DNA from: Clostridiales bacterium | Lineage (GTDB): Bacteria > Bacillota > Clostridia > Christensenellales > UBA1242 | Reading direction: 5' to 3' | DNA: 64,000 bases | Assembly (NCBI GenBank): GCA_015055815.1 | Contig: SVHM01000003.1 | Span: 53,271-117,270 of the forward strand | Shown: positions 1 through 64,000 of the stretch, piece after piece | How the letters are laid out: the number at the start of each line of letters is the position of its first letter | Position numbering within the stretch: the stretch's first letter is position 1 | Made by a program: the position numbers and the translations under genes | Notes under the pieces: generated by a model | The model's input: the letters and a program-made list of their open reading frames with translations, nothing else | What the model was told of the DNA's origin: nothing | Database searches by the model: none

Positions 1-1
1 T

Positions 2-436
2 TTAAACTTTACAGCAGTAGATAGTGTAGGTAAGAAGACCAAATTTGTAGAATATGCTAAAAATCAATTAAATTTAGATAATTTTAATGTGATTAATAGC
101 AGAATAGAAGATTTAGCTTTTAAATCAGAATATAGAGAAAAGTATGATATAGTTGTATCAAGAGCGGTAGCAAGTCTACCAACTATCATAGAATATTCCG
201 CACCATTTCTAAAAAATAATGGAACTATTATATGTTACAAGGGAATTAATTACCTAGACGAAATAAAACTGTCTGACAATGCACTTAAACAACTTAATTG
301 TAAAATAGTTGATATTAAAGAATATTACATTGAAGAAATAAACCAAAAGAGATATTTTATAATAATTAAGAAATTTGAAACAATTTCAAACAAATATCCA
401 CGTAAACAAAACAAACCACGATTACAACCATTATAA
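2..436 (+). CDS. rsmG: 16S rRNA m7G527 methyltransferase RsmG/GidB, 5'-truncated by the window edge
   Basis: Frame is open from position 2 (LNFTAVDSVGKKTKFVE...). Contains VVSRAVA, YKG and C-terminal KYPR motifs and lies directly upstream of parA. Confidence 0.93.
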   Translation, partial: LNFTAVDSVGKKTKFVEYAKNQLNLDNFNVINSRIEDLAFKSEYREKYDIVVSRAVASLPTIIEYSAPFLKNNGTIICYKGINYLDEIKLSDNALKQLNCKIVDIKEYYIEEINQKRYFIIIKKFETISNKYPRKQNKPRLQPL

Positions 437-495
437 GTTATATTTTAATAACTATATAATATTTTTAATAAAAATAATAAATAAAAGGGGAAAAT

Positions 496-1257
496 ATGGG
501 TAAAATTATAGCATTTTTAAATCAAAAAGGTGGAGTTGGTAAAACGACTACATGTGTAAACATGGCAGGTTATTTGGCAAGTTTCGGTAAAAAAGTACTA
601 CTAATTGATATGGATCCACAAGGTAATGCATCTAGTCATGTAGGAATTGATAAAGAAGAAAATCACAAAACTATATATGATGTGATAGTTGATGATAATA
701 CAATTGAAGAAATAATACTTCCTACAAAATTAGAAAACTTATCAGTTATTCCATCAAATGTAGACCTAGCTGGTGCAGAAATTGAACTTGTTCAAATGAA
801 TAATAGAGAAAAGGTACTTAGAAATATATTAAAGAAAATCAAAGATAATTATGACTTTATATGTATTGACTGTCCACCATCACTTGGACTTATAACTGTT
901 AATAGTTTAACAGCATGTGATAGTGTTCTTATACCAATTCAATGTCACTATTTTGCATTAGAAGGTCTTACTCAACTTATGTACACCATTAAACTAGTTA
1001 AAAAACACCTAAACGAAAATATTGATGTAGAAGGTGTAGTCCTTACTATGAAAGATAACAGAAGCAATCTTGACCAATCAGTTTCTGAAGATATTAATAA
1101 TTACTTTAAAGAAAAAGTGTATAAAACAATAATACCTAGAAATGTTCGACTTGCAGAAGCTCCAAGTTTTGGTGAGCCAATTGTTATGTATGATGCAAAA
1201 TGTACAGGCGCAATAGCATACAAAGCATTAACTGAAGAATTTTTAAAAAGACAATAA
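496..1257 (+). CDS. parA: ParA/Soj chromosome partitioning ATPase
   Basis: Deviant Walker A KGGVGKTT, IDMDPQGNAS, IDCPPSLG and IPRNVRLAEAPSFG motifs; RBS AAGGGG. Confidence 0.97.
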   Translation: MGKIIAFLNQKGGVGKTTTCVNMAGYLASFGKKVLLIDMDPQGNASSHVGIDKEENHKTIYDVIVDDNTIEEIILPTKLENLSVIPSNVDLAGAEIELVQMNNREKVLRNILKKIKDNYDFICIDCPPSLGLITVNSLTACDSVLIPIQCHYFALEGLTQLMYTIKLVKKHLNENIDVEGVVLTMKDNRSNLDQSVSEDINNYFKEKVYKTIIPRNVRLAEAPSFGEPIVMYDAKCTGAIAYKALTEEFLKRQ

Positions 1258-1506
1258 GTAATTAATTTATTTAAAATTGCACAATAAATTATTACAATAA
1301 AAGATATACAAAAAATAATTTAAAATATATCACTTAAAATCAAATTAATAAAATAAAAATGAAAAATTGCAAAAAATCGCATAAAAACAGTAATTTTTAA
1401 TAAAAAAATAATAAAATATTAACAAAAATAAAGATAGGTTATATTTTAATAACTTAAAAACAATTAATAATATAGTTATAAATATATAACATAAAAGGAG
1501 AATAAA

Positions 1507-2430
1507 ATGGCTACAAATAAAGGTTTAGGAAGGGGGCTTGGCTCATTACTTGGAATACTTGATGATGATAATGATATAAAGCCTATAAAGAAAGAAAGTG
1601 TTAAAAAAGAAAGTGCACAAGTAAAAAAGGAAGTAATAGTTCCAGAAGGTGAAACAGTTGTTGAAGTTGAGATATCACAAATTGATAATAACCCAAAGCA
1701 ACCACGAAAGATGTTTGACCCTACACTTCTTAATGAACTTGCTCAAAGTATCAAAATTTATGGCGTAATTCAGCCAATTTTGTTAACTAAAAAGGGTGAT
1801 AGATATCTAATAGTTGCGGGTGAAAGAAGATTTAGAGCAAGTATTATTGCAGGTAAAAAGACAATTCCTGCTATTATTAAAGATTTTGATGATAGAGAAA
1901 TAAAAGAAATTGCCCTACTTGAAAATATTCAAAGGCAAGATTTAAATCCTATTGAAACTGCACGTGCTATGAAAGAACTTATGGATGCATATGGATGGAC
2001 ACAAGAAACTTTGTCAGACAGACTTGGTAAAAGTAGGCCTAGTATAGCCAATAATTTAAGACTTTTGTCCCTTTGTCCCGCTGTTATTGATTTAGTTGAA
2101 AAAGGTAAACTTTCTGCAGGACATGCTAGAAGTTTAGTAGTTGTTACAAACCCAGAAGTACAACTAAAACTTGCAGAAAAAGTAATGAACCAAAAGTTAA
2201 CTGTAAGAGATATGGAAAGTGCTGTTAAAGATATAGACAATTCAGCTAAAAAGACAGTTAAAACAAAACCTACTCTTTCTATGGAAATGCAAGAATTTAA
2301 AAATAACTTAGAAAGAACATTCTCTACTAAAATCGACATTAAAGGTAATGATAAAAAAGGTAAAATTATAATTAATTACTATAATCAAGATGATTTAGAT
2401 AGAATTTATGAACTTATCGAAAGAATGTAA
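1507..2430 (+). CDS. parB: ParB/Spo0J partitioning protein
   Basis: N-terminal KGLGRGLGSLL, NPKQPRK, IVAGERRFRA and ENIQRQDLNPIE motifs; HTH region GKSRPSIANNLRLL. Confidence 0.97.
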   Translation: MATNKGLGRGLGSLLGILDDDNDIKPIKKESVKKESAQVKKEVIVPEGETVVEVEISQIDNNPKQPRKMFDPTLLNELAQSIKIYGVIQPILLTKKGDRYLIVAGERRFRASIIAGKKTIPAIIKDFDDREIKEIALLENIQRQDLNPIETARAMKELMDAYGWTQETLSDRLGKSRPSIANNLRLLSLCPAVIDLVEKGKLSAGHARSLVVVTNPEVQLKLAEKVMNQKLTVRDMESAVKDIDNSAKKTVKTKPTLSMEMQEFKNNLERTFSTKIDIKGNDKKGKIIINYYNQDDLDRIYELIERM

Positions 2431-2532
2431 TAATTAAGTTATGTTTTTATAACTAACCTACAAATACAAAATTATCTTTATTAAAAAAAAAATTAATAAA
2501 ATATATCTATATTTAGCGATTTTTTAAGCATT

Positions 2533-3627
2533 ATGAAAATAACCAAATTAAATCTTAGAAATTATAGAAATTACGAAAATGAAAGTATTTCATTTTCAGA
2601 TAATCTCAATGTAATAATTGGAAAAAATGCACAAGGAAAGACAAATCTTCTTGAGGCAATTTTTCTTTCTGCTATTGGAAAAAGTCCTAGAACAACAAAA
2701 GACAAAGATTTAATTAATTGGAAGAAAGAATTTGCTAAAATTTCAATTTCAACAACTAAAAAAATAGGCAGTCATGATATAGACATATATTTATTCCATA
2801 ACCAAAACAAAGCTATTAAAATAGACAAAATACCAATAAAAAAAATTAGCCAATTACTTGGTACACTTAATGCTATATATTTTTCACCTGATGAACTTAA
2901 ACTTATTAAAGAAAGCCCAGAAGAAAGGCGAAAATTCATGGATATTGACTTATGTCAATTTGATAAAAACTATTATTACAATTTAAGTAATTATAATAAA
3001 ACATTAAATCAAAGAAATAAACTTCTTAAAAGTGAAAATCCGTCTGTTATTAGAGAAACATTGCCTATTTGGGATATTGAACTTGCTAAATCGGGGTCAA
3101 AAATTATTATGTCAAGGCTTCAATTAATTGAAAAATTGAAAATTTTTGCTAAAGACATACATTTTAACCTAACCAATAACCAAGAAGAATTAAAACTGTC
3201 TTATCAAGGTATAACTGGAAAAAATACCAAAGAAATTGAGAAAATTTTAATTTCAAAGTTATCAGAAAACATTGAAAAAGATATAAAATTAGGCTTTACA
3301 ACTGTTGGACCACATAGAGACGATATAAAAATATCTTCTAACGATATTGATTTAAGGTCTTTTGGAAGCCAAGGGCAACAAAGAACAGCTTCACTTTCAT
3401 TAAAATTAGCCGAACTTTCTGTATTCAAAGAAAATTTAGGCGAATACCCTATTTTGTTACTTGACGACGTTCTTAGCGAACTTGATGAAAATAGGCAAAA
3501 TAAATTATTATCTTTTGTTTCAAATATTCAAACAATTATTACTTGTACAGATTTTAACTTTTCTATACCCCATACAAAATACTACATTAATAACGGTAAA
3601 CTTGAAAAAGTTGAAAAATTTTCTTAA
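2533..3627 (+). CDS. recF: DNA replication/repair protein RecF
   Basis: NYRNY, Walker A GKNAQGKTN, GPHRDD, signature GSQGQQRT and Walker B LLLDDVLSELD. Confidence 0.97.
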   Translation: MKITKLNLRNYRNYENESISFSDNLNVIIGKNAQGKTNLLEAIFLSAIGKSPRTTKDKDLINWKKEFAKISISTTKKIGSHDIDIYLFHNQNKAIKIDKIPIKKISQLLGTLNAIYFSPDELKLIKESPEERRKFMDIDLCQFDKNYYYNLSNYNKTLNQRNKLLKSENPSVIRETLPIWDIELAKSGSKIIMSRLQLIEKLKIFAKDIHFNLTNNQEELKLSYQGITGKNTKEIEKILISKLSENIEKDIKLGFTTVGPHRDDIKISSNDIDLRSFGSQGQQRTASLSLKLAELSVFKENLGEYPILLLDDVLSELDENRQNKLLSFVSNIQTIITCTDFNFSIPHTKYYINNGKLEKVEKFS

Positions 3628-3908
3628 AAAAATTTTATTTTCAAATTTTCAGAAACAATTTAACATTTTTAATAATTAACCTTTTATAAAAAACGACTAT
3701 ATATAAACCTTTTTTAATAATCACTTTAAAATTAAAAAGTATTATAACAATATAACAAAAAACAAATTTTATTAAAATATATTATTATTATTTTATATCA
3801 AAAATTTCAAAAATTACTACTTTTTTGTTATAGAAAAATAACTAAAAAGTGGTAAATTTTGTATAATTTTGTGTAAATGTGAAAAAGACTGTCAAATATT
3901 ACACACAC

Positions 3909-4060
3909 TTATCAACATATACTTTATTCACATTTTAAAAACACATATACACAAAATGGTGCTTTTTTGTATGTGGAAATGTTGATAACTAGGTTGTCCA
4001 CATTTTCACACCCCTAATAATAACAATAATAACTAAAAAAGAAATAAATATATATTGATA
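3909..4060. other. Putative replication origin (oriC) unwinding region: DnaA-box cluster, short C-run, DnaA-trio-like repeats and AT-rich tract
   Basis: Near-consensus boxes TTATCAACA 3909-3917, TTATTCACA 3924-3932, ATATACACA 3945-3953, TGTGGAAAT 3972-3980, TGTTGATAA 3980-3988, TTGTCCACA 3994-4002 and ATTTTCACA 4002-4010. These are followed by CCC, then CTA-ATA-ATA-ACA-ATA-ATA (4014-4031) and an AT-rich stretch. The site is surrounded by parAB, recF and dnaN. Confidence 0.8.
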
Positions 4061-4085
4061 GGTGCTTCCGCACCATTTTTTTTTT
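4061..4085 (+). terminator. Intrinsic terminator-like hairpin immediately after the oriC AT tract
   Basis: GGTGC-TTCC-GCACC followed by a long T run. Confidence 0.5.
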
Positions 4086-4322
4086 ATTTTCACTTAAAGA
4101 ATATTTTCCCACCTACTTGAAATGTGCCATTACTTATGATAAACTTATTAAACAATTACTTTCTATTTAAGATATTTATTATATAATATAATCATTATAC
4201 CTACTTAATTATTAGAATTCCCTTAGTACACAATATTATTTAGAATGTGAATTAAATAGAGTAACTTTGTTAGTAGTTTTATAAACAATACTTAAATAAA
4301 AAAAATTTTTAGGTGGAGAAAA

Positions 4323-6236
4323 ATGATAGTAAACGGAAATTATGAGTTTTTTAATTTTCATAAACATAAAGACAAATTTATTGAAGCGTTTGTTCAGTTT
4401 TATGGTGAAGAGTATAGAGAAATAATAACTTATAGAATTAATGAAATTAACTATCACCCATTTCATTCTGAAGAATATGTATCTTATAAATATCAAGAAT
4501 ATTTGAAAACTTTTAAAGATGAAATAAATAAAAGACTTTTAGAAAAATATGGACTTCCTAAAAATGGCGTTAGGGAAAATATAATTCTTAGTGACAAATA
4601 TAAAGATATGTGGATATGTCTACTTGGTGGGCAGTTTTTTGAAAGTGTTGATATCAATGAAGAAGAGAAGCAAAAAATTAGAGATGTAAGAAAACTAATA
4701 ACTGATGAGTTTAATTTATCCACCGAAAGTGAAACTTCTAATTTTTTGGATATTTTGAAGTTCAGAAAAAACTATGTCGATATTGTAAGGGATATTGAAA
4801 AAGAATATAGTTGTGAAGTTTTTAGAGATATTGATTATTATGATAAATATTATCCATTTGTAATTAAATTTGTAGAAAGAAAAAGTAAAGAAGCGGGTTA
4901 TCTTGGTGAAATTATAAACAGTGATACTATAAACCCTATTGAAAAGATGAGTGAGAAAATTTTATTTGGTGGTGATATTACTGTTCCTGGACTTATTTCT
5001 GCTTTTACTACTCATAGTAATGAAATTGTTGATTACAGAGAAGATAAAAATGCAGATAGACTTTTTATAATTTGTCAAAGGCTTGAGTATTTAAGTTTAA
5101 TTGGGGTAGAGCTTAAGTATATTGATAAAGATTATATTTATGATATTTCAACAGAAGAAGATGTTGATAGAATTTTAAAGGAATATGAATATCAAGTATA
5201 TAACTACAATATCCCAGAAAAATTCGATTATAGTAAGAACTTTAAAAATTACAAGAAAAATTATAAGTATGGTGAATTTATCCCAACTAAACTTGCTGAT
5301 GAAATTGAAAATATTAGAATAAACGAACTTGCTGAATTTTATTGCAAACCTAGATTTTCGGGAAGTTTAAGAAAGGATGAATGGTTTAAAAAAATTAAAG
5401 ATGACGAAAAAAATGGTATTACTCTTGAGTTTTTTTCAAATACATTCTTTAGAAATAATAAAATTTACGATTTAAGAAGAAACATTTTTATAAACGAAGA
5501 CCCTAATTATAGCATGGAAGATTTTATAAGAAATTTAATTCATGAGATAAATCATTGTGTGTCTTTCCAATTTAAAGAGAATATAGAAGAAGTTAGAATT
5601 AGAGAAGGTCTTGACGAGTGTTATTTTAAAATAAATAATAACCTAAATGTAGGAAGATATTGTGAATATACAAATGATGCTTTGTGTTTAGCTGAAGAAA
5701 CTGTAAACGAACTTCAAGCGAGTGAAATTTATGATATATTTATTTCATTATTCCCCGACTTTATTATTCCTAATTATGAAGACAACGATAATAAATCTTA
5801 TTGCAATTATACTAATTATAATTTTATTTTGGAAGATTTTTATAATTTATATAAAGATGATATTTTAAGAGCAAAAGTTGATATTGATTATAACCTATAT
5901 CGTTCACACGACTTAACTTGTGGAATGGTTAGTAGTTATATAAATTATTTCAAACATAAAATAAAAAATAAAATAAAACCTGATGGTGTAATTGATTTTT
6001 TCAAGTTTTGTGAACTTGCCAATCTTACAATTGAATTTAAACAAGAAGTTTGTCCATACCTTGATGAATTATTCACTCCCGACTTACTATCTGACGAAAA
6101 GTTTTTAAATTCAATACCTGCAGATGTTCTTGATAAGATATTTGATATCATAAGAAGAAAAAGTAAGATTATGGAACAATTGATAAGAGAATGCCCACCA
6201 AAAATAAGTTATCAATTTGAAGATGAAATGAATTAA
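4323..6236 (+). CDS. Hypothetical 637-aa protein with a zincin-type HExxH motif (putative metallopeptidase)
   Basis: RBS AGGTGGAG. LIHEINHCV at 5535-5561 and downstream LAEETVNELQA as a candidate third ligand. No signal peptide or AAA+ motifs. Confidence 0.6.
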   Translation: MIVNGNYEFFNFHKHKDKFIEAFVQFYGEEYREIITYRINEINYHPFHSEEYVSYKYQEYLKTFKDEINKRLLEKYGLPKNGVRENIILSDKYKDMWICLLGGQFFESVDINEEEKQKIRDVRKLITDEFNLSTESETSNFLDILKFRKNYVDIVRDIEKEYSCEVFRDIDYYDKYYPFVIKFVERKSKEAGYLGEIINSDTINPIEKMSEKILFGGDITVPGLISAFTTHSNEIVDYREDKNADRLFIICQRLEYLSLIGVELKYIDKDYIYDISTEEDVDRILKEYEYQVYNYNIPEKFDYSKNFKNYKKNYKYGEFIPTKLADEIENIRINELAEFYCKPRFSGSLRKDEWFKKIKDDEKNGITLEFFSNTFFRNNKIYDLRRNIFINEDPNYSMEDFIRNLIHEINHCVSFQFKENIEEVRIREGLDECYFKINNNLNVGRYCEYTNDALCLAEETVNELQASEIYDIFISLFPDFIIPNYEDNDNKSYCNYTNYNFILEDFYNLYKDDILRAKVDIDYNLYRSHDLTCGMVSSYINYFKHKIKNKIKPDGVIDFFKFCELANLTIEFKQEVCPYLDELFTPDLLSDEKFLNSIPADVLDKIFDIIRRKSKIMEQLIRECPPKISYQFEDEMN

Positions 6237-6451
6237 TTTTATAGAATACTTTAAAGTAAGTAATATAAAAACATAAATATTTAAATATTTTTTTAAAAAA
6301 TCAATTTTTAATGTTGTTAAAAGTAAATATATATGTTAAAATAATTATGGTATATAGTAATTAAATTAATATTATATAGGTTTTTTGAAAAAATATTTTT
6401 TTTAAGATTTTTAAACTTATATAATTTTAAAATACATTTTTTGGAGAAATT

Positions 6452-7555
6452 ATGAAGATTATTTGTGATGGTGCTGATTTATCTGATGCAGTTTTAAAAG
6501 TTAGCAAAGGTACTAGTAATAAAACTACCAATCCAATTTTAGAAGGAATTAAAGTTGTTGCTGAAGAAGATTATGTAACACTTTCTGCTACCGACTTAGA
6601 ACTTTCAATTGAAAAGACAATTAAGGGTATGGTTCAAATTGAAGGTGAAATGGTTGTTCCTGGAAAGTTCTTTTGTGAATATATTAAAAAATTAAATAAT
6701 GAACAAATTGAACTTCACTGTGATGAAAAGAATATGCTTTCTATTAAGTACACCGATAGTGTTGGTAAAATTCAATGTCTTAACGCACAAGAATTTCCAG
6801 AGATAAAGAAATTTGAAGACAGTCCATATTTTGAGATGAAGAGCAAAGATTTGAAGTCTTTGATTGCAAAGTCTATTTATGCAGTAGCTGTTGAAGATGT
6901 TAGACCAATTTTAAAAGGTGTTAAACTTGAAATTACAAACGAGAAAGTTACAGCAGTAGCACTTGATGGTTATAGACTTGCTGTTGTAAAAAAGCCAGTA
7001 CATAAAACTACCGCTGAGTTTAGTTGTATAGTTCCTGCTAGGTCTTTAAACGAAATATCTAAACTTTTAGATGATAGTGATAATATTATTACAGTATTTG
7101 TTGGAAGAAACTTCCTTATGGTTGATATTGATAATACAAAAATTACAACAAGACTTTTAGAGGGTGATTTTATAAACTATACTCAAATCATACCAAGTGA
7201 CTTCACAACAAACGTTGTACTTAATAAAGACCAATTACTTGATGCACTAGAAAGAGCAAGTTTGCTATCTAGGGTAGATAGAAACAATCTTGTTAAATTT
7301 GAAATAGCCGACAAAGTTATGGTGCTTTCTAGCAAAAGTGAAATTGGTGATATTAAAGAAAATATTACAATTTCTCTTTCGGGTAATGATTTATCAATAG
7401 CATTTAACGCTAGATATTTTACAGAAGCATTAAGAGTTTTAAATGATGAATTTTTGAAACTTCAATTTACTTCAAGTGTTTCACCTTGTATTATTACAAG
7501 CAACGATACAGATGAGTTTTTATTCTTAATTTTACCAGTTAGAATTATGGCTTAG
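6452..7555 (+). CDS. dnaN: DNA polymerase III beta clamp
   Basis: NPILEGIK, ATDLEL, VALDGYRLA, RLLEGDFINY, IAFNARY and C-terminal LILPVR motifs; 367 aa. Confidence 0.98.
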   Translation: MKIICDGADLSDAVLKVSKGTSNKTTNPILEGIKVVAEEDYVTLSATDLELSIEKTIKGMVQIEGEMVVPGKFFCEYIKKLNNEQIELHCDEKNMLSIKYTDSVGKIQCLNAQEFPEIKKFEDSPYFEMKSKDLKSLIAKSIYAVAVEDVRPILKGVKLEITNEKVTAVALDGYRLAVVKKPVHKTTAEFSCIVPARSLNEISKLLDDSDNIITVFVGRNFLMVDIDNTKITTRLLEGDFINYTQIIPSDFTTNVVLNKDQLLDALERASLLSRVDRNNLVKFEIADKVMVLSSKSEIGDIKENITISLSGNDLSIAFNARYFTEALRVLNDEFLKLQFTSSVSPCIITSNDTDEFLFLILPVRIMA

Positions 7556-7693
7556 ACTTTTAAAATTTAATTTGTATAAGTTTATCCTTATGCAAATTTT
7601 TTTATTTTTGTGTTTAAATTGATTAACAATTTTTTTCAAATATCATACACTATTAAGGTATGAAATTTTTTTAAATGCATTTTTGGAGAATAT

Positions 7694-9403
7694 ATGAAGA
7701 TTTTATTTAAAAAATTAAGATTTATTGATTATATAATACTTATAGCGACATTTGGGTTTATTCTAGCTCAAACATATTTTGAGATGGAATTTATAGGATA
7801 TGTTGAAGTAATTTTGGGACTTATAAAAGTCACAACTAATCCAAAAGATTACTGGTCGGCGGGTCTTGAAATGCTGGGTGTTGCTGGAATAATTTTTGGG
7901 TGTATTATAGTAGTTAATTTGCTTATATCGTATTTTTCAAGTAGAGTTGCTAGAGAACTTAGACGAGATATTTTTATTAAAGTTAATTCTTTTAGTAATA
8001 GTGAAATTAATAAATTCAGTATGCCAAGCCTTATTACTAGAAGTACAAATGATGTATCTCAAGTTCAGAGAACTCTAACTACTTTTAGAATGTTATTTAC
8101 AGCACCTTGCATGGCATTTTTCGCTATTAGAAAAATAACTACAAGTAGTATTGAACTTACTACTGTATCAATAGCATTTTTGGCTGTAACACTTTTAGTT
8201 ATTATTACACTTCTATTTTTAGTTGTACCAAAGTTTGGAGTTTTGCAAAAAAGAACAGATAAACTTAATCTTGTTACACGTGAAAATCTAACTGGTATTA
8301 GAGTTGTTAGAGCGTACAATGGTGAAAATTTTCAAGAGAAAAAGTTTAATGAAGCGAATGAAAATTTAACAAAGACAAATTTATTTTTAAATAGAACAAT
8401 GTCTGTACTTAACCCCTTTATATCTCTTATAATGAGTACAATGACGCTTGCTATTTATTGGATAGGTTCAAGTTTATTTAATAAAGCTATTGTTAACTAT
8501 GAACAAATTGCGACATTTGGTCAGTACAGTATGCATGTTATTATGAGTTTTATGTTTATAACACTTATGTTTGTTATGATACCTAGGGGTATTGTTTCCC
8601 TTAGAAGAATAAACGAAATTTTGAATACCGACTTATCTATTAAAGATGGTACTGTAGAAAACACAGAACCACTTGGAACTATTGAGTTTAGAAATGTATC
8701 TTTTAAGTATCCATTTGCTGAAGAGCCAGTTTTAGATGATATATCATTTACTGTAAACAAAGGCGAAACAGTTGCTTTTATTGGAAGTACTGGAAGTGGA
8801 AAAAGTACCCTTATAAATCTTATTCCTAGATTTTATGATGTTTCGTCTGGTCAAGTACTTGTCGATGGTGTTGATGTTAAAGGGTATAAACTTGATAGTT
8901 TGCATGACAAAATTGGGTTTGTTCCGCAAAAGGCTAATTTGTTTAGTGGTAACATTAGAAGTAACTTTGAACTTTCAAAAAAAGATATTACAGACGAAGA
9001 AATTGAAAATAGTTTAAATATTGCCGAATGTCATTTTATAGAAAAATTAGAAGATGGTTATAGTCAACCAGTCAGTCAAGGTGGAAAAAATTTCTCTGGT
9101 GGTCAAAAGCAAAGATTGTCTATTGCTAGAGCAGTAGCAAAAAAGCCTGAGATACTTATATTTGATGATAGTTTTTCGGCACTTGACTTTAAGACTGACA
9201 AAGCGGTTAGAAACAATCTAAAGAAATTTGCAAAAGACACTACTTGTTTAATTGTTGCTCAAAGAATAAATACAATTAAAAATGCCGACAAGATAATTGT
9301 ACTAGATGATGGTAAAATGGTTGGCATGGGTACACATGACGAGCTTATAAAAAATAATAAAGTATACATTGAGATTGCAGAGTCTCAAAATTATGGAGAG
9401 TGA
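7694..9403 (+). CDS. ABC exporter subunit (TMD+NBD), degenerate-site half of a heterodimer
   Basis: Six-TM domain, Walker A GSTGSGKS, signature FSGGQ, Walker B IFDDSFS (D in place of the catalytic E), VAQR switch. Confidence 0.93.
   Translation: MKILFKKLRFIDYIILIATFGFILAQTYFEMEFIGYVEVILGLIKVTTNPKDYWSAGLEMLGVAGIIFGCIIVVNLLISYFSSRVARELRRDIFIKVNSFSNSEINKFSMPSLITRSTNDVSQVQRTLTTFRMLFTAPCMAFFAIRKITTSSIELTTVSIAFLAVTLLVIITLLFLVVPKFGVLQKRTDKLNLVTRENLTGIRVVRAYNGENFQEKKFNEANENLTKTNLFLNRTMSVLNPFISLIMSTMTLAIYWIGSSLFNKAIVNYEQIATFGQYSMHVIMSFMFITLMFVMIPRGIVSLRRINEILNTDLSIKDGTVENTEPLGTIEFRNVSFKYPFAEEPVLDDISFTVNKGETVAFIGSTGSGKSTLINLIPRFYDVSSGQVLVDGVDVKGYKLDSLHDKIGFVPQKANLFSGNIRSNFELSKKDITDEEIENSLNIAECHFIEKLEDGYSQPVSQGGKNFSGGQKQRLSIARAVAKKPEILIFDDSFSALDFKTDKAVRNNLKKFAKDTTCLIVAQRINTIKNADKIIVLDDGKMVGMGTHDELIKNNKVYIEIAESQNYGE
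8272..8287. promoter_or_regulatory. parS-like site
   Basis: TGTTACACGTGAAAAT matches the TGTTNCACGTGAAACA consensus except for the last two bases. It is about 4.3 kb from the putative oriC, inside a CDS. Confidence 0.3.
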
Positions 9404-11178
9404 TTATGCCACCACCAATCAAAACAGAAAAGCCAAAGAATTTTGGTAAAAATTTAAAAAGGTTAATTATTAATTTAAAAAGTTATTCTTTGCCTATTAT
9501 TATTGGGCTTGTATTTGCTATAGGCTCTACTGTTCTTGCTATAATTGGCCCAGATAAATTAAAAGGTATTGGTAACATTATAAAATTAAGTGATGAGACT
9601 GGTACACCAATTTCATTAACTGAAGTTAATAAAATCGCTATTTCTTTGCTTGTAATTTATCTACTTAGTTTTTTATTTAATTTCTTGCAAAACTTTATTT
9701 TAAGTAAGGTTACCGCAAAAATCAGTAGAGATTATAGGCATGCGTTATCTAAAAAAATTAACAACTTACCACTTAAATATTTAGATACTACAAGTTATGG
9801 AGATGTTCTTTCAAGAGTTACAAATGACGTTGATTTATTAAGTGATACTCTTAGTAATAGTTTGTCATCAATAATAACTACAATTACAACTATTATAGGC
9901 TCGGTTATTATGATGCTTACTTATTCATGGAAACTTACTTTACTTGCACTTGCTGTTATTCCCGTTTCTATGGTTGTTATGGGTATTGTAATCAAGTTTA
10001 GTCAGAAGTTTTTCAAAGCACAACAAGACAGTCTTGGAGACATAAACGGTCACATTGAAGAAATATATTCGGGACATAATGTTATAAAAATATATAACGG
10101 TGGTGAAAATGCTCTTGAGAAGTTTGACAAAATCAATAAAGAGTTATTTTCGTCATCATTCAAAGGTAATATTTTATCGGGGCTTATGCATCCCCTTTCA
10201 CACTTCTTTGGTAACATTGGTTGTGTTTTAATTATCGTTGTTGGATGTATTAATTCGCTTGGGAATGTAGCCGTTATGCTTCCACTTGTTATTGCGTTTG
10301 TGTCGTACTACCGAATGTTTAATAACCAAATAAGTCAGGTATCGACTATATCATCTACTCTTCAAACAACAATTGCTGCAAGTGAGAGAATATTTGAGTT
10401 TTTGGATGAAGAGAATGAAGAAGATGAAAGTCACAAGAAAGAGAAGTTAGAAACTGTAAAAGGTAATATTAAGTTTGAAAATGTTAATTTTGGATATTCA
10501 CTTGAAAAGCAAATTTTGTATGACCTTAATATTTCTGTCAAAGCGGGACAAAAAGTTGCTATAGTTGGCTCGACGGGAGCGGGAAAAACTACTCTTGTAA
10601 ATTTGCTTATGAGATTTTACGAAGTTAACAGCGGAAAAATTCTTATAGATGGAGTGGACATTTATTCATTAAAGCGAAAGAATGTTAGAAAGTTATTTGG
10701 AATGGTGCTTCAAGACACGTGGTTATTTGAAGGCACTATAAAAGAAAATATTGCGTATGGCAAGAAAAATGTAAGTGATGAAGAGATAATTGAAGTATGT
10801 AAAAGTGCTGGTATTCATCACCTTATCATGTCACAACCAAAGGGGTATGATATGGTAATTACCGAAGATAGTAATTTTTCACAAGGTGAAAAGCAGTTAA
10901 TTACAATTGCACGTGCTATGCTTCACAATGCGCCTATGCTTATTTTGGACGAAGCGACTAGTTCGGTTGATACTCGTACTGAAGTGCTTATTCAAAAAGC
11001 TATGGATAAGTTACTTAAAAATCGTACGTCGTTTATTATTGCGCATAGGCTTTCTACTATTGTTAATGCCGATATGATACTTGTTATGAAAGATGGTAGG
11101 ATAGTTGAAAAGGGTAATCATGCTGACTTGCTTGAGTTAAATGGAGTATACGCATCCCTTTACAAATCTCAATTCTAG
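9400..11178 (+). CDS. ABC exporter subunit (TMD+NBD), consensus-site half of a heterodimer
   Basis: 4-bp overlap with the previous gene. Walker A GSTGAGKT, FSQGEKQ, Walker B ILDEATS and IAHRLS. Confidence 0.93.
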   Translation: MIMPPPIKTEKPKNFGKNLKRLIINLKSYSLPIIIGLVFAIGSTVLAIIGPDKLKGIGNIIKLSDETGTPISLTEVNKIAISLLVIYLLSFLFNFLQNFILSKVTAKISRDYRHALSKKINNLPLKYLDTTSYGDVLSRVTNDVDLLSDTLSNSLSSIITTITTIIGSVIMMLTYSWKLTLLALAVIPVSMVVMGIVIKFSQKFFKAQQDSLGDINGHIEEIYSGHNVIKIYNGGENALEKFDKINKELFSSSFKGNILSGLMHPLSHFFGNIGCVLIIVVGCINSLGNVAVMLPLVIAFVSYYRMFNNQISQVSTISSTLQTTIAASERIFEFLDEENEEDESHKKEKLETVKGNIKFENVNFGYSLEKQILYDLNISVKAGQKVAIVGSTGAGKTTLVNLLMRFYEVNSGKILIDGVDIYSLKRKNVRKLFGMVLQDTWLFEGTIKENIAYGKKNVSDEEIIEVCKSAGIHHLIMSQPKGYDMVITEDSNFSQGEKQLITIARAMLHNAPMLILDEATSSVDTRTEVLIQKAMDKLLKNRTSFIIAHRLSTIVNADMILVMKDGRIVEKGNHADLLELNGVYASLYKSQF

Positions 11179-11285
11179 CAGGTTGCACCTGCACCGCATA
11201 TCGCAATATATTGTTGTTGATTAGAGTGTAACAGCCCGTCTAAGCAGAGTAATAATAATTAGTTTTTTTACACCTGCACCGCATA
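11179..11285. repeat. 15-bp direct repeat pair; first copy overlaps a hairpin
   Basis: CACCTGCACCGCATA at 11186-11200 and 11271-11285; GCAGGT-TGC-ACCTGC hairpin overlapping the first copy. Confidence 0.7.
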
Positions 11286-11443
11286 ACCATTAAGTTTCGG
11301 AAAATTTTCTCAAAAAAGTTACAGATTTATCTGTAAAATGAAAAATTTTTGTAAAAATTGAAAGATTTTTATTAAATTTTGACATACAATTTTTATTTTG
11401 ATAAATTTGCGTGATATAATAATTATGTAAATATAAATTTTCG

Positions 11444-11478
11444 AAGATTGGAAAGGAATTAATCTTTCCAATCTTTTT
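11444..11478 (+). terminator. Terminator-like hairpin just upstream of the small ORF RBS
   Basis: AAGATTGGAAAG (11444-11455), 8-nt loop, CTTTCCAATCTT (11464-11475), then T-rich sequence. Confidence 0.55.
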
Positions 11479-11507
11479 GTATTTTTTAAAAGTTTAGGGG
11501 GTGAGAA

Positions 11508-11618
11508 ATGAAAAAAAGAAAAATTATTGAAGTAAGAAAAAAATCTGAAAAAGATAATAATTATTCTTGTGATATTATTAATACAGACACGCACAAACAA
11601 ATTTCTTTGTGGGAATGA
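11508..11618 (+). CDS. Small 36-aa ORF (MKKRKIIEVRKKSEKDNNYSCDIINTDTHKQISLWE), not in the supplied ORF track
   Basis: Strong RBS AGGGGGTGAG just upstream of ATG 11508; TGA at 11616-11618. C-terminal QISLW resembles the QL[S/D]LF clamp-binding motif. Confidence 0.55.
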   Translation: MKKRKIIEVRKKSEKDNNYSCDIINTDTHKQISLWE

Positions 11619-11672
11619 TAGTTTTTAAATTGGAATGTTAATTATTAAATATTTATCTTTTGTTTTTATCCA

Positions 11673-11701
11673 TTGACAAAATATATAAAAAGATATATAT
11701 T
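11673..11701 (+). promoter_or_regulatory. SigA-type promoter of tyrS
   Basis: TTGACA 11673-11678, 17-nt spacer, TATATT 11696-11701. Confidence 0.65.
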
Positions 11702-11748
11702 AGTTGTATTAAATTTATTTAAATTTTCTGATATTAAGGAGACTAATT

Positions 11749-12993
11749 ATGATAGATACAAATTTATATAACGTACTAAAAGAAAGGGGACTATTGTATC
11801 AATGTAGTGATGAAGAAGCTTTTAAGAAAAGATTAGAGAGTGGTGAGCCACTTGTTATATATGAAGGTAGTGACCCTACAATGGATAGTTTGCATATCGG
11901 TCATTGTGTTCCTTATTGTATTTTGAGAAGATTTCAGAAAGCTGGACACAAAGTAATTCTTCTTATGGGTGGAGCAACTGCTTGTATTGGTGACCCAAGT
12001 GGTAAGTCTGATATGAGAAAAATGCTTACTTATGAAGATATCAAAAGTAATGTTGAAAAGATTAAGAAGTCTCTATCTGTATTTTTAGATTTTGATGGTG
12101 AAAACCCTGCTGAAATTGTTAATAATTATGATTGGTTTAAAAACTTAACATATATAGATTTTATGAGAGATTATGGAGTGCATTTTAATATTAATAAAAT
12201 GTTATCTTCTGAAATCTATAACAATAGACTTGAAAATGGCGGTTTAACATTCTTTGAAATGGGATATATGCCAATGCAAGCATATGACTTTGTTCATCTT
12301 AATAGAGAGAAAGGTTGTACCATTCAATATGGTGGTGCTGACCAATGGGGAAATATTGTTGCTGGTGTTGAGCTTCAAAGAAAGTTAAATTTCCAAAATG
12401 GTACTGATATTGAACTTATCGGTGCAACAAACCCACTTCTACTTACACCCGAAGGTAAGAAAATGGGTAAAACCGAAAAAGGTGCTATTTGGATAGACAA
12501 AGATAAAATTTCTCCTTATGACTTTTATCAAGGAGTATACCAAACACCAGATGCTTGTGTTGAAATGATGTTTGCATTGTTTACTGAAATTCCTATGGAC
12601 GAAATAAGAAAAATGATAGCAGAAGATATTGTAAAAGCAAAAGAAACTCTATGCTTTGAAATTACTAAATTTGTTCGTGGCGAAGAAGATGCTATTATTG
12701 CTAGAGATGCAAGTAAATCATTATTTGGTGGCGGTACAAACTTAGATAACGTTCCTACTTATGAGATGACTAGAGAAGAATTATCTACAAGTAGTGTAGC
12801 AGATATTTTAACAGTTACTAAACTTTGTGCGTCTAAGTCAGATAGTAGGAGAATGGTTGAAAATGGTGGTGTTTACTTAAATGAAGAAAAAGTAACCGAC
12901 TTTAGATATATGTTAAAAGATAGCGATTTTGAAAAAGGCTATGCACTACTTAGAAAAGGCAAGAAAAACTACATGAAGATAGTTTTGAAATAA
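11749..12993 (+). CDS. tyrS: Tyrosine--tRNA ligase
   Basis: DPTMDSLHIGH (HIGH), IGDPSGK, QAYDF, GGADQWGNI, KMGKT and a C-terminal S4 domain. Confidence 0.97.
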   Translation: MIDTNLYNVLKERGLLYQCSDEEAFKKRLESGEPLVIYEGSDPTMDSLHIGHCVPYCILRRFQKAGHKVILLMGGATACIGDPSGKSDMRKMLTYEDIKSNVEKIKKSLSVFLDFDGENPAEIVNNYDWFKNLTYIDFMRDYGVHFNINKMLSSEIYNNRLENGGLTFFEMGYMPMQAYDFVHLNREKGCTIQYGGADQWGNIVAGVELQRKLNFQNGTDIELIGATNPLLLTPEGKKMGKTEKGAIWIDKDKISPYDFYQGVYQTPDACVEMMFALFTEIPMDEIRKMIAEDIVKAKETLCFEITKFVRGEEDAIIARDASKSLFGGGTNLDNVPTYEMTREELSTSSVADILTVTKLCASKSDSRRMVENGGVYLNEEKVTDFRYMLKDSDFEKGYALLRKGKKNYMKIVLK

Positions 12994-13170
12994 TATTAAA
13001 AATTGTATTATGGTATTCCATGATACAATTTTTTATACTTTAAATTAAAAAATATTTAAAATTTATATACAAATGAACAAATCTTTAAAATTAAGTAAAT
13101 TTTTAACTTGAGATAATATATCCAATTTAATTGCAAAAAATATAAAAATAATATAAAATTAGTTAAAGTT

Positions 13171-13731
13171 ATGAAAGAGAAATGGAAAAAGTTTTTGTTA
13201 ATATTATTACTTCCTTTTATGATATTTATAGAAGGTTGTAGTTGTAGTGGTGATGGCGAAGTAACTTCTAGCCAAACTTTTCTTGTGCACTTTTATATGG
13301 GTGGACAAGGTGAAACCGACCCACTTCAAATAAAAGACCAAACAATTGTTTATGGTGGAACTATTACAAAACCTGTCGACCCCGTTTGGAAAGACCATTA
13401 TTTAGAAGGTTGGTATACCGATATGGAGTGTACAAATAGATGGGACTTTGCAAATGATAAAGTAAAAGAAGAAGTGCATTTATACGCTAAATGGGTGGGA
13501 CAATTTACCGTACAATTTAATCTTCATTCTACTTCTTGTACACCCGCTCATATTACTAATAGATATATTGTTGAAGGAGACAAAATTGCCGAGCCAGAAA
13601 AACCTACGTGGAAAGGTTATGATTTTGCTGGTTGGTATTTGGATGCTGAGTTTACATCACCATGGAATTTCTATGATGATGTCGTAACTGCTCATATGAC
13701 ATTACATGCAAAATGGGTAAAGAAAAAATAA
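13171..13731 (+). CDS. Lipoprotein with two InlB B-repeat (Listeria-Bacteroides repeat) domains
   Basis: Signal peptide ending EG-CSCS. Two repeats of the type P..P.WK.Y...GWY.D......W.F..D.V.....L.AKW. Confidence 0.85.
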   Translation: MKEKWKKFLLILLLPFMIFIEGCSCSGDGEVTSSQTFLVHFYMGGQGETDPLQIKDQTIVYGGTITKPVDPVWKDHYLEGWYTDMECTNRWDFANDKVKEEVHLYAKWVGQFTVQFNLHSTSCTPAHITNRYIVEGDKIAEPEKPTWKGYDFAGWYLDAEFTSPWNFYDDVVTAHMTLHAKWVKKK

Positions 13732-13831
13732 ATTTGTACAAAAATCATACAAATTTATTTGTGATTATAAATATTTTATGTTAATCTAAAAGTAACAAAA
13801 TGGTGGATAAAAAAATGGGGTTTAATATATT

Positions 13832-14377
13832 ATGGGTAAGAAATTTAATAAAATATGTGCTATAGTATTTTTTCCTATAGCATTTTTTGTATACTTAATT
13901 AAAGTAATTATAAAGGTAGTAAAAAAGGCTTTACTTAGGAAATATTTAAAAAATATAAGTGTAAATAAAATAGATAGCCTTGATGGAAAATCGTTTGAAG
14001 ATTTTTTGTATTACTTTTTCTTGAGTTTAAATTTAAAAGTAAAAAAGACATCACTTACACGTGATTATGGTGCCGATTTAATAATAGATTACAATGGTGA
14101 AAAAATAGTTATTCAGTGTAAAAATTATTATAATCATAAAGTCGGTAATTCGGCAATACAAGAAATTGCCACCGCTAAAGATTATTATAATGCTACGATT
14201 GGTATAGTGATAACTAATTGGTTTTTTACAAGTCCTGCACAAACCTTAGCGGGTAAAGTTGGCGTAAAATTAATTGATAGAAATATCCTGTCTCAAATTT
14301 TACATTCACCAAATACTATAAAAAACGATTATTTTGTAAATTTTATCGATAGTAATAAATTCGTTCAAACTATATAA
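13832..14377 (+). CDS. Membrane-anchored Mrr-type (Mrr_cat) restriction endonuclease domain protein
   Basis: N-terminal hydrophobic helix, then LDGKSFEDF, DYGADL, IQCKNY, VGNSAIQE and VITNWFFT. Confidence 0.8.
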   Translation: MGKKFNKICAIVFFPIAFFVYLIKVIIKVVKKALLRKYLKNISVNKIDSLDGKSFEDFLYYFFLSLNLKVKKTSLTRDYGADLIIDYNGEKIVIQCKNYYNHKVGNSAIQEIATAKDYYNATIGIVITNWFFTSPAQTLAGKVGVKLIDRNILSQILHSPNTIKNDYFVNFIDSNKFVQTI

Positions 14378-14467
14378 TTATGCTAATTATATCAATAACC
14401 AAAATTCAAAAAAAAGACACTTTTTTAAAAAATTAAAAGTGCCTTTCGTTTTTATTTATAATTATTT

Positions 14468-16093
14468 TTACTGATTAATCGTTGGTTTTTTAAGATTAGC
14501 TACTGCACCATTTACAAGTCCAACAAATAGTGGATGTGGTCTATATGGACGAGATTTAAATTCTGGGTGGAATTGGCTTGCTACAAAGAATGGATGGTCT
14601 TTGTATTCAATTATTTCTACCAAATTTTTATCACTATTTACACCCGACACAACCATACCCAAATCTTCGAATTTCTCTCTATATTCATTATTAAATTCGT
14701 ATCTATGTCTATGTCTTTCAATAATTTCTGGTTGTCCATATATTCTTCTAGCTAGTGTGCCATCTTTTAGGTTACATTTGTAATCACCAAGTCTCATTGC
14801 TTTTTCAAAGTTATTCCATTTGTTTTCTTCCATTTTGTTAATAACTGGGTTTTTCGTTTTTACATTAAATTCAGTACTTGTTGCGTCTTTTAATTTGGCT
14901 ACATTTCTAGCAAATTCAATTACAGATAGTTGCATACCTAGACAAATTCCAAGGAATGGAATTTTATTTTCTCTAGCATAATTAACTGCCAAAATCATTC
15001 CTTCAATTCCTTTATCTCCAAAGCCACCAGGAACGACAATTGCATCAAATGGTTTCAAGATATCTTTAACTCCGTACATCTCAATATCTTCACTAGATAC
15101 AAGAGTTATTTTTGCTTTATGTTTACTATTAAAACAAGCGTGTCTTAACCCTTCAGTTATAGAAAGATAAGAATATTGGTTTTCGGTATATTTACCAACA
15201 ATTGCAATATTTATAGCTGGCAAATCTTCATCCATACCATTTATCATTTCTTTCCATTTATTCAAGTTTAACGCATTACATGGCAAACTTAATTTTCCAA
15301 TTGCAATTCTATCTAAGCCTTCTTCTGCTAAATTTAGTGGTACTTCATAAATATTATTTGCATCTTTATTTTGAATAACAAAGTCTGAACTTTTCAAATT
15401 ACAAAACATTGCGATTTTTCTTTTTATATGGTCGCTCAAAGTAATATCTTTATTCGTTCTGCAAACTATTACATCTGGTTGAAGTCCGTATGAATTTAAA
15501 CATCTAACACTTGTTTGAGTAGGTTTAGTTTTTAATTCTTCTGTACTTTCCATGTATGGAACTAAAGTACAATGAATATGGATATAATTATCTTCAGTTA
15601 GTTCGTTTTGGAATTGTCTAACTGCTTCAAGATAAATAGCGTTATCCATATCTCCAACCGTTCCGCCAATCTCAATAATAACAACATCAGCGCTATCATC
15701 ATACGATTTCATACGTCTTTTGATTTCACTAGTCATATGTGGGACTTGTTGAATTGACATTCCTGTATTTTCATCATGCTTAGTATCGTTATTTATAAGC
15801 ATATCTGCAAGAATTTTTCCAGTAGTTAGATAATTATTTTTATCACTCTCAATATCTAGAAATCTCTCAATATATCCTAGTGCTAATGCACTTTCAACTC
15901 CATCATGAGAAACAAACACTTCGCCATACTGAATAGGGTTAATAAGACCTAAGTCAAAATTAAGTCTAGGGTCAAATCTTTGGAAATTAACTTTAATACC
16001 CCTTTCTATAAGTATTCTACCAAGTGCAACACCAGTAATGCCTTTACCTAAATTAGAAACAACACCACCAGTTATAAAAATATACTTACTCAT
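14468..16093 (-). CDS. CTP synthase-like protein with an intact glutaminase domain but a degenerate synthetase active site
   Basis: Likely start MSKYIFITGGVVS at 16093 (RBS GGAGA). EIGGTVGD, KTKPTQ, GICLGMQ and QFHPEF are present, but the canonical ETDLDLGHYERF reads ESALALGYIERF and the canonical QHGE reads QYGE. Confidence 0.85.
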   Translation of the reverse strand: MSKYIFITGGVVSNLGKGITGVALGRILIERGIKVNFQRFDPRLNFDLGLINPIQYGEVFVSHDGVESALALGYIERFLDIESDKNNYLTTGKILADMLINNDTKHDENTGMSIQQVPHMTSEIKRRMKSYDDSADVVIIEIGGTVGDMDNAIYLEAVRQFQNELTEDNYIHIHCTLVPYMESTEELKTKPTQTSVRCLNSYGLQPDVIVCRTNKDITLSDHIKRKIAMFCNLKSSDFVIQNKDANNIYEVPLNLAEEGLDRIAIGKLSLPCNALNLNKWKEMINGMDEDLPAINIAIVGKYTENQYSYLSITEGLRHACFNSKHKAKITLVSSEDIEMYGVKDILKPFDAIVVPGGFGDKGIEGMILAVNYARENKIPFLGICLGMQLSVIEFARNVAKLKDATSTEFNVKTKNPVINKMEENKWNNFEKAMRLGDYKCNLKDGTLARRIYGQPEIIERHRHRYEFNNEYREKFEDLGMVVSGVNSDKNLVEIIEYKDHPFFVASQFHPEFKSRPYRPHPLFVGLVNGAVANLKKPTINQ

Positions 16094-16278
16094 TTTCCAT
16101 TCTCCATTTTTTCTCTTATACAAATTTTACAAAATATTTAACTATTCGTCAAATAATTTAACATAAAACTCAAATATTATATATACTAAACTTAAATATA
16201 TTTTGTGTAAAATATATATAAATTATATTTTCTGTTTTTAACGTTTTGATTTAAAAATATTTGTTAAAATTTTTAAAG

Positions 16279-16289
16279 TGTGTTAAAAT
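16279..16289 (+). promoter_or_regulatory. Extended -10 element (TGTGTTAAAAT)
   Basis: The identical 11-mer precedes four genes (16279, 19189, 22923, 42571) and fits TGn-TAAAAT. Confidence 0.5.
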
Positions 16290-16324
16290 ATACTAACTTA
16301 ATGTAATTTAAAGGGTAAAATAAA

Positions 16325-17401
16325 ATGGATAAGTATAGTATTTTAAGAGATTTAATTCAGTTTAATACAGCATTTGATGCTCAAAACCAAGCAATAATGG
16401 AGTATATAGATAAGTACCTAACCGACAAAGGTTTTAGGACTAATTATTGTATCGACGACGATACTCAGAAGAAATGTCTTGTAGCTACTGCAGGTGTAAA
16501 TCCTGTACTTGGTTTTGTTTGCCATACAGATACATCACCACTTGGTGCTAACTGGTCAGACTATGACGCTATGGATTTAACTCTTGATGGAGATAAACTT
16601 ATAGGTCTTGGTATTTCTGAAATGAAAGGTGGTATGGCTGCCGTTCTTTCTGCAGTTGGTAACTTCGATTGGAAACTACCTAAAAAAGGTTTGAAACTTT
16701 TCTTCACATTCGACGAAGAAAATAACTTCACTGGTATCAAAACTATTGTTGCAAAAGAAAAAGAAATTCCACAAAACATAATAATTCCTACACCAACTAG
16801 TTTGTATCCAGTTGTTGCAACCAAAGGACTACTTAAACTTTGTGTAATGATTTCTGGAAAACCAGCACATAGTAGCAACCCAACAAAAGGTAGTAATGCA
16901 ATAGAGCATGCAGTATCATTCTTAGGTGAAGTTTATTCATTCAATAATAGATTGAAAGAAGACAAAAATAATGCTTTTGAACTTCCATATACAACATTTA
17001 ACTTAGGTAAAATTCAAGGCGGTTCATCACTTAACAGTGTTCCTGGTGAGTGTTCAACTTACTTAGAATATCGTACAATTAGACCCGACCACAATCGTCA
17101 AATTATTGAGAAAATCAACGACCTTGCTTCTAAATACAATGGTTTTGTAACCGTTATAGATGATGTTCCACCAATGTCAACATTTGCAGAAAACTTCATC
17201 TCTCGTCTAGAAGAATTAACAGGTAACAAACGTTCATCAATAGCTGTAGTTTCTGATGGTAACTACTTAGGTGAAAATGCCGTAGTACTTCTAGGTCCCG
17301 GACCAATCACAAGTGGTGAGAAAAATGAGTTTATAAGCAAGTTTAGTTATGAGACTTTGATAGAGCTTTATACCAAACTCCTAAAAGAAACCTGTTTTTA
17401 G
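16325..17401 (+). CDS. M20 family (ArgE/DapE-like) metallo-deacylase homologue with altered metal ligands
   Basis: CHTD, GISEMKGG, TFDEE, KGL..L.V...GKPAHSS.P.KG.NAIE and FNLGKIQGG.S.NSVP motifs. The canonical GEP reads PTP and the C-terminal AH is absent (GPGPITSGEKNE). Confidence 0.8.
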   Translation: MDKYSILRDLIQFNTAFDAQNQAIMEYIDKYLTDKGFRTNYCIDDDTQKKCLVATAGVNPVLGFVCHTDTSPLGANWSDYDAMDLTLDGDKLIGLGISEMKGGMAAVLSAVGNFDWKLPKKGLKLFFTFDEENNFTGIKTIVAKEKEIPQNIIIPTPTSLYPVVATKGLLKLCVMISGKPAHSSNPTKGSNAIEHAVSFLGEVYSFNNRLKEDKNNAFELPYTTFNLGKIQGGSSLNSVPGECSTYLEYRTIRPDHNRQIIEKINDLASKYNGFVTVIDDVPPMSTFAENFISRLEELTGNKRSSIAVVSDGNYLGENAVVLLGPGPITSGEKNEFISKFSYETLIELYTKLLKETCF

Positions 17402-17412
17402 GAAATATAAAC

Positions 17413-17782
17413 TTCGTAATAGTGCAGAAAATTCAAAAACGAGAAGCCAGTCATTTATGTTATATAAACTCCTGGCTCTCTTTTTTTATTTTCTTTCTCT
17501 TACTCGTTTCTATTTCCTAAAAAAACATGCAATCAAGTGAGTTGTTTTATTCACTCGGTCATTTATGTCATATAAACTCCCGTCATAAATATAATCATTT
17601 TTTTTGAATTACTCGTTTCTATTTCCTAAAAAAATTTTGATATTATAGGTTTTAGGTGTTTGGATTCGTATTAGTGCAGAAAATTCAAAAACGAGAAGCC
17701 AGTCATTTATGTCATATAAACTCATGTCGTAAATATTATTCTTTTTTTGACCTACTTGTCACTATTTCCTAAAAACATGCAA
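17413..17782. repeat. Degenerate three-unit intergenic repeat array including a 59-bp direct repeat
   Basis: 17413-17471 vs 17665-17723 differ at 2 positions. Core GTCATTTATGT(C/T)ATATAAACTC at 17450, 17558 and 17702. Second motif TACT(C/T)GT..CTATTTCCTAAAAA at 17501, 17610 and 17753. Confidence 0.85.
17441..17490 (+). terminator. Probable terminator of the M20 gene, formed within the first repeat unit
   Basis: GAGAAGCCAG ... CTGGCTCTC followed by TTTTTTTATT. Confidence 0.45.
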
Positions 17783-17824
17783 ATATATGTAATCTATTTT
17801 ATTTAACATTATTAAGTTATCAGG

Positions 17825-18298
17825 TTATTCTGCTAAATTAATAAAATTTTTCTTTAACTTTTTAGCATAATTCATTGTTTTATTTGCTCCGCTATTTTCG
17901 GTATTCTTAACGTAAAAAATTATCTTATCACTATTTTTTATCATCTCTACATTTCTATAATATATTCGTTTATTAAAGCCATTATATTGAAGTGGAAAAA
18001 ATACAAATTCTTCAAATTCTTCATCTAACAAATATTTTGGGCGTTTAAGTCTATTTAAATGTTTTTCTTCAGTTAATACGAATACTCTTCTAATATAAGG
18101 GTATTCTTTTTTTACGTCTGTCACAATCTCCCATGCAAGCTCATCAAACTTTCCAAAACCACCAAACAAAAATACACCAAAATTCTCTTGTGTAATTAAC
18201 TTTATTATTAAATTTTTCAAATCTTCTTTCAATTTATCGGTTATTTCTAATTCGCTATGACCAAAGAAAGATAAAGTACTTGTTAACGATGTATTCAC
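17825..18298 (-). CDS. SLOG superfamily (YpsA/DUF1273-like) nucleotide-binding protein
   Basis: SFFGHS, FGGFGKFD, RNVEMIKNSD.IIFY and SGANKTMNYAKK..K.FINL motifs. GTG start, apparently leaderless. Confidence 0.75.
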   Translation of the reverse strand: MNTSLTSTLSFFGHSELEITDKLKEDLKNLIIKLITQENFGVFLFGGFGKFDELAWEIVTDVKKEYPYIRRVFVLTEEKHLNRLKRPKYLLDEEFEEFVFFPLQYNGFNKRIYYRNVEMIKNSDKIIFYVKNTENSGANKTMNYAKKLKKNFINLAE

Positions 18299-18391
18299 AA
18301 TCTAATAATAGTATGTTTCTTAAAAGTTGTCAATGCATTCACAACATAAAATAATAACAATTGATAAAATTTATGTGAATACATTGACAAC
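18282..18391. promoter_or_regulatory. Divergent promoter/operator region with three copies of an operator-like motif
   Basis: 18-bp inverted repeat GTTGTCAATGCATTCACA (18326-18343) / TGTGAATACATTGACAAC (18374-18391) with 1 mismatch, plus a third partial copy at 18282-18300. Minus-strand TTGACA (18333-18328), 17 nt, TATTAT (18310-18305). Confidence 0.7.
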
Positions 18392-18410
18392 TTTATGGAG
18401 ATTAATAATT

Positions 18411-18668
18411 ATGAAATTACACGAAGCGGTTGGGAAAAGAATACTTGAATATTGTAAAGAAAGGAATATAACGCCTAATAAATTGTGTACAATGTCAGGT
18501 GTAATACAATCTACGGTAAATAGTATATTTTCTGGTAGAAGTAAAAATCCAAAACTTGCAACTATTCAATATTTATGTGCTGGACTTAATATTACTATTA
18601 AAGAATTTTTCGATAGTCCATTGTTTATAAAGGTAAAACATGAATTTAAACAAAGCAATTGTGTATAG
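18411..18668 (+). CDS. XRE-family HTH regulator 1
   Basis: RBS GGAG before ATG 18411. Pattern AVGKRILE.C.E.NIT...L...SGV..STV.SI..G.SKNPK..TI..LC.GL.ITI.EFF. Confidence 0.85.
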   Translation: MKLHEAVGKRILEYCKERNITPNKLCTMSGVIQSTVNSIFSGRSKNPKLATIQYLCAGLNITIKEFFDSPLFIKVKHEFKQSNCV

Positions 18669-18894
18669 ACTATTAAAATTATTATCAGAAAAAGTAATGA
18701 CAATATATCGTTATGAGAAAGAAAGTGGAATAAGTCATTCGGCATCAAATTATATATTTAATGAAACAAATAAAGATGTAAAATTTTCAACTATTGTAAA
18801 AGTTTGCTATATTTTAAGAATTAGTCTAGAAGAATTTTTTAGTGATAGTATTTTTGATATAAATAAATTAGATTTTGAATTGGTGAAATTATGA
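18640..18894 (+). CDS. XRE-family HTH regulator 2 (divergent paralogue)
   Basis: Same pattern (AIVYRL...ESGIS.S...IF...K..KFSTI.K.C..L.ISLEEFF); overlaps regulator 1. Confidence 0.75.
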   Translation: MNLNKAIVYRLLKLLSEKVMTIYRYEKESGISHSASNYIFNETNKDVKFSTIVKVCYILRISLEEFFSDSIFDINKLDFELVKL

Positions 18895-19133
18895 CATTAG
18901 ATGAAGCAGTAAGAACAAGGATATTAGAAATTATTGAAGAGAAAAATATTACTCTTACGGCATTATGTTTAAATTCAAATTTAACTCCATCAACTATTTT
19001 TGATTTTATGTATAATAAAAGCAAAAGTCCTAAAATTATTACGATCAAAAAATTGTGTGTAGGTGCTGGAATAACTTTAGAACAATTTTTTGCAAGAGAT
19101 TATTTCAACAGTGATGAAGAAATATTTAACTAA
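18891..19133 (+). CDS. XRE-family HTH regulator 3
   Basis: AVRTRILEI..EKNIT...L...S.LTPSTI...KSKSPKIITIKKLC.G.GITLEQFF; ATGA overlap with regulator 2. Confidence 0.85.
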   Translation: MTLDEAVRTRILEIIEEKNITLTALCLNSNLTPSTIFDFMYNKSKSPKIITIKKLCVGAGITLEQFFARDYFNSDEEIFN

Positions 19134-19296
19134 TTTCTCAAACTTTTTTATAAATTTATACAACTTAAATTTGTTTTTTATATTCAATTGTGTTAAAATA
19201 AACATATATGTAATGAAATTATAATATATTATATAGATATATTTGATTTTTTTGGAGTTCTTTTGAAACTTCTTTTCGAAATTTATAGGAGAAAAA

Positions 19297-20805
19297 ATGT
19301 TTAAAATATTCACTTCGTCAAAGCTTAAATTATTCCTATTGCTTATTATAAATGTGGCAGTAGCTTTTTTGATGTCATTTTTTAATTTGCTTTATGTATA
19401 TTTTGCTTCATGTTTATTTTTGGCTATATTGTCTATTTTCTTTATCGCTAATAGACCTGAAAGAGACGCATACAAAGTTATGGTATTTTTGCTTATCATA
19501 ATGCTTCCACTTTATGGTATAGGTTTTGCTTTTACGAACAAAGAAAACAAAGGCACCAAGAAAATTAAAAAAGAATGGTCAGATATTGTTTATAGAAATA
19601 GAAAAACAGTATTCCAAAGTAATGAAACAATGGATTTACTTAAAAATACCGACAGTGAAGTTTACAAAACTTGTAGTTATATTGTAGATAGTATTGGTAT
19701 GCCATGTTTCCAGAATGCAAAAGTTAAATATTTTTCTTTCGGTGAAGCATATTTCAAAGATTTGTTTGATGAATGTAAAAAAGCACAAAAATTCATTTTG
19801 TTTCAATGTCATAAGGTAGTGCCGGGTAATATTTGGACACAGTTATTTGATACTCTTAGATTTAAAGCTAGAGAAGGTGTAACTGTTAAATTTATTTACG
19901 ACCATGAAGTTTGTACAAAGTTTATCTCAAATGATGACTTTATGAAAATGAGAAATCATGGAATTGAAACTATTCCTTTTAATACATTAAAAAGTTCTGA
20001 TGCAACTTTCTTAAATTGTAGAAATTATAAACGTCTTTGTGTAATTGATGGAAAAGTTGGTTTCTTTGGTGGTTTTGATGTAAATGATGAATTTGTTGAA
20101 AGTTCAGAACTTACAAACGCAACTAAAGATTGTGCAGTTAAAATTATGGGCGAAAGTGTTAAAAATTTAACAGTAATGTTCTTTGAAGATTACCAATTCG
20201 CAACAAAGAAAGTAATTAATTTACAAGATTACTTTGCAGACAACGAAAGTTCAAAAACTAAAGATTGGATACTTCCATATTCTACAAACCCAGTATCGAC
20301 AGAGCATACGAACAAAAATATTTTACTTAGTCTTATTAATAATTCCAGAGATAATATTACAATTACAACATCATATTTAGGAATTGATGATGAACTAAGA
20401 AATGCACTTATTGTTAACGCAAAATCGGGTGTGAAAGTAAGGCTTATTTTCTCTGGTGAGAAAGTTAAGAAAAAATACAAAAACCTTGCAAGGTCGTACT
20501 TTTATGAACTTATAAAAGGTGGCGTAGAAGTATATGAATATAAGGGTGGTAAAATGACAACCAAACTTATTATCATAGACAACAACTTATGCTTGCTTTC
20601 AACTAATAACTTAGACTGTTCATATACATATAGACACTTTAATGGTGGCGTGATAGTCTATGGAGAGTCAGCAATCCTTATGTATAACGATATGCGAGAA
20701 ATTATCAATAATTCTCAAATACTTACTATCAAAGATTTGCAAAAGAGAAAGTTAGGCGAAAAAATTAGTTCAACATGGACTAAGTTTATGGAGATATTTA
20801 AATAA
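19297..20805 (+). CDS. Cardiolipin synthase-like protein with both HKD motifs lacking the catalytic His
   Basis: Two N-terminal TM helices plus a PLDc_N-like segment and YFSFGEAYF. Motif 1 reads RNYKRLCVIDG (canonical RNHRK...D) and motif 2 reads MTTKLIIID (canonical HxK...D). Confidence 0.85.
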   Translation: MFKIFTSSKLKLFLLLIINVAVAFLMSFFNLLYVYFASCLFLAILSIFFIANRPERDAYKVMVFLLIIMLPLYGIGFAFTNKENKGTKKIKKEWSDIVYRNRKTVFQSNETMDLLKNTDSEVYKTCSYIVDSIGMPCFQNAKVKYFSFGEAYFKDLFDECKKAQKFILFQCHKVVPGNIWTQLFDTLRFKAREGVTVKFIYDHEVCTKFISNDDFMKMRNHGIETIPFNTLKSSDATFLNCRNYKRLCVIDGKVGFFGGFDVNDEFVESSELTNATKDCAVKIMGESVKNLTVMFFEDYQFATKKVINLQDYFADNESSKTKDWILPYSTNPVSTEHTNKNILLSLINNSRDNITITTSYLGIDDELRNALIVNAKSGVKVRLIFSGEKVKKKYKNLARSYFYELIKGGVEVYEYKGGKMTTKLIIIDNNLCLLSTNNLDCSYTYRHFNGGVIVYGESAILMYNDMREIINNSQILTIKDLQKRKLGEKISSTWTKFMEIFK

Positions 20806-20934
20806 AAGTGTTACAAAAAAGTAACACTTTTTTTAAATTATATTTACATTAAATATGAAATAATTGTAATTTTATTAAAATTGTGTTAGAGTATAAATAG
20901 AGAGAAAACTCTTTTTAAAAAAGTGGGGTAAAAT

Positions 20935-21978
20935 TTGAAAAAAGAAAAAATCGGCATAGTTGGTGCGGGTGCAGTTGGAAGAATGCTTGCTGTTGTGCTG
21001 GCTAGTCGGGGATATGAAGTAGAACTTGTTAATAGAAAACCTAAAGGCATTAAGATAAACAATAAATATGAATACTCTCTCAAAGGTGATTTTGGTAAAT
21101 TAAAGGCACTAATACATTCGGTAAAAACTATTGAAAGTTTATCAAAAGACTTGTCGGTTATAATATTTACAACACGTGCGTATGATACAGTAAATATTAT
21201 AGAAAAGCACTTACCAAAATTAAAATTTAACGGTGTTGTAGTTACTATTCAAAATGTATTTTGTATAGACAAAATTTCGAGATTAATTCCATCAAATAAA
21301 TCAGTTTGTGCATATTTAGATATTTGTTGTATAAAAGAAAAAGACATGGTTATTGCTAAAGATTTCAATGGAACAACACTTGGTATTTATGATTGTCAAG
21401 CTTTTGAAAATATGCAGTATATAAAAAGTATTTTTCAGTCATTTACAACTGTTCATGAAACAAAAGATATCATGGGTTTTGTGCTTGGTAGAAACATTAT
21501 AAACGGTGCAATTTCAATGCTTGGAGCAATATCTGGCATGAATTTAGGTGACATCTTATGGGATAGAAATGGTAGGTTTTTGTTTAAAAAAATAATCATG
21601 GAAGCCGTTTCTGTTATTAAAAGATTTAGGATAAATATTTTACCTTACAATGGAAATTTAGATTATTATAAATTCACCGAAAAATCATTAGGTGGAATGA
21701 GTTACCGAAGAAAAATAATTTCAATTTTAAGAAAAAATAATAGATACGTTAGATCTTCAGCGCTTTCAGATATTGAAAATGGTAGACGTACAGAAATTGG
21801 CTTTGTTTTGGGACTTATTATGGAATATGGTAAAAAGTATAAATTGGATATAAAATATATAACTGAAATTTATAACATGGTTTTAGAAATTGAAAAGGGC
21901 GAAAGACCTGTATCAGAAAATGCTTTTTATGATGAAAGATTATTAAAATTACAAAGATATAAAGGAGAATTATTATGA
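20935..21978 (+). CDS. Ketopantoate reductase (PanE/ApbA)-like protein, divergent
   Basis: TTG start. Rossmann GAGAVG, TTRAYD, IQN and SSALSDIENGRRTEI motifs. The usual W.K...N helix reads LGRNIIN. Confidence 0.75.
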   Translation: MKKEKIGIVGAGAVGRMLAVVLASRGYEVELVNRKPKGIKINNKYEYSLKGDFGKLKALIHSVKTIESLSKDLSVIIFTTRAYDTVNIIEKHLPKLKFNGVVVTIQNVFCIDKISRLIPSNKSVCAYLDICCIKEKDMVIAKDFNGTTLGIYDCQAFENMQYIKSIFQSFTTVHETKDIMGFVLGRNIINGAISMLGAISGMNLGDILWDRNGRFLFKKIIMEAVSVIKRFRINILPYNGNLDYYKFTEKSLGGMSYRRKIISILRKNNRYVRSSALSDIENGRRTEIGFVLGLIMEYGKKYKLDIKYITEIYNMVLEIEKGERPVSENAFYDERLLKLQRYKGELL

Positions 21979-22397
21979 TTATAGATGATATTAAAAAAGC
22001 AAATATTGAAGCAATGAAAAATAAGGATAGCAAGGCAAGAGCAATATATAGTGTACTTATGAATAAATACTTGCTTGCTCAAGTAGAAAGTAGAACTACT
22101 GGAAAAGAAGTAGAAGATGCAGATATGGTGAGAATTATCCAAAAGACAATTAAAGAACTAGAAGAAGAAAGAGATAATTACGCAAAAGTAGGAAATACTG
22201 AAGAAGTAGAGACTATTGAATATGAAAAGTCTTTACTTGAAAAATACCTACCACAAATGCTATCTGCTGAAGAAATAAAAGCAATAATTGAAACAATTGA
22301 AGACAAAACAGTGCCAAGCGTAATGAGACATTTTAAAACAAATTACAATGGTAAAGTTGACATGAAAACCGTTTCAGAAGTATTAAAGAATATGTAA
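21975..22397 (+). CDS. yqeY: GatB/YqeY domain protein
   Basis: IKKANIEAMKNKD, YAKVG...E, LEKYLPQMLS.EEI and VDMK.VSEVLK; ATGA overlap with the previous gene. Confidence 0.9.
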   Translation: MIIDDIKKANIEAMKNKDSKARAIYSVLMNKYLLAQVESRTTGKEVEDADMVRIIQKTIKELEEERDNYAKVGNTEEVETIEYEKSLLEKYLPQMLSAEEIKAIIETIEDKTVPSVMRHFKTNYNGKVDMKTVSEVLKNM

Positions 22398-22443
22398 AAA
22401 AACATCTCAAAAGAGATGTTTTTTATTTTTTTAACCAAACTAC

Positions 22444-22472
22444 TTGCAAAAGTATAGAAATTGGGTTATAAT
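22444..22472 (+). promoter_or_regulatory. SigA-type promoter of tRNA-Glu
   Basis: TTGCAA 22444-22449, 17-nt spacer, TATAAT 22467-22472. Confidence 0.7.
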
Positions 22473-22488
22473 GTTTCATGAAGTTTAT

Positions 22489-22563
22489 GCTCCCATGGTC
22501 AAGCGGTCAAGACGTCGCCCTCTCACGGCGGAATCAGGGGTTCGATTCCCCTTGGGAGTACCA
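22489..22563 (+). tRNA. tRNA-Glu (anticodon CTC) with encoded CCA
   Basis: Acceptor stem GCTCCCA/TGGGAGT, anticodon arm TCGCC-CTCTCAC-GGCGG, T arm AGGGG-TTCGATT-CCCCT, 3' ACCA. Confidence 0.97.
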
Positions 22564-22772
22564 AAAAAATATTAAAGCCGAATGGCTTTCTTTTTTTTGT
22601 CACTACCAAGGGTGTGTGTTACACACGGATATTTTCAATATCCGAATCGAACGTACTCGTTCGTAATTCGAAATGCAAGTCATTTCTACTCACGAGATAT
22701 ACGAACAGTGTTCGCATAGACGATTCCCTTATGTTCGTACCAAAAAAATATCAAAGCCGAATGGCTTTTTTT
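22558..22772 (+). repeat. Multi-hairpin element bounded by 32-bp direct repeats made of the tRNA 3' end plus its terminator
   Basis: GTACCAAAAAAATAT(T/C)AAAGCCGAATGGCTTT at 22558-22589 and 22737-22768, with five short perfect hairpins between them. Confidence 0.8.
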
Positions 22773-22962
22773 AACTCCTAAGTAATTGCTATCGCAATTA
22801 TCAATTTTATTAATGTGGAAGTTTTAGCATATTAGTCGACACGTAATGTGTCTCCTTTTGTATATTTATATATTTAATATTATAAAATATATTACTCACC
22901 TTACTTGTAACAAAAAATATTTTGTGTTAAAATATATTAATCTGAAAAAAAAGGAGTAAAAA

Positions 22963-25900
22963 ATGCTAGAAGTAAGAAATTTAGTCAAGAGATATAAGAT
23001 TAGTAAAAAATCAAAAAAGCAAACTGTTACAGCTCTTAACAAAGTATCTATTACTTTCCCTGACAAGGGACTTGTTTTCTTACTTGGTAAAAGTGGTAGT
23101 GGTAAATCAACACTTCTTAATGCTATCGGTGGACTTGATACTTTTGACGAAGGCGAAATTATTATTAAAGGTAAGTCTAGTAAAAGTTTTTCACAGTCAG
23201 ATTTTGATAGTTATAGAAATACTTTTATTGGGTTTATTTTCCAAGAGTATAACGTTTTGGAAGAGTTTACAGTTGCTAAAAACTTAGAACTTGCTATTGA
23301 ATTGCAAGGTAAAAAACCAACTAAAGAAAATGTTAATAAATTGCTTCAAATGGTTGAAATGTTGGATTTTGCAAAAAGAAAACCAAACCAACTTTCTGGT
23401 GGTCAGAAGCAAAGAGTTGCTATTGCTAGGGCGCTTATAAAAAACCCAGAAATAATAATGGCTGACGAGCCTACTGGTGCTCTTGATAGTAACACCGGTA
23501 AACAAGTAATGGAAACTCTAAAAAATCTATCTAAAGAAAAATTGGTCATTATTGTTTCTCACGATAGAGAGTTTGCTGAAATTTATGGTGATAGAATTAT
23601 TGAACTAAAAGACGGCAAGATTATTAGAGATGTTACCAAAAAAGAAGTTGAGCCAGACAAAGAAGGCTCTGGACTTAGTGTAATTGATGGAGACGTTATT
23701 CACATTAAGAAAGGTCATAAATTTACGCAAGACGATTTGAATATTATTTGTAAAAAAATCATGATGAGTAATTCATCTTCAGACACAATCATTTCTATGT
23801 CGAGTGAAGCGAATGTCGAAGTTAAAAAAGCAACATCTATTACAGATGATGGTAATAGAGAAGTGTTTAAAGACACTTTGACTGAAGATGTTGTTACAAA
23901 AGATTATTCACATACAAAGTTTAAACTTATTAGGTCAAAACTTAAATTCAAAGATTCCTTTAAAATGGGTGCAAGCGCTTTGAAAAACAAAGTAGGAAAA
24001 CTTGTGTTTACAATACTACTTTCATTTGTGGCTTTTGCTATGTTTGGTATTGTTGATACTTTGTCGTCATTTAATAGACCAGTTGCGGTTGCTGACTCAG
24101 TTCAATTTTCCCATAAAAAACATATTTCTCTAACAGAGAAAACTAAAGGAGAATACCGTGACTATTATAGTGCGTTTAGTCAAGAAGACTTGAACGTATT
24201 AAAAGAGAAATTTCCAGATATTAAGATAAAACCTATTGCTAATCGTGATATGCCACTTGGTGGGTCTAGTAGTTATGATTTAAATTCAATTCAAGTTGAA
24301 ATAGATGGATTGGGAAGCCTTGCAGATAACAAAGCTAAAAAGAATTTTGCTTATACTGGAATGATGTATGTAGATGAAAGTGAAATTACAACTTATGGAC
24401 TAAGTTTAGTTGCTGGTAGATGGCCAGAAAAAGAACGTGAAATTGCTATTACAAATTGGCAATATAAGTGTATCAAACAAAAATATTCAGAAAAAGTTAC
24501 CAAAGAAGATGATGTTTTAAACACATATAATAAAATTAGAATTAATAATATAGACCATTATATTGTTGGAATTATCGAAAATGGTGCTGACATGTCTAAA
24601 TATGAAAATGAAAGTGACGATAATAATAACCAAAATATGGGTATGATTCAACAAATGACTGCAGGTGCAGAATTTAGTTTTGGTATAGAACATGTAGTAT
24701 ACGTGTCTGAAAACTATTATAACAATTTATTAGAAAAAAATGATAATATTCAAATATCTATTAGTGTTGAAAATAGTAATAGTAGCACTGTTAAGAGCCT
24801 TTCAGAAATGCATACAGATAATATGGAAGTGGAGTTTGAAAAATATAAATTTCCAGAAAGTGCTGTTATTCACTTTAATAAATACATTTGGCATAAAGAT
24901 GGTATAGTTTTGAAAGATGATCATACATTTTTAAATTTAAAAGACAATGAAGTTATTTTGCCATTAAATCATTTAACAAATATTTGTGGTGGACAATTAA
25001 GTGAAAAAGACATTATGGACAAAATTAATAATGGTCTTGTTATAAAACAAGTAAAAAGAGTATATAACAATGAAACACATGAGTACGATGTATCCTTAAG
25101 TGGTGTAGAATATAAGGTAGTTGGATATTCAAATAATGGTGGTTATGGTTTTGCTAGTAGTGAATTTAGTGAAGAAAAATTGTCTTTGCATGGTAAATAT
25201 TATGTGATAAATGATGACGATTTGTCTAATGCAAAAGAAGATTATTCACATACATCTTTTACTACTTTTAATGAATATTTTAATAATTACTGTAGTGGTA
25301 GAACTAATGCAACAATAGAAAACTTTTTACAAAGTAGTTTTGGTGCAATCTACATGAAAGATGGATACAATTTTTATGAAAATGGTGAATTTTATAAACT
25401 AAAAGAAGATGAAGTTATTATAAGTCAAGACGCAATACCAGGGAGTTTTACAAGTGAAGATGCTGAAGATTTGATTAAACTAGCAAATAGCGGTACAACT
25501 TTAGAGCTTTCTATTAACTATGGCTATACGCCTATAACAAAACTAAAAGTGGTAGGTGTTGTTCAATCTTATGGTGTATTCATGGTATCAGAAAAAGTTA
25601 TGAACGAGAAATTCTTGCCACTTGTAGAAGGTTTTTCATATGCTGTCGCAACTCTTTCAGATAATAGTGAAACAAACAAAACATTTATTGAATATTGTGA
25701 AAGGGGAGACGAAAACGGAATTAAATATATCGTTCAAAATGATGTAACGGGTATTTTAGATGAATTCCAAGAGATATTTAATAGTATTACTGAAGTGTTC
25801 TTCTATGTTGGTATTGTGTTTGCGGTATTCTCTGCATTCTTGCTTATGAACTTTATTTCAACAAGTATTAGTTACAAGAAAAGAGAGATTGGTGTTCTTA

Positions 25901-26190
25901 GAGCGCTTGGTGCTAGAAGTAAAGATGTATTTGGAATATTCTTTAATGAAAGTTCGCTTATTGCAATGATAAACTTCTTCCTTGCAACCATTACAACAAT
26001 TATTACTTGTGGAATACTTAACAATATGGTTGTTCAAAAATTAGGTTTGAATTTAATAATTCTATCTGTTGGAGTTAGACAAATTGGACTTATGTTTGGT
26101 ATTAGTATGGTTGCTGCATTTATCGCTAGTTTACTTCCAGTTGTTAAGATTTCAAGAAAGAAACCAATTGATGCTATTAACAATAGATAA
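22963..26190 (+). CDS. Fused ABC ATPase-FtsX/MacB-type permease with a large extracellular domain
   Basis: Walker A GKSGSGKS, LSGGQKQR, ADEPTGALD and VSHD. One TM helix, a ~590-aa extracytoplasmic region, then the FtsX-type C-terminus (KREIGVLRALGA; three TMs; KKPIDAI). Confidence 0.92.
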   Translation: MLEVRNLVKRYKISKKSKKQTVTALNKVSITFPDKGLVFLLGKSGSGKSTLLNAIGGLDTFDEGEIIIKGKSSKSFSQSDFDSYRNTFIGFIFQEYNVLEEFTVAKNLELAIELQGKKPTKENVNKLLQMVEMLDFAKRKPNQLSGGQKQRVAIARALIKNPEIIMADEPTGALDSNTGKQVMETLKNLSKEKLVIIVSHDREFAEIYGDRIIELKDGKIIRDVTKKEVEPDKEGSGLSVIDGDVIHIKKGHKFTQDDLNIICKKIMMSNSSSDTIISMSSEANVEVKKATSITDDGNREVFKDTLTEDVVTKDYSHTKFKLIRSKLKFKDSFKMGASALKNKVGKLVFTILLSFVAFAMFGIVDTLSSFNRPVAVADSVQFSHKKHISLTEKTKGEYRDYYSAFSQEDLNVLKEKFPDIKIKPIANRDMPLGGSSSYDLNSIQVEIDGLGSLADNKAKKNFAYTGMMYVDESEITTYGLSLVAGRWPEKEREIAITNWQYKCIKQKYSEKVTKEDDVLNTYNKIRINNIDHYIVGIIENGADMSKYENESDDNNNQNMGMIQQMTAGAEFSFGIEHVVYVSENYYNNLLEKNDNIQISISVENSNSSTVKSLSEMHTDNMEVEFEKYKFPESAVIHFNKYIWHKDGIVLKDDHTFLNLKDNEVILPLNHLTNICGGQLSEKDIMDKINNGLVIKQVKRVYNNETHEYDVSLSGVEYKVVGYSNNGGYGFASSEFSEEKLSLHGKYYVINDDDLSNAKEDYSHTSFTTFNEYFNNYCSGRTNATIENFLQSSFGAIYMKDGYNFYENGEFYKLKEDEVIISQDAIPGSFTSEDAEDLIKLANSGTTLELSINYGYTPITKLKVVGVVQSYGVFMVSEKVMNEKFLPLVEGFSYAVATLSDNSETNKTFIEYCERGDENGIKYIVQNDVTGILDEFQEIFNSITEVFFYVGIVFAVFSAFLLMNFISTSISYKKREIGVLRALGARSKDVFGIFFNESSLIAMINFFLATITTIITCGILNNMVVQKLGLNLIILSVGVRQIGLMFGISMVAAFIASLLPVVKISRKKPIDAINNR

Positions 26191-26355
26191 AAATTAATGA
26201 AGAGAATTTTAAAGTTCTCTTCATTTTTTGTGTTTTTCGTGTATAAAATAATTATTGACATCAAAATAGTTAAATAAATATCTTTGACAACACTATTGCT
26301 ATTTGGTAAAATAAAAAAACCAAAAGTTATAAAAATATGATAAATGGGAGAATGT

Positions 26356-26769
26356 ATGAAATTAAGTCAAAAAGATAAAAAATTAATTGAGATGGCGAGT
26401 GACCTTGTTAAAAGCAATAAAGACTTGTATCCGCCCGAAAGTCCGCACGTAGGGGCGATACTTCTTGCAAAATCGGGTAAAGTATATAAGGGTATTAATA
26501 TTTTAACGTCCCACTCAATTTGTGCCGAACAAGTGGCAATCGGTCAAGCACTTGCTTGTGGAGAAAGAAAGTTTGACACTATTGTGTCTGTGTCACTAGA
26601 TAGTGCGGGAAATACAGAAGTTGTGTCCCCATGTGGTGTTTGTAGATATCTATTTGATAAACTTGGAATGGATATATATGTGATAGTTCGTGATGTTGAA
26701 AACAACATGAACTTAAAAGTTAAACCGGGTGAACTTTTGCCGTATAGATATGAAAGAGCAGAAGAGTAG
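26356..26769 (+). CDS. Cytidine deaminase family protein, blasticidin-S deaminase (Bsr)-like
   Basis: RBS GGGAG before ATG 26356. HVGA, ICAEQVAIG, FDTIVSV, VVSPCGVCR and ELLP motifs (Cys-type zinc ligands). Confidence 0.8.
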   Translation: MKLSQKDKKLIEMASDLVKSNKDLYPPESPHVGAILLAKSGKVYKGINILTSHSICAEQVAIGQALACGERKFDTIVSVSLDSAGNTEVVSPCGVCRYLFDKLGMDIYVIVRDVENNMNLKVKPGELLPYRYERAEE

Positions 26770-26840
26770 TTATACTTTTTGGGTCGCAAAAAGTAACAAA
26801 AACGCCCGGGAGTTGCGGTTCTCCCGGACCCTTAAAACGC
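26769..26840. repeat. REP-like double hairpin, GC-rich for this genome
   Basis: ACTTTTTG-GGTCG-CAAAAAGT (26774-26794) and CCGGGAG-TTGCGGTT-CTCCCGG (26806-26827). Confidence 0.55.
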
Positions 26841-26984
26841 TTTTTTATTTAATGATGTATAGTCGGAACATGAAATAATTGAGAGTTATAATTTTACTGG
26901 TGTAAAAAGAGCGGTTATTTATAAATAAAAATTTAATAGTTAATAAAAAAGACATACAAACGAATGTCTTTTTTTTGTACTTCA

Positions 26985-27380
26985 TTATATGATTACGTGA
27001 TAAAGCGGTGGGGCTTCTGAATAACATATTGATTTTTTATCTTTGAATATGTTAATATCTTTTTTTCTATCAATATTTGCTAGAAAAAACACATATCCCA
27101 AAATTAGATGTTCAACAAGTTTATTTTCAGTGTAATTAGATAATAATTTTGTTGTTATTTTTTTATATTCTGGATTTTCTTTAAAAAAGATGGTTATTAA
27201 CAATTTAACAATTGAATAATTATTTTCTCTTGTTTCTTTATTTAAATTTTCTTTTGAAATGCAAACGTTTTTAGGGATTATACTCATAAACTCTTGAAAT
27301 AAATCATTACACAAAAAAGTTTGAGTTTCATTGTTTAAATATAGATATTGAATTAATGCTATCTTTTCTTTTTTTGTCAT
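26985..27380 (-). CDS. Hypothetical protein (~131 aa)
   Basis: RBS AAAGGAG upstream; start at ATG 27380 or 27386. No recognisable motif. Divergent from an XRE gene. Confidence 0.5.
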   Translation of the reverse strand: MTKKEKIALIQYLYLNNETQTFLCNDLFQEFMSIIPKNVCISKENLNKETRENNYSIVKLLITIFFKENPEYKKITTKLLSNYTENKLVEHLILGYVFFLANIDRKKDINIFKDKKSICYSEAPPLYHVII

Positions 27381-27510
27381 CACCATATTACTCCTTTGGG
27401 TTGATTGGATATGTATATTATACATGACAAGTATAAGAAAGTAAAGACAAATGTCAGGTAAATTTGTATAAATGAATATAATTTATTTTTATTTAATTGG
27501 GAGACATTTG

Positions 27511-27942
27511 ATGAATAATTTTAAAGAGCGTTTGGAAGAAATGTTGGTAGAACGTAACATTTCTAAAAATCAATTATCAAAAATTATTGGTGTTAGACCT
27601 GATACAATTTATGGTTATTATAGAAAAGGTTTAATGCCGGAAATTCATATTGCTAAAAGAATATCAGAGTATTTTAATTGCTCATTGGATTATTTATTTG
27701 GATTAAGCGAAAAGGTTAATAATGATGATAAAAATCATTTAACTTTTTCAGAAACTATAAAGAAACTTATAAAAGATAATGGTAAAAGTGTTGAAAATAC
27801 CATGAAAGAATTAAACATAAGCGATAGAACTTATTATCGTTGGCAATCGGGTGAAAGTAAACCGTTGACATCAATGATTATTTTATTAGCTAAATACTTT
27901 GATGTAAGTATAGATTATCTCGTTGCGGAGTATTTAAAGTGA
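27511..27942 (+). CDS. Regulator with two tandem XRE HTH domains
   Basis: RBS GGGAG. Two repeats ending YFNCSLDYLFG and YFDVSIDYLV. Confidence 0.88.
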   Translation: MNNFKERLEEMLVERNISKNQLSKIIGVRPDTIYGYYRKGLMPEIHIAKRISEYFNCSLDYLFGLSEKVNNDDKNHLTFSETIKKLIKDNGKSVENTMKELNISDRTYYRWQSGESKPLTSMIILLAKYFDVSIDYLVAEYLK

Positions 27943-27956
27943 ATATTAAATTCGTT

Positions 27957-27984
27957 AAAAAAAGACTTGATTTCAAGTCTTTTT
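27957..27984. terminator. Bidirectional intrinsic terminator
   Basis: AAAAAGACTTGA / TCAAGTCTTTTT between convergent genes. Confidence 0.75.
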
Positions 27985-28001
27985 GTTGTTTTTATTAATC
28001 T

Positions 28002-29198
28002 TTAATTTTCTTCAACTGGTGGAAGTAATTCCATTACTTCAGCAATTGCATTAATTGCTTTGTCTAGTTGTTCAAATGTATGTGTTGCTGTATAACTAGT
28101 TCTAAGTAGTGATTGTCCAACTGGAACGGCTGGTGAAACTACTGGGTTTACGTATACACCCCTTTCTTGAAGAAGTCTACAAGCTAAGAATGTTCTTTCG
28201 TTTGTGTATGTATAAATAGGGATAATTGGAGTAGTTGCTTCAATTATTTTTATGCCTTTTTCTTTAAGACCCTTTCTCATATAGTCGCTTACTTCTCTAA
28301 GTCTAGCAACCCTTTCAGGCTCATTTGCAAGAATTTTAAGTGCTTGTCTAGCACAAGCAACACTTGCTGGAGTTATAGATGCTGAGAATATAAATGGACG
28401 GCTGTTGTTTCTTACAAAGTCAACAACTTCTTTTTTGCCCGCCATGTATCCACCAAGACTTGCAAGAGATTTACTAAATGTTCCCATGTAGATATCTACT
28501 TCATCTTCAAGCCCAAAATGTTCTGCAGTACCCCTTCCGTGTTCTCCAAGAACTCCAAGTCCATGAGCGTCGTCAACCATTACTCTAGCACCGTATTTTT
28601 TTGCAAGTCTGCAAATTTCAGGAAGATTTGCAATATCTCCACCCATACTGAATAGGCCGTCTGTAACAATTAAAATACCTTTGTCTTCAGGAATAGATTT
28701 TAACTGTCTTTCCAAGTCTTCCATATCGTTATGTTCATATCTTAAAAGCTTTGCATAACTAAGTCTGCAAGCATCATAAATACTAGCATGGTTTTCCTTG
28801 TCTCCAACAATATAATCGTTTCTACCAGCAATTGCACTAATGATACCTAGGTTGCTTTGGAAACCTGTTGAAAATGTTACAACGGCTTCTTTATGAAGAA
28901 AGTCTGCTAGTTCTTGTTCAAGAAGAACGTGAGCATCAAGTGTTCCATTTAAAAATCTGCTACCACTACAACCCGAGCCGTACTTTTTAATCGCTTCAAC
29001 ACCAGCATTTATAACGTCTGGGTGGCTAGTAAGTCCCAAATAGTTATTAGAGCCAATCATGACAGTCTTTTTGCCGTTCATGATAACTTCAGTGTCTTGT
29101 CCGCTAGTAAGTTCGGTAAAGTATGGATAAACATTATCTTCCTTTAGTTTATTAACCATTTGCATAAATTCGTTGTTACATTTTTCAAAAATATCCAT
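28002..29198 (-). CDS. PLP-dependent alpha-oxoamine synthase, serine palmitoyltransferase (SPT)-like
   Basis: VYPYF, GSNNYLGLT, GCSGSRFLNGT, FSTGFQSNLG, NHASI, DDAHG, MGTFSKS (PLP Lys), FIFSAS and VNPVVSPA. Confidence 0.8.
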   Translation of the reverse strand: MDIFEKCNNEFMQMVNKLKEDNVYPYFTELTSGQDTEVIMNGKKTVMIGSNNYLGLTSHPDVINAGVEAIKKYGSGCSGSRFLNGTLDAHVLLEQELADFLHKEAVVTFSTGFQSNLGIISAIAGRNDYIVGDKENHASIYDACRLSYAKLLRYEHNDMEDLERQLKSIPEDKGILIVTDGLFSMGGDIANLPEICRLAKKYGARVMVDDAHGLGVLGEHGRGTAEHFGLEDEVDIYMGTFSKSLASLGGYMAGKKEVVDFVRNNSRPFIFSASITPASVACARQALKILANEPERVARLREVSDYMRKGLKEKGIKIIEATTPIIPIYTYTNERTFLACRLLQERGVYVNPVVSPAVPVGQSLLRTSYTATHTFEQLDKAINAIAEVMELLPPVEEN

Positions 29199-29410
29199 AT
29201 ATTCTCCCTAAATTTTTCAAAAATTAATATTTAAAATTAATTTATATAATTAAAACAAATATTACCTAGTATTTTAACACCATGAGAGTAATTTACCAAA
29301 TATTTTTACTTTCTTTTGATAAAAAAAGCAAAAAAATATTTTTAACAAAAATTCTTTGTCTATAATATATATAATATACTAATTTATTATATAAATATAG
29401 TCATATATGC

Positions 29411-29439
29411 TTGAAAAAAAAAGAAAAAAATGTTATAAT
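29411..29439 (+). promoter_or_regulatory. SigA-type promoter of gyrBA
   Basis: TTGAAA, 17-nt spacer, TG-extended TATAAT (29434-29439). Confidence 0.65.
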
Positions 29440-29449
29440 TTTCTCGTAA

Positions 29450-31420
<1,971 letters not shown>

Positions 31421-31431
31421 GGGGGTAAATT

Positions 31432-33990
31432 ATGGAAAGAGATGAAATTGAAAAGCTTATAGATAAATTAGATAATAGCAAAGTCCTTGACGTAAAAGTT
31501 AAAGAAGAACTAGAGAAATCATTTATAGCATATGCAATGGCGGTTAACGTTAGCCGTGCTATTCCTGATGTAAGAGACGGTTTAAAACCCGTTCATAGAA
31601 GAATTATTTATGCAATGGGTAATAACTTAGGACTTTATAATGATAAACCTTTTAGAAAATGTGCGACTATTGTCGGTGAAGTAATGGGTAAATTTCACCC
31701 ACATGGTGATAGTGCGATATATGATGCACTTGTAAGACTTGCACAAGACTTTACAATTAATTGCCCATTGGTTGATGGACATGGAAACTTTGGTTCGGTT
31801 GATGGAGACCCACCAGCTGCTGCCCGTTACACAGAAGCAAGACTTAGCAAAATCGCTAGTGAAATGCTTAATGGAATAAATCAAGAAACTGTTGATTTCT
31901 ATCCGAACTTTGATGGACGTGAAATGCAACCAACAGTTCTTCCAAGTAGGTTTCCAAACCTTCTTGTAAACGGTAGTGACGGAATTGCTGTAGGTATGGC
32001 TACAAACGTTCCACCACACAACTTATGCGAAGTTATTTCAGCCGTTATTGCTTTAATTGATAACCCTGAAATTACAATCCCTGAACTTATGGAATATGTA
32101 CCAGCACCCGATTTCCCAACAAAAGGTCTGGTTATAGGTGGCAAGGGTATCAAAGATATGTACGAAACGGGTAAAGGCTCATTTATAATTAGAGCAAAAA
32201 CCGAAATAGAAGAAGAAAATGACAAACAGAAGATAGTTATCACAGAAATCCCATATCAAGTAAATAAAGCTAAACTTATTATCCAAATTGCTGATATGGT
32301 TAAATCAAAGAGAATTGAAGGCATATCTGATATCAAAGAAGAAAGTGATAGAGAAGGAATGCGTATAGTTATTGATGTCAAGAGAGACGCAAATGCTCAA
32401 GTTGTACTTAATAACTTATTTAAACATACACAACTTCAAATATCATTCGGTGCTATTAACTTAGCACTTGTAAATGGAACTCCAAAAATTCTTAACTTAA
32501 AAGAAATTTTGGTACACTACCTAAATTTCCAAAAAGAAGTAATTATAAGAAGAACAAAATTTGAACTTGATAAAGCTGAAGCAAAAGAACATATTTTGAA
32601 AGGTTTGGTAATTGCTCAAGCAAATATAGATGAAGTAATTAGACAAATTAAACTTTCAAATGATAAACAAGACGCAATTGAAAGACTTACAAGATTATTC
32701 GAATTGGACGAAAAACAAGCATCTGCTATTCTTGATATGAGACTTCAAAAATTAACAGGTCTTGAAGTTGAAAAATTAAAAGCAGAACTTGAAGATATCC
32801 AAGCATTAATCAAAGGCTACAAAGAAATTTTAGCATCAGAACTAAGAGTATTAGAAATTATCAAAGGCGACCTTATTGAAATTAAAACCAAATACGGTGT
32901 ACCTAGAAAAACTGAAATTTCATTTGATTATACAAGCCTTGATATTGGTGACCTTATTCCTAGACAAACAGTTGTACTTTCACTTACACATTCTGGATAT
33001 ATTAAGAGAATGCCAGTTGGTGAGTATAAGAGCCAACATAGGGGCGGTATGGGTGTTGTTGGACATAAGACAAAAGATGAAGACTTTGTAGAAAATATCT
33101 ACGTTACATCATCACATGACGACCTATTATGCTTCTCAACTAAAGGTAGAGTGTATACAATCAAAGCATATGAAGTGCCAGAAGCTCAAAAACAAGCAAA
33201 AGGCAGGGCGATGGTAAATCTTCTTCAAGTAGATAAAGAAGAGAGAATTACCGCTATTATTCCGCTTAACGGAAGTGAAGAAGGCAATCTAATGATGGCA
33301 ACTAAAGATGGTCTTATCAAGAAAACACCAATTAGTGAATTCTCTTCAATTAGAAAGGGCGGAAAAATTGCTATTAAACTTAATGATGGTGATGAACTTG
33401 TTGGAGTATATCTAACTACTGGCAATGACGAAGTATTAATTGCAAGTAGCGAAGGTAAATGTATTAGATTTAACGAAAACACTGTAAGAAAATTAGGCAG
33501 AGACACAATGGGCGTTAAGTCTATGAAGCTAAACGAAGGTGAATATATAGTTGATATGACTATAATAAAACCAAATAGCGATATGCTTACTATTTCTGAG
33601 TTTGGCTATGGTAAAAGGTCAAATGAAAGCGAATATAGACTACAAGGAAGAAATGGTAAAGGTATAAAGGCTGGTGTGTTCAATGAACAAACAGGAAATC
33701 TTGTAAACTTAAAACAAGTATGTGATGATGACGATATTATGCTTATAGCAGATGATGGTGTTGTTATTAGAGTTTCGGCAGGTGAGATTAGTAAAATTGG
33801 CAGAAACACAAAAGGTGTGAGAATAATGAAAATGAAAGAAGGTAGCAAGATTGTGTGTGTTGCCGTTACTAAGTCTGACAAATCTCAAGACGAGCTAGCT
33901 GAAAGTTTGGAAGAAACAGAAGTTGAAAATATTGAAAATATGGTAGAAGCTCAAGCTGTTGAAAATATTGAAAACACAGAACTGATTTAA
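31432..33990 (+). CDS. gyrA: DNA gyrase subunit A
   Basis: [25 protein letters not shown] (catalytic Tyr), GyrA-box QHRGGMG and C-terminal beta-pinwheel repeats. Confidence 0.98.
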
Positions 33991-34121
33991 CAAATGAAAA
34001 ATGGCTTATTAAAATGCATAATTAAATAAACCTTTTAAGTATGTATAAAAAGCTATAATTATATCCAAATGCCGACTTAAAAGGTGGTGTTTGGATATTT
34101 TATTTATCGGGAGAATATGGT

Positions 34122-35891
34122 ATGTCAAATTTAAGAAAGATAAGAGCAAAAGAGAAATTCTTAAGCGGTATTGAAGGTGTTGATAGAGAAGACGTGTTAA
34201 ATGTCCTAAAAGATAATGATGACAATTTAGACTTGTATTCATATTTCGTTACATTAAATGCTCATAATACCGAACGACTAGACGATAAAGAAGTTGGGGA
34301 ATTTATCCACAAAATGTACTCCGACTGGTATTTTCTTGCCAAAAATTTGGGTAAAGATATAAGAACGATTAAATTATTTAATAATTATAGATATTCTCCA
34401 ATCGGTATTAGCGAAAAAGAATGTTTTTCCCTTATTCAAAGTGAAGAATTTATGGGTTTACTGCCTATAAAAATAGAATATACAAATAAACTTGAAGATA
34501 AGTATTTTGTGTCGGTTGATGTTGCAAAGTTATATTATAATAATGAAAAATTAGTAAACGATTGTAGGCTTTATTTAAATATTCCGAGTAAAAATATAAT
34601 ACCTTTTGTAAAAGAGTTTCTTGATAGGTGTTATCTAAATACAATACCTTGTAATATTAAGTTTTTTTGTAGTGACGAAAGAAGTGATGATGTTATAATA
34701 TATTGCGACTATGAATATGCACAAAAAATAGTTGATTTGATAGAAGAATTTAAGAGTGATTATTCTTTAAACTTTGCAAATATTGGCGAAGTTAATCCCT
34801 TGCTTGCAAAAGTAAACGACTATATAGGCTTTGGAGAACAACCAAACAAAGGGACATACTTTTCTACTAGGAGTAAGGCTATATCTAATATTCAAAAAGT
34901 GGCAACTGGCAAAATATTAAAAGATTTGCTTGTAGGTATAGAAGAAAGAAATATTTATAAGAAAGACGGTACGTCATTTACTCCAACCGAATATATGGCG
35001 TATATGATAGAAAGAATAGCGCTTGTTATAATAGACGAAAAAATATTAAAACTAGAAAGCCTAGATGAAAAAATGTCGCTTGACAATGAACTAGAAATAT
35101 TATATCGTTTGCGAGAAAATATCTCATCAAAAATAAATATAGCAAGTGAAGTTAATAAACTGAAAAAATCAATTACGAGAAAAGAAAACTACACTCTTCA
35201 AATTGAAGGAATAGGTAAAAGTGATTATGTTTTTGTAGAAAAATTATACAATTTATTTACTACCGTAGAAGAGAAATATTTGTTAAAAAAATCGGGTAAA
35301 GATAAAAGACAAGTTGTAGCGAATAGAGTGTTTAATACTACCGAAAATTTTGAAGGTGTAGATACTTATGAATACCTATATAAGATATTTAAAAAAGAGT
35401 TGGCGGTGGCATTAGATAAGATTGTTGAAGAAGGTTTAGATGAAACAAAATATGCTAGGCAATCGTCAATTTTAAATAACTTAAAAATGCAAAAATGTAT
35501 ACGTCTAAAAGCTATTATAAAAGCAATTCTAGATGATAGTGATGATGGTAAAGAATTGGTAGATAGTTGCATAAAAGATTACTTAAGAATTCTTGCTTGT
35601 GATAGCTTTGATAATGTAGAAATTATTGTAGAAGATGAAACTATAAAACTAGATAGTGATGTGTCATCTGCAATAAAAAATGAATTTGAAAACATAAAAT
35701 TAGATGTATACAATTTGACAATAAATAGTGAGTTTGTTGACAATATGTTTGCAAGATATGACATAAACCCTAGTAATTTCTCATTAAGATTGAATACTAA
35801 ATCTAATTGCAAAATACGACAAAAAGGAAACATAACAAGAAAAGAAAGATTTTATTATAGCCCTGAAGAAAGCTATGTAGAAAACATTTAA
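34122..35891 (+). CDS. Hypothetical 589-aa protein with a central HopA1-like domain
   Basis: RLYLN...IKFF...RSDDVIIY...NPL......IGFGEQP.....FSTR at about 34563-34884. RBS GGGAG. No signal peptide. Confidence 0.55.
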   Translation: MSNLRKIRAKEKFLSGIEGVDREDVLNVLKDNDDNLDLYSYFVTLNAHNTERLDDKEVGEFIHKMYSDWYFLAKNLGKDIRTIKLFNNYRYSPIGISEKECFSLIQSEEFMGLLPIKIEYTNKLEDKYFVSVDVAKLYYNNEKLVNDCRLYLNIPSKNIIPFVKEFLDRCYLNTIPCNIKFFCSDERSDDVIIYCDYEYAQKIVDLIEEFKSDYSLNFANIGEVNPLLAKVNDYIGFGEQPNKGTYFSTRSKAISNIQKVATGKILKDLLVGIEERNIYKKDGTSFTPTEYMAYMIERIALVIIDEKILKLESLDEKMSLDNELEILYRLRENISSKINIASEVNKLKKSITRKENYTLQIEGIGKSDYVFVEKLYNLFTTVEEKYLLKKSGKDKRQVVANRVFNTTENFEGVDTYEYLYKIFKKELAVALDKIVEEGLDETKYARQSSILNNLKMQKCIRLKAIIKAILDDSDDGKELVDSCIKDYLRILACDSFDNVEIIVEDETIKLDSDVSSAIKNEFENIKLDVYNLTINSEFVDNMFARYDINPSNFSLRLNTKSNCKIRQKGNITRKERFYYSPEESYVENI

Positions 35892-35896
35892 AAAGG

Positions 35897-35927
35897 AAAA
35901 ACCTGTAAAGATTTTTACAGGTTTTTT
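35897..35927. terminator. Bidirectional intrinsic terminator
   Basis: AAAAACCTGTAAA / TTTACAGGTTTTT between convergent genes. Confidence 0.75.
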
Positions 35928-37755
35928 ACTTTTTATAATCTCTAATTATTGTTATATTTTTTTCATCTTTGTCTGGTGTATTTGATTTATTATTTTTAGG
36001 CTTTTTTGATTTTGTAGAAATTTTTAATTTTCTACTTTTTCTTATTGTAATTATTGAAATTGTAACTGTTAAAATTGCTACTGCTCCACCGAATATAATT
36101 GTTGTAAGCATTGAAGAATTTAAACTTTCATTAGGCTCGATTGTAAGTTTGTTGCTATACACAACAACTTCTTTTCCTTCTTCAATATTTGTTGCAGTTG
36201 CTTTAACTTGAATGACTACTTTTTGTGAACTTTCCGGAATAAAAGATGTTATACTTTTGTGAAGATCGTCACCTTCTGTTGTGAGAAATAATTCACCGTC
36301 TTTATACCATTCATATTTAAAATCTTTGTATAAACTATTTGTAATATTATAAGGCTCGGCAATAAGTTGAATTTCTTTTCCTACAACAACATCTTCATTA
36401 GTTGTATATAAATTTATAACTGATAAAATTCCTTCTTCAACTATTACTTTTAATGTTGCTGTTGTTTTGTTTTTGCCTTGGTCTTCATATTCATATGTTA
36501 ATATGTATTCACCAATTTCAGTATATTTAACAGTTCCCTTTGGGATAAGATTGGTTGTAACTGTTTCGCCGTTGTCTTTTACAATACATTCTGGATATTG
36601 CCAAGGAACGTTTAAGCCCCATGTGATAGTATTACTTTGGAGTATTATTTGTGGTGGAGTAGTGTCTACAACTTGATAGTATGCGTCTATAGTTGTGTTT
36701 TCATAACCTGAAACTTCAATGGAAATTGAACATTTTTCAGTTCCAACATTTTGTGTAGATCCAGGAATTTTGTTGTAAGCAGTATATTCCAAACTTCCCA
36801 AACCGTCAATTCTAATATCTTTTGCGAGTATATTAAGCATACTTAGTCTTTCTACTTCATAATGTTCTCCGCCTTTGTTTGGAAGTAAAGAACATTCAAC
36901 TACAATAAAATCAAAAGATTTAGCGGGGATATTGTGTAAATATCCAAACTCTTCATAAGATATTCCGATTGTGTATTTGCCCAAATCTAGATTATTTAGA
37001 TGTCCAATTTGTGAATGTGGTAAATCAAAATTTGATTTTGTTTCTGTATCAGCTGGGTTTGTATAATAGTATGCGGTGTATGATGTTGCTAAAAAATCAC
37101 TATCTTTAATATAATATGTGGCTTTATCAAGGTGATTTTTGTTAATAAGTTTTTTGTTTATATTGCTATCAAAGTTTTGAAATCCATATATAAATACGCT
37201 ATTTTCTAATTGTTCATTTGATAAGTTTGCTAAATCTAAATTGTTAAATGACACATAAATACATTTGATTATTTCATTAAAGTCAGATTGTGCAGTGAAA
37301 GTATTATTTTCATCTTCACTATCATTATTTATTTTAACTTCACTATCGGCGGTGATAGTAGAAAATTCATATATTTTTTCAAAATGTTCGTTAATTATAT
37401 TATTATAACTTAAATTAATTGATTTTAAAGTAGTAGGAAAAGTGAACTTTGCTAGTTCAATAATGTTTGTAACTTTTGATTTTGATAAATCAAGGCATGA
37501 GATGTTGCTTGTATAAACTTCTTTTTCTTCATCATAAGTTGCTTTATAGTTTTCATGCGTTAAAAAATCGTCTGAATAAAATTTATCGTCATTATCTTTT
37601 CCAAGCAAAGTTCTAAGTCTTGCGTCCAAGTTTTCATCAAGTATTTTGATTTCTTGTCTTGATGCAGAAACGGACATATTATTATTTATTGAAATGTTTA
37701 CAAAAACGCCTAAACATAGGCAAATAGCGAGAATTATCGCTTTCCATTTTTTCAT
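35926..37755 (-). CDS. Secreted, C-terminally membrane-anchored surface protein with LRR-like and DUF5011 Ig-like segments
   Basis: Signal peptide. LDLSKSKVT and LKSINLSYNNI (LRR-like). VDTTPPQI...GTV...IGEY.LTY...D.G.N......V.V (Ig-like). C-terminal TM helix plus a basic tail. Confidence 0.7.
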   Translation of the reverse strand: MKKWKAIILAICLCLGVFVNISINNNMSVSASRQEIKILDENLDARLRTLLGKDNDDKFYSDDFLTHENYKATYDEEKEVYTSNISCLDLSKSKVTNIIELAKFTFPTTLKSINLSYNNIINEHFEKIYEFSTITADSEVKINNDSEDENNTFTAQSDFNEIIKCIYVSFNNLDLANLSNEQLENSVFIYGFQNFDSNINKKLINKNHLDKATYYIKDSDFLATSYTAYYYTNPADTETKSNFDLPHSQIGHLNNLDLGKYTIGISYEEFGYLHNIPAKSFDFIVVECSLLPNKGGEHYEVERLSMLNILAKDIRIDGLGSLEYTAYNKIPGSTQNVGTEKCSISIEVSGYENTTIDAYYQVVDTTPPQIILQSNTITWGLNVPWQYPECIVKDNGETVTTNLIPKGTVKYTEIGEYILTYEYEDQGKNKTTATLKVIVEEGILSVINLYTTNEDVVVGKEIQLIAEPYNITNSLYKDFKYEWYKDGELFLTTEGDDLHKSITSFIPESSQKVVIQVKATATNIEEGKEVVVYSNKLTIEPNESLNSSMLTTIIFGGAVAILTVTISIITIRKSRKLKISTKSKKPKNNKSNTPDKDEKNITIIRDYKK

Positions 37756-37823
37756 AATTTTTTCCTACTAAATATTATTCTTATATTTATTTTAGCACAA
37801 ATTTAAAGTAATTAATAATAATT

Positions 37824-39110
37824 TTACTTATTTGGTTTAATAATTTCCTTTCCGCCCATGTATGGTCTTAGTACTTCTGGGATATTAACAGAGCCGTCGC
37901 TATTATAGTTGTTTTCTAGTAGGGCAATTAATGCTCTTGTAGAAGCAAGTACGGTGTTATTAAGAGTATGTGCAAAATAATTACCATTTTCGCCTTTAAT
38001 TCTAATACCTAAACGTCTTGCTTGAGCGTCTCCAAGAGTAGAACAACTTCCTACTTCAAAGAATTTCTTTTGTCTAGGGCTCCATGCTTCAATATCGCAT
38101 GATTTAACCTTTAAATCTGCCAAATCACCAGTACAGCATTCTAGTGTTCTTACAGGGATGTTCATATTACGGAAAATTTCAACAGTATATGACCACATTT
38201 TGTTGTACCATTCCATGCTTTCTTCCGGTTTACAAATTACAATCATTTCTTGTTTTTCAAATTGGTGTACTCTATAGATACCCCTTTCTTCAATACCATG
38301 AGCGCCAACTTCTTTTCTAAAACATGGTGAATAAGATGTCATTGTAATAGGAAGAGATTGTTCTTTGATAATTTGGTCTTTGAATTTACCAATCATTGAG
38401 TGTTCACTGGTACCGATTAAAAATAAGTCTTCTCCTTCAATCTTGTACATCATGGCATCCATTTCTGCAAAACTCATAACACCAGTAACAACATCACTTC
38501 TAATCATAAATGGTGGTATAGCGTAAATAAAGTTTTTATCAATCATATAATCTCTAGCATATGATAGCATAGCACTTACAAGTCTAGCACAGTCACCCAT
38601 TAAATAGTAGAAACCATTACCGCTAGTTCTTCCCGCACTGTCTTTATCAAGGCCATTGAAACTATTAATAATATCTGCATGATACGGTATTTCAAAGTCT
38701 AGTTCTTTTATCTCACCAAATACTTCTAGTTGAACATTTTCACTATCGTCTTTTCCAACTGGAACAGAACTATCTACAATGTTTGGAATGACCATCATGA
38801 TTTGTTTGATATCTGCAGAGATTTTTTCTTCTTTTTCTTCTATCTCTTTTATTCTACTATTGATGTTTGCAACTTCCAATTTTTTTTCATTTGCAACGTC
38901 TATTTTTTTCTCTTTCATAAGAGCTCCAATTTGTGTGCTTATTGCATTTCTTTTGGCTCTTAAATCGTCACCTTCTGCTTTAAGATTTCTATTCTCTTTA
39001 TCAAGTAAAATTACCTTATCTACAAGCTCAAGTTTGTTATCTTGAAATTTCTTTTTTATGTTCTCTTTTACAAGTTCTGGGTTTGTTCTTATTAAATTTA
39101 TGTCAATCAT
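37824..39110 (-). CDS. serS: Serine--tRNA ligase
   Basis: Start MIDINLIR at 39110 with RBS AAGGAG. IPN, GTSE, PCFRKE, GIYRVHQFEKQE and HTLNNT motifs. Confidence 0.97.
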   Translation of the reverse strand: MIDINLIRTNPELVKENIKKKFQDNKLELVDKVILLDKENRNLKAEGDDLRAKRNAISTQIGALMKEKKIDVANEKKLEVANINSRIKEIEEKEEKISADIKQIMMVIPNIVDSSVPVGKDDSENVQLEVFGEIKELDFEIPYHADIINSFNGLDKDSAGRTSGNGFYYLMGDCARLVSAMLSYARDYMIDKNFIYAIPPFMIRSDVVTGVMSFAEMDAMMYKIEGEDLFLIGTSEHSMIGKFKDQIIKEQSLPITMTSYSPCFRKEVGAHGIEERGIYRVHQFEKQEMIVICKPEESMEWYNKMWSYTVEIFRNMNIPVRTLECCTGDLADLKVKSCDIEAWSPRQKKFFEVGSCSTLGDAQARRLGIRIKGENGNYFAHTLNNTVLASTRALIALLENNYNSDGSVNIPEVLRPYMGGKEIIKPNK

Positions 39111-39204
39111 TTTTATTCTCCTTATATCTTTATTATTTGACAATATTATTATACTTTATGACAATATGTTTGTTTTGTGTGGCATATAGTCATAATTTAA
39201 TATT

Positions 39205-39450
39205 TAGGGATAAAATAAAAAAATTCACCCCTAGAAAAAATTTCTAGAGATGAATATTACTATCCACGGTGCCACTCTAATTGGAAATAAATTCCCACTC
39301 AAATGTATTGTAATTTAGACACTAACAATAATAGTTTTGCTTTCGCAAATATCTCCATGGGTAGAAGGAATTTAGTAAGACATTTAGTTTGCCTTTCAGC
39401 CTATGAACAAACTCTCTTTTTAAATGAATTTTACTAGCCGTCCCATGTGC
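39205..39450 (-). promoter_or_regulatory. T-box riboswitch upstream of serS
   Basis: Minus strand carries AGAGAG and GGCTGAAAG stem-I elements, the T-box AATTAGAGTGGCACCGTGG (39282-39264) and a terminator ATTCATCTCTAGAAA/TTTCTAGGGGTGAAT plus T run. Candidate TCC/TCT specifier; not pinned down. Confidence 0.88.
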
Positions 39451-39513
39451 AATCGACAGTCTATAAATATTTAATTTTTTACCAAGTCAAAGAACGCTTC
39501 AACTATATGATAT

Positions 39514-39541
39514 ATTATATACCAAAATTAAAATTTGTCAA
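39514..39541 (-). promoter_or_regulatory. SigA-type promoter of the serS leader
   Basis: TTGACA (39541-39536), 16-nt spacer, TATAAT (39519-39514). Confidence 0.65.
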
Positions 39542-39609
39542 CAATTAATAGTTAAGTTTAAATGTAATTTTTTTGGGAAAAATTAATATAGAAAAATTTA
39601 AAGGAGAAT

Positions 39610-40212
39610 ATGATGACAAATTTTGATGAAAGTAAAACTAAAATTAATTTGGCTAGAGCATTTGCAGGTGAGTGTCAAGATGGTGCAAGATACCAATTTT
39701 TAGCAAAGCTTGCTATGGAAGAAGGTTATGCTTATTTGCAGTCAATATTTAAAACACATGCCAAAAATGAAATGGCGCATGCGCAAAGATTTTATAATTT
39801 GCTTGCAGATAACAGTGAGTGTAAACAAAAGAATGTAGATATGTCGGGTGGATATCCGTTTGCAAAAGGTACATTGATAGAAAGTATTAAAGATACAATT
39901 GATACTGAGAAGTCACAAAGCGATGTTGTTTATCCCGATTTTGCAAAAGTGGCAGAAGATGAAGGCTTTCCCGATATAGCCAAAGCTTTTAGATTTGCAG
40001 GAAGTGTAGAGAACTGTCACAAATTAATGCTTGAGCAAATTTATGTGAAACTAAAAAAGAATAAACTTTATAAGTCTCCGACTGCTATTAAGTGGAAGTG
40101 TAGTAATTGTGGTTTTGAACATACCGCAAAAACTCCTTGGGAGAGTTGTCCTAGTTGTGAACTTCCACAAGGATATGTTGAAATTCATATAGACATGACG
40201 TCTGGAGATTAA
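39610..40212 (+). CDS. rbr: Rubrerythrin-family protein
   Basis: NLARAFAGE, NEMAHA, YPDFAKVAEDEGF, VENCH and a rubredoxin-like tail WKCSNCG...CPSC. Confidence 0.88.
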   Translation: MMTNFDESKTKINLARAFAGECQDGARYQFLAKLAMEEGYAYLQSIFKTHAKNEMAHAQRFYNLLADNSECKQKNVDMSGGYPFAKGTLIESIKDTIDTEKSQSDVVYPDFAKVAEDEGFPDIAKAFRFAGSVENCHKLMLEQIYVKLKKNKLYKSPTAIKWKCSNCGFEHTAKTPWESCPSCELPQGYVEIHIDMTSGD

Positions 40213-40233
40213 TGTAGTTATAATTTTATAAAG

Positions 40234-40264
40234 AAAAAATTCCCATTGATTTGGGAATTTTTTT
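40234..40264. terminator. Bidirectional intrinsic terminator
   Basis: AAAAAATTCCCA / TGGGAATTTTTT between convergent genes. Confidence 0.75.
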
Positions 40265-40265
40265 G

Positions 40266-42338
40266 TTATCTATCAAGTTTGAAGTATCCGCCAGCCATTG
40301 ATTGTGGAGCATTGAATGCTGAGTACAATATTACACAATCTTCATCACTATATTTAATATCAAATGAAAGGCTTAAATTTTGAGTGTCTTCAAGGATAAA
40401 TAGAAGAGCATTTTCTAAGTTATAGAATTCGTATGCGTATTTTCCGTTTTCTTGTTCTCTAACTCTTATAATTACAGAAATTTCATTATTTATCAAGTTT
40501 GTGAATTGTTTTACGTAAACTTGGTCTTTGAAGTAGTAAGAAGTCATTCCTGTATATGTTTCATAAATATAATTTTCTTCTCTTAGACCGCATTGTTCTA
40601 AGTAATATCTATTTTTGCTTACACCATTTTCTTCTACAACTTCTTTAACTAAATAATAGTCTTCGTGGTAGATATTTTCTATTTCATCTTGATTGTATTT
40701 TTTGATTATGACACCATTGTAATCGCAAACATAAGTTGTTCCGTCTGCTATACTGTTATTTGTGTTGTCAATTGTAATTATAATGCTATCGCTAGTTGTG
40801 AAATATCCATCAATTTCGCCTAGTGTTGAAACTAGATTAAATTTGTTATCGATAATGTAGTAACAATTGTTAGTGTCGCTTACAATGTATCTGTTGTTTG
40901 AAATTTTTAAAGTGTTTTCTCTTATGTAATCAACAGCCTTTGTTTGTAGTTTTTCGTTTACAATAAGGATTTTTTCGGGCATTAATTCTTTATCTTTAAT
41001 TTCTCTAGCAGTGATAGTTGTAGTTTTTGAAACTGTTGGTTTACCGCTTAATATAGAAGATTTTGAGTATGAGTCAACAATTACGAATTTGCAAGACTCT
41101 TCAGAAATTCTTGCTTTTGTAAGTTCGATTTTGTAAGTTTTTATTTTGTGGTAAGTAATTTCACTGCTTGATGTGTCGTAGAAGTCATGTTCTTCTTCTG
41201 TTCCATCTTGTATTGTTTGGAAATATGTTGTATCTCCAACTGTTACAAAACTATTTTCTGCTGTATTTGATAATAGTTGATTGTCTAGTTTGAATGTTCC
41301 GATTTTTTCATAATTGATATTATAAATTGTATATGTAACTGCGATTAATTCGCTTTCTTTCATTATTTTATTGATTTCTTGAATATAAGGTGTTCCGTCA
41401 CTAGAGATAAAGAAATTGTAATCGTTTGAAGTGTATCCAATTCCTTCAGTTAAACCTAATGTTTGAACTAACTTTCTTTCGCCATTTACTACTTTGTATA
41501 AGTTTGTGTATTCGATACTATCTTCTGAAGTAAGTTTCCAAATTTCATAGTTGTAGTGACCTTTAACATACATTTGAGTTAATAGTTCAATGTCAGTTAT
41601 TTCTACTTTTTCTTTTGTAAATTCATCTGATACTCTTACTCTGACTTCAGATTTTCTTCTAACAGTGCTTATGTTTTTAGACATTTTGTATCCATACATT
41701 TTGCCGTCTTGAGCATAAACAAGTCCTGTATCGTTACCTAAATCGTTAACAATTTTGTATTGGCTTTCAACTTCTAGTTTAAATAGTGTGTCATTTTCTA
41801 GTTCTTTTAATACTGAAATTTTTGAATATTCAAGGTCTGCCACCATTTTGTCTTGAGTAAGTGAATATAGACCGTATTTTGCATCTCTAGAAACTATCTT
41901 CATTCCGTTTGTATAAACATTTTCATCTGCACCAGATAATTGTTCTTCGTTGTAATCAAGAAGTTCCATAACTGTGTGATTATTGTAATTTGTTTTTAAA
42001 TAATTATCTATTTCAAATCTCTTTCTAGTTGCCAAAATTATACTTGTAATAATTCCTGCCAAAAGTACTGCTACGCATACTATAGTTATGACTATATTAC
42101 GTGTTTTTGTACTCATTGGAGCCTTTGGCTTTTTCTCGGCTTTTTGTTTTTTAGTGTGTTCAACAGATTTTGTTTTAGCTGGCTTCTTTTCGTCTTTTTC
42201 TGTTGGTTTGTTACCTTCAATTTTTTCAGGCTTTTCTATAACTTCTGTCTTTTCTAAGTTTTCAACTTTTTGGTCGTTTTTAACTTCTTGAGATTTTTCA
42301 GTTTTGTTTGAGTTTTTGTTTTTGTTTTTCTCTGCCAT
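40266..42338 (-). CDS. Single-pass membrane protein with a charged disordered N-tail and a large Tyr-rich extracellular domain
   Basis: RBS AAAGGAG. K/E-rich first ~75 aa, one TM helix (NIVITIVCVAVLLAGIITSIIL), then beta-rich sequence with weak WG-repeat-like YGLY...L.Y..I. Confidence 0.7.
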   Translation of the reverse strand: MAEKNKNKNSNKTEKSQEVKNDQKVENLEKTEVIEKPEKIEGNKPTEKDEKKPAKTKSVEHTKKQKAEKKPKAPMSTKTRNIVITIVCVAVLLAGIITSIILATRKRFEIDNYLKTNYNNHTVMELLDYNEEQLSGADENVYTNGMKIVSRDAKYGLYSLTQDKMVADLEYSKISVLKELENDTLFKLEVESQYKIVNDLGNDTGLVYAQDGKMYGYKMSKNISTVRRKSEVRVRVSDEFTKEKVEITDIELLTQMYVKGHYNYEIWKLTSEDSIEYTNLYKVVNGERKLVQTLGLTEGIGYTSNDYNFFISSDGTPYIQEINKIMKESELIAVTYTIYNINYEKIGTFKLDNQLLSNTAENSFVTVGDTTYFQTIQDGTEEEHDFYDTSSSEITYHKIKTYKIELTKARISEESCKFVIVDSYSKSSILSGKPTVSKTTTITAREIKDKELMPEKILIVNEKLQTKAVDYIRENTLKISNNRYIVSDTNNCYYIIDNKFNLVSTLGEIDGYFTTSDSIIITIDNTNNSIADGTTYVCDYNGVIIKKYNQDEIENIYHEDYYLVKEVVEENGVSKNRYYLEQCGLREENYIYETYTGMTSYYFKDQVYVKQFTNLINNEISVIIRVREQENGKYAYEFYNLENALLFILEDTQNLSLSFDIKYSDEDCVILYSAFNAPQSMAGGYFKLDR

Positions 42339-42620
42339 ATTTTTCTCCTTTCGTGATTTAATCTAATTATAAATTTTTTGCTTTTTGTTGTCAACACAAT
42401 CGTGAAATTTATTTTTCTTTCAAAAGTTTTTTATTGTCTTTTTATCGTAATATTTAAAAATTCCGACTATTTTTGAACTTTTATGATTGAAATACATTTA
42501 AATTAGACAATCTATTAATATATAAAAATATTAATATATATGCTAAATTAGTTTTTTATTTTCGACAAAATGTGTTAAAATTATCTAGAACTAATAAAAA
42601 AATTACATAGGTGAATGAAG

Positions 42621-45600
42621 ATGAAAAAAGTAAAAACGTTATTAATGAGTTTATTGATCTTGACGGCTACGGCATTTGTTTCGGCATGTTCTTGTAGCTC
42701 ATCAGGAGACCCTAATGCTCCAGTAGTTCCTGAAAAGGAGATTACTATTTCTTGTGAAGAATATACTGGTAGCAACGTAAATGTTATTTACGACCCAGTT
42801 AGTAAGGAGTTGGATATTAAGTGTAATAGTGGCGATACCCTTTACATTCAGTATCTTCTTTCTCCAGAAGATGCAACAACTACTACAGTTAATTGGGATG
42901 TAAGTGATACTTCAGTTATTTCTTGCGATACATATACTTATTCGAAGACTATTAGTGAAAAGGTAGAATTTGTAGCTGGTCAAAAAGGTTCTGCTACTAT
43001 TACTTTTTCTACAGCTTCTAATAAGACAGCTGTTGCACATGTTGAAGTAGCTGCAAAGATTGCTAATCTTCCTTCATTTTCAAAAATAGATGTTGAAGAT
43101 ATCTCTTATAATTCAACAAACGGTAGACTTACTTGGAAAGAGCCTTCAACAATGATTACTGCACTTGGTGAAGTAAAAGATATTACTGAAGAAGCAAGAG
43201 CGGGACTTCTTCACTATGAAGTAACTATTTTGAATTTGGAAGACAACTCTACAAGCAAAATAAACGTTGGTGCAGGAATTAGATATGTAGACAACTTTGT
43301 AAAAGGTGCTAGATATGCCGTTTCTGTAAAACCTATTGGTAATAGATATACTGCTAATGATGGTGAAAACTCTGACGACTTTAAATTCTGTCAGTTGGAA
43401 GCAGTAAGTGAATTGGCTGTTGTAAATGGTGCAGTTTCATTTACTACATCTAAACATTCTTCAGAACACCGTATTTTCCCCGATTATGACCCACAAAAAT
43501 CTAATAATATTTACGAAAGCAGACATATTGAAGCGGGTGTAAAATATTCAAACTTTAATTATACAAACTTCAAAAACTTCAACGGAAGTGTATATAATAT
43601 TGCTGTTCAATCATTCCCTGCATATTATGATGCTAGTTTAAACTATGGAAAGATTTTAAATAGTGGCGTTGAAGAAGAAGGAATGAGATGTTATCCTAGT
43701 AATGTAAGCGAAGTTAAAAGAATACTTAAACTAGTAGAGCCAGAACTAAGTATCACAAACTTACAAGGTGTTGTTGATATTAAGTCGGATAATGGAACTT
43801 TTTCAACTTCATCAATTGCAACACAACATTCAGTTTTGAATATCGATAGCGGAAAGGAAGAAGGCTCACTTAGTGGACTAGGTGTTGAATACCATATAAT
43901 TGTCAGGAAGACTTCTTCAGATAATAGTGGTGAAATAGTTTATTCTTCTGCGGTTAATCTTGATACAAAGACATTGCATTTAAATAACCTTTGGAGTAAA
44001 GCAACAAAAAATTCTTATCAATTTACAATATTTGTTCAAAAAATGGGTGACCAAGATAAAACTATCCCAAGCACATCATCACAATATAAGATAAATGTTC
44101 CAGTATTAAATGATGAGAGTTGGACAATTGATGGAAGTATTTTGAGAGTTCCTTGTACAACAAATTATGCACAATTAGAATTGTATCTAAAAAATACAGC
44201 TGATAATTCAATTTCTATTGTTAAACAAACAAAACCTTCAGATACTGCTGATGTAACATACGATTTAAGTGCTATGGGAATAAGACCTGGTAATTATAAA
44301 TTATATGGTAAATATGTTGGCTCAAACCAAAATAGCGGAAGTATTACAAGTGACGTGTTCTCTTATGGTGAAAATACAGTTCTTTACTTCCCAAAATCAA
44401 TTGATACATTTACTAAAAAATCAAATGGCGATTTCTCAATAACAGTTCCTACTGTAACAAATGAACATGGTGATGAAGTTTATGCAATTGATGACAATGC
44501 ATTAATTGAATTGCGTTTAACTTCAGGTACGGACACAAAATTAAATGTAATCTTATATAATGGTGACGATACAACCGATTATAGCTCATTTATTGGCTCA
44601 GATGGAATTTCAACAACTGTTATTTATCCATACACAAGAGCGTATACAACTGTGGGCGTTGATAAAGTTTACGAAAATAAGATAACATTCAATTTCTTTG
44701 ATATGTTGAAACACGTTTATAATAATGACAATGTTGCTGTTAATAGTTTCTTTGCAGAAGCAGATGGCGGATATAAAGAATTTAAATATTCATTCTCTGT
44801 AAAGGGTTATAGTAGTGATGCAAAAGTAGTGGGTATTAATAGTGCTTATACACCAGAACAAACACTTGTAAGACTTGGAATGCCAAACGCAGTAACTATT
44901 GAAAATGATGAACTTACATTCGAAGCTATCCCTAATGCTACTTATTATCCAATTGAAGTAACAGTTGGAAGTAAGGTGTATACAGGTACAATTGTTCCAA
45001 AATATAAACCAGGAACAGAAAACAAAATTATCGCAAAACCATTGTCTGATATTTCTGTAAAAGATGGCGATGGAGAAAGTCAACTTCTTAGTGAAGTACT
45101 TGGTAATTTGAGTGTTGATAGAGTAAATATTAAATTTAGGTCTCAAGGTAATTTCTCAAATACTGCTCTATGGTTAGATGGTGGTACAAACTCAATTACT
45201 TATGATGCAAAGTATATCACTTCAAGCTTAAGTAGTGTATCAACAAGTATGACATTAGACGGTGTGTTTACATGGTCAACACCAACAACTCTTACGGGTG
45301 AATATGTTGCACCACAAGACCCTGATGATAATGGCGGTGATGAAGGTGCAGAAACTCAAGATGAAGAAGAAAGTGATCCGCCAGCAACAACTCCAAATAT
45401 AGTTATCCTAGAAACAAACGTAAAATATAAAGTATTTGTGAACAAAGGCGACACTAATATTCATACTAAGACTTTAATTCCAGTAATCGTTTCAATTGAT
45501 AGTGAAGGCAAAGCAAGTGATTATGTAATTAATGATGCTGATAAACTTGAAATTTTAAAGACTTTACAAGATGGTCAATGTGCACTTCTTCCAAAAGGTG

Positions 45601-48600
45601 CATTTGGTAATAATACTGGTGCAGATATGTTATTTGCAAACTTGTATACTTGGATAAAAGGAAATACAAATGTACTTAATGTGGTAGTAAAAGAAGTTAA
45701 TTCAAATAAGTTTACTGCTACTGGTACAAACCCTTATTATGTTTCAACTCTACAATCGGTAATTATTACAAAAACTACCGTTGGAGATGAAAACAAAATT
45801 GTATGGAACGCAGTTGCTGATGCTAGTGGATATGATATTTTTGTAGGAGATACTTTCCAAAATAGCACAACCGATACTAGCTTAAATGTTTCAACATATG
45901 CAAGTTCTGTAGGTACATATTTGATAACTGTAAAAGCAAAAGCTGACAATACAGGAAGTGATGTTGGTAAATTAAGTACAAAACCATTTGTTATGTATGG
46001 TGAAGATGGCGAAGACAATATTGCAATTATCAGAGTTGTTAGCGAAAAAATAAAAGTTACTGCAAATGATGACTATATAGAATGGAATAATATTTGCAGT
46101 CAAGGTACTAAATATACAGTAAAAATTGGAAGTAAAATCATTTATATCGGCTCTGTAAATAAAGATGGAATAGCTACTCCATGTGCTACAGAAGGAGAAA
46201 GACAATTAGTAACAACAACAGGTCTTATTAGACTTGATTTGAGTAGTTATGTAAACGATTTAGTTGTTGGTTATGATAATGTTTCAGTATCTGGTACAAC
46301 AACTAAAGAAGGTAAGACTACAGTAGTAGTTGAGCCAACAATTGATTTTGCAAGTACTGGATATATTTTGAATGGTACAACTTATACTGAAAATAAAGTA
46401 AGAAAGTTAAATGCACCAACGGTAGACCCATCATCAGTTACCGATAGTGGTAGATTAAAAGTAACAGTAGATGATGATACTGAAAACTTGTATATTGAAG
46501 TAAATGGAAACGATATTTCTGGATTGTTCTCTATTGAAAAAAGTGGAAGTGTAAGATATATAACATTTGAAACAGATATTGATGGCTCAATGACAATTTC
46601 TATTAAGGCTATTAAGAAAGGTACACTTTCAAGTGATGCGCTTGTCCTTGAAGGTATCAATGATATTGGAAGCGCTAGTATCAATGTTACTTTAGGTGAT
46701 GGTGAGACATTGGCTGTTATTGTTGATGGTGGAATATTAACTGAAGGATATACATTAACAGCAGTTACCCAAGACCCAGAAAATCCAGTAGATTATACAC
46801 ATACATTAACATTTGAAGAAGGTGTTTTGGCAGTTGCAACTAGCTTGGAAATTCAAGCAGTTAATAGTTCAGACCCAACTCATCCTACTACTTTAAAATC
46901 TTATCATGGTGTTACAAAATTAAGCACTGTTGAAGATTTCGAAAGAGTAATTAAAGATGATACTCCATGGTTTGAGTGGAGTGCGGTGACAGGTGTTACA
47001 TCTTACGAGATTGAAGCTTGGAATGTTGTAAGAGAGCCAGTCGAAGATGACACAGAAAATGACGAAAACACCGAAGAAGGTGGCGGAGAAGGTTCTGGAG
47101 AAAACGGAAATGGTGAAGGAAACGGAGGTACTGCTTCAATAACTGAAGAAACTGAACCTGGTAATGAAGGTGAAAGCGGAAGTGGTGAAGAAGAACTTCC
47201 AGAGTTGCCACAAACAGAAAAAGAAGAAAGAAAAACTATAACATTAAACGTAAGTGACGTTGGCTCAGCTAAGTTTAAATATGAAAACGGCAAATACTAC
47301 TATGCTTTTGATGAAGAAGAATTAGGGGTAAGTGCTGGAAGCGGTGATTATAAATTTAGAATTAAACCAACAACAACAACAAATTATTATTTGAATGGTA
47401 GTTATTCAAGTGCTAATCAAATAACAAAACTTAATAATGTAGTTACAGTTTCATATAAAGATGGTATGATTTCAGTATCTGGCTATGAAGCAAACGGAAC
47501 TGAAACTCCAGTAAAAATTAAATATACTGTAAGCCCATACAAAGTAGTTGAAAAATCTGTTACAACTGGCAGTGGTGAAGATGCTGTTACAACTACCACA
47601 AATGAAGTAGAATACGATACAGCAAATATCAAGTCTGATGTAGTTGATTATGCAGATTTAGTTACGCTTGATTTAATGAAATTAAATAATTTATTTACAT
47701 TACCAACTTATGATTATTATTCATTCGAAGTTCAAATAGTATTTATTGGAGATGGCGAAAGTAGTATTAATTCAAATATTTGTATTCCAACAGAAAATGA
47801 ATTAAATCTTAATGGTTATCCAGTAAGTAGATTGGGTGTTACATCTTTATCTACTGTTAATGGTGTAGTTGCTATTAAAGATATTGCAGATGCAACATCT
47901 TATACATTAGAAATTAATGGTGTAGAAGTTGATGTCCCAGTAACTGCAGGAACAAAATCTACAGAATGGACTTCAAGTGTTACTGGTATGACTGCTTACA
48001 CAGATTATGCATTCAATACTAATACTAAATATACTTTAAGAGTAAGAGCTCATGGTGACGTACTCTCTGGTGCTTGGTCAGAACCATTTGATGTTTACAA
48101 ACTTGAAGCCCCTATAGGTTATGACGAAAAAGGTATTTACATTTATGAAGATGCTGGTATTCCATATGTTACATGGAAAGATGGTAATGCTTATGGTACC
48201 GATTATAAATATAAAATACTATATACTCAAAGTGATGACGAAGTAACATTTACTCCTGTTGAGAATATTAAAGCTATTACAACTTCAAAAGGCTCAATAG
48301 CTCATCCACTAAGCACTAATATTGCAACTGGTGTATACTATTTGTTATTTAGAACAAATGGAACAACAAGCGGAACAAATACCGTTGGTTTCTTAAATAG
48401 TGAATATGTAAATGGAACTAAAGTTAATTACATTTCGGAAACTAGTAGCCTTGCTATTAGTAATGGCGAACTTACTTGGAAAGGTGTTGACGGGGCTAGA
48501 TACTATAAGGTAACTATTGAAGGTTGCGAGCCAATTATTACAAGTGATACAAGACTTTCTGTTTTAGATTTCCCAGATATTACTGGAACAAAAACTATTA

Positions 48601-51600
48601 CAGTAAATTCAATTGTAAGCCCAGCAACTGCTATAATTTCTACTTATACAGTAGATGAAGAAGAAGCTCCTAATACAATGAAAGTTTATAGACCAAAAGC
48701 TCCTAGTGATGTTAAAGTTTTAAATGGTGAATTGAGTTGGACGGTAAGTCTATCTGACGTTGTAGAATTCGCTCTTGCCAATCCATCAGTTCTTAATCCA
48801 TCAACAGGTGGCGGAAATGAAGAAAATGGTGGTGAACAACAAGGCGCAAGTATCATGGCAGATACTTCAGATAACAATGTTACACTTATTGATTACATAG
48901 TAAATGTAGTTAATGGAAATAACAATTCTACTGCTGATGAAGACTTTAAATCATCAATTTCACACCTTATCAACGTAACATTAAAACTTACTGATAGAAC
49001 TATTGAAGTTGTTGCAGATAGGGCGGAAGTTATTGATAGTTCGGGAACTCCAGTGAAGATTACCGAAGTATCTGATGCTCTTGAATTACTAGCATTATTA
49101 GGAAATGGAAAAATTAGATATTACTATAATGTTGTATCTGAAAATATCAATCCACATCTGCCATCAGCTAATTCACAAATTCAAGAAGAAGGTGACGACT
49201 TGGGCGGAGACACAGGTGATGGTAGTGATACTGACACAGGTGATGGAAGCGATAGTGATAGTACACAAGAAGAAGTAATCGAATTTAAGTCGGGACACTA
49301 CAAAGTTCAAATAAGTGCTCGTGGTAATTCATTTATTAAAGGAAAAGACACTACAACTCCAGATGAAGGAACTGTTGAAACTTCTTCTGTTAATAATTCA
49401 GTTGCAATTTTAAGCAGTAAATTTACAAGTATTATGGAAGTATACAAACCAGTTTCTCCAGTTACTGATACACAAATAAAAGACAACTTAAAATACGATA
49501 TGGATAATGGTATAATTAGTTGGTCACTTGTTAGAAATGGTGTATTGGAAAGCGGTCAAACTGAAGAAGGATATCATACTGAATATGTATTAGAAGTTTA
49601 TAATGATAGTACAAAAGATGGTATAAAAGCTACAATTACTTTGGGTGATGGTAATTCTATCCAACCAACACAAGGCTTAGTTGTAGATAATAACTGGGCA
49701 AAAATACATATTTTAGATGTATTTACAGTAGATAGCTTAAAAAATCTTTCGGGAAATAGTAGTAAAACAATAGTATTCTCTGATACTGAATATAAAGTAA
49801 GAGTATATGCAAAAGGTACAGTTGATAGCGAAACTGCTACTGGTCAATTGTATTTAAATAGTGATAAGAGAGATTTCATTGACTTTATTTCAATTCTTGA
49901 TAAACCTACTGAAATAGAAATGGAATTAAATAATGTTAGATGGGCAATACCTAATACATCTGTATATACTTTAGGAAAAATCTATTCACTTGGAAATAAC
50001 CTAGGAGAAACAGATACAGATGCAACTCAGTGGGCAGATACTTGGACAGATTGGACTGGCCTTACCGAGACAGAACAACAAGAAAAACTTATTTTCCAAA
50101 AAGATTTCCGTACAGATACAAAAGATAGAAGAATTAACGAATATACTTTAACAGATAAAGAATATTATGATGAAGTAGAAAATGTAAACGTTAAATACCC
50201 AGCTGGTAAATATGCATTTACATTCCAAGAAATGGGTAACGAAAAGGGTGTTGTAGATAGCTTAGTTAGTGATTATTATTATTATTACAAACTAGATGCA
50301 ACAGAAAAAGTTGAACTTGTAAAATCGGGTAATTACAAAGGTATGTTTGCATGGAAATCAGTTCCATTTGCTAACGCATATTATGTTCAACTATATCGTG
50401 TAAGTGTAAATGAAAATCCACAAGAAGGCGAAGACGATACAATTACTACTAGAATTTATACAAGAATGACAACACAGTCATTTACACAAGGTGAAGATAC
50501 ATATTACTATTATGATTTGCCAGACTTTAAGTATGATAGCGCTGATAAATTCTTTATAGCAGTTCAAGCATGTAGGGTAAAAAATACTGCAGAAGATCAT
50601 ATAAACACAGATATTTATGTGGAGAATACACCAGCTAATGATAATTCTAAATATTATTTAGAAAGCGGTTGGTTTATGGGTGATACTAAGATTTCAGCAT
50701 CATATGCTAGAATAAACCCAATTGAAGTATTGACAATTGCAAGAAATGGCTCAATTTCTTGGGATAAAGTTGATACTGCAGGTAGTTATAATGTTAAATA
50801 TGGTGACACTAGAGAAGTTACTATAGCAACAACAAATAACCCAAATACAACTATACAAAGTGATGGCGGAAACATATCTATTCAAGTAAAATCTATAGTT
50901 CCTACTGGAAACGAAAATGATTTATTAAATAGTAGATATAGCGATAAGATTAATGTAATCAAATTATACGACCCAGTTCCAAGAATTATTGGAGAAAATG
51001 GCAACCCTTCAGCAAATGATGGTAACTTGACATGGATGTACAATAATCAACCGGGAACAAGTGCAGAGTATTATTCAGAAGTGATAATTGATGGAGATAT
51101 TACAATTAAACGTGATACTGCAATCATTGATGATGAACCTAGAGTATTTGATATCAATTTAGATACATTAACTCTTTACTATTACACCGACCTTGAAAAA
51201 GTATTCGCTCCAAAGGTAGAAGAAGAAATTCCAAGCGTTGAAGAAGACGAAGAAAATACCGAAGAAACAACAAATATCAAAGATTTAATAGAAAGTTATT
51301 CATACGCAGAAGAAATTGAGAAATACCCAGAAGGCAATCATACATTTGATATTTCATACATTGGTGCTTTAGAAAGAGTATCTCTAAATGAAAACACAAC
51401 TTCATCATTCTTCATTTCATCAAATTCAGAGCATTTTGAAGCTATTAAACTTCCTGCTCCAAATGACGTTGCATTTGCTAAACTTGAATTTGGTGGCAAT
51501 ATTGCAAATAGATTAAGTTGGACAAAAGTTCCATACGCTAACGACTATAATATTTATAGAATTGCAGTTACAACAAGTGCTGAACAAGTAACATCTTATA

Positions 51601-53414
51601 CAGTATTATCATTAAAGAATATAAGTACATATTCTGATAGATTTAATACAGATACAGAGAGTGGAAAAGTTTACTTCAACATTGATGGTAATGTTGCAGA
51701 CAATATAAGCATTATTCAAGGTGGAGCTAGCAACTACTTCTTCGTACAAGCAGTTGGTGATACTGATGAATTTAATTCAATTCATTATCTAAATAGCTCA
51801 TACTGTGAGCCAAAAGTTATAGATAGTCCAGTAGCACCTTCAAACATTAAAGTTGCTAATGGTAAAGTAACTTGGGCAGTTAATACTACTAATACATACA
51901 ATGTAGGTGTAGTACTTACATATAAAGTAAATGATGTTGAAACATTAGATGGTTACTGGAATAACACAATTACAAACGTTCCATATTCAAATATCCAAAA
52001 GAGAGTTATCAGTCGTGATGCAAGTACAAATATTGCTACAATTACCGATTATGTATTATTAAAATCAAGCGATACTGAATATAACGGCAAAACTCCTACA
52101 TGGTATAAATTAACCAATATCGCAACATATACATCAATTTCATTATTTACAATTGCTTCAGAAGAAATTGAAATTGCAAACGGTCAAGTAGAAGTAACAG
52201 ACTTTATGTCAGCGGTAGTTTACTACAACGAAAATAACACTCCAAAACAATATGTATTCAGCATGTTTGCAAGTGGTGATGGTACAGTAGAAACTCCATA
52301 CATTATAGGCAAGAGCGAAGATTTAAAGAATATTACTTACTTTACAGAGAGAAACTTCAAACTTGATGTAAATTCAAAAGTTATAGAAGTAAATGCATGG
52401 TCAACAATCATGGGAACATTAACAGGTACTATTGATGGAAATGACCATACTATAAAAGGCTTCAGTGTAAACATTTCTTCAAATTCAGCCGGACAAATAA
52501 TGACAAGCTTTATTGAAAATAACAATGGTACAATCAAAAACTTAACAATTGAAGTTACTGGTAGTGCTTTACTTGGTCAAAATGGTAATATGAATGTATC
52601 TATTGTTGCAAATAACAACATGTCAAACGGTGTAATTGATAACGTAGATGTTGTAGGAAAATCAACATACTTCCTAAGGGGTGAAGATACAGGATATAAT
52701 GTATATATCAACACTCATGGAAACAAAACATATGGTATTGTTGTTGGTGGACTTGTTGTAAATAATGCAGGTACAATTACAAATTCTAATGTTGACCTAG
52801 ATATCTATGCAGTAGGTACAGAAGATTGTGTAATTACTACTGGTGGTATTGCTAATGTTTCTTCAAATGGAACTATTACATCAAGTACATACACTGGTAA
52901 TATTACAAGTAACTATATTGGTGGACTTGTATATTCAGCAACAAATACAACTATTACAGATTGTACAGTTGGTGGTGATGGTACACCATCTCAATTAACA
53001 TCAATTACTCATGATAATGGGGCTTTCCATAAACATTCAATTGTTGGTGGCTTAGTTGGTCAGTATCTATCAACTTCAACAAAGACAATTTCTAATAGTA
53101 ATGTATATGTAAATATCACTCTTGATGTTAAGGCATCTGCTGGAAGATATGAACTAGGTGGCGTAATTGCTGTTATCGATAAAGACTCAAGTGCTAATGT
53201 ACAACTTTCAGGTGTAGAAGTAGAAGTTGCATTCGATAGTGAAATGTCAGGTCTAGCTGAAAGCGTAACAAGTGCTATTTGGAATAATACATTTGCTTAC
53301 TTATTCACTCCATCAAATAGATTTGTAAGTTGCGTTGGATGTACATACAAAAATAACACAACAAGCACATTCAGTATTCAAAATTACATTCCAAGCGGAG
53401 TGTTTGAAAACTAA
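42621..53414 (+). CDS. Giant (~3,600-aa) surface lipoprotein: Big-like N-domain, many FN3-like modules, acidic inserts and a C-terminal GLUG-type beta-helix
   Basis: RBS AGGTGA before ATG 42621; lipobox FVSA-CSC. Recurrent (K/R)L..P ... (L/I)xW..V..A..Y modules. C-terminal SGDGTVETPYII, TIDGNDHTI and GGLV/GGIA/GGLVG motifs. No LPXTG or C-terminal TM. Confidence 0.85.
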   Translation: MKKVKTLLMSLLILTATAFVSACSCSSSGDPNAPVVPEKEITISCEEYTGSNVNVIYDPVSKELDIKCNSGDTLYIQYLLSPEDATTTTVNWDVSDTSVISCDTYTYSKTISEKVEFVAGQKGSATITFSTASNKTAVAHVEVAAKIANLPSFSKIDVEDISYNSTNGRLTWKEPSTMITALGEVKDITEEARAGLLHYEVTILNLEDNSTSKINVGAGIRYVDNFVKGARYAVSVKPIGNRYTANDGENSDDFKFCQLEAVSELAVVNGAVSFTTSKHSSEHRIFPDYDPQKSNNIYESRHIEAGVKYSNFNYTNFKNFNGSVYNIAVQSFPAYYDASLNYGKILNSGVEEEGMRCYPSNVSEVKRILKLVEPELSITNLQGVVDIKSDNGTFSTSSIATQHSVLNIDSGKEEGSLSGLGVEYHIIVRKTSSDNSGEIVYSSAVNLDTKTLHLNNLWSKATKNSYQFTIFVQKMGDQDKTIPSTSSQYKINVPVLNDESWTIDGSILRVPCTTNYAQLELYLKNTADNSISIVKQTKPSDTADVTYDLSAMGIRPGNYKLYGKYVGSNQNSGSITSDVFSYGENTVLYFPKSIDTFTKKSNGDFSITVPTVTNEHGDEVYAIDDNALIELRLTSGTDTKLNVILYNGDDTTDYSSFIGSDGISTTVIYPYTRAYTTVGVDKVYENKITFNFFDMLKHVYNNDNVAVNSFFAEADGGYKEFKYSFSVKGYSSDAKVVGINSAYTPEQTLVRLGMPNAVTIENDELTFEAIPNATYYPIEVTVGSKVYTGTIVPKYKPGTENKIIAKPLSDISVKDGDGESQLLSEVLGNLSVDRVNIKFRSQGNFSNTALWLDGGTNSITYDAKYITSSLSSVSTSMTLDGVFTWSTPTTLTGEYVAPQDPDDNGGDEGAETQDEEESDPPATTPNIVILETNVKYKVFVNKGDTNIHTKTLIPVIVSIDSEGKASDYVINDADKLEILKTLQDGQCALLPKGAFGNNTGADMLFANLYTWIKGNTNVLNVVVKEVNSNKFTATGTNPYYVSTLQSVIITKTTVGDENKIVWNAVADASGYDIFVGDTFQNSTTDTSLNVSTYASSVGTYLITVKAKADNTGSDVGKLSTKPFVMYGEDGEDNIAIIRVVSEKIKVTANDDYIEWNNICSQGTKYTVKIGSKIIYIGSVNKDGIATPCATEGERQLVTTTGLIRLDLSSYVNDLVVGYDNVSVSGTTTKEGKTTVVVEPTIDFASTGYILNGTTYTENKVRKLNAPTVDPSSVTDSGRLKVTVDDDTENLYIEVNGNDISGLFSIEKSGSVRYITFETDIDGSMTISIKAIKKGTLSSDALVLEGINDIGSASINVTLGDGETLAVIVDGGILTEGYTLTAVTQDPENPVDYTHTLTFEEGVLAVATSLEIQAVNSSDPTHPTTLKSYHGVTKLSTVEDFERVIKDDTPWFEWSAVTGVTSYEIEAWNVVREPVEDDTENDENTEEGGGEGSGENGNGEGNGGTASITEETEPGNEGESGSGEEELPELPQTEKEERKTITLNVSDVGSAKFKYENGKYYYAFDEEELGVSAGSGDYKFRIKPTTTTNYYLNGSYSSANQITKLNNVVTVSYKDGMISVSGYEANGTETPVKIKYTVSPYKVVEKSVTTGSGEDAVTTTTNEVEYDTANIKSDVVDYADLVTLDLMKLNNLFTLPTYDYYSFEVQIVFIGDGESSINSNICIPTENELNLNGYPVSRLGVTSLSTVNGVVAIKDIADATSYTLEINGVEVDVPVTAGTKSTEWTSSVTGMTAYTDYAFNTNTKYTLRVRAHGDVLSGAWSEPFDVYKLEAPIGYDEKGIYIYEDAGIPYVTWKDGNAYGTDYKYKILYTQSDDEVTFTPVENIKAITTSKGSIAHPLSTNIATGVYYLLFRTNGTTSGTNTVGFLNSEYVNGTKVNYISETSSLAISNGELTWKGVDGARYYKVTIEGCEPIITSDTRLSVLDFPDITGTKTITVNSIVSPATAIISTYTVDEEEAPNTMKVYRPKAPSDVKVLNGELSWTVSLSDVVEFALANPSVLNPSTGGGNEENGGEQQGASIMADTSDNNVTLIDYIVNVVNGNNNSTADEDFKSSISHLINVTLKLTDRTIEVVADRAEVIDSSGTPVKITEVSDALELLALLGNGKIRYYYNVVSENINPHLPSANSQIQEEGDDLGGDTGDGSDTDTGDGSDSDSTQEEVIEFKSGHYKVQISARGNSFIKGKDTTTPDEGTVETSSVNNSVAILSSKFTSIMEVYKPVSPVTDTQIKDNLKYDMDNGIISWSLVRNGVLESGQTEEGYHTEYVLEVYNDSTKDGIKATITLGDGNSIQPTQGLVVDNNWAKIHILDVFTVDSLKNLSGNSSKTIVFSDTEYKVRVYAKGTVDSETATGQLYLNSDKRDFIDFISILDKPTEIEMELNNVRWAIPNTSVYTLGKIYSLGNNLGETDTDATQWADTWTDWTGLTETEQQEKLIFQKDFRTDTKDRRINEYTLTDKEYYDEVENVNVKYPAGKYAFTFQEMGNEKGVVDSLVSDYYYYYKLDATEKVELVKSGNYKGMFAWKSVPFANAYYVQLYRVSVNENPQEGEDDTITTRIYTRMTTQSFTQGEDTYYYYDLPDFKYDSADKFFIAVQACRVKNTAEDHINTDIYVENTPANDNSKYYLESGWFMGDTKISASYARINPIEVLTIARNGSISWDKVDTAGSYNVKYGDTREVTIATTNNPNTTIQSDGGNISIQVKSIVPTGNENDLLNSRYSDKINVIKLYDPVPRIIGENGNPSANDGNLTWMYNNQPGTSAEYYSEVIIDGDITIKRDTAIIDDEPRVFDINLDTLTLYYYTDLEKVFAPKVEEEIPSVEEDEENTEETTNIKDLIESYSYAEEIEKYPEGNHTFDISYIGALERVSLNENTTSSFFISSNSEHFEAIKLPAPNDVAFAKLEFGGNIANRLSWTKVPYANDYNIYRIAVTTSAEQVTSYTVLSLKNISTYSDRFNTDTESGKVYFNIDGNVADNISIIQGGASNYFFVQAVGDTDEFNSIHYLNSSYCEPKVIDSPVAPSNIKVANGKVTWAVNTTNTYNVGVVLTYKVNDVETLDGYWNNTITNVPYSNIQKRVISRDASTNIATITDYVLLKSSDTEYNGKTPTWYKLTNIATYTSISLFTIASEEIEIANGQVEVTDFMSAVVYYNENNTPKQYVFSMFASGDGTVETPYIIGKSEDLKNITYFTERNFKLDVNSKVIEVNAWSTIMGTLTGTIDGNDHTIKGFSVNISSNSAGQIMTSFIENNNGTIKNLTIEVTGSALLGQNGNMNVSIVANNNMSNGVIDNVDVVGKSTYFLRGEDTGYNVYINTHGNKTYGIVVGGLVVNNAGTITNSNVDLDIYAVGTEDCVITTGGIANVSSNGTITSSTYTGNITSNYIGGLVYSATNTTITDCTVGGDGTPSQLTSITHDNGAFHKHSIVGGLVGQYLSTSTKTISNSNVYVNITLDVKASAGRYELGGVIAVIDKDSSANVQLSGVEVEVAFDSEMSGLAESVTSAIWNNTFAYLFTPSNRFVSCVGCTYKNNTTSTFSIQNYIPSGVFEN

Positions 53415-53425
53415 AATTATTATAT

Positions 53426-53452
53426 CGTTGCATGGGGCTGACCCATGCAACG
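53426..53452. promoter_or_regulatory. Perfect 11-bp hairpin without a U-tract between the giant gene and sipW
   Basis: CGTTGCATGGG-GCTGA-CCCATGCAACG followed by GGATAATA. Confidence 0.55.
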
Positions 53453-53630
53453 GGATAATACATATACGATTTTAAAAAAATGAAAAATGAAAATATCTAA
53501 ATGAAAAATGGAAAAACACTTTTGTTAAATGCTACATTAATTACAAAAAAATAGTGACGGAGAACAAAATATGTGGCTATTTGTAATAATTACACTTTAT
53601 TACATTTTTATGAAATAAAAAGGAAAACTT

Positions 53631-54227
53631 ATGAAATTTTATAGACTAGAGAAAAGAAATCATGTTTTAGAATGGACATTTACTGCACTAAAGGCATTTG
53701 GACTAAGTTTACTTTTCACAGTTGTACTTATGCTTGTTTGCGGGTATAAGTTTATGATTGTAACTTCAGGCTCTATGGAACCTACTTTGCCTGTTGGAAG
53801 TTTGGTAATTGTCACTCCATGTGATTATGATGATTTAGAGTATAGAGACATTGTTACATTTACCGGTGAGTCGGGTGTAAACTTTACCCACAGAATTGTT
53901 GGTAAATCAAATTCAAAAAACCATGATGACCCAATTCTTCCAGGAGAAGAAGGTTTTGATGAAGCATATAGCTGGGTAACACGTGGAGACTATGATGGTG
54001 CAAAAGTAGACTCAGGATATGTAAAAAGCAAAGAAATTGTTGGAAAAATCTACGAAAGTCATTGTTTTACATTCACAGGAACTATTGTTAGATATGTAAG
54101 AAGTAACTTTATGATGATTATTATATTTATGTTTATCTTAGTTGCAGTAGTAGAACTTGTGAATTTCTTAAAAAGACAATTAGAAGAAGATGATGTAGAG
54201 TGTTACGAAACAGATGATGAGGAGTAA
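53631..54227 (+). CDS. sipW: Signal peptidase I, SipW/ER-type (S26B)
   Basis: TM helix, VTSGSMEPTLPVGSLV (Ser), FTHRIV (His instead of Lys), TRGD...D and a C-terminal TM helix. Confidence 0.92.
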   Translation: MKFYRLEKRNHVLEWTFTALKAFGLSLLFTVVLMLVCGYKFMIVTSGSMEPTLPVGSLVIVTPCDYDDLEYRDIVTFTGESGVNFTHRIVGKSNSKNHDDPILPGEEGFDEAYSWVTRGDYDGAKVDSGYVKSKEIVGKIYESHCFTFTGTIVRYVRSNFMMIIIFMFILVAVVELVNFLKRQLEEDDVECYETDDEE

Positions 54228-54230
54228 GAA

Positions 54231-54998
54231 ATGACAAAAGTGAAGAATAGATATCAAATATCTTTTCTAATAGTACTAATTTCAGTAGTACTAAGCTTTT
54301 GTGTATTTATCGGCACTATTACAGCATGGCTTATGGTCGATTATGAAGAACATTCAGAAGGCTTGGAAATAGGCACAGTTCAAGTTAAACTTTATAATGG
54401 CGGAACGGAAGTTCAAGGTACAAAAGTTGGAAATAATGGTGAAGTTGTTTCAACTCATGCTACAATGACAATTCCAACAAATTCCACAAGTGCCAGCCAA
54501 ATGTTAATATCAATGAGAAATACAGGAACAATCGATTGTATAGTGAGAGTACAGTTTAACGTATATTATCTAGAAAATGACGGTAATAGAGTTACTGTAT
54601 TTATGTCGGGAGCTTCATCAATTGACCCAAGTTATCCGGCAATATCTATGACAACTACCGATTGGGTAAGAGATTTGCTTCCTGGAGTTTCTGCGGGAGA
54701 ATTGTATTATAATAAACAATTAAAACCATATTATGCTTGGTCTTTAGATAGTAATAATGACGGTCAAAATGAAACATCTCCACAAGCAAGCAATCAAGTG
54801 GCTATTATTAGCGGTATTAATATAGGAAGTATAACAGAACAATTATATATAGATATTACAGTTGATGCAGTTGCATTTAGCGGAAATATTTATAAAAAAG
54901 CTCAAGCTGGAGAAAGTGTTCCGGTTGAAGCATATCCGTTTGGAACCCCCGATACTTTGCCAGAAGATTGGGATGCATGGAAAGCGAAAAAGGAGTAG
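54231..54998 (+). CDS. SipW-class substrate, TasA/BsaA-like fibre subunit 1
   Basis: Basic N-region, hydrophobic helix, GTITA-WL cleavage-type motif, RNTGTIDCIVRV, LYYNKQL and ITVDAVA. Confidence 0.75.
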   Translation: MTKVKNRYQISFLIVLISVVLSFCVFIGTITAWLMVDYEEHSEGLEIGTVQVKLYNGGTEVQGTKVGNNGEVVSTHATMTIPTNSTSASQMLISMRNTGTIDCIVRVQFNVYYLENDGNRVTVFMSGASSIDPSYPAISMTTTDWVRDLLPGVSAGELYYNKQLKPYYAWSLDSNNDGQNETSPQASNQVAIISGINIGSITEQLYIDITVDAVAFSGNIYKKAQAGESVPVEAYPFGTPDTLPEDWDAWKAKKE

Positions 54999-55001
54999 TA
55001 T

Positions 55002-55625
55002 ATGTTGAATAATAAGCAAAAGAAGAAAGGAAGGTGGTATCACGTAGCTGGTATACTTCTTTTGTGCTTTGCTATTATTTATTTGACGTATACTTCAACT
55101 TATTCTTGGTTTAGAGATAAATCAACAACAAGTAATAAGCCCGATATAGCAATAATCGGTACTATTGCACTTGATGTAACAACCAACTTTAATTTTGAAA
55201 ACTTAGCTTTAGCTCCTGATACAACATATACAGGAACTGGCTTTGAAACTAAAGTCAAAACAGCACCAGACCACGATATAAATGGTGCATTTGTAAGAAT
55301 TAAATTTACAACAAATAGAAGTGAGATATCACTACACTTTAATAATCAACTGACAACTTCAACTGATGTTGCAACAGCTGAAAATAAATGGTTTTATAAT
55401 GAAACCGATAATTATTACTATTATATAGGTAGAATTTACGATACCGATGTTCAGTTTAATGATGGGTACTCGGTAGACAATACTTTACATAATAAAAAAG
55501 CTGGTGCAAAAGTAGAAATGTCATTCATAGTAGAAGGACTTCAATGGCAATATGATGCATATTTGGCAGAATGGCAAACTGCTCCAGCAGTATTTAAATC
55601 ATATGCTCAATCGGTACAAATTTAA
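55002..55625 (+). CDS. SipW-class substrate, TasA/BsaA-like fibre subunit 2
   Basis: STYS-WFRD....N....G.I.L, AFVRIKF, W...DNYYYYIG and IVEGLQ. Confidence 0.8.
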   Translation: MLNNKQKKKGRWYHVAGILLLCFAIIYLTYTSTYSWFRDKSTTSNKPDIAIIGTIALDVTTNFNFENLALAPDTTYTGTGFETKVKTAPDHDINGAFVRIKFTTNRSEISLHFNNQLTTSTDVATAENKWFYNETDNYYYYIGRIYDTDVQFNDGYSVDNTLHNKKAGAKVEMSFIVEGLQWQYDAYLAEWQTAPAVFKSYAQSVQI

Positions 55626-55652
55626 GTGTAAGAAAAATATTTAGGAGATATT

Positions 55653-56399
55653 ATGGCGACTCAAAGTGAAATGAAAAAGCGAATACAAGTACAAAATATG
55701 ATAATTGTAGCCCTTGCTATAATCATATTTGTTTTGGTTGCAGTATCTGGTACGGCTGCTTGGTATATAAGAAGTAAATCAGATACCACTGAAATCAGAC
55801 TTTCTGACCCAGTAAATATTGAAATCACCGAAAACGGCTCAATAACGACAGATATTCTGAAAGAATTTAGCGTGAACGTTTACCCGGGAGATACAATAGG
55901 ACTAAATCTTGGTGTTAAGATGGGTAAAGCGGGTACTCCTAGTTCTCCAGCATATGTAAGAGTAAAATTAGAGATTTTCTTTGAAAATCAAGAAGGCGTT
56001 TATTCTCAACTTGAAGATGTTGCCGATTCAGATAAAGTTAGATACAAAGATACTCCCGATGGAAGTGTTTGGGAAAAAGTAAATTTTGCACAATTTGCAC
56101 AAGCAGAAAATGAAGATATAGAAGATGACTATTGGTTTGTACTTAAAGATTATGATGAATTGGGACACATGACCGCAAGGGTTGCTACCAATCAAGAAGA
56201 TTATTTGTTCTTAGATGGGTTTATTGAACTTGATAAACACAATTTAACAAATAACGAAGCACTATGTAAATTCCATATAAATTATGTAGTTGAAGCAATC
56301 CAGAAAGAAAACGTTCCTGACCCACTAGCAAATCCGGGCTTTGGTCCATGGTGGGATTTCCAACTTGGTGATATTGAAGATATAGAAGGACAAGAATAA
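55653..56399 (+). CDS. SipW-class substrate, TasA/BsaA-like fibre subunit 3
   Basis: SGTAA-WY, VYPGDTI, AYVRVKL and VVEAIQ. Confidence 0.75.
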   Translation: MATQSEMKKRIQVQNMIIVALAIIIFVLVAVSGTAAWYIRSKSDTTEIRLSDPVNIEITENGSITTDILKEFSVNVYPGDTIGLNLGVKMGKAGTPSSPAYVRVKLEIFFENQEGVYSQLEDVADSDKVRYKDTPDGSVWEKVNFAQFAQAENEDIEDDYWFVLKDYDELGHMTARVATNQEDYLFLDGFIELDKHNLTNNEALCKFHINYVVEAIQKENVPDPLANPGFGPWWDFQLGDIEDIEGQE

Positions 56400-56433
56400 T
56401 TTTAAAAAATAATTTTATAAAAAGGGGGGTAAT

Positions 56434-57303
56434 ATGGCTGAACAAGATAATAAAAAAGATAATGTGAATAATGAAAAAAGGCCTAAGCCCCAAAAAATTA
56501 TTAACGTTACAAAGCCAAAACAATCGTCAACTCCACTTAGTCATATTGACGCAACAAAGGTAAGTTCTCATACATTAAGAGAGCAACACGCACTTGAAAA
56601 ATTGAAAAAACAAGTGGGTGGAGTAAAAACAAAAGACAGAAACTCATCTCTTCTAAAAACAATAATAGCAATAGTGCTTGCAATAATACTTTTGGCACTT
56701 GCCGTATTGTTTGTATTAATAATTGGTAGAGATAAACCAACTGAAGAAGATAACTATGATGTTAGAGTAAGTTTGCAGATTGAAAATGACGCAAGTTTAA
56801 GAATTGTAACAGAAAGTGGAAAAGAAAAATTTAAAGATATTGACCCCGGTGATGTTGTTCCCGTAAGTGCATTTGTAAGAAACTCAGATGATTATAGCGG
56901 AGATAATGTTCAAGAAATTGGCGAGTCGTCGGCAATATTTGTTAGATTTAAAGTACAATTTGTACTTAATTATAAAGTCGCTAATGAAAAAATCAAAATC
57001 AAAGTTAGTGATAAATGGTATAGATATAATAAAGATAGTGAATTAGAATTTGGTCAAGAAGGAATACTTGAAGATGATGGATACTATTATTATTTAGGAA
57101 GTCTGTCATTTATGCAAAGGGCAGAACTATTCTCCGAAATAGAATTTGTTGGAGAAGAAATATTCTGTGAAGATGGTGGGCATTATGGTCAGATAAAAGT
57201 ATCTGTTGAAAGTATTCATGCAAGCCTTGATTTAATTGAAGGTGAAAATGCTTGGCCAACAGCCCCAAGAAATTGGATATTGATGCAAAGAAATTATTTT
57301 TAA
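56434..57303 (+). CDS. Paralogue of subunits 1-3 with a long N-terminal tail and TM helix but no AW(F/Y) cleavage motif (putative anchor)
   Basis: ~70-aa charged N-tail and a TM helix, then IDPGDVV, IFVRFKV, DGYYYYLGSL and VSVESIH. Confidence 0.7.
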   Translation: MAEQDNKKDNVNNEKRPKPQKIINVTKPKQSSTPLSHIDATKVSSHTLREQHALEKLKKQVGGVKTKDRNSSLLKTIIAIVLAIILLALAVLFVLIIGRDKPTEEDNYDVRVSLQIENDASLRIVTESGKEKFKDIDPGDVVPVSAFVRNSDDYSGDNVQEIGESSAIFVRFKVQFVLNYKVANEKIKIKVSDKWYRYNKDSELEFGQEGILEDDGYYYYLGSLSFMQRAELFSEIEFVGEEIFCEDGGHYGQIKVSVESIHASLDLIEGENAWPTAPRNWILMQRNYF

Positions 57304-57316
57304 AAAGGAGAAAGCT

Positions 57317-59767
57317 ATGACAAAAATTACCATGAAAAAATTCCTAGCCATTTTTGTTATGGCTTTTTCTTGTTTCTTTACCGGTTGTACATGCGATTTG
57401 CTCAGCCCAACAACTACTCTTTCAGCCCCAGAAATTAAATATTATTCAGATAGTAATGCAATATCATGGAAGACAGTTCCTAATGCTACTATGTATAATA
57501 TTTATTGTGATGACAAAATTATTGCAGTTGTTCATGACGTGTATGAAGAAGATTGTTTGATTTACGATTTAAGCAGTGTGATTAATGACAAAGAAAATCA
57601 TGAGATAAAAGTTACTGCTTCTTCAGATATGAAGTTTGTATCAGATAGCGTTGGAAGTAATATTGTATCACATGTAAATAATTCTGTTGCTGAAATATAT
57701 GATTTAGATGAATATGAATATAGGTTAAATGCAGATGTTGAGTTTAAATTAAAAGGCACTGAAGTTTCGTATGTACCTGTTGAAGGTATAGATAAATATT
57801 ATTTGTTCGCATATACAAATTCAAATGGTCTTAAAATTATCGAGTGTGTAGGTCAAACAATAAGTCTTAAATCTACAAGTTTAATGCTTGATGGAAGTGA
57901 TGATATTGTTGCACTTAGACTTGGGTATAAAGAAGATGATAAATACTATTTCTTATCAAACATAGTATATTATAATAGTGTCAATTATAATGGATATACT
58001 GACAATATCTATATATTTGATGGCAAGATTAATGACCATTATATAGAAAGTTTACAAGAATTAAATAGTGTAGTTTATAATAATTTTATAGCAAGAATAG
58101 AAGAGTATAATATTAAATTTAGTACTGGCATGGAAGAGTTAATAAAAGAAAGCTTCGATGGAAGTACATTAAAAGATAAAGTAGATAATGCTATGTATTA
58201 TTCTCTAACAAACATGTTTGAGACGAGTGAGAATAGGGCAGATAATACTAGTGGGACATTTGCTATTCCGTTAAATGGTGAAAGAGAATATAATATCAAA
58301 ATTGACTATGGTGATGGTGTTTGTAATACAAATATTCTTCCTACAATGTTAAGAGAACAAGCTGACGCAACACCATATTATGAGATGGTAGATTACACAA
58401 TGCGAAGCGTTAAGTATGGAATTGATTATGATAATTTTCCATCTGACAAAAGAGTTTTGCATACACTTATAAATAACTCTGAGCAGTTGTATTGGGCGGT
58501 TGAAAATAAAGTTACGCCAGTCTTTGAAAATACTCAAGATGGCAATAATAGAGCATATGAAATATACAAAGAAGCAAAAAGCGTTCTTAATCAAATTATA
58601 TCAGATGATATGACCGATTATGAAAAAGCCTTAAGTATATTTGATTGGATATGTTTAAATACCGTTTATGACCATAGTGTGTATGAAGGAAATATTACAA
58701 GCCACCCATGTTATTACCTTGAAGGCGTATTTACTACTGGCTATGCAGTTTGTGATGGTTATTCAAAAGCATATAGCCTAATGTGTAATATGTTAGGCAT
58801 TGAATGTATAAGGATTACAGGCGAAGCGGTTACAGATAGTGGCCGTGGTGGTCATGCTTGGAATAAAATTCTTGTTGATACAGATAATAATCTTGAAAAT
58901 GGTAAAGAATGTTATTTAATAGATATTACATGGACAGAAATTCAAGAAAATAGTAGTGAGTATTTAAGTAAATCATACTTTATGATATCGGATAACGAAG
59001 TTGAAAGTACACACTTTCCTTTTGAGCAAAGAGTTGAATTTAAATTGTATCCGTCAACTAAAACATATAACTATTATGGAAGTACTAAATTTAACTATAA
59101 CGATGAAAGTTATGATTTAATAATTTCAAATGATGATGACGTATTGAATTTATTTGGTTACTTACTAGAGAGTGGTATCAAACATTATGAAGTTATAGTC
59201 GATTACGATTATATGGTTCAAGTTTATGAAAGTGCCACATCTAAAAAGTATAATAGTAGAACAGACTACAAAGTGAAAAAGTTTATGAATGGAACAGTTC
59301 AATCGGTAGTTTATTATAATGAACTTTTAGATAATCTTATCGATAAAATGAGTAAGATAAAAAATTCAGATGATATGCCACTTACTTGCCAATCATTTGA
59401 TGTTATAAGAAGTATTGATTTAGTTAAATATGGCGAAGGTAAAGAAGGGCTGGTGTTGCTCTTTGAGCAGTCGTTGCTTATTGATGATAATAATGATGCA
59501 GAAAACATAGTTAACTATTTTAACGAAACAAAAAATTACAACAGATATTTGCTATACATTGACCACAAAATTTTAAGTCCAAAAAGTAGTGATTATTTTA
59601 AAAGTGTCGAGACTTTACTTGGTGAATTGTTTGACCCATTACTAGACGGAAAAGATAACATTACATTTGTATTTCAAGTAGTTGATGCAAGCGTAAAATA
59701 TACTGCTCTTAACTATGCTTGTGTGCTTATATTTGATGTTGTTGAAAAAGTTGTAGAAGTATCGTAA
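57317..59767 (+). CDS. Lipoprotein with an N-terminal FN3-like module and a transglutaminase-like (Cys-His-Asp) domain
   Basis: RBS AAGGAG; lipobox FFTG-CTC. LSAP...ISWKTVPNATMYNI module. DYEKALSIFDWI, VCDGYSKAY, HAWN and IDITW. Confidence 0.88.
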   Translation: MTKITMKKFLAIFVMAFSCFFTGCTCDLLSPTTTLSAPEIKYYSDSNAISWKTVPNATMYNIYCDDKIIAVVHDVYEEDCLIYDLSSVINDKENHEIKVTASSDMKFVSDSVGSNIVSHVNNSVAEIYDLDEYEYRLNADVEFKLKGTEVSYVPVEGIDKYYLFAYTNSNGLKIIECVGQTISLKSTSLMLDGSDDIVALRLGYKEDDKYYFLSNIVYYNSVNYNGYTDNIYIFDGKINDHYIESLQELNSVVYNNFIARIEEYNIKFSTGMEELIKESFDGSTLKDKVDNAMYYSLTNMFETSENRADNTSGTFAIPLNGEREYNIKIDYGDGVCNTNILPTMLREQADATPYYEMVDYTMRSVKYGIDYDNFPSDKRVLHTLINNSEQLYWAVENKVTPVFENTQDGNNRAYEIYKEAKSVLNQIISDDMTDYEKALSIFDWICLNTVYDHSVYEGNITSHPCYYLEGVFTTGYAVCDGYSKAYSLMCNMLGIECIRITGEAVTDSGRGGHAWNKILVDTDNNLENGKECYLIDITWTEIQENSSEYLSKSYFMISDNEVESTHFPFEQRVEFKLYPSTKTYNYYGSTKFNYNDESYDLIISNDDDVLNLFGYLLESGIKHYEVIVDYDYMVQVYESATSKKYNSRTDYKVKKFMNGTVQSVVYYNELLDNLIDKMSKIKNSDDMPLTCQSFDVIRSIDLVKYGEGKEGLVLLFEQSLLIDDNNDAENIVNYFNETKNYNRYLLYIDHKILSPKSSDYFKSVETLLGELFDPLLDGKDNITFVFQVVDASVKYTALNYACVLIFDVVEKVVEVS

Positions 59768-59870
59768 ATTTGATGTTGTATTAATAGAAAACGGTAGTTG
59801 ATGATGCCGATATATGCAACTTTCTGACAATATATTTTACATTGTTGGCAATTTTTAATAGATTGTAGTC

Positions 59871-59910
59871 AAAAAAATAAACCATATGAAAATTATATGG
59901 TTTATTTTTT
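59871..59910. terminator. Bidirectional intrinsic terminator closing the surface locus
   Basis: AAAAAAATAAACCATAT / ATATGGTTTATTTTTTT between convergent genes. Confidence 0.75.
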
Positions 59911-59924
59911 TATTTAAAATTTTA

Positions 59925-60305
59925 TTATTCTACTGTAATTTCCCAAAGTCCGTGCTTGTTGCAATAGCCGTAAAGTTTGCTACCTTTTACGTATGGGAAA
60001 ACTGCTTGAGCAGTCTTGCCTATTTCAAGATATTTTTTTGCAGTAATTCCGTCTGAACAAAGAGCAATATATTCAATGTAATGGTCGTCTTCCATTACGT
60101 GATTTACTGTTGCTACAATATAGTTTCCAATTACTTGATAAGTAGGAATATGTTTTTCTGCTGAAGCTTCAACTGTATTTGGTGTCATAGTCACCATTTC
60201 TTCGCCACAACATTTAATTCCACAATTTTCACAAGTGCAGTCTTGAAGTACTTCAACTGTTGCTCCGCACTTTATACATTTTTTAATTTTAAATTCGTTC
60301 TTCAT
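59925..60305 (-). CDS. dfx: Desulfoferrodoxin / superoxide reductase
   Basis: Start MKNEF at 60305 (RBS GGGGT). CIKCG...CCGEEM, EKHIP, HVMEDDHYIE and CNKHGLW. Confidence 0.93.
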   Translation of the reverse strand: MKNEFKIKKCIKCGATVEVLQDCTCENCGIKCCGEEMVTMTPNTVEASAEKHIPTYQVIGNYIVATVNHVMEDDHYIEYIALCSDGITAKKYLEIGKTAQAVFPYVKGSKLYGYCNKHGLWEITVE

Positions 60306-60386
60306 TTTCGTTACCCCCATAGTTATATTATATCATAAAGTTTTTAAATTTTGATACGATTATTTTCAGATTTTTTATTTTAAATA

Positions 60387-60842
60387 TTAATAATTAGTTT
60401 TATTTTTAATGTTGTTATAATCTCTATACAAAGTTAAGCACTCTTCTCTATCTAATTCTTTGCACATAGAAATTTTTTTGTCTGGAATTTGTTCTTCAAA
60501 TTCTTTATCCCTAAATCCAATAATTTCTGTGTCAGTGGTATTGCAACCGTAGTAAATTTTATCAATGTTTGCCCAAAGAATTGCACAGAAGCACATTGGA
60601 CAAGGATAACCAGTTGTATAAATTTCACAACCAGAAAGGTCAAATGTTTTTAGTTTCTTACAAGCTTTTCTGATTGCGTCAACTTCGCCATGACAAGTTG
60701 GGTCGTTATTTATAACTACATGATTGTGTCCTTTTGATATAACTTTCCCGTCTTTTACAATTACTGAGCCAAAAGGTCCACCATGTCCAGCAGTTATCCC
60801 TTTCCTTGCTTCATCAATTGCCATTTTCATGAATTTGTTCAT
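60387..60842 (-). CDS. guaD: Guanine deaminase-like nucleoside/nucleobase deaminase (CDA fold)
   Basis: Start MNKFMK at 60842 (RBS GGAG). GGPFGSVIV, NDPTCHGEVDAIR, PCPMC and YYG. Confidence 0.8.
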   Translation of the reverse strand: MNKFMKMAIDEARKGITAGHGGPFGSVIVKDGKVISKGHNHVVINNDPTCHGEVDAIRKACKKLKTFDLSGCEIYTTGYPCPMCFCAILWANIDKIYYGCNTTDTEIIGFRDKEFEEQIPDKKISMCKELDREECLTLYRDYNNIKNKTNY

Positions 60843-61881
60843 AAGTTTCTCCATTTGTATAAGTTCTGTATATTTCATCATAATTGATATAAATCTTATG
60901 AGTATTTACTTTAATCGGAATTTCTTTTCCAATTAAATTACGTAAATATTTTGCCCACGCAACATCTTTAACTTTTACAGGCATAGTTCTGTCTGGGTTA
61001 TTTAAACTTGCAATAATTGCAAAACTATGTGGTGACCTATCTGATAGTTGTATATCTTTTAGGATACCTTTTGTTTCTCTAAAATTATCATCAGTAGGTT
61101 GTATTTTTTTAGGTTTTGCTTTAATAATACCCAAAAAACATGCAATTGCACCAATTCCTATAAATATAGAGATTATTAGTTGTTTTGTAATAAAGTATAC
61201 CCCAACTGCTCCACCAAGCATAAAAATAGGTGCAAACATTAGTATCATTTTTGAAGCTTTTGGAGAGGTTGGTGTGTGGGTATGAAATACTGGTGGTGTA
61301 GGGCAATTATTAAGGGGAATATCTTGCATATTTGATTTAATATTATTATTAATTTCTTCGATATTTAATTCATATGCTTTGTTAATATCTTCTATAATTG
61401 CTGATGTATTACCTTTTACTGCTACATTTAATTGGCTTAAAGATTGCAAATATAGTAATTCTTTTTGGTCGTAGTACATATTAGAAACTTTTGTAATTTC
61501 GTTGCTATCAGTATCGGTGTACTTATATTCAATAGCGTAAAACTTAACATAAAACTTTCTTCCATTATCTTTTATGTAACTTTTACCTTTGCTGTATGCT
61601 CTTACAAAAGTTCCTTGTGCCATATCTCCATTTTCGGGGTTATAAAACAATAACAATTCTTTATTGTAAATTTTAACAGCTCTAAGAGTTGAGAAGAGCG
61701 ATAGTATAAAAAGTACTCCAACAAATATTAGTGGTATTAATATCATTAAGTCGGTAATGCTTCTTTTTAATATATAACTTAGCGCTAGTATTACTACTAA
61801 AAAAAGTAAAGTAACAAGCACTACTGGTAAGTTTTTGTATTTGCCCGATTTTCTTTTCTTGGGTTTTAGATTTTCTTCCAT
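60814..61881 (-). CDS. Hypothetical membrane protein with two pairs of TM helices
   Basis: RBS AAAGGAG. Hydrophobic hairpins near residues 20-65 and 210-255. 3' end overlaps the guaD start by 29 bp. Confidence 0.65.
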   Translation of the reverse strand: MEENLKPKKRKSGKYKNLPVVLVTLLFLVVILALSYILKRSITDLMILIPLIFVGVLFILSLFSTLRAVKIYNKELLLFYNPENGDMAQGTFVRAYSKGKSYIKDNGRKFYVKFYAIEYKYTDTDSNEITKVSNMYYDQKELLYLQSLSQLNVAVKGNTSAIIEDINKAYELNIEEINNNIKSNMQDIPLNNCPTPPVFHTHTPTSPKASKMILMFAPIFMLGGAVGVYFITKQLIISIFIGIGAIACFLGIIKAKPKKIQPTDDNFRETKGILKDIQLSDRSPHSFAIIASLNNPDRTMPVKVKDVAWAKYLRNLIGKEIPIKVNTHKIYINYDEIYRTYTNGETYEQIHENGN

Positions 61882-62117
61882 TATTTCTCCTTTTTCAATT
61901 ACATTTAAATTTTGTATGCTATCAATTTAAATTAATCACTTGATATTGTTAGTATAATTCACTATCAATATTCTAACATAATTATTGTAAAATCGTTATC
62001 TATTTTGAGTAATTATTAAAAAAACCTAACAAACTTTTAGCGAAATTTTTTAATGCCATTAATTTTAATTTTATATTTTTCATTTTTATGATATCATACG
62101 CATGAAGGAGAAGAGAA

Positions 62118-63980
62118 ATGGCAAAAAGAATTTCAAGGTATTTGTTGCTTTTTATAGTTGTGATATCTATTCTATTAATAGGTTTTTCGTCTGTCGAAAA
62201 AATTAGTAAGGATGTAAAAACAATCGATAAAGTAGAGATTTCTAGCGAAGATAGTGATGGAAAGTGGGCAACTTGGCAAATCAATCATTTGACAACTCAT
62301 GTAAAAGTTCAAGAAGATGGAATAATTTCTGTAAATGAAACTTTCGATTTTTTATTTAATGTAGAACAAGCGGGTGTGACAAGATTTATTCCAACTAATA
62401 TGGATGTTAAAGTAAATGGCATAGGGCGTACATTTGTTTATGATGTTTGTGATATAGAAAGTAATGTGGAATTTACTACTGCAAAAGCTTTTAATGGGGT
62501 AAATGTACAATTTAAAAATGGTGATACTTTGTCTGGTGAGCAGAATATTACATTGTCATATAAATATAACATAGGACAAGATTTTTATCTAGGGAAAGAT
62601 TTGTTTGTGTTTGATATTTTAGGTGGAGAGTGGAAAGCAAAAGTAAAAGCAGTTGACTTTACATTCGAGTTTCCTAAAAATATAAACGACAAAAATATTC
62701 AGATAAGAAGTGTTTATCAAAAAGAAAATAAAGATTGTGTCCGCTATACTATTTCAGAAAATACTATCGTTGGAAATACAACAGAAACTTTGCAAAAGGC
62801 ACAATCGTTACAATTAATATCAACTTTGCCAGATGGATATTTTGTCGGTCAGGGTAATAGTTTTTCGAGAAATTTTATTATAACATTCTCGCTTTCTATA
62901 GGACTTATTGCGATATCTGTAATAATTATTTTAATAGTTAACAGAAAAAATCATTCTGTAAAGACTGTTGAGTTTTTGTTACCAAAAGAAATAAATAACG
63001 TTGAAGCGGGGCTTATATATAAAGGTGATGTTTCTCAAAAAGAAGTAAATGCCTTACTTTTATACTTTGCAAGTCATGGGTATTTAAAGATTGAAGAAAT
63101 AAGCAAGGGGGATGCTTTTCACGATTGCAAAATCACAAAATTAAAAGATTATGATGGTAGTGATGTGGAAGAAAAAGAGTACTTTTCAGAACTATTTAAC
63201 AATGGCTCGGAAGTGTATTTAAGTAAACTAAATTCTTCAAAGTTTCCAACAACTTTATATAGATTAAAAGAAAAATACAATAGCAAAGAGATTAAGTCAA
63301 AGTACTTTAGTAATGCCATAAAACCTTTAAAAGTTATACTTTGCGTTTTGGCTATACTTTCGCTTATAGCATCAACATTTGTTACTTTTATGGCATATCC
63401 TATATTTATGGCATTCCATCTAATGACAATTACGTCATTCCTTGTTTACTTTAAAACTGATTTTAGAAAAAGAAAAAACAAAAAGAATTGGAAACTTATT
63501 ATTTTCTTAAGCATTGTTCCAATGATTGCATTTGTTTGGTCAAGCGTTTTATTTGGTATGATTTTCTTATTCCCTATACTTGTGGCTGTTGGCGGTGCAA
63601 TATATATTGCTTATTATGGAAAGAAGCTTACTCTAAGGACAAAGTTGGGAAGAGAGTTGTATGGAAAAGTTGCAGGGTTTAAGGAATATCTAGAAAAAAC
63701 AGAAAAAAATATTCTTCAAACAATTTGTGCAGAAAATCCAGAAAACTTTTATGGTATACTTCCATACGCTATATCGCTTGAAATACCAATTCCTTGGATT
63801 AATGATGTGGCATTAAAACTTTCTGCATATTCTGGAGAAGGTGGCGTTCAAAATTATTTATCAGTAAATTCGTATGATAATTTATTTGATGATATATCAC
63901 ATCTAAACGAAAATAATTCAGAACAAACAGATGTAGTTCAAACAGTAAATAATTGGTCTCAAAATTTAGAAGATTTTTAA
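62118..63980 (+). CDS. DUF2207-family membrane protein
   Basis: RBS AAGGAGAAGAG. V.V.EDG.I.V.ETF.F.F, YKY.IG.D, FVFDILG.EW, multiple TM helices and G.ELYGKVAGFKEYL...ILPYAISL. Confidence 0.85.
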   Translation: MAKRISRYLLLFIVVISILLIGFSSVEKISKDVKTIDKVEISSEDSDGKWATWQINHLTTHVKVQEDGIISVNETFDFLFNVEQAGVTRFIPTNMDVKVNGIGRTFVYDVCDIESNVEFTTAKAFNGVNVQFKNGDTLSGEQNITLSYKYNIGQDFYLGKDLFVFDILGGEWKAKVKAVDFTFEFPKNINDKNIQIRSVYQKENKDCVRYTISENTIVGNTTETLQKAQSLQLISTLPDGYFVGQGNSFSRNFIITFSLSIGLIAISVIIILIVNRKNHSVKTVEFLLPKEINNVEAGLIYKGDVSQKEVNALLLYFASHGYLKIEEISKGDAFHDCKITKLKDYDGSDVEEKEYFSELFNNGSEVYLSKLNSSKFPTTLYRLKEKYNSKEIKSKYFSNAIKPLKVILCVLAILSLIASTFVTFMAYPIFMAFHLMTITSFLVYFKTDFRKRKNKKNWKLIIFLSIVPMIAFVWSSVLFGMIFLFPILVAVGGAIYIAYYGKKLTLRTKLGRELYGKVAGFKEYLEKTEKNILQTICAENPENFYGILPYAISLEIPIPWINDVALKLSAYSGEGGVQNYLSVNSYDNLFDDISHLNENNSEQTDVVQTVNNWSQNLEDF

Positions 63981-64000
63981 TAAAAAATAAGGGGATTTGT

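Follow-up and report, generated by a model that had tools for sequence, protein, structure and literature searches.

Where does replication start in a member of the Bacillota whose dnaN no longer adjoins dnaA? The linkage of dnaA, dnaN and oriC is among the most conserved neighbourhoods in the Bacillota, and origin-finding software depends on it. In the canonical cluster (rpmH-rnpA, dnaA-dnaN-recF-gyrB-gyrA), dnaA is immediately upstream of dnaN, recF and gyrBA are directly downstream of dnaN, and rsmG-parAB is transcribed away from the origin. The question is raised by a 64-kb stretch of contig C4 (the window) in a 15-contig MAG from a gut Christensenellales. Gene calls checked against Pfam and NCBIfam profiles confirm the order given in a preliminary description of the window, which is rsmG-parA-parB-recF-[DnaA boxes]-hyp637-dnaN with all genes on the plus strand. 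The gyrBA pair, placed about 22 kb further on in that description, starts 21.9 kb past dnaN. The window departs from the canonical arrangement: dnaA is not found immediately upstream of dnaN, recF is upstream of the putative origin module instead of directly downstream of dnaN with gyrBA, and rsmG-parAB-recF face the module.

Table 1. Genes and origin elements, with their positions in the window.
Feature	Position	Strand	Remarks
rsmG (gidB), 3' part	2..436	+	PF02527, E=6e-23; gene start precedes window
parA (soj)	496..1257	+	PF13614, PF01656, ParA/MipZ families; lagging-type composition
parB (spo0J)	1507..2430	+	ParB_N, HTH_ParB, ParB_C
recF	2533..3627	+	TIGR00611, 369 bits (cut-off 172); coding-strand GC3 skew -0.27 (lagging-type)
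recF-hyp637 spacer	between 3627 and 4323		695 bp
DnaA-box cluster	3871..4011	.	4 boxes with 1 mismatch, more degenerate ones flanking
DnaA box	3909		TTATCAACA, 1 mismatch
DnaA box	3924		TTATTCACA, 1 mismatch
DnaA box	3980	-	TGTTGATAA, 1 mismatch
DnaA box	3994-4002		TTGTCCACA, 1 mismatch
Core unwinding module (BUS-like)	3994..4035	+	tandem box, CCC spacer, TAA-repeat tract
AT-rich tract, then hairpin and T10 run	4036..4090	+	hairpin GGTGC-TTCC-GCACC
hyp637	4323..6236	+	637 aa; without family match; between origin module and dnaN
dnaN (beta clamp)	6452..7555	+	three DNA_pol3_beta domains
gyrB	29489..31420	+
gyrA	31432..33990	+

The preliminary description found no DnaA across the 64 kb and proposed that dnaA had been either relocated or lost. 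A search of the whole assembly with the PF00308 and PF08299 profiles bears out the absence: no DnaA is found in the window, and the two profiles together match only C4:31236-32573, which lies outside the window on the same contig. This match is a single, intact dnaA gene on the minus strand, which encodes 445 amino acids without internal stops and contains all three Pfam DnaA domains (PF11638, DnaA_N, 29 bits; PF00308, AAA+, 217 bits; PF08299, DnaA_C, 95 bits). Loss of dnaA is thereby ruled out, and relocation stands. The gene lies between pgi and metG, ~25 kb left of the window's origin region and on the opposite strand; it is 27 kb from dnaN (C4:59722-60825, plus strand) and divergent from it. 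A weak match to a DnaA profile on contig C1 looks by eye like a DnaI/DnaC-type helicase loader, with a zinc-binding Cys motif and a Walker A motif.

Because the source is a 15-contig MAG, the scrambled order could be an artefact of assembly or binning, produced by a chimeric join within window positions 3.6-6.5 kb, and misassembly had been named at the outset as something that would overturn the proposed relocation. We found no junction artefact. Contigs from JGI 3300022654 and ENA ERZ27248457, which derive from different samples and assemblers, are 100% identical across window positions 2533-7555. These two are among 23 independent contigs that carry an identical orphan protein, hyp637, with the same neighbours, and the recF-hyp637-dnaN order is also present in other species (L028, L029 and L036). 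Identical independent assemblies, together with an order that is shared by sister species, exclude misassembly and leave an artefactual origin of this layout with next to no credibility.

The genus consists of uncultured Christensenellales with genomes of 1.1-1.4 Mb and ~30% GC. Its baseline is not the B. subtilis-type layout against which the preliminary description had compared the window; canonical congeners instead have recF>dnaA>dnaN>(rnpA-jag>)mnmE>mnmG>rsmG>parA>parB, all co-directional. A comparison of synteny in relatives, as had been suggested, revealed that sister species share the split order, which is found in G004, G013, G015 and ~12 further species-level MAGs (at least 15 sister species). 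Separately, in two genomes that represent two other Christensenellales families (G028 and G029), a gap of 10-30 kb separates dnaA from dnaN, boxes lie on the upstream side of dnaN, and the skew of these genomes is too noisy for origin placement.

Between recF and hyp637, four DnaA boxes with no more than one mismatch fall within 95 bp (window 3909-4002). Boxes of this quality number 526 per 1.31 Mb genome-wide, so that ~0.04 would be expected in 95 bp, and the cluster, the second densest of the assembly, exceeds chance. The last of these boxes begins a module whose core is TTGTCCACATTTTCACA (17 nt, window 3994-4010), followed by CCC and then by TAA repeats to position 4035. From position 4014, the bottom strand of the module reads 3'-GAT TAT TAT TGT TAT TAT-5'.

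In B. subtilis oriC, incC lies between dnaA and dnaN, and the basal unwinding system (BUS) consists of DnaA-box 6/7 together with DnaA-trios (PMC6669920, PMC8287927). Such a BUS is described as a box, an optional tandem box, a spacer of at most 16 bp (mostly 13) that separates the first trio from the better box and has a short run of G+C at its end, and an unbroken series of three or more trios with adenine in the middle, of which the one beside the box is preferably 3'-GAT-5' (PMC8287927, PMC6669920). In the window, TTGTCCACA differs from the consensus TTATCCACA at one position, where two are tolerated, and overlaps by one base with a tandem box, aTTTTCACA (4002-4010), that has three mismatches, where four are tolerated provided that the upstream box is the better one. 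A like tandem pair is present in congeners (e.g. ATTTCCACA in G012). The spacer is 11 nt long (4003-4013) and ends CC(C), and by pattern reading five of the six trios have a central A, the first of them being GAT; the trios were read on this strand in keeping with PMC6669920, where loading is said to proceed 3'->5'. The AT-rich tract beyond the trios, with its hairpin and T10 run, is probably an unwinding region or a terminator-like element. A candidate small RNA, suggested by an extended -10 at ~3860 and by the hairpin and T-run at 4061-4090, has no Rfam match at gathering thresholds.

The module resembles the B. subtilis BUS in its tandem boxes, of which the upstream one is nearer to consensus, in its short G+C spacer, in its 3-nt trio tract with central A and adjoining AT-rich DNA, and in its orientation toward dnaN; in canonical congeners it is likewise located in the dnaA-dnaN spacer. 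Unlike in B. subtilis, the gene upstream of the module is recF and not dnaA, the orphan 637-aa gene intervenes between module and dnaN, and a perfect TTATCCACA is missing from the window cluster. Nor did we see, beside the relocated dnaA, a box cluster matching the dnaA-upstream half of the origin (incA/B).

The core TTGTCCACATTTTCACA is matched at 17 of 17 positions in the dnaA-dnaN spacer of one canonical congener (L042) and with 1-2 changes in the corresponding spacer of two others (G012 and G008), and the split clade has it next to dnaN/hyp637 (L031, L032, L033 and L040). That the box/trio core is an element of the congeners' dnaA-dnaN spacer supports the earlier proposal that the origin stayed beside dnaN. 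Within the assembly, the 17-nt core occurs only twice, in the window and on contig C13. The C13 copy, TTATCCACATTTTCACA, belongs to the densest box cluster of the assembly (C13:21351-21600), which contains four perfect boxes and might on that account be the true origin. However, both GC3 and raw skew climb steadily through this cluster without a switch, its flanking genes are convergent and it lies downstream of a VanW-like gene, and dnaA, dnaN and parS are all absent nearby. It is also kept at the same position in canonical and split congeners, 80-200 kb from dnaA/dnaN. We thus consider it very improbable that replication starts at C13. The preliminary description had allowed that a better box cluster might lie next to dnaA elsewhere; the C13 cluster is genus-wide, is not near dnaA and has no skew switch. 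A further idea, that it is the dnaA-upstream half of the origin left behind, was rejected, since canonical congeners have the cluster at this VanW-flanking site as well. DnaA-titrating clusters are known in B. subtilis (DBC) and E. coli (datA), and by analogy the C13 cluster would fit such a role.

The position of the origin was also assessed from GC skew at third codon positions (GC3 skew), which is independent of gene orientation here. Genome-wide, coding-strand GC3 skew is +0.25 for leading-strand genes (n=718) and -0.25 for lagging-strand genes (n=212). The sole internal minimum of cumulative GC3 skew among the 15 contigs is at C4:56.9-59.7 kb (window 3.6-6.4 kb). An orientation-independent strand switch thus falls at the site, between recF and dnaN, and provides a second line of support for an origin beside dnaN; it also quantifies the stronger G excess right of ~4 kb that the preliminary description had correctly perceived. 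Because the GC3 skew of hyp637 and dnaN is near zero, the switch is located only to within ~3 kb. The curves of G004 and G015 likewise reach their minimum at the box cluster adjoining dnaN, and in G013 the GC3 curve does not turn within the stretch examined. GC3 maxima at C8 ~60 kb and C1 ~50 kb are candidate positions for the terminus. The assembly's only parS sites, nine perfect ones, lie 4.4-5.4 kb left of the module.

Raw cumulative GC skew, which had been proposed as a check, agrees less well with this placement. The raw curve bottoms at ~48 kb on C4, ~10 kb left of the GC3 minimum, and is flat thereafter to 58 kb, so raw skew by itself is ambiguous. Both the raw minimum and a switch in gene orientation fall at ~C4:47.4-48 kb, which would be explained if the origin had shifted to the divergent malQ-mnmE spacer (C4:47318-47593, ~5.7 kb left of the window). 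On this reading, the dnaN-side boxes would represent either a relic or a regulatory site for dnaN/hyp637, and mnmE...recF would be co-directional with replication. The malQ-mnmE spacer, however, contains no DnaA box with one mismatch or fewer, and cumulative GC3 skew reaches its minimum 10 kb to the right of it. Moreover, the seven genes to the right of the spacer, a 9.3-kb block comprising mnmE-GNAT-mnmG-rsmG-parA-parB-recF, have lagging-type GC3 skew (mean ~-0.24) and lagging-type AT skew. Pooled over the block, G accounts for 155 of 436 third-position G+C, counts that favour a left-arm model and reject a right-arm model by 64 natural-log units. Orthologues of the block have strong leading-type skew where the order is canonical (G008 and G012) and near-zero raw skew in 4/4 split genomes. 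Taken with these data, an origin in the malQ-mnmE spacer is improbable. The lagging-strand composition of the block indicates instead that it is transcribed head-on toward the origin, as had been claimed for parAB-recF, with recF as the final gene directed toward it.

Thus, dnaA has moved, the unwinding element has been kept beside dnaN, and the rearrangement is real and lineage-wide. It is highly probable that the origin region was rearranged several times in one clade, leaving dnaA distant and the module beside dnaN still the working origin. Judged from its sequence, that origin would be the DnaA-box/DnaA-trio module at window ~3.87-4.09 kb, which we infer to fire as such. The ancestor would have had the order recF>dnaA>[oriC unwinding module]>dnaN>(rnpA-jag>)mnmE>mnmG>rsmG>parA>parB. 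From this order, dnaA would have been displaced intact by ~25 kb to the opposite strand and the other replication arm, the mnmE...parB block would have been relocated upstream of recF, and an orphan HExxH gene would have come to lie between the unwinding module and dnaN; we infer the order and number of these steps. No single observed inversion accounts for how the ancestral order became the present one. A single inversion of the segment recF...mnmE / malQ...pgi-dnaA, if one of its ends fell between dnaA and the module, would yield exactly the present order, but it needs an ancestor with pgi>dnaA>dnaN, which is absent from the sampled congeners, all of which have recF>dnaA>dnaN; we therefore put it forward as a hypothesis. 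In the present layout, DnaA from the distant gene would bind the tandem boxes, load on the trio tract and then open the neighbouring AT-rich DNA. Forks would depart both ways, and the leftward fork would meet the 9.3-kb mnmE..recF block head-on.

The orphan gene hyp637 is restricted to the split clade, beside dnaN. Its product has no matches in Pfam, NCBIfam, PHROGs or PDB sequences, and a homologue search with a family profile retrieved just 3 clusters. Among 15 aligned homologues, an HExxH motif is invariant (H407 E408 N410 H411, HEINH), as are E459 and N462 downstream; a central domain spans residues ~365-480. The motif and the downstream E/N recall HExxH zinc metallopeptidases, whereas a fold or family match is absent in Pfam, NCBIfam and PDB; the AlphaFold2 model has a mean pLDDT of 80, and a fold search of the PDB with the whole model gave no match with E below 0.8. 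The possibility that hyp637 is a diverged DnaA was rejected, since Pfam, NCBIfam and PDB gave no sign of DnaA, AAA+ or HTH in it and it has the HExxH motif instead. Given that hyp637 is found solely where dnaA left the origin, and always beside dnaN and the module, one could speculate that it is functionally tied to initiation, for example as a protease or regulator of DnaA, DnaN or another factor, and that its arrival permitted or offset the unlinking of dnaA, although we regard this as unlikely. In a weaker version, selection may act on the head-on placement of parAB-recF at the origin, which is conserved.

In E. coli, as here, oriC and dnaA are tens of kilobases apart, so that in both cases DnaA acts from a distant gene, and the E. 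coli origin neighbourhood also includes mnmG/rsmG (gidA/gidB). Unlike in E. coli, the ancestral box-trio module is retained here, still linked to dnaN, and the event is recent enough for congeners to retain the ancestral order. The oriC of Clostridioides difficile is reportedly the nearest experimentally studied origin in class Clostridia; it has a dnaA-dnaN context with adjacency kept, from which the split clade differs. Separation of oriC from dnaA is not in itself new, being known in E. coli and other bacteria. The window adds a further case to a known type of origin rearrangement, and its value is comparative, not conceptual: ancestral and derived layouts within one genus constitute a natural experiment. 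For origin prediction in such genomes, the box-trio module and GC3 skew should be used instead of dnaA, and raw GC skew puts the origin ~10 kb off here. For the biology of the clade, these data suggest that the box-trio unwinding module functions with no dnaA in cis, that the dnaA-upstream half of the bipartite origin appears to be dispensable or lost, and that the clade tolerates 9 kb of housekeeping genes, parAB among them, in head-on orientation right at the origin.

The gene calls bear out the order rsmG-parA-parB-recF-[DnaA boxes]-hypothetical-dnaN, all on the plus strand, that a preliminary description of this DNA had proposed, and they place the start of gyrBA 21.9 kb past dnaN, close to the 22 kb estimated there. 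As that description had also claimed, no DnaA-like ORF is present within the window; the DnaA ATPase and DNA-binding families match together at a single place in the whole assembly (1.31 Mb, 15 contigs, 98% complete), and this place lies outside the window. Given that the gene found there is complete and is the only such joint match, dnaA has been relocated, and its loss, which the preliminary description had offered as the other possibility, is ruled out. The gene product has normal Walker A/B and DNA-binding signatures. The relocated dnaA is divergent from dnaN, at a distance of 27 kb, and lies approximately 25 kb leftward of the box cluster; it is flanked upstream by pgi and downstream by a small HTH gene and metG. 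The rpmH-rnpA-yidD-yidC-jag genes are found another 19 kb to the left, likewise on the minus strand. A weaker PF00308 match on contig C1 looks like a DnaI/DnaC-type helicase loader when its sequence is judged by eye.

Features of the origin region and related loci (window positions unless a contig is named)
Feature	Position	Strand	Remarks
dnaA	C4:31236-32573	-	complete, 445 aa; DnaA_N, AAA+ and DnaA_C domains
DnaA box within dnaA	C4:32492-32500		perfect
parS array	C4:51841-52834		nine perfect copies
rsmG	2-436	+	3' part
parA	496-1257	+	
parB	1507-2430	+	
recF	2533-3627	+	
spacer	between recF and hyp637		695 bp
DnaA-box cluster	3909-4002		four boxes
unwinding module core	3994-4035		
hairpin and T10	4061-4090		GGTGC-TTCC-GCACC
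hyp637	4323-6236	+	637-aa ORF, no family match
dnaN	6452-7555	+	
two ABC exporters, then tyrS	3' of dnaN	+	
gyrB	29489-31420		
gyrA	31432-33990		
other DnaA-box cluster	C13:21351-21600 (L007:9351-9600)		densest in genome

Conserved L-W-I-K codons encode the perfect DnaA box within the 5' end of dnaA, 73 nt into the ORF; in the congener G004 a perfect box is similarly placed, 64 nt into its dnaA. The 130-bp spacer that precedes the relocated dnaA showed no DnaA boxes. In another congener, G005, two PF00308 matches have identical scores (C12:104488-104973 and C20:2372-2857), reflecting either a duplicated dnaA or redundant contigs.

An assembly artefact could also have produced the scrambled order. 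This is ruled out by the occurrence of the identical orphan protein, the product of hyp637, on 23 contigs from independent assemblies, with the same neighbours in all of them. Over window 2533-7555, the whole spacer included, two of these contigs match at 100% identity; they come from JGI and ENA samples.

The four DnaA boxes in the recF-hyp637 spacer have no more than one mismatch each and lie inside 95 bp, where approximately 0.04 would be expected from the genome-wide frequency of one per 2.5 kb; only one cluster in the assembly is denser. The module core consists of TTGTCCACA-TTTTCACA-CCC-(TAA TAA TAA CAA TAA TAA), followed by AT-rich DNA. A basal unwinding system (BUS) is recognized by a box with no more than two mismatches, a second, weaker box in tandem, a spacer no longer than 16 bp and three or more trios with a central A (PMC8287927; PMC6669920). 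The window module has all of these sequence features, its first trio being 3'-GAT-5' on the bottom strand, and it resembles the B. subtilis-type system both in these features and, as predicted from sequence, in its way of working. The 17-nt tandem-box core is identical at 17/17 positions in the dnaA-dnaN spacer of L042, a canonical locus. In G012 and G008 one or two of its bases differ, and an A/T tract with 3-nt periodicity again follows it. The core also adjoins dnaN/hyp637 in four other species of the clade in which dnaA is split from dnaN (L031, L032, L033 and L040).

A hairpin followed by T10 lies immediately past the AT-rich tract of the module, 430 nt beyond the recF stop, and a similar hairpin-like sequence with a T-run follows the module in locus L030. 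Rfam identified no RNA at the window hairpin; its candidate roles are a terminator, a piece of the unwinding region, or another function.

The raw cumulative GC skew has its minimum at approximately 48 kb on C4, at the malQ/mnmE divergence point, and is flat up to 58 kb, but raw skew is confounded by gene orientation in a way that third-codon-position (GC3) skew is not. Genome-wide, coding-strand GC3 skew averages +0.25 for leading-strand genes (n=718) and -0.25 for lagging-strand genes (n=212), and therefore plus-strand GC3 skew reports fork direction whatever the gene orientation. On C4 the cumulative GC3 skew reaches its lowest values in the interval from the recF end to dnaN (-667 past recF, -670 past hyp637 and -666 past dnaN), the sole internal minimum across the 15 contigs. 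G004 and G015 likewise have their GC3 minimum at the box cluster that adjoins dnaN. The seven genes mnmE, GNAT, mnmG, rsmG, parA, parB and recF (C4:47.6-56.9 kb) have a mean GC3 skew of approximately -0.24; pooled, G accounts for 155 of 436 third-position G+C, which favors a left-arm over a right-arm model by 64 natural-log units. The raw skew of the mnmE-parB orthologues is strongly leading-type in the canonical genomes G008 and G012 and near zero in 4/4 split genomes. Since homology, composition and relatives agree, they support a predicted origin that remained beside dnaN, and thus a 9.3-kb mnmE...recF block transcribed head-on toward it; the preliminary description, which kept the origin beside dnaN and had parAB-recF pointing toward it, is upheld. 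Calling the origin by raw GC skew or by dnaA misleads in this genome; GC3 skew concurs with the box-trio module. GC3 skew is flat over window ~13800-22000 (C4:67-75 kb), unlike in the flanking right-arm genes.

The cluster on contig C13 contains four perfect TTATCCACA boxes and shares the tandem core of the module, as TTATCCACATTTTCACA, and might itself be taken for the true origin. However, there is no skew switch at this cluster, which is flanked by convergent genes, on the downstream side of a VanW-like gene, and is kept at that site in canonical and split congeners alike, at a distance of 80-200 kb from the origin. The best reading is a DnaA-box cluster that is not an origin and probably titrates DnaA, in the manner of the B. 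subtilis DBCs or E. coli datA.

The nine parS copies (TGTTTCACGTGAAACA) are set at intervals of 96-146 bp in 1.5 kb of non-coding DNA that separates mnmG from rsmG. They precede the window by 436-1429 bp and are 4.4-5.4 kb leftward of the module. No parS-like sites with two or fewer mismatches occur elsewhere in the assembly. Arrays of 4-13 copies are found at the matching place across the genus (G004, G008, G012, G013 and G015).

The host genus comprises uncultured Christensenellales found in gut metagenomes, those of humans and ruminants among them. Its canonical order, recF>dnaA>dnaN>(rnpA-yidD-yidC-jag>)mnmE>mnmG>rsmG>parA>parB, is co-directional in G001, G003, G008, G010, G018 and the MAG locus L042, and in G012 it is mirrored and divergent. 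A sub-clade that shares 82-90% DnaN identity with the window (G000, the window's genome; G004, G013, G015 and approximately 12 further MAG species) lacks dnaA beside dnaN; where contigs permit, dnaA is found 25-30 kb off, downstream of pgi as in the window's genome. As a comparison of loci L025-L042 shows, the few kilobases around dnaN have at least three arrangements in this sub-clade: recF> BUS> hyp> dnaN> abc> (A; the window's genome, L028, L029 and L036), the BUS-hyp-dnaN segment inverted between recF and abc (B; G013, L030 and L039), and recF> dnaN> BUS> <hyp abc> (C; G004, G015, L031 and L032). The origin is therefore a local hot spot of rearrangement by inversion. One inversion with an end between dnaA and the module would turn a pgi>dnaA>dnaN ancestor into the present order. 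Since that ancestral order was not observed in the congeners sampled, we infer the path, which probably involved several steps.

Homologues of hyp637 occur only in the split clade (18/41 genus genomes). They are missing from 7/7 genomes with adjacent dnaA and dnaN, present in 4/4 with a same-contig split, and beside dnaN in four more, a correlation that may reflect a single branch. The protein evolves fast (identity 21-30%, against 82-90% for DnaN), with an invariant HExxH (H407 E408 x N410 H411) and E459/N462 (alignment A1). Its AlphaFold2 model is fairly confident (pLDDT 80, pTM 0.75); a PDB fold search with the whole model gave no match, nor did sequence searches of Pfam, NCBIfam, PHROGs and PDB. 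Two convergent copies are present in G037, and in G015 an N-terminal remnant of 88 aa lies in the hyp637-dnaN interval.

Overall, both the observation and the inference of the preliminary description hold. What defines the canonical Bacillota cluster is dnaA adjoining dnaN, and the window neighbourhood lacks this. Two other Christensenellales families, G028 (C3; L045-L047) and G029 (C92; L048), both approximately 50% GC with DnaA boxes just upstream of dnaN, also have divergent dnaA and dnaN 10-30 kb apart, and therefore unlinking of dnaA may be recurrent in this order. Since an oriC unlinked from dnaA is already known, E. coli being the classic case (PMC6669920), this locus is a new, well-documented Clostridia example and not a new kind of system, one in which ancestral and derived origin layouts coexist within a single genus.

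Follow-up and report, generated by a model that had tools for sequence, protein, structure and literature searches.

Four enzyme homologues at one locus

The window, a stretch of 64,000 nucleotides, comes from a gut Christensenellales bacterium with a reduced genome of 1.3 Mb, represented by a 98%-complete assembly of 15 contigs. Homologues of CTP synthase (PyrG-like), M20 deacylases (M20-like), cardiolipin synthase (Cls-like) and ketopantoate reductase (PanE-like) lie here, with intervening genes outside the set and a YqeY-family gene downstream (Table 1). A preliminary description of the sequence had assigned the four to these families and reported intact frames of normal length, and both points hold: all four open reading frames are intact and of normal length, and profile matches together with alignments to structures and database sequences place each protein in its named family. 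Residue numbers refer to PyrG, ArgE and PanE of E. coli and to ClsA of B. subtilis; alignments to PDB and database sequences yield identical equivalences.

Table 1. Genes, substituted sites and hairpins at the locus (window coordinates)
Feature	Coordinates	Strand	Basis or remark
PyrG-like gene, 541 aa from ATG 16093	14468-16093	-	sole pyrG homologue in genome; NF003792 match
PyrG-like His509 and Glu511 (H515/E517)	14561-14569	-	alignments
PyrG-like Cys384 (E. coli C379), glutaminase nucleophile kept	14942-14944	-	alignments
ALALGY codons A69-L-A71-L-G-Y74, canonical D70-L-D72-L-G-H75	15872-15889	-	alignments
PyrG-like Tyr56, in place of His57	15926-15928	-	alignments
PyrG-like Arg39, in place of Lys40	15977-15979	-	alignments
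M20 (ArgE/DapE-like) gene, 358 aa	16325-17401	+	sole M20 homologue; divergent from PyrG-like gene over 231-bp spacer
M20-like Glu99 at bridging D112 position	16619-16621	+	alignments
M20-like Thr156 at metal ligand E169 position (ArgE numbering)	16790-16792	+	alignments
M20-like Gly331 at H355 position	17315-17317	+	alignments
YpsA/SLOG-like gene	17825-18298	-	PF06908, E 3.8e-4, weak, under Pfam cut-off; intervening, outside the set
Three tandem small HTH_26 (Cro/C1-type) genes	18327-19133	+	intervening; vary among strains and relatives
Cls-like membrane protein, 502 aa, two PLD-type halves, each without catalytic His	19297-20805	+	TIGR04265 match
Cls-like HKD1 remnant Y244-K-R246-L-C-V-I-D251 (canonical H-x-K-x4-D)	20026-20049	+	alignments
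Cls-like HKD2 remnant T421-T-K423-L-I-I-I-D428, Lys and Asp kept, then STNNLD	20557-20580	+	alignments
Terminator-like hairpin directly 3' of Cls-like, parting it from PanE-like	20804-20831	+	hairpin search
PanE/ApbA-like reductase homologue, 347 aa	20935-21978	+	TIGR00745 123.6 bits, under 141.35 cut-off
PanE-like Arg186 replacing catalytic K176	21490-21492	+	alignments
YqeY-family gene, overlaps PanE-like stop codon	21975-22397	+	overlap seen at all loci examined, from 16 genomes and contigs
Terminator-like hairpin after YqeY gene	22397-22424	+	hairpin search

Catalytic sites of the four proteins

The PyrG-like gene almost certainly starts at ATG 16093, which gives the MSKYIF start common to all homologues, rather than at TTG 16123 of the open reading frame list. 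Its product has the full-length two-domain architecture of canonical CTP synthase (TIGR00337 / NF003792; 1VCO, E. coli 1S1M, fly CTPS PMC8325340), scoring 688 bits against NF003792 (cut-off 308) and matching PDB chains with a phmmer E-value of 1e-149. When it is aligned to T. thermophilus CTPS 1VCO, ETDLDIGHYERF lies opposite ESALALGYIERF, and comparison with 118 canonical homologues gives seven replacements in E. coli numbering: K40R, H57Y, D70A, D72A, H75Y, E149D and D303Y. The reported change of DLDLGH to ALALGY is therefore real, and the positions hit comprise phosphoryl-transfer residues, His57, the UTP-ribose contact (E149) and the ATP-ribose contact (D303). The protein shares with the canonical enzymes the P-loop, K18, E140, G142/G143, D147, the KTKPTQ segment (K187-T188-K189, Q192), R211, K223, the oxyanion glycines and the full Cys-His-Glu glutaminase triad (C379, H515, E517). 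It differs from them, beyond the seven sites, in a remodelled 102-108 loop and an altered GTP lid (GGT to EK[AS]), and this form is confined to three closely related lineages. At positions where conservation exceeds 90%, twenty-five changes are specific to the variant clade; 23 of them map to the synthetase domain (positions 22-184), including those at 40, 70 and 72 (phosphoryl transfer), at His57 and in the 102-108 loop.

Judged from these residues, the PyrG-like protein would still bind nucleotides, with its P-loop, E140, KTKPTQ triphosphate site and complete glutaminase site remaining, and would have lost its phosphoryl-transfer and tunnel-gate residues (K40R, D72A, D70A, H57Y) along with the ATP-ribose contact (D303Y); we take His57 to be the gate of the ammonia tunnel. 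The protein most likely no longer makes CTP. What it does instead we can suggest tentatively: a pseudo-synthetase that binds nucleotides or oligomerises, whether or not it has a regulated glutaminase, comes a little short of even odds, and an amidotransferase with a changed acceptor is a good deal less probable. The missing aspartates might be made up for by E140 and the 102-110 loop, which has become acidic. In the fly CTPS report (PMC8325340, section 10), Asp70 (D72) has a role in phosphoryl transfer and reaches the transferred phosphate through water only, the K38A mutant (Lys40 equivalent) has dramatically reduced activity, and His55 (His57 equivalent) appears solely among the residues that touch the UTP triphosphate through water. 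Since K40R is conservative and D72 acts via water in the fly enzyme, residual or altered-metal CTP synthase activity may persist.

The M20-like protein shares catalytic and dimerisation domains with the dinuclear-zinc deacylases E. coli ArgE (7RSF) and DapE (3IC1, 5VO3), scores 200 bits against TIGR01892 (cut-off 297.7) and falls under all NCBIfam cut-offs. Alignment to 7RSF, with which MAFFT agrees, bore out the earlier reading that its metal ligands are changed or lost: H80, E144, E145 and the AHSS histidine segment remain, in contrast to D112 (Glu), E169 (Thr) and H355 (absent, Gly). The D112E change is confined to the host species, and a 90%-identical relative (L116) has Asp, whereas the whole variant clade has Thr, Ser or Ala for E169 and Gly or Asn for H355. 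Each zinc site would have lost one ligand, with His80, Asp/Glu112, the general base E144 and E145 remaining; on these grounds the protein could at best carry a rearranged single metal and is predicted to be a binding protein or a hydrolase of altered chemistry.

Like ClsA-type cardiolipin synthases, the Cls-like protein has hydrophobic segments at its N-terminus, ahead of two PLD-like halves, and it matches TIGR04265 over its full length with 195 bits (E 2e-57; cut-off 290). The HKD1 sequence is RNYKRLCVID, with Tyr for His and Arg for Lys, and that of HKD2 is MTTKLIIID, with Thr for His; comparison with the genome's own canonical paralogue and with database outgroups confirmed that both HKD histidines are missing. 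Unlike in ClsA, both catalytic histidines are replaced (Tyr/Phe and Thr/Ser), and the HKD regions still carry their Lys/Arg, Asp and Asn, so that both motifs would retain phosphate-binding residues and lack the nucleophile and general acid. We know of no PLD-superfamily catalysis without the HKD histidines, and this one is most likely a membrane protein that binds phospholipids without catalysis. No sequence-level relative was found in the PDB; the vertebrate FAM83 pseudo-PLD domains, which also have a PLD fold without PLD catalytic residues, offer an analogy (PMC6008594).

The PanE-like protein shares the ApbA and ApbA_C domains, the GxGxxG motif (GAGAVG), N98, S244 and E256 with PanE/ApbA (T. 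kodakarensis 5HWS; E. coli PanE). Its LGRNIING segment lies opposite WAKAIVN of T. kodakarensis KPR 5HWS, establishing the catalytic Lys-to-Arg change (K176R) that had been described, and its subfamily is set apart from PanE/ApbA by Arg at K176 and Val, Met or Leu at G99. The protein differs from PanE/ApbA also in its translational coupling to yqeY, seen at every locus examined, and in belonging to a genome without pantoate ligase. Because panC was not found in the 98%-complete host assembly, ketopantoate reduction would feed no pathway, and the protein appears not to be a pantothenate-pathway enzyme. With a conservative replacement and the remaining site residues kept, it may still be an active reductase, probably NAD(P)H-dependent and acting on a different keto substrate from that of the pantothenate pathway, Arg standing in for the Lys as acid.

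Selection, age and distribution

Against a goat-gut strain of the same species, synonymous and nonsynonymous changes numbered 11:5 in PyrG-like, 27.5:7.5 in M20-like, 8:2 in Cls-like and 8:2 in PanE-like, small counts that total 54.5:16.5 and correspond to omega values of 0.06-0.11 (0.06 for PanE-like). Between species, where dS has reached or nearly reached saturation (1 or more), omega was 0.08-0.15 for PyrG-like (0.07-0.10 for its synthetase domain), 0.05-0.13 for M20-like, 0.06-0.16 for Cls-like and 0.16 for PanE-like against L132, compared with 0.09 for TyrS, 0.09-0.13 for canonical congener PyrG and 0.21-0.24 for fast-evolving neighbours. The substituted motifs are conserved inside each variant clade, M20 D112E excepted. 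The four genes are thus selection-maintained proteins with altered sites, and their strong purifying selection, resembling that on TyrS, identifies them as working proteins, probably of altered or abolished chemistry, rather than as genes in decay, which supports the earlier view of them as retained and repurposed.

The four sets of changes differ in age. The PyrG variant accounts for 3 of 8000 scored homologues, forming a monophyletic clade (100/100) nested among canonical congeners, whose stem measures 0.56 and whose tips measure 0.11-0.14. The M20 variant clade holds about 35 clusters and its sister group retains all five ligands; the His-less Cls-like clade, of about 80 clusters, has a canonical nearest outgroup; Arg-type PanE occurs throughout the genus and extends to about 20 of the nearest 50%-identity cluster representatives. 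Elsewhere in the genus PyrG has lost D70/D72 at least two further times independently, one such clade having an omega of 0.076, and Cys379 is lost in 13 clusters. Several separate His-less Cls-like paralogue groups also exist. The proposed lineage-wide habit of keeping dead paralogues draws some support from these recurrent losses, but "dead paralogues" fits Cls-like alone: a catalytically intact second copy is present for Cls-like (G000:C15:15208-16782), and PyrG-like, M20-like and PanE-like are sole copies as far as a 98%-complete, 15-contig assembly can tell.

Interpretation of the altered sites

We favour, with a probability of about 0.65, the reading that these are four separate functional genes with clade-conserved catalytic-site replacements, which do not form one system and whose ancestral reactions have become dispensable. 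Their ancestors would be a CTP synthase, an ArgE/DapE-type M20 deacylase, a ClsA-type cardiolipin synthase and a PanE/ApbA reductase. Besides panC, pyrF (OMP decarboxylase) was not found in the 98%-complete host assembly, which carries two cmk copies and one PRK-family kinase (udk-like) gene, and pyrG was found in 10 of 24 congeners, several of those without it being more than 95% complete. A lineage living by salvage, with half of its congeners pyrG-less, could dispense with the ancestral reactions, and the retained copies would be kept for some other role. Prozymes, catalytically dead paralogues that activate an active partner, such as the trypanosome AdoMetDC prozyme (PMC5201418), likewise keep a fold under selection after losing catalytic residues, and Cls-like resembles them in coexisting with an intact paralogue. 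Partner activation is not general here, however, since three of the four genes have no active paralogue and the His-less protein is the only Cls homologue in some complete congeners (G013, G014), where it cannot merely be the partner of an active Cls.

That the four are pseudogenes in the making, with stops and frameshifts still to come, would suit a reduced genome in a genus that is losing pyrG, where congeners keep the canonical PyrG residues and two congener copies have in-frame stops. We nevertheless regard it as scarcely credible: omega stays at 0.05-0.16 in all four genes at shallow and deep divergence, the PyrG variant motifs are identical among lineages only 77-78% identical overall, and M20-like orthologues are 77-90% identical across the sub-genus, exceeding PyrG in conservation. 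It is also quite improbable that all four are ordinary enzymes performing their ancestral reactions with non-canonical residues (Arg for Lys, Glu for Asp, another acid binding Mg). The K40R, K176R and D112E changes are conservative, PyrG-like scores far over its equivalog cut-off, D72 works via a water molecule in the fly CTPS text cited above (PMC8325340), and PanE-like has N98, S244, E256 and its Rossmann motif intact; yet Cls-like has neither HKD histidine, M20-like is short of one ligand per metal site, seven PyrG-like sites changed together, no PanC would use the product of ketopantoate reduction, and M20-like, Cls-like and PanE-like each fall under their NCBIfam cut-offs.

Gene order

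The preliminary description had taken co-location as a sign of shared function or of such a lineage-wide habit, and shared function was not supported: the substitutions differ in age, the genes belong to four or more transcription units and lie on both strands, and the PyrG/M20 pair is separated from the Cls-like/PanE-like pair in two relatives, by 66 kb in G024 and by placement on separate contigs in G014. A single pathway or complex uniting all four would explain why they lie inside 9 kb in G000 and G013, why in 9 of 11 sub-genus genomes M20 precedes Cls-like on a shared strand, and why Cls-like and PanE-like are at most 2.3 kb apart in 14 of 18 assessable loci, some of them in congeners whose proteins share only about 30% identity. 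Against it, besides the opposite strands, the terminator after Cls-like and the split pairs, intervening genes differ among genomes, and many genomes have M20, Cls-like and PanE-like without pyrG (G015, 98% complete); co-occurrence of the four follows one subclade and so carries no independent signal. We therefore consider one module very unlikely. Under the favoured reading of four separate genes, their proximity would mostly reflect inherited gene order near the replication origin, with Cls-like and PanE-like-YqeY as the exception.

Conservation of the neighbourhood in relatives was found for Cls-like with PanE-like-YqeY, the only genes that stay neighbours across the genus and at deep divergence, but not for all four together, and a functional link may thus exist between at least these two. 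As a compatible refinement, it is possible, though doubtful, that Cls-like, PanE-like and YqeY alone form a real module, perhaps for lipids or the cell envelope, with PyrG-like and M20-like as bystanders. The array panE-like, yqeY, X, cls-like recurs in G010, G019 and G001 although their flanks map elsewhere in the host genome, panE-like and yqeY overlap at every locus examined, and an SPT-like gene lies 1-4 kb off in five relatives. Cls-like and PanE-like are, however, unlinked in G020 and G008 and parted by the hairpin in the host, and we know of no chemistry joining a His-less PLD fold to an ApbA-type reductase. The neighbourhood includes a DAC-like gene in distant congeners and has the SPT-like gene nearby in close ones.

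Selection on four homologues with substituted catalytic residues

The nearest families of the four homologues are PyrG, ArgE/DapE, ClsA and PanE/ApbA, and each protein lacks at least one defining catalytic feature of its family. The preliminary description had read substituted catalytic residues in all four from the sequence, and alignments to solved structures, to the paralogue and to homologues bear out every one of these substitutions. It had also proposed that the proteins were repurposed rather than decaying. Between the window and a second strain of the same species from goat gut (L118, L131), the ratio of synonymous to nonsynonymous differences was 11:5 for PyrG-like, 27.5:7.5 for M20-like and 8:2 for both Cls-like and PanE-like, with within-species omega values of 0.06-0.11. 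Against species-level relatives omega was 0.08-0.15 for PyrG-like, 0.05-0.13 for M20-like, 0.06-0.16 for Cls-like and 0.16 for PanE-like; deeper pairs have dS of at least 1, which makes their omega rough, and the shallow pairs agree. Controls on the same contigs gave 0.09 (TyrS) and 0.07 (YqeY), and the fast-evolving Flg_new and Mrr-like neighbours 0.21-0.24. Low dN/dS (omega 0.05-0.16) together with conservation of the substituted motifs rules out decay of the four genes and upholds the proposal of repurposing.

Intact second copies had been suggested as a further check, and one was found for Cls only: a paralogue on another contig of the same genome (C15) has both His/Lys pairs intact. PyrG-like, M20-like and PanE-like are sole copies.

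The PyrG-like protein keeps its binding sites and has lost phosphoryl-transfer residues

The PyrG-like gene had been listed, from a mechanical ORF list, as starting at TTG 16123. Its homologues all begin at the position of ATG 16093 (MSKYIF), which is the likely start. The protein is a full-length match to NF003792 (688.4 bits, cut-off 308) and TIGR00337 (672.9 bits, cut-off 462.75) and can be aligned over its whole length with CTP synthases of known structure, ESALALGYIERF falling opposite ETDLDIGHYERF.

The window protein was compared, together with its two closest relatives, with 118 canonical homologues in E. coli numbering. This clade has 25 specific differences at positions more than 90% conserved elsewhere, and 23 of them lie in the synthetase domain, including residues 22-24, K40R, Y44R, P49L, M52I, H57Y, T69S, D70A, D72A, H75Y, Y76I/V, the 102-108 loop and E149D among others; beyond that domain lie D303Y and a change at R356. 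The phosphoryl-transfer set K18/K40/D72/E140 has therefore lost two members, K40 to Arg and D72 to Ala, with K18 and E140 unchanged; D70 is Ala as well. H57Y, E149D and D303Y are constant across all three members, so that the clade has no intact His57/E149/D303; His57 is the ammonia-tunnel gate of CTP synthase. Kept at the synthetase and nucleotide sites are the P-loop with K18, D42, E140, G142/G143, D147, K187-T188-K189, Q192, R211, K223 and D240, and at the glutaminase site C379, H515, E517, G351/G352, E403, R468 and R470. The triad Cys379/His515/Glu517 and the oxyanion residues Gly351/Gly352 are intact in the window protein and in both relatives (clusters P0002 and P0003).

The roles of several of the residues at these sites can be taken from a cryo-EM study of fly CTPS (PMC8325340). 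There K16 and K38 (E. coli K18 and K40) touch the transferred phosphate directly, and K38A dramatically reduces activity; D70 and E145 (D72 and E140) reach the same phosphate through water. D312 (D303) and E154 (E149) touch the ribose of ATP and of UTP respectively, and H55 (H57) makes a water-mediated contact with the UTP triphosphate.

From these residues, the PyrG-like protein is probably no longer a CTP synthase. Its nucleotide-binding residues and glutaminase machinery would have been maintained, and the residues that perform and gate amination replaced. Constraint on the substituted synthetase domain (omega 0.07-0.10) is tighter than on the glutaminase domain (0.09-0.24), and canonical PyrGs of congeners have values of 0.09-0.13.

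Repeated loss of the same residues within the genus

Among 8000 scored homologues, the ALALGY state occurs in only three 90%-identity clusters, P0001 (99% identical), P0002 (78%) and P0003 (77%), which share the motif QR[FY]DPRLNFDLGLINPI[QK]YGEVFV[ST]HDGVESALALGY[IV]ERF. A maximum-likelihood tree makes them monophyletic (100/100) and places them within the canonical PyrGs of their genus; the stem is long (0.56) and the tips are short (0.11-0.14), as a burst of change with constraint afterwards would leave them.

Two other groups among the closest homologues lost D70 and D72 independently of this clade. P0028/P0029 carry H57Y, D70S, D72G, H75N and E149D, with a stem of 0.47 and omega of 0.076; P0036 carries H57F, D70S, D72T, H75K, C379S and H515Q. 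The aspartates were thus lost at least three times in the genus, with small residues (Ser, Gly, Thr) as substitutes in the sister lineages too. H57 turned aromatic every time, and two of the three lineages also have E149D. All three keep the P-loop; KTKPTQ, at the UTP-triphosphate site, was checked in the window's clade and is kept there. The opposite half is altered in 13 further same-genus clusters (P0012, P0014-P0017, P0019, P0025-P0027, P0030-P0032 and P0037), where Cys379 is Gly, Ser or Ala, in some with H515L/Q, and the synthetase site is canonical. Of 24 congeners only 10 have the gene at all, and the genomes that lack it include several of more than 95% completeness; two congener copies contain in-frame stops.

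Because one of the sister lineages without D70 and D72 also lacks the glutaminase Cys, catalysis as such is arguably dispensable, and selection would then be keeping a nucleotide-binding, oligomerising scaffold. In the window's clade, where the triad is strictly kept, the protein may therefore still act as a glutaminase under nucleotide control or as an amidotransferase whose acceptor is new.

The M20-like, Cls-like and PanE-like proteins

The M20-like protein has both expected domains (PF01546, 1.4e-14; PF07687, 3.8e-20; Peptidase_M20 and M20_dimer) and scores under the curated cut-offs of TIGR01892, its best model (200.1 bits against 297.7), and TIGR01910 (144.5 against 217.6). Aligned to E. 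coli ArgE (7RSF), it keeps H80, E144 and E145; the bridging D112 is Glu, E169 is Thr and H355 is Gly, so the five-ligand dinuclear site (H80, D112, E145, E169, H355) with its general base E144 is incomplete. D112E is private to the species, and the state lacking E169 and H355 extends over about 35 clusters at 62-100% identity and also, at 46% identity, to P0155; all five ligands are present in the group that follows at 36-44%. With each zinc site one ligand short, the protein may have a rearranged site for a single metal or may bind a ligand without catalysis. At 77-90% identity across the sub-genus the protein is among the most conserved of the region, which argues for an important function. 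In relatives, a lipoprotein-like gene (214-231 aa, signal peptide and Cys) and a gene for a small two-TM protein (70-84 aa) lie 5' of the M20-like gene on the same strand; neither was found in the window or elsewhere in its genome.

The Cls-like protein reads RNYKRLCVID and MTTKLIIID at positions that are HRKxxxxD and HSKxxxxD in its C15 paralogue and in the closest outgroups from the database; in neither of its two motif copies (YKRLCVID, TTKLIIID) is the catalytic His of HxKxxxxD present. TIGR04265 covers residues 36-498 (E 2e-57), but at 195 bits against a cut-off of 290, and PF13091 reaches the C-terminal half only. The His-less state is found in all of about 80 clusters at 50-100% identity, the nearest outgroups (36-37%) being canonical, and further His-less paralogue groups occur in other congeners. 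Enzymes of the PLD superfamily work through a covalent phosphatidyl-enzyme intermediate that needs the HKD histidines, and no such intermediate would therefore form here. The retained Lys/Arg, Asp and Asn suggest binding of phosphate or lipid, for which the FAM83 pseudo-PLDs (PMC6008594) offer an analogy. Prozyme-type partners (PMC5201418) are an analogy that is mostly inapplicable to the four genes. A prozyme-like role for Cls-like is weakened by two genomes, G013 and G014, in which it is the sole Cls homologue and hence not merely the regulator of an active one.

The PanE-like protein has the ApbA and ApbA_C domains (PF02558, 1.6e-15; PF08546, 5.3e-17) and the Rossmann motif GAGAVG, with 123.6 bits against the TIGR00745 cut-off of 141.35. 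N98, S244 and E256 are kept and Arg replaces the catalytic K176, leaving the Lys176/Asn98/Ser244/Glu256 set incomplete. All members of the genus have Arg, as do about 20 of the closest 50%-identity representatives; Lys occurs in more distant relatives. A search of the genome for Pantoate_ligase (PanC) gave no match (9 of 14 reference genomes were positive as a control), which would leave a ketopantoate reductase without a pathway. The simplest reading of the protein would be a working NAD(P)H reductase that acts on a different substrate. By homology, key residue loss and purifying selection, all four would fit the general concept of a pseudoenzyme or a neofunctionalised enzyme, PanE-like being the weakest case for a dead enzyme because its K to R change is conservative.

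Gene neighbourhood

Both strands are used and terminator-like hairpins lie 3' of Cls-like and 3' of YqeY, so at least four transcription units are present. Broad synteny across the sub-genus runs TyrS - Flg_new - Mrr - [pyrG] - M20 - ... - Cls-like - ... - PanE-like>YqeY - ... - SPT-like, with variable intervening genes; in relatives, family searches with those between M20, Cls-like and PanE-like mostly gave no match. The pyrG/M20 pair is 66 kb from the Cls-like/PanE-like pair in G024 and on a separate contig in G014. Strands, terminator and split synteny speak against a single operon or module, and the co-location of the four is best read as inherited gene order. The shared function once suggested for the cluster is thus unsupported for the four together, the exception being Cls-like with PanE-like/YqeY, the only neighbourhood that looks selected. 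Cls-like lies within 2.3 kb of PanE-like>YqeY in 14 of 18 assessable loci, and the array panE-like > yqeY > X > cls-like persists in three congeners (G010, G019, G001) despite about 30% protein identity and rearranged flanks. In all 16 genomes or contigs examined, the PanE-like stop and the yqeY start overlap (21975-21978 in the window) or are separated by a few bases to about 190 bp.

Features of the region 14468-22397 in gene order, and associated genes here and in relatives
Feature	Location	Strand	Remark
PyrG-like	14468-16093	-	
M20-like	16325-17401	+	
YpsA/SLOG-like	between M20-like and Cls-like	-	weak match
Three small HTH_26 genes	between YpsA/SLOG-like and Cls-like	+	
Cls-like	19297-20805	+	
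PanE-like	20935-21978	+	
YqeY	21975-22397	+	
Alpha-oxoamine synthase (SPT-like)	28002-29198	-	best NF047600 (Bacteroidota-type serine palmitoyltransferase model), 558.6 bits, cut-off 640; Kbl model 419 bits
Lipoprotein-like and two-TM pair, relatives	L123:5484-6436; L116:2524-3373; L115:536-1400; L127:5227-6142		
DAC-like gene, about 360 aa, congener G019	L134:6011-7093	-	also L133, L135, L136, L137
DAC-like gene, congener G017	L137:14590-15855		
Homologue of DAC-like gene, own genome	G000:C4:145882-147216		outside window

The SPT-like gene lies 1-4 kb from PanE-like/YqeY in five relatives, which may hint at a lipid-related neighbourhood. In distant congeners, a gene of about 360 aa always lies directly 5' of the His-less Cls-like gene. 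Its only Pfam matches are faint, to the diadenylate cyclase DAC domain (E 0.006) and, for the G017 copy, to the sensor domain DACNV (E 0.05). Where the motifs of DAC enzymes are DGA and GTRHRAA, the gene reads FDGITIID and GGARKRAA, and it could count as a fifth altered-motif homologue of an enzyme.

Interpretation and metabolic context

OMP decarboxylase was not found in the genome, which has two cytidylate kinases and one protein of the PRK/uridine-kinase family; pyrimidines therefore come from salvage, and CTP can in principle be obtained from salvaged cytidine or CMP on this gene content. Taking the observations jointly, we put at roughly 0.3 the probability that the genus repeatedly converted PyrG into a selection-maintained protein that does not make CTP (nucleotide-sensing, a filament or scaffold, a regulated glutaminase or a new amidoligase), and that in parallel Cls-like, an Arg-type ApbA reductase and YqeY became a conserved envelope- or lipid-associated module, with an altered-motif diadenylate-cyclase-like gene in some lineages. 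If true, the CTPS scaffold has an undescribed role other than CTP synthesis.

A search of one library of papers found no report of a synthetase-dead CTPS or of a His-less bacterial Cls, and to our knowledge evolutionary evidence has seldom been given for bacterial pseudoenzymes or housekeeping enzymes put to new use. The four homologues allow relative dating and a demonstration of selection. PyrG-like is the most informative: it is the organism's only pyrG homologue, keeps its nucleotide-binding and glutaminase residues, and is under selection as strong as that on true CTP synthases though its phosphoryl-transfer residues are gone, sister lineages having arrived independently at a similar state. 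For these reasons a non-canonical function of the scaffold can be tested directly on the purified protein. For the function of the uncharacterised YqeY family, the conserved Cls-like/PanE-like/YqeY neighbourhood provides a lead. Automatic annotation will label the four genes CTP synthase, acetylornithine deacetylase, cardiolipin synthase and ketopantoate reductase, so that metabolic reconstructions from these gut MAGs will wrongly credit them with CTP, arginine/lysine, cardiolipin and pantothenate capabilities.

Occurrence and strain variation

The window spans 53271-117270 of contig C4 in an assembly (G000) that measures 1.31 Mb in 15 contigs (98% completeness, about 30% G+C), and the database namesakes of its proteins come from Christensenellales or Clostridia MAGs. 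An Rfam E-value scan of 11000-30000 returned tRNA-Glu only and no regulatory RNA, and the RNA runs searched for the pyrG-like gene gave no match. Near-identical copies of the stretch occur in faecal metagenomes (host unspecified) and gut metagenomes, goat and sheep gut among them. These contigs differ by strain: 19 nt and 29 nt stand in place of the intergenic segments 17418-17548 and 17637-17702, 3' of M20, and small insertions occur where the first two HTH genes meet (18626-18635). In two metagenome runs (X11 and X13), contigs fuse the middle of the M20-like gene (16768) to the start of the PanE-like gene (20934) with 21 unrelated letters between; at a likeness threshold of 90%, another organism may be the source of this junction.

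Follow-up and report, generated by a model that had tools for sequence, protein, structure and literature searches.

The window analysed comprised 64,000 nucleotides from the 1.3-Mb genome of an uncultured animal-gut Clostridia bacterium. ORF analysis revealed seven genes in one orientation (+), spanning 42621-59767 and encoding a giant lipoprotein, a SipW-type signal peptidase, four paralogous proteins (subunits 1-4) and a lipoprotein with a transglutaminase core (TG). The features of the locus were as follows.

42621-53414, + strand: giant lipoprotein gene, 3597 aa when read from the 42621 ATG, 3599 aa from a further in-frame ATG at 42615
52284-53246, + strand: predicted C-terminal beta-helix module of the giant lipoprotein, ~aa 3224-3544, its best-conserved part
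53418-53460, + strand: hairpin directly 3' of the giant gene stop codon, without a U-tract (dG -25.2 kcal/mol, z -6.7, 0/200 shuffles as stable)
53631-54227, + strand: sipW, SipW-type (ER/archaeal-type, Ser-His) signal peptidase I, 198 aa
54231-54998, + strand: subunit 1, TasA/BsaA-like, 255 aa, predicted SipW cleavage GTITA32|W33
55002-55625, + strand: subunit 2, TasA/BsaA-like, 207 aa, predicted SipW cleavage TSTYS35|W36
55653-56399, + strand: subunit 3, TasA/BsaA-like, 248 aa, predicted SipW cleavage SGTAA36|W37
56434-57303, + strand: subunit 4, anchor-type TasA/BsaA-like protein, 289 aa
57317-59767, + strand: TG gene, transglutaminase-core lipoprotein, 816 aa
59871-59911, + strand: intrinsic terminator, 19-bp A/U-rich stem followed by a U-run (dG -17.4 kcal/mol, z -6.0)

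From sipW onward the genes were separated by 3, 3, 27, 34 and 13 bp, and the locus was closed by the terminator hairpin downstream of the TG gene. ORFs and hairpin thus agreed with the sequence-only reading, which had described seven co-oriented genes, gaps of 3-34 bp and a single closing terminator. Because an A-run lies upstream of it, this terminator can act in both directions. The start of the giant gene at 42621, as originally chosen, was favoured by an AGGTGA box at 42609-42614. The strong hairpin at 53418-53460 had been overlooked in that reading.

The peptidase had been assigned to the SipW type, and this was borne out by a match to TIGR02228 of 58.9 bits (cut-off 51.85). The catalytic residues were located as Ser48 in SGSMEP and His87 in THRIV, both boxes being invariant in 12 orthologues, and a second transmembrane helix was followed by an acidic C-terminal tail. 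The sipW gene of the cassette is present as a single copy in the genome, which also encodes a LepB-type signal peptidase elsewhere. Seven additional TasA-like genes outside the cassette share this single SipW, which is therefore not exclusive to the cassette.

None of subunits 1-4 reached any curated family cut-off; the match of subunit 2 to the BsaA family TIGR04090, for example, gave E 7e-5 and 22.6 bits, below the cut-off of 60. Profile-profile comparisons were made against a BsaA set of 23 TIGR04090-hitting proteins from other Clostridia. Each full-length subunit family aligned with this set at HHalign values of 98.5-99.4% (E 1e-15 to 3e-21), and at 97-98% (E 1e-10 to 2e-14) when the signal regions were removed. 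For the full-length and mature forms, respectively, the values were 98.9% and 97.0% for subunit 1, 99.4% and 98.3% for subunit 2, and 98.5% and 97.5% for subunit 4. When an HMM built solely from these outside proteins was run against the genome, each of subunits 1-4 was matched, at E 4e-12 to 7e-5; subunits 1 and 2 gave 1.2e-11 and 1.6e-10 with this independent BsaA HMM. The proposal that the four paralogues are TasA/BsaA-like thus held at 97-99% in HHalign despite the sub-cut-off curated matches, and membership of all four in the TasA/BsaA superfamily is supported at the profile level.

For subunit 3, 114 homologues were found, none of them annotated, and its profile matched no PDB sequence. 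The AlphaFold2 model of the monomer (pLDDT 81.7, low at residues 39-55) showed a disordered post-cleavage segment followed by a beta-sandwich; BsaA monomers are likewise reported with a disordered post-cleavage segment. In Foldseek, the TasA fibre 8aur ranked third as a weak match (E 0.013, TM 0.34). The T-x-(A/S)-W signal class had been noted in three paralogues; it was found in subunits 1-3, as the cognate G-T-x-A|W-F signal motif, and was kept in the orthologues of subunits 1 and 2. With 114/114 subunit-3 homologues but 0/18 subunit-4 homologues carrying it, the motif is non-random. The motifs PGD, VR(V/I)K, YYY and VEA(I/V)Q...W were common to the cassette paralogues and canonical BsaA-like proteins. 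The earlier observation of shared motifs and Trp C-termini was real, but Trp-containing C-termini are general to the superfamily.

Subunit 4 differed from the other three. A conserved, Lys-rich cytoplasmic tail (aa 1-76), with invariant residues V25 T26 K27 P28, E50 and L54, precedes a transmembrane helix at ~77-99, and a linker of ~12 residues (GRDKPTEEDNYD) connects the helix to the first core strand, VRVSLQIEN. Both the T-x-A-W site and the donor-strand segment are missing, and the T-x-A/S-W motif was found in 0/30 subunit-4 homologues over two motif counts. Among 1.84 billion representatives, only 89 clusters matched the subunit-4 profile, and nearly all of the long matches had the architecture of a long tail plus transmembrane helix. 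The membrane-tethered base subunit suggested previously was in this way recovered as a conserved form, and the alignments support subunit 4 being an uncleavable, membrane-tethered paralogue.

Based on these features, our preferred reading, held with moderate confidence, is that the cassette would encode a surface fibre that depends on SipW and belongs to the TasA/BsaA superfamily, with several paralogous subunits, one of which would tie the fibre to the cytoplasmic membrane. SipW would cleave subunits 1-3 behind the small residue preceding Trp, and the N-terminal strand freed in this way would enter a groove in the beta-sandwich of the following subunit, the mechanism known from TasA, where residues 28-38 are donated (PMC9674648, PMC10151520). 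Subunit 4 could accept a strand but could neither donate one nor be released, and would therefore be both chain end and membrane anchor. No sortase was found in the source genome, so lipid and transmembrane anchors may replace wall anchoring; Lgt and penicillin-binding proteins are present. The TG lipoprotein would act on the fibre at the membrane surface, and the giant lipoprotein would be a co-regulated adhesin working with it.

Alternatively, the paralogues could be surface or matrix proteins that SipW exports but that form no polymers together. They would then serve singly as coat proteins or adhesins, with one bound to the membrane, within a co-regulated envelope set. Long polymers are not formed by every family member, BsaB being reported to form only dimers (PMC11580942), and the seven other TasA-like proteins of the genome (264-788 aa), with big insertions within the fold, resemble surface proteins more than pilins. 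Against this, the region equivalent to the TasA donor strand is retained in subunits 1-3, whereas subunit 4 specifically lacks it, a pattern that is hard to explain without strand exchange, and four distinct orthologue groups retain a fixed order across genera, pointing to a specialised role for each without redundancy, as is the case in pilus operons. The non-polymerising alternative was considered improbable.

A total of 16 related loci from at least six genera were identified at 25-55% identity, with gene order conserved in most. The complete seven-gene order was present in 8 loci and 7 others were cut by contig ends or rearranged; L053 held scattered paralogues only. The loci named as complete are L002, L004, L042, L043 and L052, together with L044-L047, which have two extra paralogues. 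In L048, of the same genus, subunits 1-4 and TG were kept with no adjacent sipW or giant gene. The flanks of the cassette differed between loci. All cassette genes are co-inherited across at least six genera, and linkage of the giant and TG genes to sipW was found to be conserved in relatives, contrary to the loss of linkage that the sequence-only reading had named as a refutation.

The giant lipoprotein carries the lipobox FVSAC, and a G/A-C-S-C lipobox was conserved in the 6 complete orthologue N-termini. The predicted C-terminal beta-helix tip is preceded by a long stalk, which contains FN3-like W..V..A..Y signatures along with acidic linkers of Gly/Ser/Asp/Glu. Alignment of 13 orthologues gave the pattern 'G.G...PY.I...L.NI ... 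F.GTIDG.G..I.N ... N.GTI.N ... GGI' for this module. The AlphaFold2 model of the C-terminus had a mean pLDDT of 68, with 70-95 in the beta-helix module, and its best Foldseek matches were the IgA1 proteases 7uvl, 7uvk, 6xjb and 6xja (E 2.5e-4 to 6e-4, probability 1.00); the L. reuteri SRRP 5nxk was also matched. The C-terminus is therefore predicted to form a beta-helix resembling that of the GLUG-bearing IgA1 proteases. The description of the giant as an FN3/GLUG protein was only partly upheld: in Pfam no domain scored above cut-off, GLUG gave no match and fn3 reached only E=0.06, but the W..V..A..Y signature occurred 7 times against 0.26 expected from shuffles, and the predicted C-terminal fold is closest to that of GLUG-bearing IgA1 proteases.

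Giant orthologues of 2710-3505 aa lay upstream of sipW in 11 loci, and in a 12th (L050) a cut 980-aa ORF was seen whose C-terminus aligns with the tip module. In the source genome the giant-to-sipW gap is 216 bp, with ~170 bp between the hairpin at 53418-53460 and sipW. This hairpin, possibly an attenuator or a structure that stabilises mRNA, may set the giant apart from the sipW operon; it argues against simple co-transcription, and transcription of the giant gene in this genome is probably separate or attenuated. The hairpin and gap would also fit the giant being an independent adhesin outside the fibre system, no more than a conserved neighbour whose position has been inherited within one bacterial family. 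The source genome has 13 ORFs of at least 1500 aa scattered through it, so giant surface proteins are nothing unusual there, and both L084 and L048 hold subunits and TG without the giant. However, linkage was kept in 12 loci in which the giants share just 24-28% identity and the outer flanks differ, and three lineages have the giant gene abutting or overlapping sipW (gaps of 62 bp in L046 and 1 bp in L050; overlap in L047), which suggests co-transcription there. We regard mere neighbourhood as rather unlikely.

The TG protein had been described as a transglutaminase-like lipoprotein, which was substantiated by a match to PF01841 (E 1.1e-12, 48.6 bits, cut-off 23), by an intact triad (Cys479, His513 and Asp536) invariant in 12 orthologues, and by the lipobox FFTGC, conserved in orthologues. 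The N-terminal part is an FN3-like module (WKTVPNATMYNI), and the C-terminal region of ~280 aa is poorly conserved. TG also resembles the TG-related lipoproteins of the Mycoplasma MAG6410 family across the catalytic core, at 65.9 bits, below the family cut-off of 450. A strong TG-family match (E <= 1e-50) was present in 13/13 genomes of the bacterial family with a strong subunit-3 orthologue. In 20 genomes from other families of the order, TG-family genes never adjoined TasA-like genes; the TG fold alone is therefore uninformative about fibres.

As to the reaction, Gln-Lys cross-linking is put forward tentatively as a possibility, and proteolytic trimming or release seems somewhat less likely. 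Proteases and transglutaminases alike use the Cys-His-Asp triad of this fold, and the cysteine protease of the LapG/LapA system, a transglutaminase-like enzyme of the papain/transglutaminase fold, frees a giant surface adhesin together with which it is encoded. TG could by analogy be a releasing protease that performs no cross-linking and frees the giant adhesin or the anchored fibre from the membrane; lipid anchors place TG and the giant on one face of the membrane, and the cassette is accompanied by the genes for both. TG nevertheless falls outside the LapG family, the only Pfam matches at E<=1 being PF01841 and a sub-threshold Ig_RIMBP2, and no conserved cleavage motif was identified. In L084 and L085, moreover, TG remains beside TasA-like genes without the giant, so TG is tied more tightly to the subunits than to the giant. 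A LapG-like role was judged unlikely.

Within the fibre reading, the inferred role of subunit 4 recalls PapH of chaperone-usher pili, Mfa2/FimB of Bacteroidota type V pili and the basal pilins of sortase pili, each an anchor or terminator subunit that halts the chain and attaches the fibre to the envelope. The anchor of type V pili retains its lipid, whereas its partner subunits undergo cleavage, a split resembling that proposed here between transmembrane-anchored and SipW-cleaved subunits. These proteins and their processing enzymes belong to unrelated families, and the resemblance is functional. No type IV pilus ATPase was evident in the source genome.

The Bacillus subtilis tapA-sipW-tasA operon (TasA fibre PDB 8aur; PMC9674648, PMC10151520) likewise has a dedicated SipW and an accessory protein marking one fibre end. 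TasA is a beta-sandwich whose post-cleavage N-terminal strand acts as donor, as predicted for subunits 1-3, and its FEATQW-type last strand corresponds to VEAIQ...W of the cassette, although sequence similarity is undetectable without profiles. TapA is wall-associated and donates the first strand, whereas subunit 4 is an integral membrane protein without a donor strand; the anchored end would thus be the acceptor end, with polarity opposite to TapA.

The Clostridium perfringens sipW-bsaA-bsaB-bsaC operon (TIGR04090; PMC7395162, PMC11580942) shares with the cassette a SipW-type peptidase followed by several remote TasA paralogues with a G-T-x-A-W/Y-F motif. Donor-strand exchange is the predicted means by which its BsaA subunits join, and membrane-anchored oligomers have been reported (PMC7395162, PMC11580942). 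In contrast, the cassette lacks a von Willebrand A protein (BsaC) and two-component or sortase neighbours, it and its relatives hold four to six paralogues including the transmembrane-anchored form without donor strand, and a transglutaminase-core lipoprotein and a giant lipoprotein are added. To call the whole an undescribed surface-fibre system was an overstatement, as PMC11580942 already described multi-paralogue BsaA/TasA operons, with a signal peptidase and neighbours that carry fibronectin domains, and raised the idea of heteropolymers. The probable product of the cassette is a relative of TasA, the biofilm fibre of Bacillus, that is anchored in the membrane and has three parts undescribed for TasA-type fibres, namely an anchor subunit of its own, an enzyme resembling transglutaminases and a giant lipoprotein.

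Seven co-oriented open reading frames make up the cassette, as determined by ORF listing and translation. Positions are those of the window unless a contig of the same genome is prefixed.

42615–53414, + strand, giant lipoprotein, 3599-aa ORF
53631–54227, + strand, sipW, 198-aa ORF
54231–54998, + strand, subunit 1, 255-aa ORF
55002–55625, + strand, subunit 2, 207-aa ORF
55653–56399, + strand, subunit 3, 248-aa ORF
56434–57303, + strand, subunit 4, 289-aa ORF
57317–59767, + strand, transglutaminase-core lipoprotein (TG), 816-aa ORF

An AGGTGA box lies 5' of the giant gene at 42609–42614, making position 42621, the start preferred in the sequence-only reading, likelier. From sipW to TG, the intergenic gaps are 3, 3, 27, 34 and 13 bp, and the cassette ends with a 19-bp hairpin and U-run (59871–59911; ΔG −17.4 kcal/mol, z −6.0). 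A second, stronger hairpin with no U-tract (53418–53460; ΔG −25.2 kcal/mol, z −6.7) is found immediately 3' of the giant stop codon, so that in this genome the giant gene probably forms a transcription unit of its own or an attenuated one. As a possible attenuator, or an element acting on processing or stability, this hairpin may determine how much giant transcript is made relative to fibre transcript. Both hairpins are A/U-rich and were found by folding, having been missed by a consensus terminator scan. No RNA runs with the cassette locus were found. The flanking genes (seryl-tRNA synthetase, rubrerythrin, desulfoferrodoxin, a deaminase and a DUF2207 protein) are housekeeping genes or unrelated to the cassette.

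Divergent to the cassette, a 690-aa protein is encoded at 40266–42338 on the − strand, with a Lys-rich tail at the N-terminus, a single transmembrane helix and a large extracellular portion for which there was no Pfam match. A homologue occupies the same position in L052, a related locus from a genome of the same genus, which was the informative locus for this comparison, the others being too short on that side.

To establish how well the gene order is kept, the related loci (L-numbers) were compared. The full order of giant, sipW, subunits 1–4 and TG was present in L002, L004, L042, L043 and L052. It was also present in L044–L047, from the genera g159 and g152, with two extra TasA-like paralogues lying after subunit 3 and before subunit 4, so that each cassette has six. 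Contig ends interrupt the cassette in L005, L006 and L049, the last with sipW in inverted orientation. Four unrelated genes break up the cassette of L050, which also has further paralogues; L048 has the cassette without sipW and the giant, and in L051 subunits 1–3 alone remain. The loci come from a single GTDB family, in which they represent at least six genera; the outer flanks vary. The gap between giant and sipW is 62 bp in L046 and 1 bp in L050, and the two genes overlap in L047. The proposal that the giant, the transglutaminase gene and sipW belong together was thus checked by synteny, and the linkage was found not to be lost in relatives.

The SipW protein scored 58.9 bits against TIGR02228, the archaeal/ER-type signal peptidase I model (cut-off 51.85). 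The catalytic Ser (SGSMxP) is Ser48 in SGSMEP, and the general base is a His rather than a Lys, namely His87 in THR(I/V); both boxes were kept in 12 of 12 orthologues, which bears out the assignment to the Ser/His-type peptidases. The score against the Bacillus SipW equivalog NF046067 was below the cut-off (55.5 versus 190 bits), a result to be expected in so distant a lineage. The view that SipW is no more than the housekeeping peptidase was rejected, as a LepB-type signal peptidase is encoded elsewhere in the genome, where sipW is the sole gene of its type. Beyond the second transmembrane helix, the C-terminus of SipW (54180–54227) carries an acidic tail, DD(V/I)ECYExDDEE, which is kept in the closer relatives (~50% identity) and missing from more distant genera. 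That the subunit-4 tail, which is Lys-rich, might be its binding partner is pure speculation.

The four paralogues had been called TasA/BsaA-like from their motifs, and a search with TIGR04088 and the BsaA family model was put forward as a check. The curated HMM search did not bear this out: TIGR04088 gave no match at E≤1, and with the BsaA model TIGR04090 (cut-off 60 bits) subunits 2 and 4 scored 22.6 and 13.7 bits, while subunits 1 and 3 and all 42 subunit-3 homologues gave no match. None of the four subunits matched a Pfam family or reached the cut-off of an NCBIfam one, and PF12389 (Peptidase_M73) produced nothing at E≤1. For profile–profile comparison, subunit orthologues were collected from 16 related loci and aligned by HHalign with an outside set of 23 proteins from other Clostridia, selected by their match to TIGR04090. 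At full length, each subunit family aligned with the outside set at 98.5–99.4% probability (E 1e-15 to 3e-21, 167–180 columns), and after removal of the signal and transmembrane regions at 97.0–98.3% (E 1e-10 to 2e-14). Conversely, the outside-set HMM searched against the genome recovered subunit 3 (4e-12), subunit 1 (1.2e-11), subunit 2 (1.6e-10) and subunit 4 (6.8e-5). These comparisons uphold distant homology between the mature domains of all four and accepted members of the TasA/BsaA family.

The motifs first noticed in the subunits proved to be those of the BsaA/TasA superfamily: G-T-x-A-W-F-x-D at the end of the signal peptide, PGD, N-x-G, VR(V/I)K, and VEA(I/V)Q ahead of a tail that contains Trp. 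At the VEA(I/V)Q position, the TasA sequence is FEATQW. The SipW-cognate motif G-T-x-A-[WY]-F-x-D is present in subunits 1–3, and [TS]-x-[AS]-[WYF] behind a short signal peptide was found in every orthologue of these subunits and in 114 of 114 subunit-3 homologues. That three of the paralogues carry the T-x-(A/S)-W signal thus held for subunits 1–3, with subunit 4 the exception.

The AlphaFold2 model of subunit 3, built from 42 homologues, is a confident beta-sandwich (pLDDT 81.7) with low confidence at residues 39–55, directly past the predicted cleavage site. The same low-confidence segment has been reported for BsaA monomers, in which residues 28–38 become the donor strand in multimers. When the model was searched by Foldseek, the TasA fibre (8aur) ranked third as a weak match (E 0.013, TM 0.34–0.36) beside the beta-sandwiches of cohesin and p53, with none at E≤0.001. 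PDB sequence searches with subunit 2 alone or with the 42-sequence subunit-3 profile returned nothing useful. An interpretation of these proteins as type IV pilins, on account of their N-terminal helices, was also considered and rejected, there being no prepilin motif in the proteins and no convincing T2SSE ATPase in the genome.

Subunit 4 departs from the other three at its N-terminus. The SipW-cognate motif was absent from all 30 sequences inspected (18 database homologues and 12 locus orthologues), and the homologues have instead an N-terminal tail of 57–169 aa, one truncated entry excepted, followed by one transmembrane helix. Only ~10–12 residues separate this helix from the first strand of the core, (I/V)R(V/L)S(M/V).IEN. 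The cytoplasmic tail of subunit 4 (aa 1–76; 56434–56664, + strand) is conserved in 20 homologues with the consensus KIIDVTKPK..S.IDASRVSA.TLREQQALEKLKKQVG, in which V25, T26, K27, P28, E50 and L54 are invariant. Such conservation suggests that the tail binds a cytoplasmic partner and is more than a plain tether. The subfamily is small and well defined: of 1.84 billion cluster representatives searched, its profile matched only 89, with 53 of these at E≤1e-10. The long-tail and transmembrane architecture is common to nearly all long matches, and forms with an ordinary signal peptide are confined to the weakest. The model for TapA-type anchors, TIGR04087, did not match subunit 4. With its N-terminus in the cytoplasm, subunit 4 would have no exposed N-terminal strand, unlike the TapA type.

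The TG protein scored 48.6 bits against PF01841 (cut-off 23). The triad Cys479, His513 and Asp536 was invariant in 12 of 12 orthologues, nearly all of which have a lipobox, so its designation as a transglutaminase-like lipoprotein stands. Against NF045980, the MAG6410-family lipoprotein model, it scored 65.9 bits, below the cut-off of 450, and only the core (aa 406–668) aligned. The N-terminus contains one copy of a short W..V..A..Y signature that occurs seven times in the giant (0.26 expected), and this is the only feature common to the two proteins; BLAST for a module shared by TG and the giant, and for internal repeats of the giant, gave no significant match (best E 0.012–0.034).

TG-family proteins of similar length were found in 99 of 301 genomes of the order. 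A general linkage of the family to TasA-like genes was rejected, since none of 20 genomes representing the order's other families showed it. Within the family of the window, a strong TG-family match (E≤1e-50) was present in 13 of 13 genomes with a strong subunit-3 orthologue. Two distant metagenome contigs lack the giant: L084 encodes subunits 1–4, a deaminase and TG, and L085 one BsaA-like gene and TG. As both keep TG with TasA-like genes, TG is tied more tightly to the subunits than to the giant. A second, distant transglutaminase-family gene lies at C1:86607–88736 of the same genome, with no TasA-like gene nearby; it encodes 709 aa and matches the TG profile at E 3e-14.

The giant had been described as an FN3/GLUG lipoprotein. 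No Pfam or NCBIfam model was matched above cut-off: GLUG (PF07581) did not match, and fn3 (PF00041) reached E 0.06 in one of eight pieces (14 bits, cut-off 25). The complete orthologue N-termini all carry a (G/A)-C-S-C lipobox. The orthologues are 2710–3505 aa long with 24–28% identity, mostly within the last ~450 residues, and their alignment shows that this conserved C-terminal module has a pattern typical of GLUG-bearing beta-helices. An AlphaFold2 model of the module had a mean pLDDT of 68, with 70–95 in the beta-helix. In Foldseek, IgA1 proteases of streptococci and Gemella took the first four places, with probability 1.00 and E 2.5e-4 to 6e-4 but low TM scores of 0.29–0.35 by query, and the SRRP adhesin of L. 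reuteri was also among the best PDB structure matches. A PDB sequence search with the C-terminus gave nothing useful. The named Pfam domains were thus not recovered, while a fold like that of GLUG-bearing beta-helix proteins was, at low TM. Since the lipid anchor is N-terminal, the beta-helix would form the distal tip.

The nearest described system is sipW-bsaABC of C. perfringens. The family is reported to have 2,172 members, which frequently neighbour signal peptidase, fibronectin, LPxTG and sortase domains, and several paralogues occur per operon, ‘suggesting ... heteropolymers’ (PMC11580942, preprint). The general idea of multi-paralogue operons and heteropolymers is therefore already published, and the original description of the system as undescribed could not be maintained. 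The literature searched yielded no SipW and transglutaminase in one operon. Also absent from it were a donor-less transmembrane paralogue as a conserved subfamily, a transglutaminase-core lipoprotein as a constant component of the operon, and a linked giant lipoprotein tipped by a beta-helix. Assembly as a sortase-dependent pilus was rejected, as PF04203 had no match in the 98% complete genome. By reading of the sequences, none of the seven cassette products ends in a cell-wall sorting signal (LPXTG, hydrophobic stretch and basic tail).

In TasA, the donor strand comprises mature residues 28–38, and the groove of a subunit must be occupied before that subunit can extend its strand; work on BsaA agrees with this mechanism. 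By analogy, SipW would cut subunits 1–3 before the Trp, and the freed N-terminal strand would enter the groove of the next subunit. Such donor-strand polymerisation would fit the post-cleavage segment, which is disordered in the model and lost in subunit 4. Having a groove, no donor strand and no cleavage site, subunit 4 is therefore proposed to be the last, membrane-fixed subunit. Its end of the chain would be opposite to that of TapA, the presumed donor of the first strand. Other pili offer a parallel in their terminator and anchor subunits. With sortase absent, lipid and transmembrane anchors would be the available means of holding surface structures, and the genome encodes Lgt and penicillin-binding proteins. 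Oligomers of the BsaA type are membrane-bound in C. perfringens (PMC11580942). TG, tethered at the same membrane face, would most plausibly modify the fibre by cross-linking or cleavage, and the giant would most plausibly be a co-regulated adhesin.

These elements can be joined in one proposal, which we consider improbable as a whole: a Gram-positive pilus with the TasA fold that assembles without sortase, in which the donor-less membrane paralogue sets polarity and attachment and has a conserved cytoplasmic tail that might link assembly to a partner inside the cell. TG would covalently lock the subunits, replacing sortase or the autocatalytic Asn-Glu-Lys triad, and the fibre would display or cooperate with the 3600-aa beta-helix-tipped lipoprotein. 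If true, pili would have a third enzymatic means of covalent stabilisation, and there would be a candidate answer to how fibres of the BsaA/TasA type are held on the membrane.

The cassette also bears on the attachment of TasA/BsaA fibres to their own cell in bacteria other than Bacillus, and on which end is used, for which subunit 4, a natural donor-less paralogue that stays in the membrane, is a concrete candidate anchor. The presence of the fibre genes and a conserved transglutaminase-fold enzyme in one cassette makes enzyme-catalysed cross-linking or release testable.

The window corresponds to C4:53271–117270 of a 1.31-Mb assembly with ~30% G+C. Named homologues are from ‘Christensenellales/Clostridiales bacterium’ MAGs, and the DNA runs with the locus are from faeces and gut metagenomes, goat gut among them; the host family consists of gut Clostridia with ~1 Mb genomes. 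Seven further TasA/BsaA-like genes are encoded elsewhere in this genome, at the following positions.

C13:39170–43205, three TasA/BsaA-like genes
C12:47000–51390, two TasA/BsaA-like genes
C8:163328–165694, one TasA/BsaA-like gene
C4:152896–153894, one TasA/BsaA-like gene, outside the window

Their products are 264–788 aa long (mostly 330–790 aa), several or most with large insertions inside the fold, and all seven carry signals of the GAT(L)A(W/Y)F type (GATLAWF-type). As there is one sipW, the single SipW has ~11 likely substrates. Thirteen ORFs of at least 1500 aa make up ~12% of the 1.31-Mb genome, the largest encoding 10,526, 8,043 and 7,829 aa; examples of ORFs in this size class are given below.

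C8:16052–47632, ORF of at least 1500 aa
C1:25513–49644, ORF of at least 1500 aa
C4:158016–181505, ORF of at least 1500 aa

The 13 large ORFs fit an attached or epibiotic lifestyle. This genome, with ~12% of its DNA given over to giant surface proteins, has 11 TasA-like proteins and one SipW to serve them; fibres of this kind therefore probably play a central part in the attachment of these uncultured organisms to host or partner cells.
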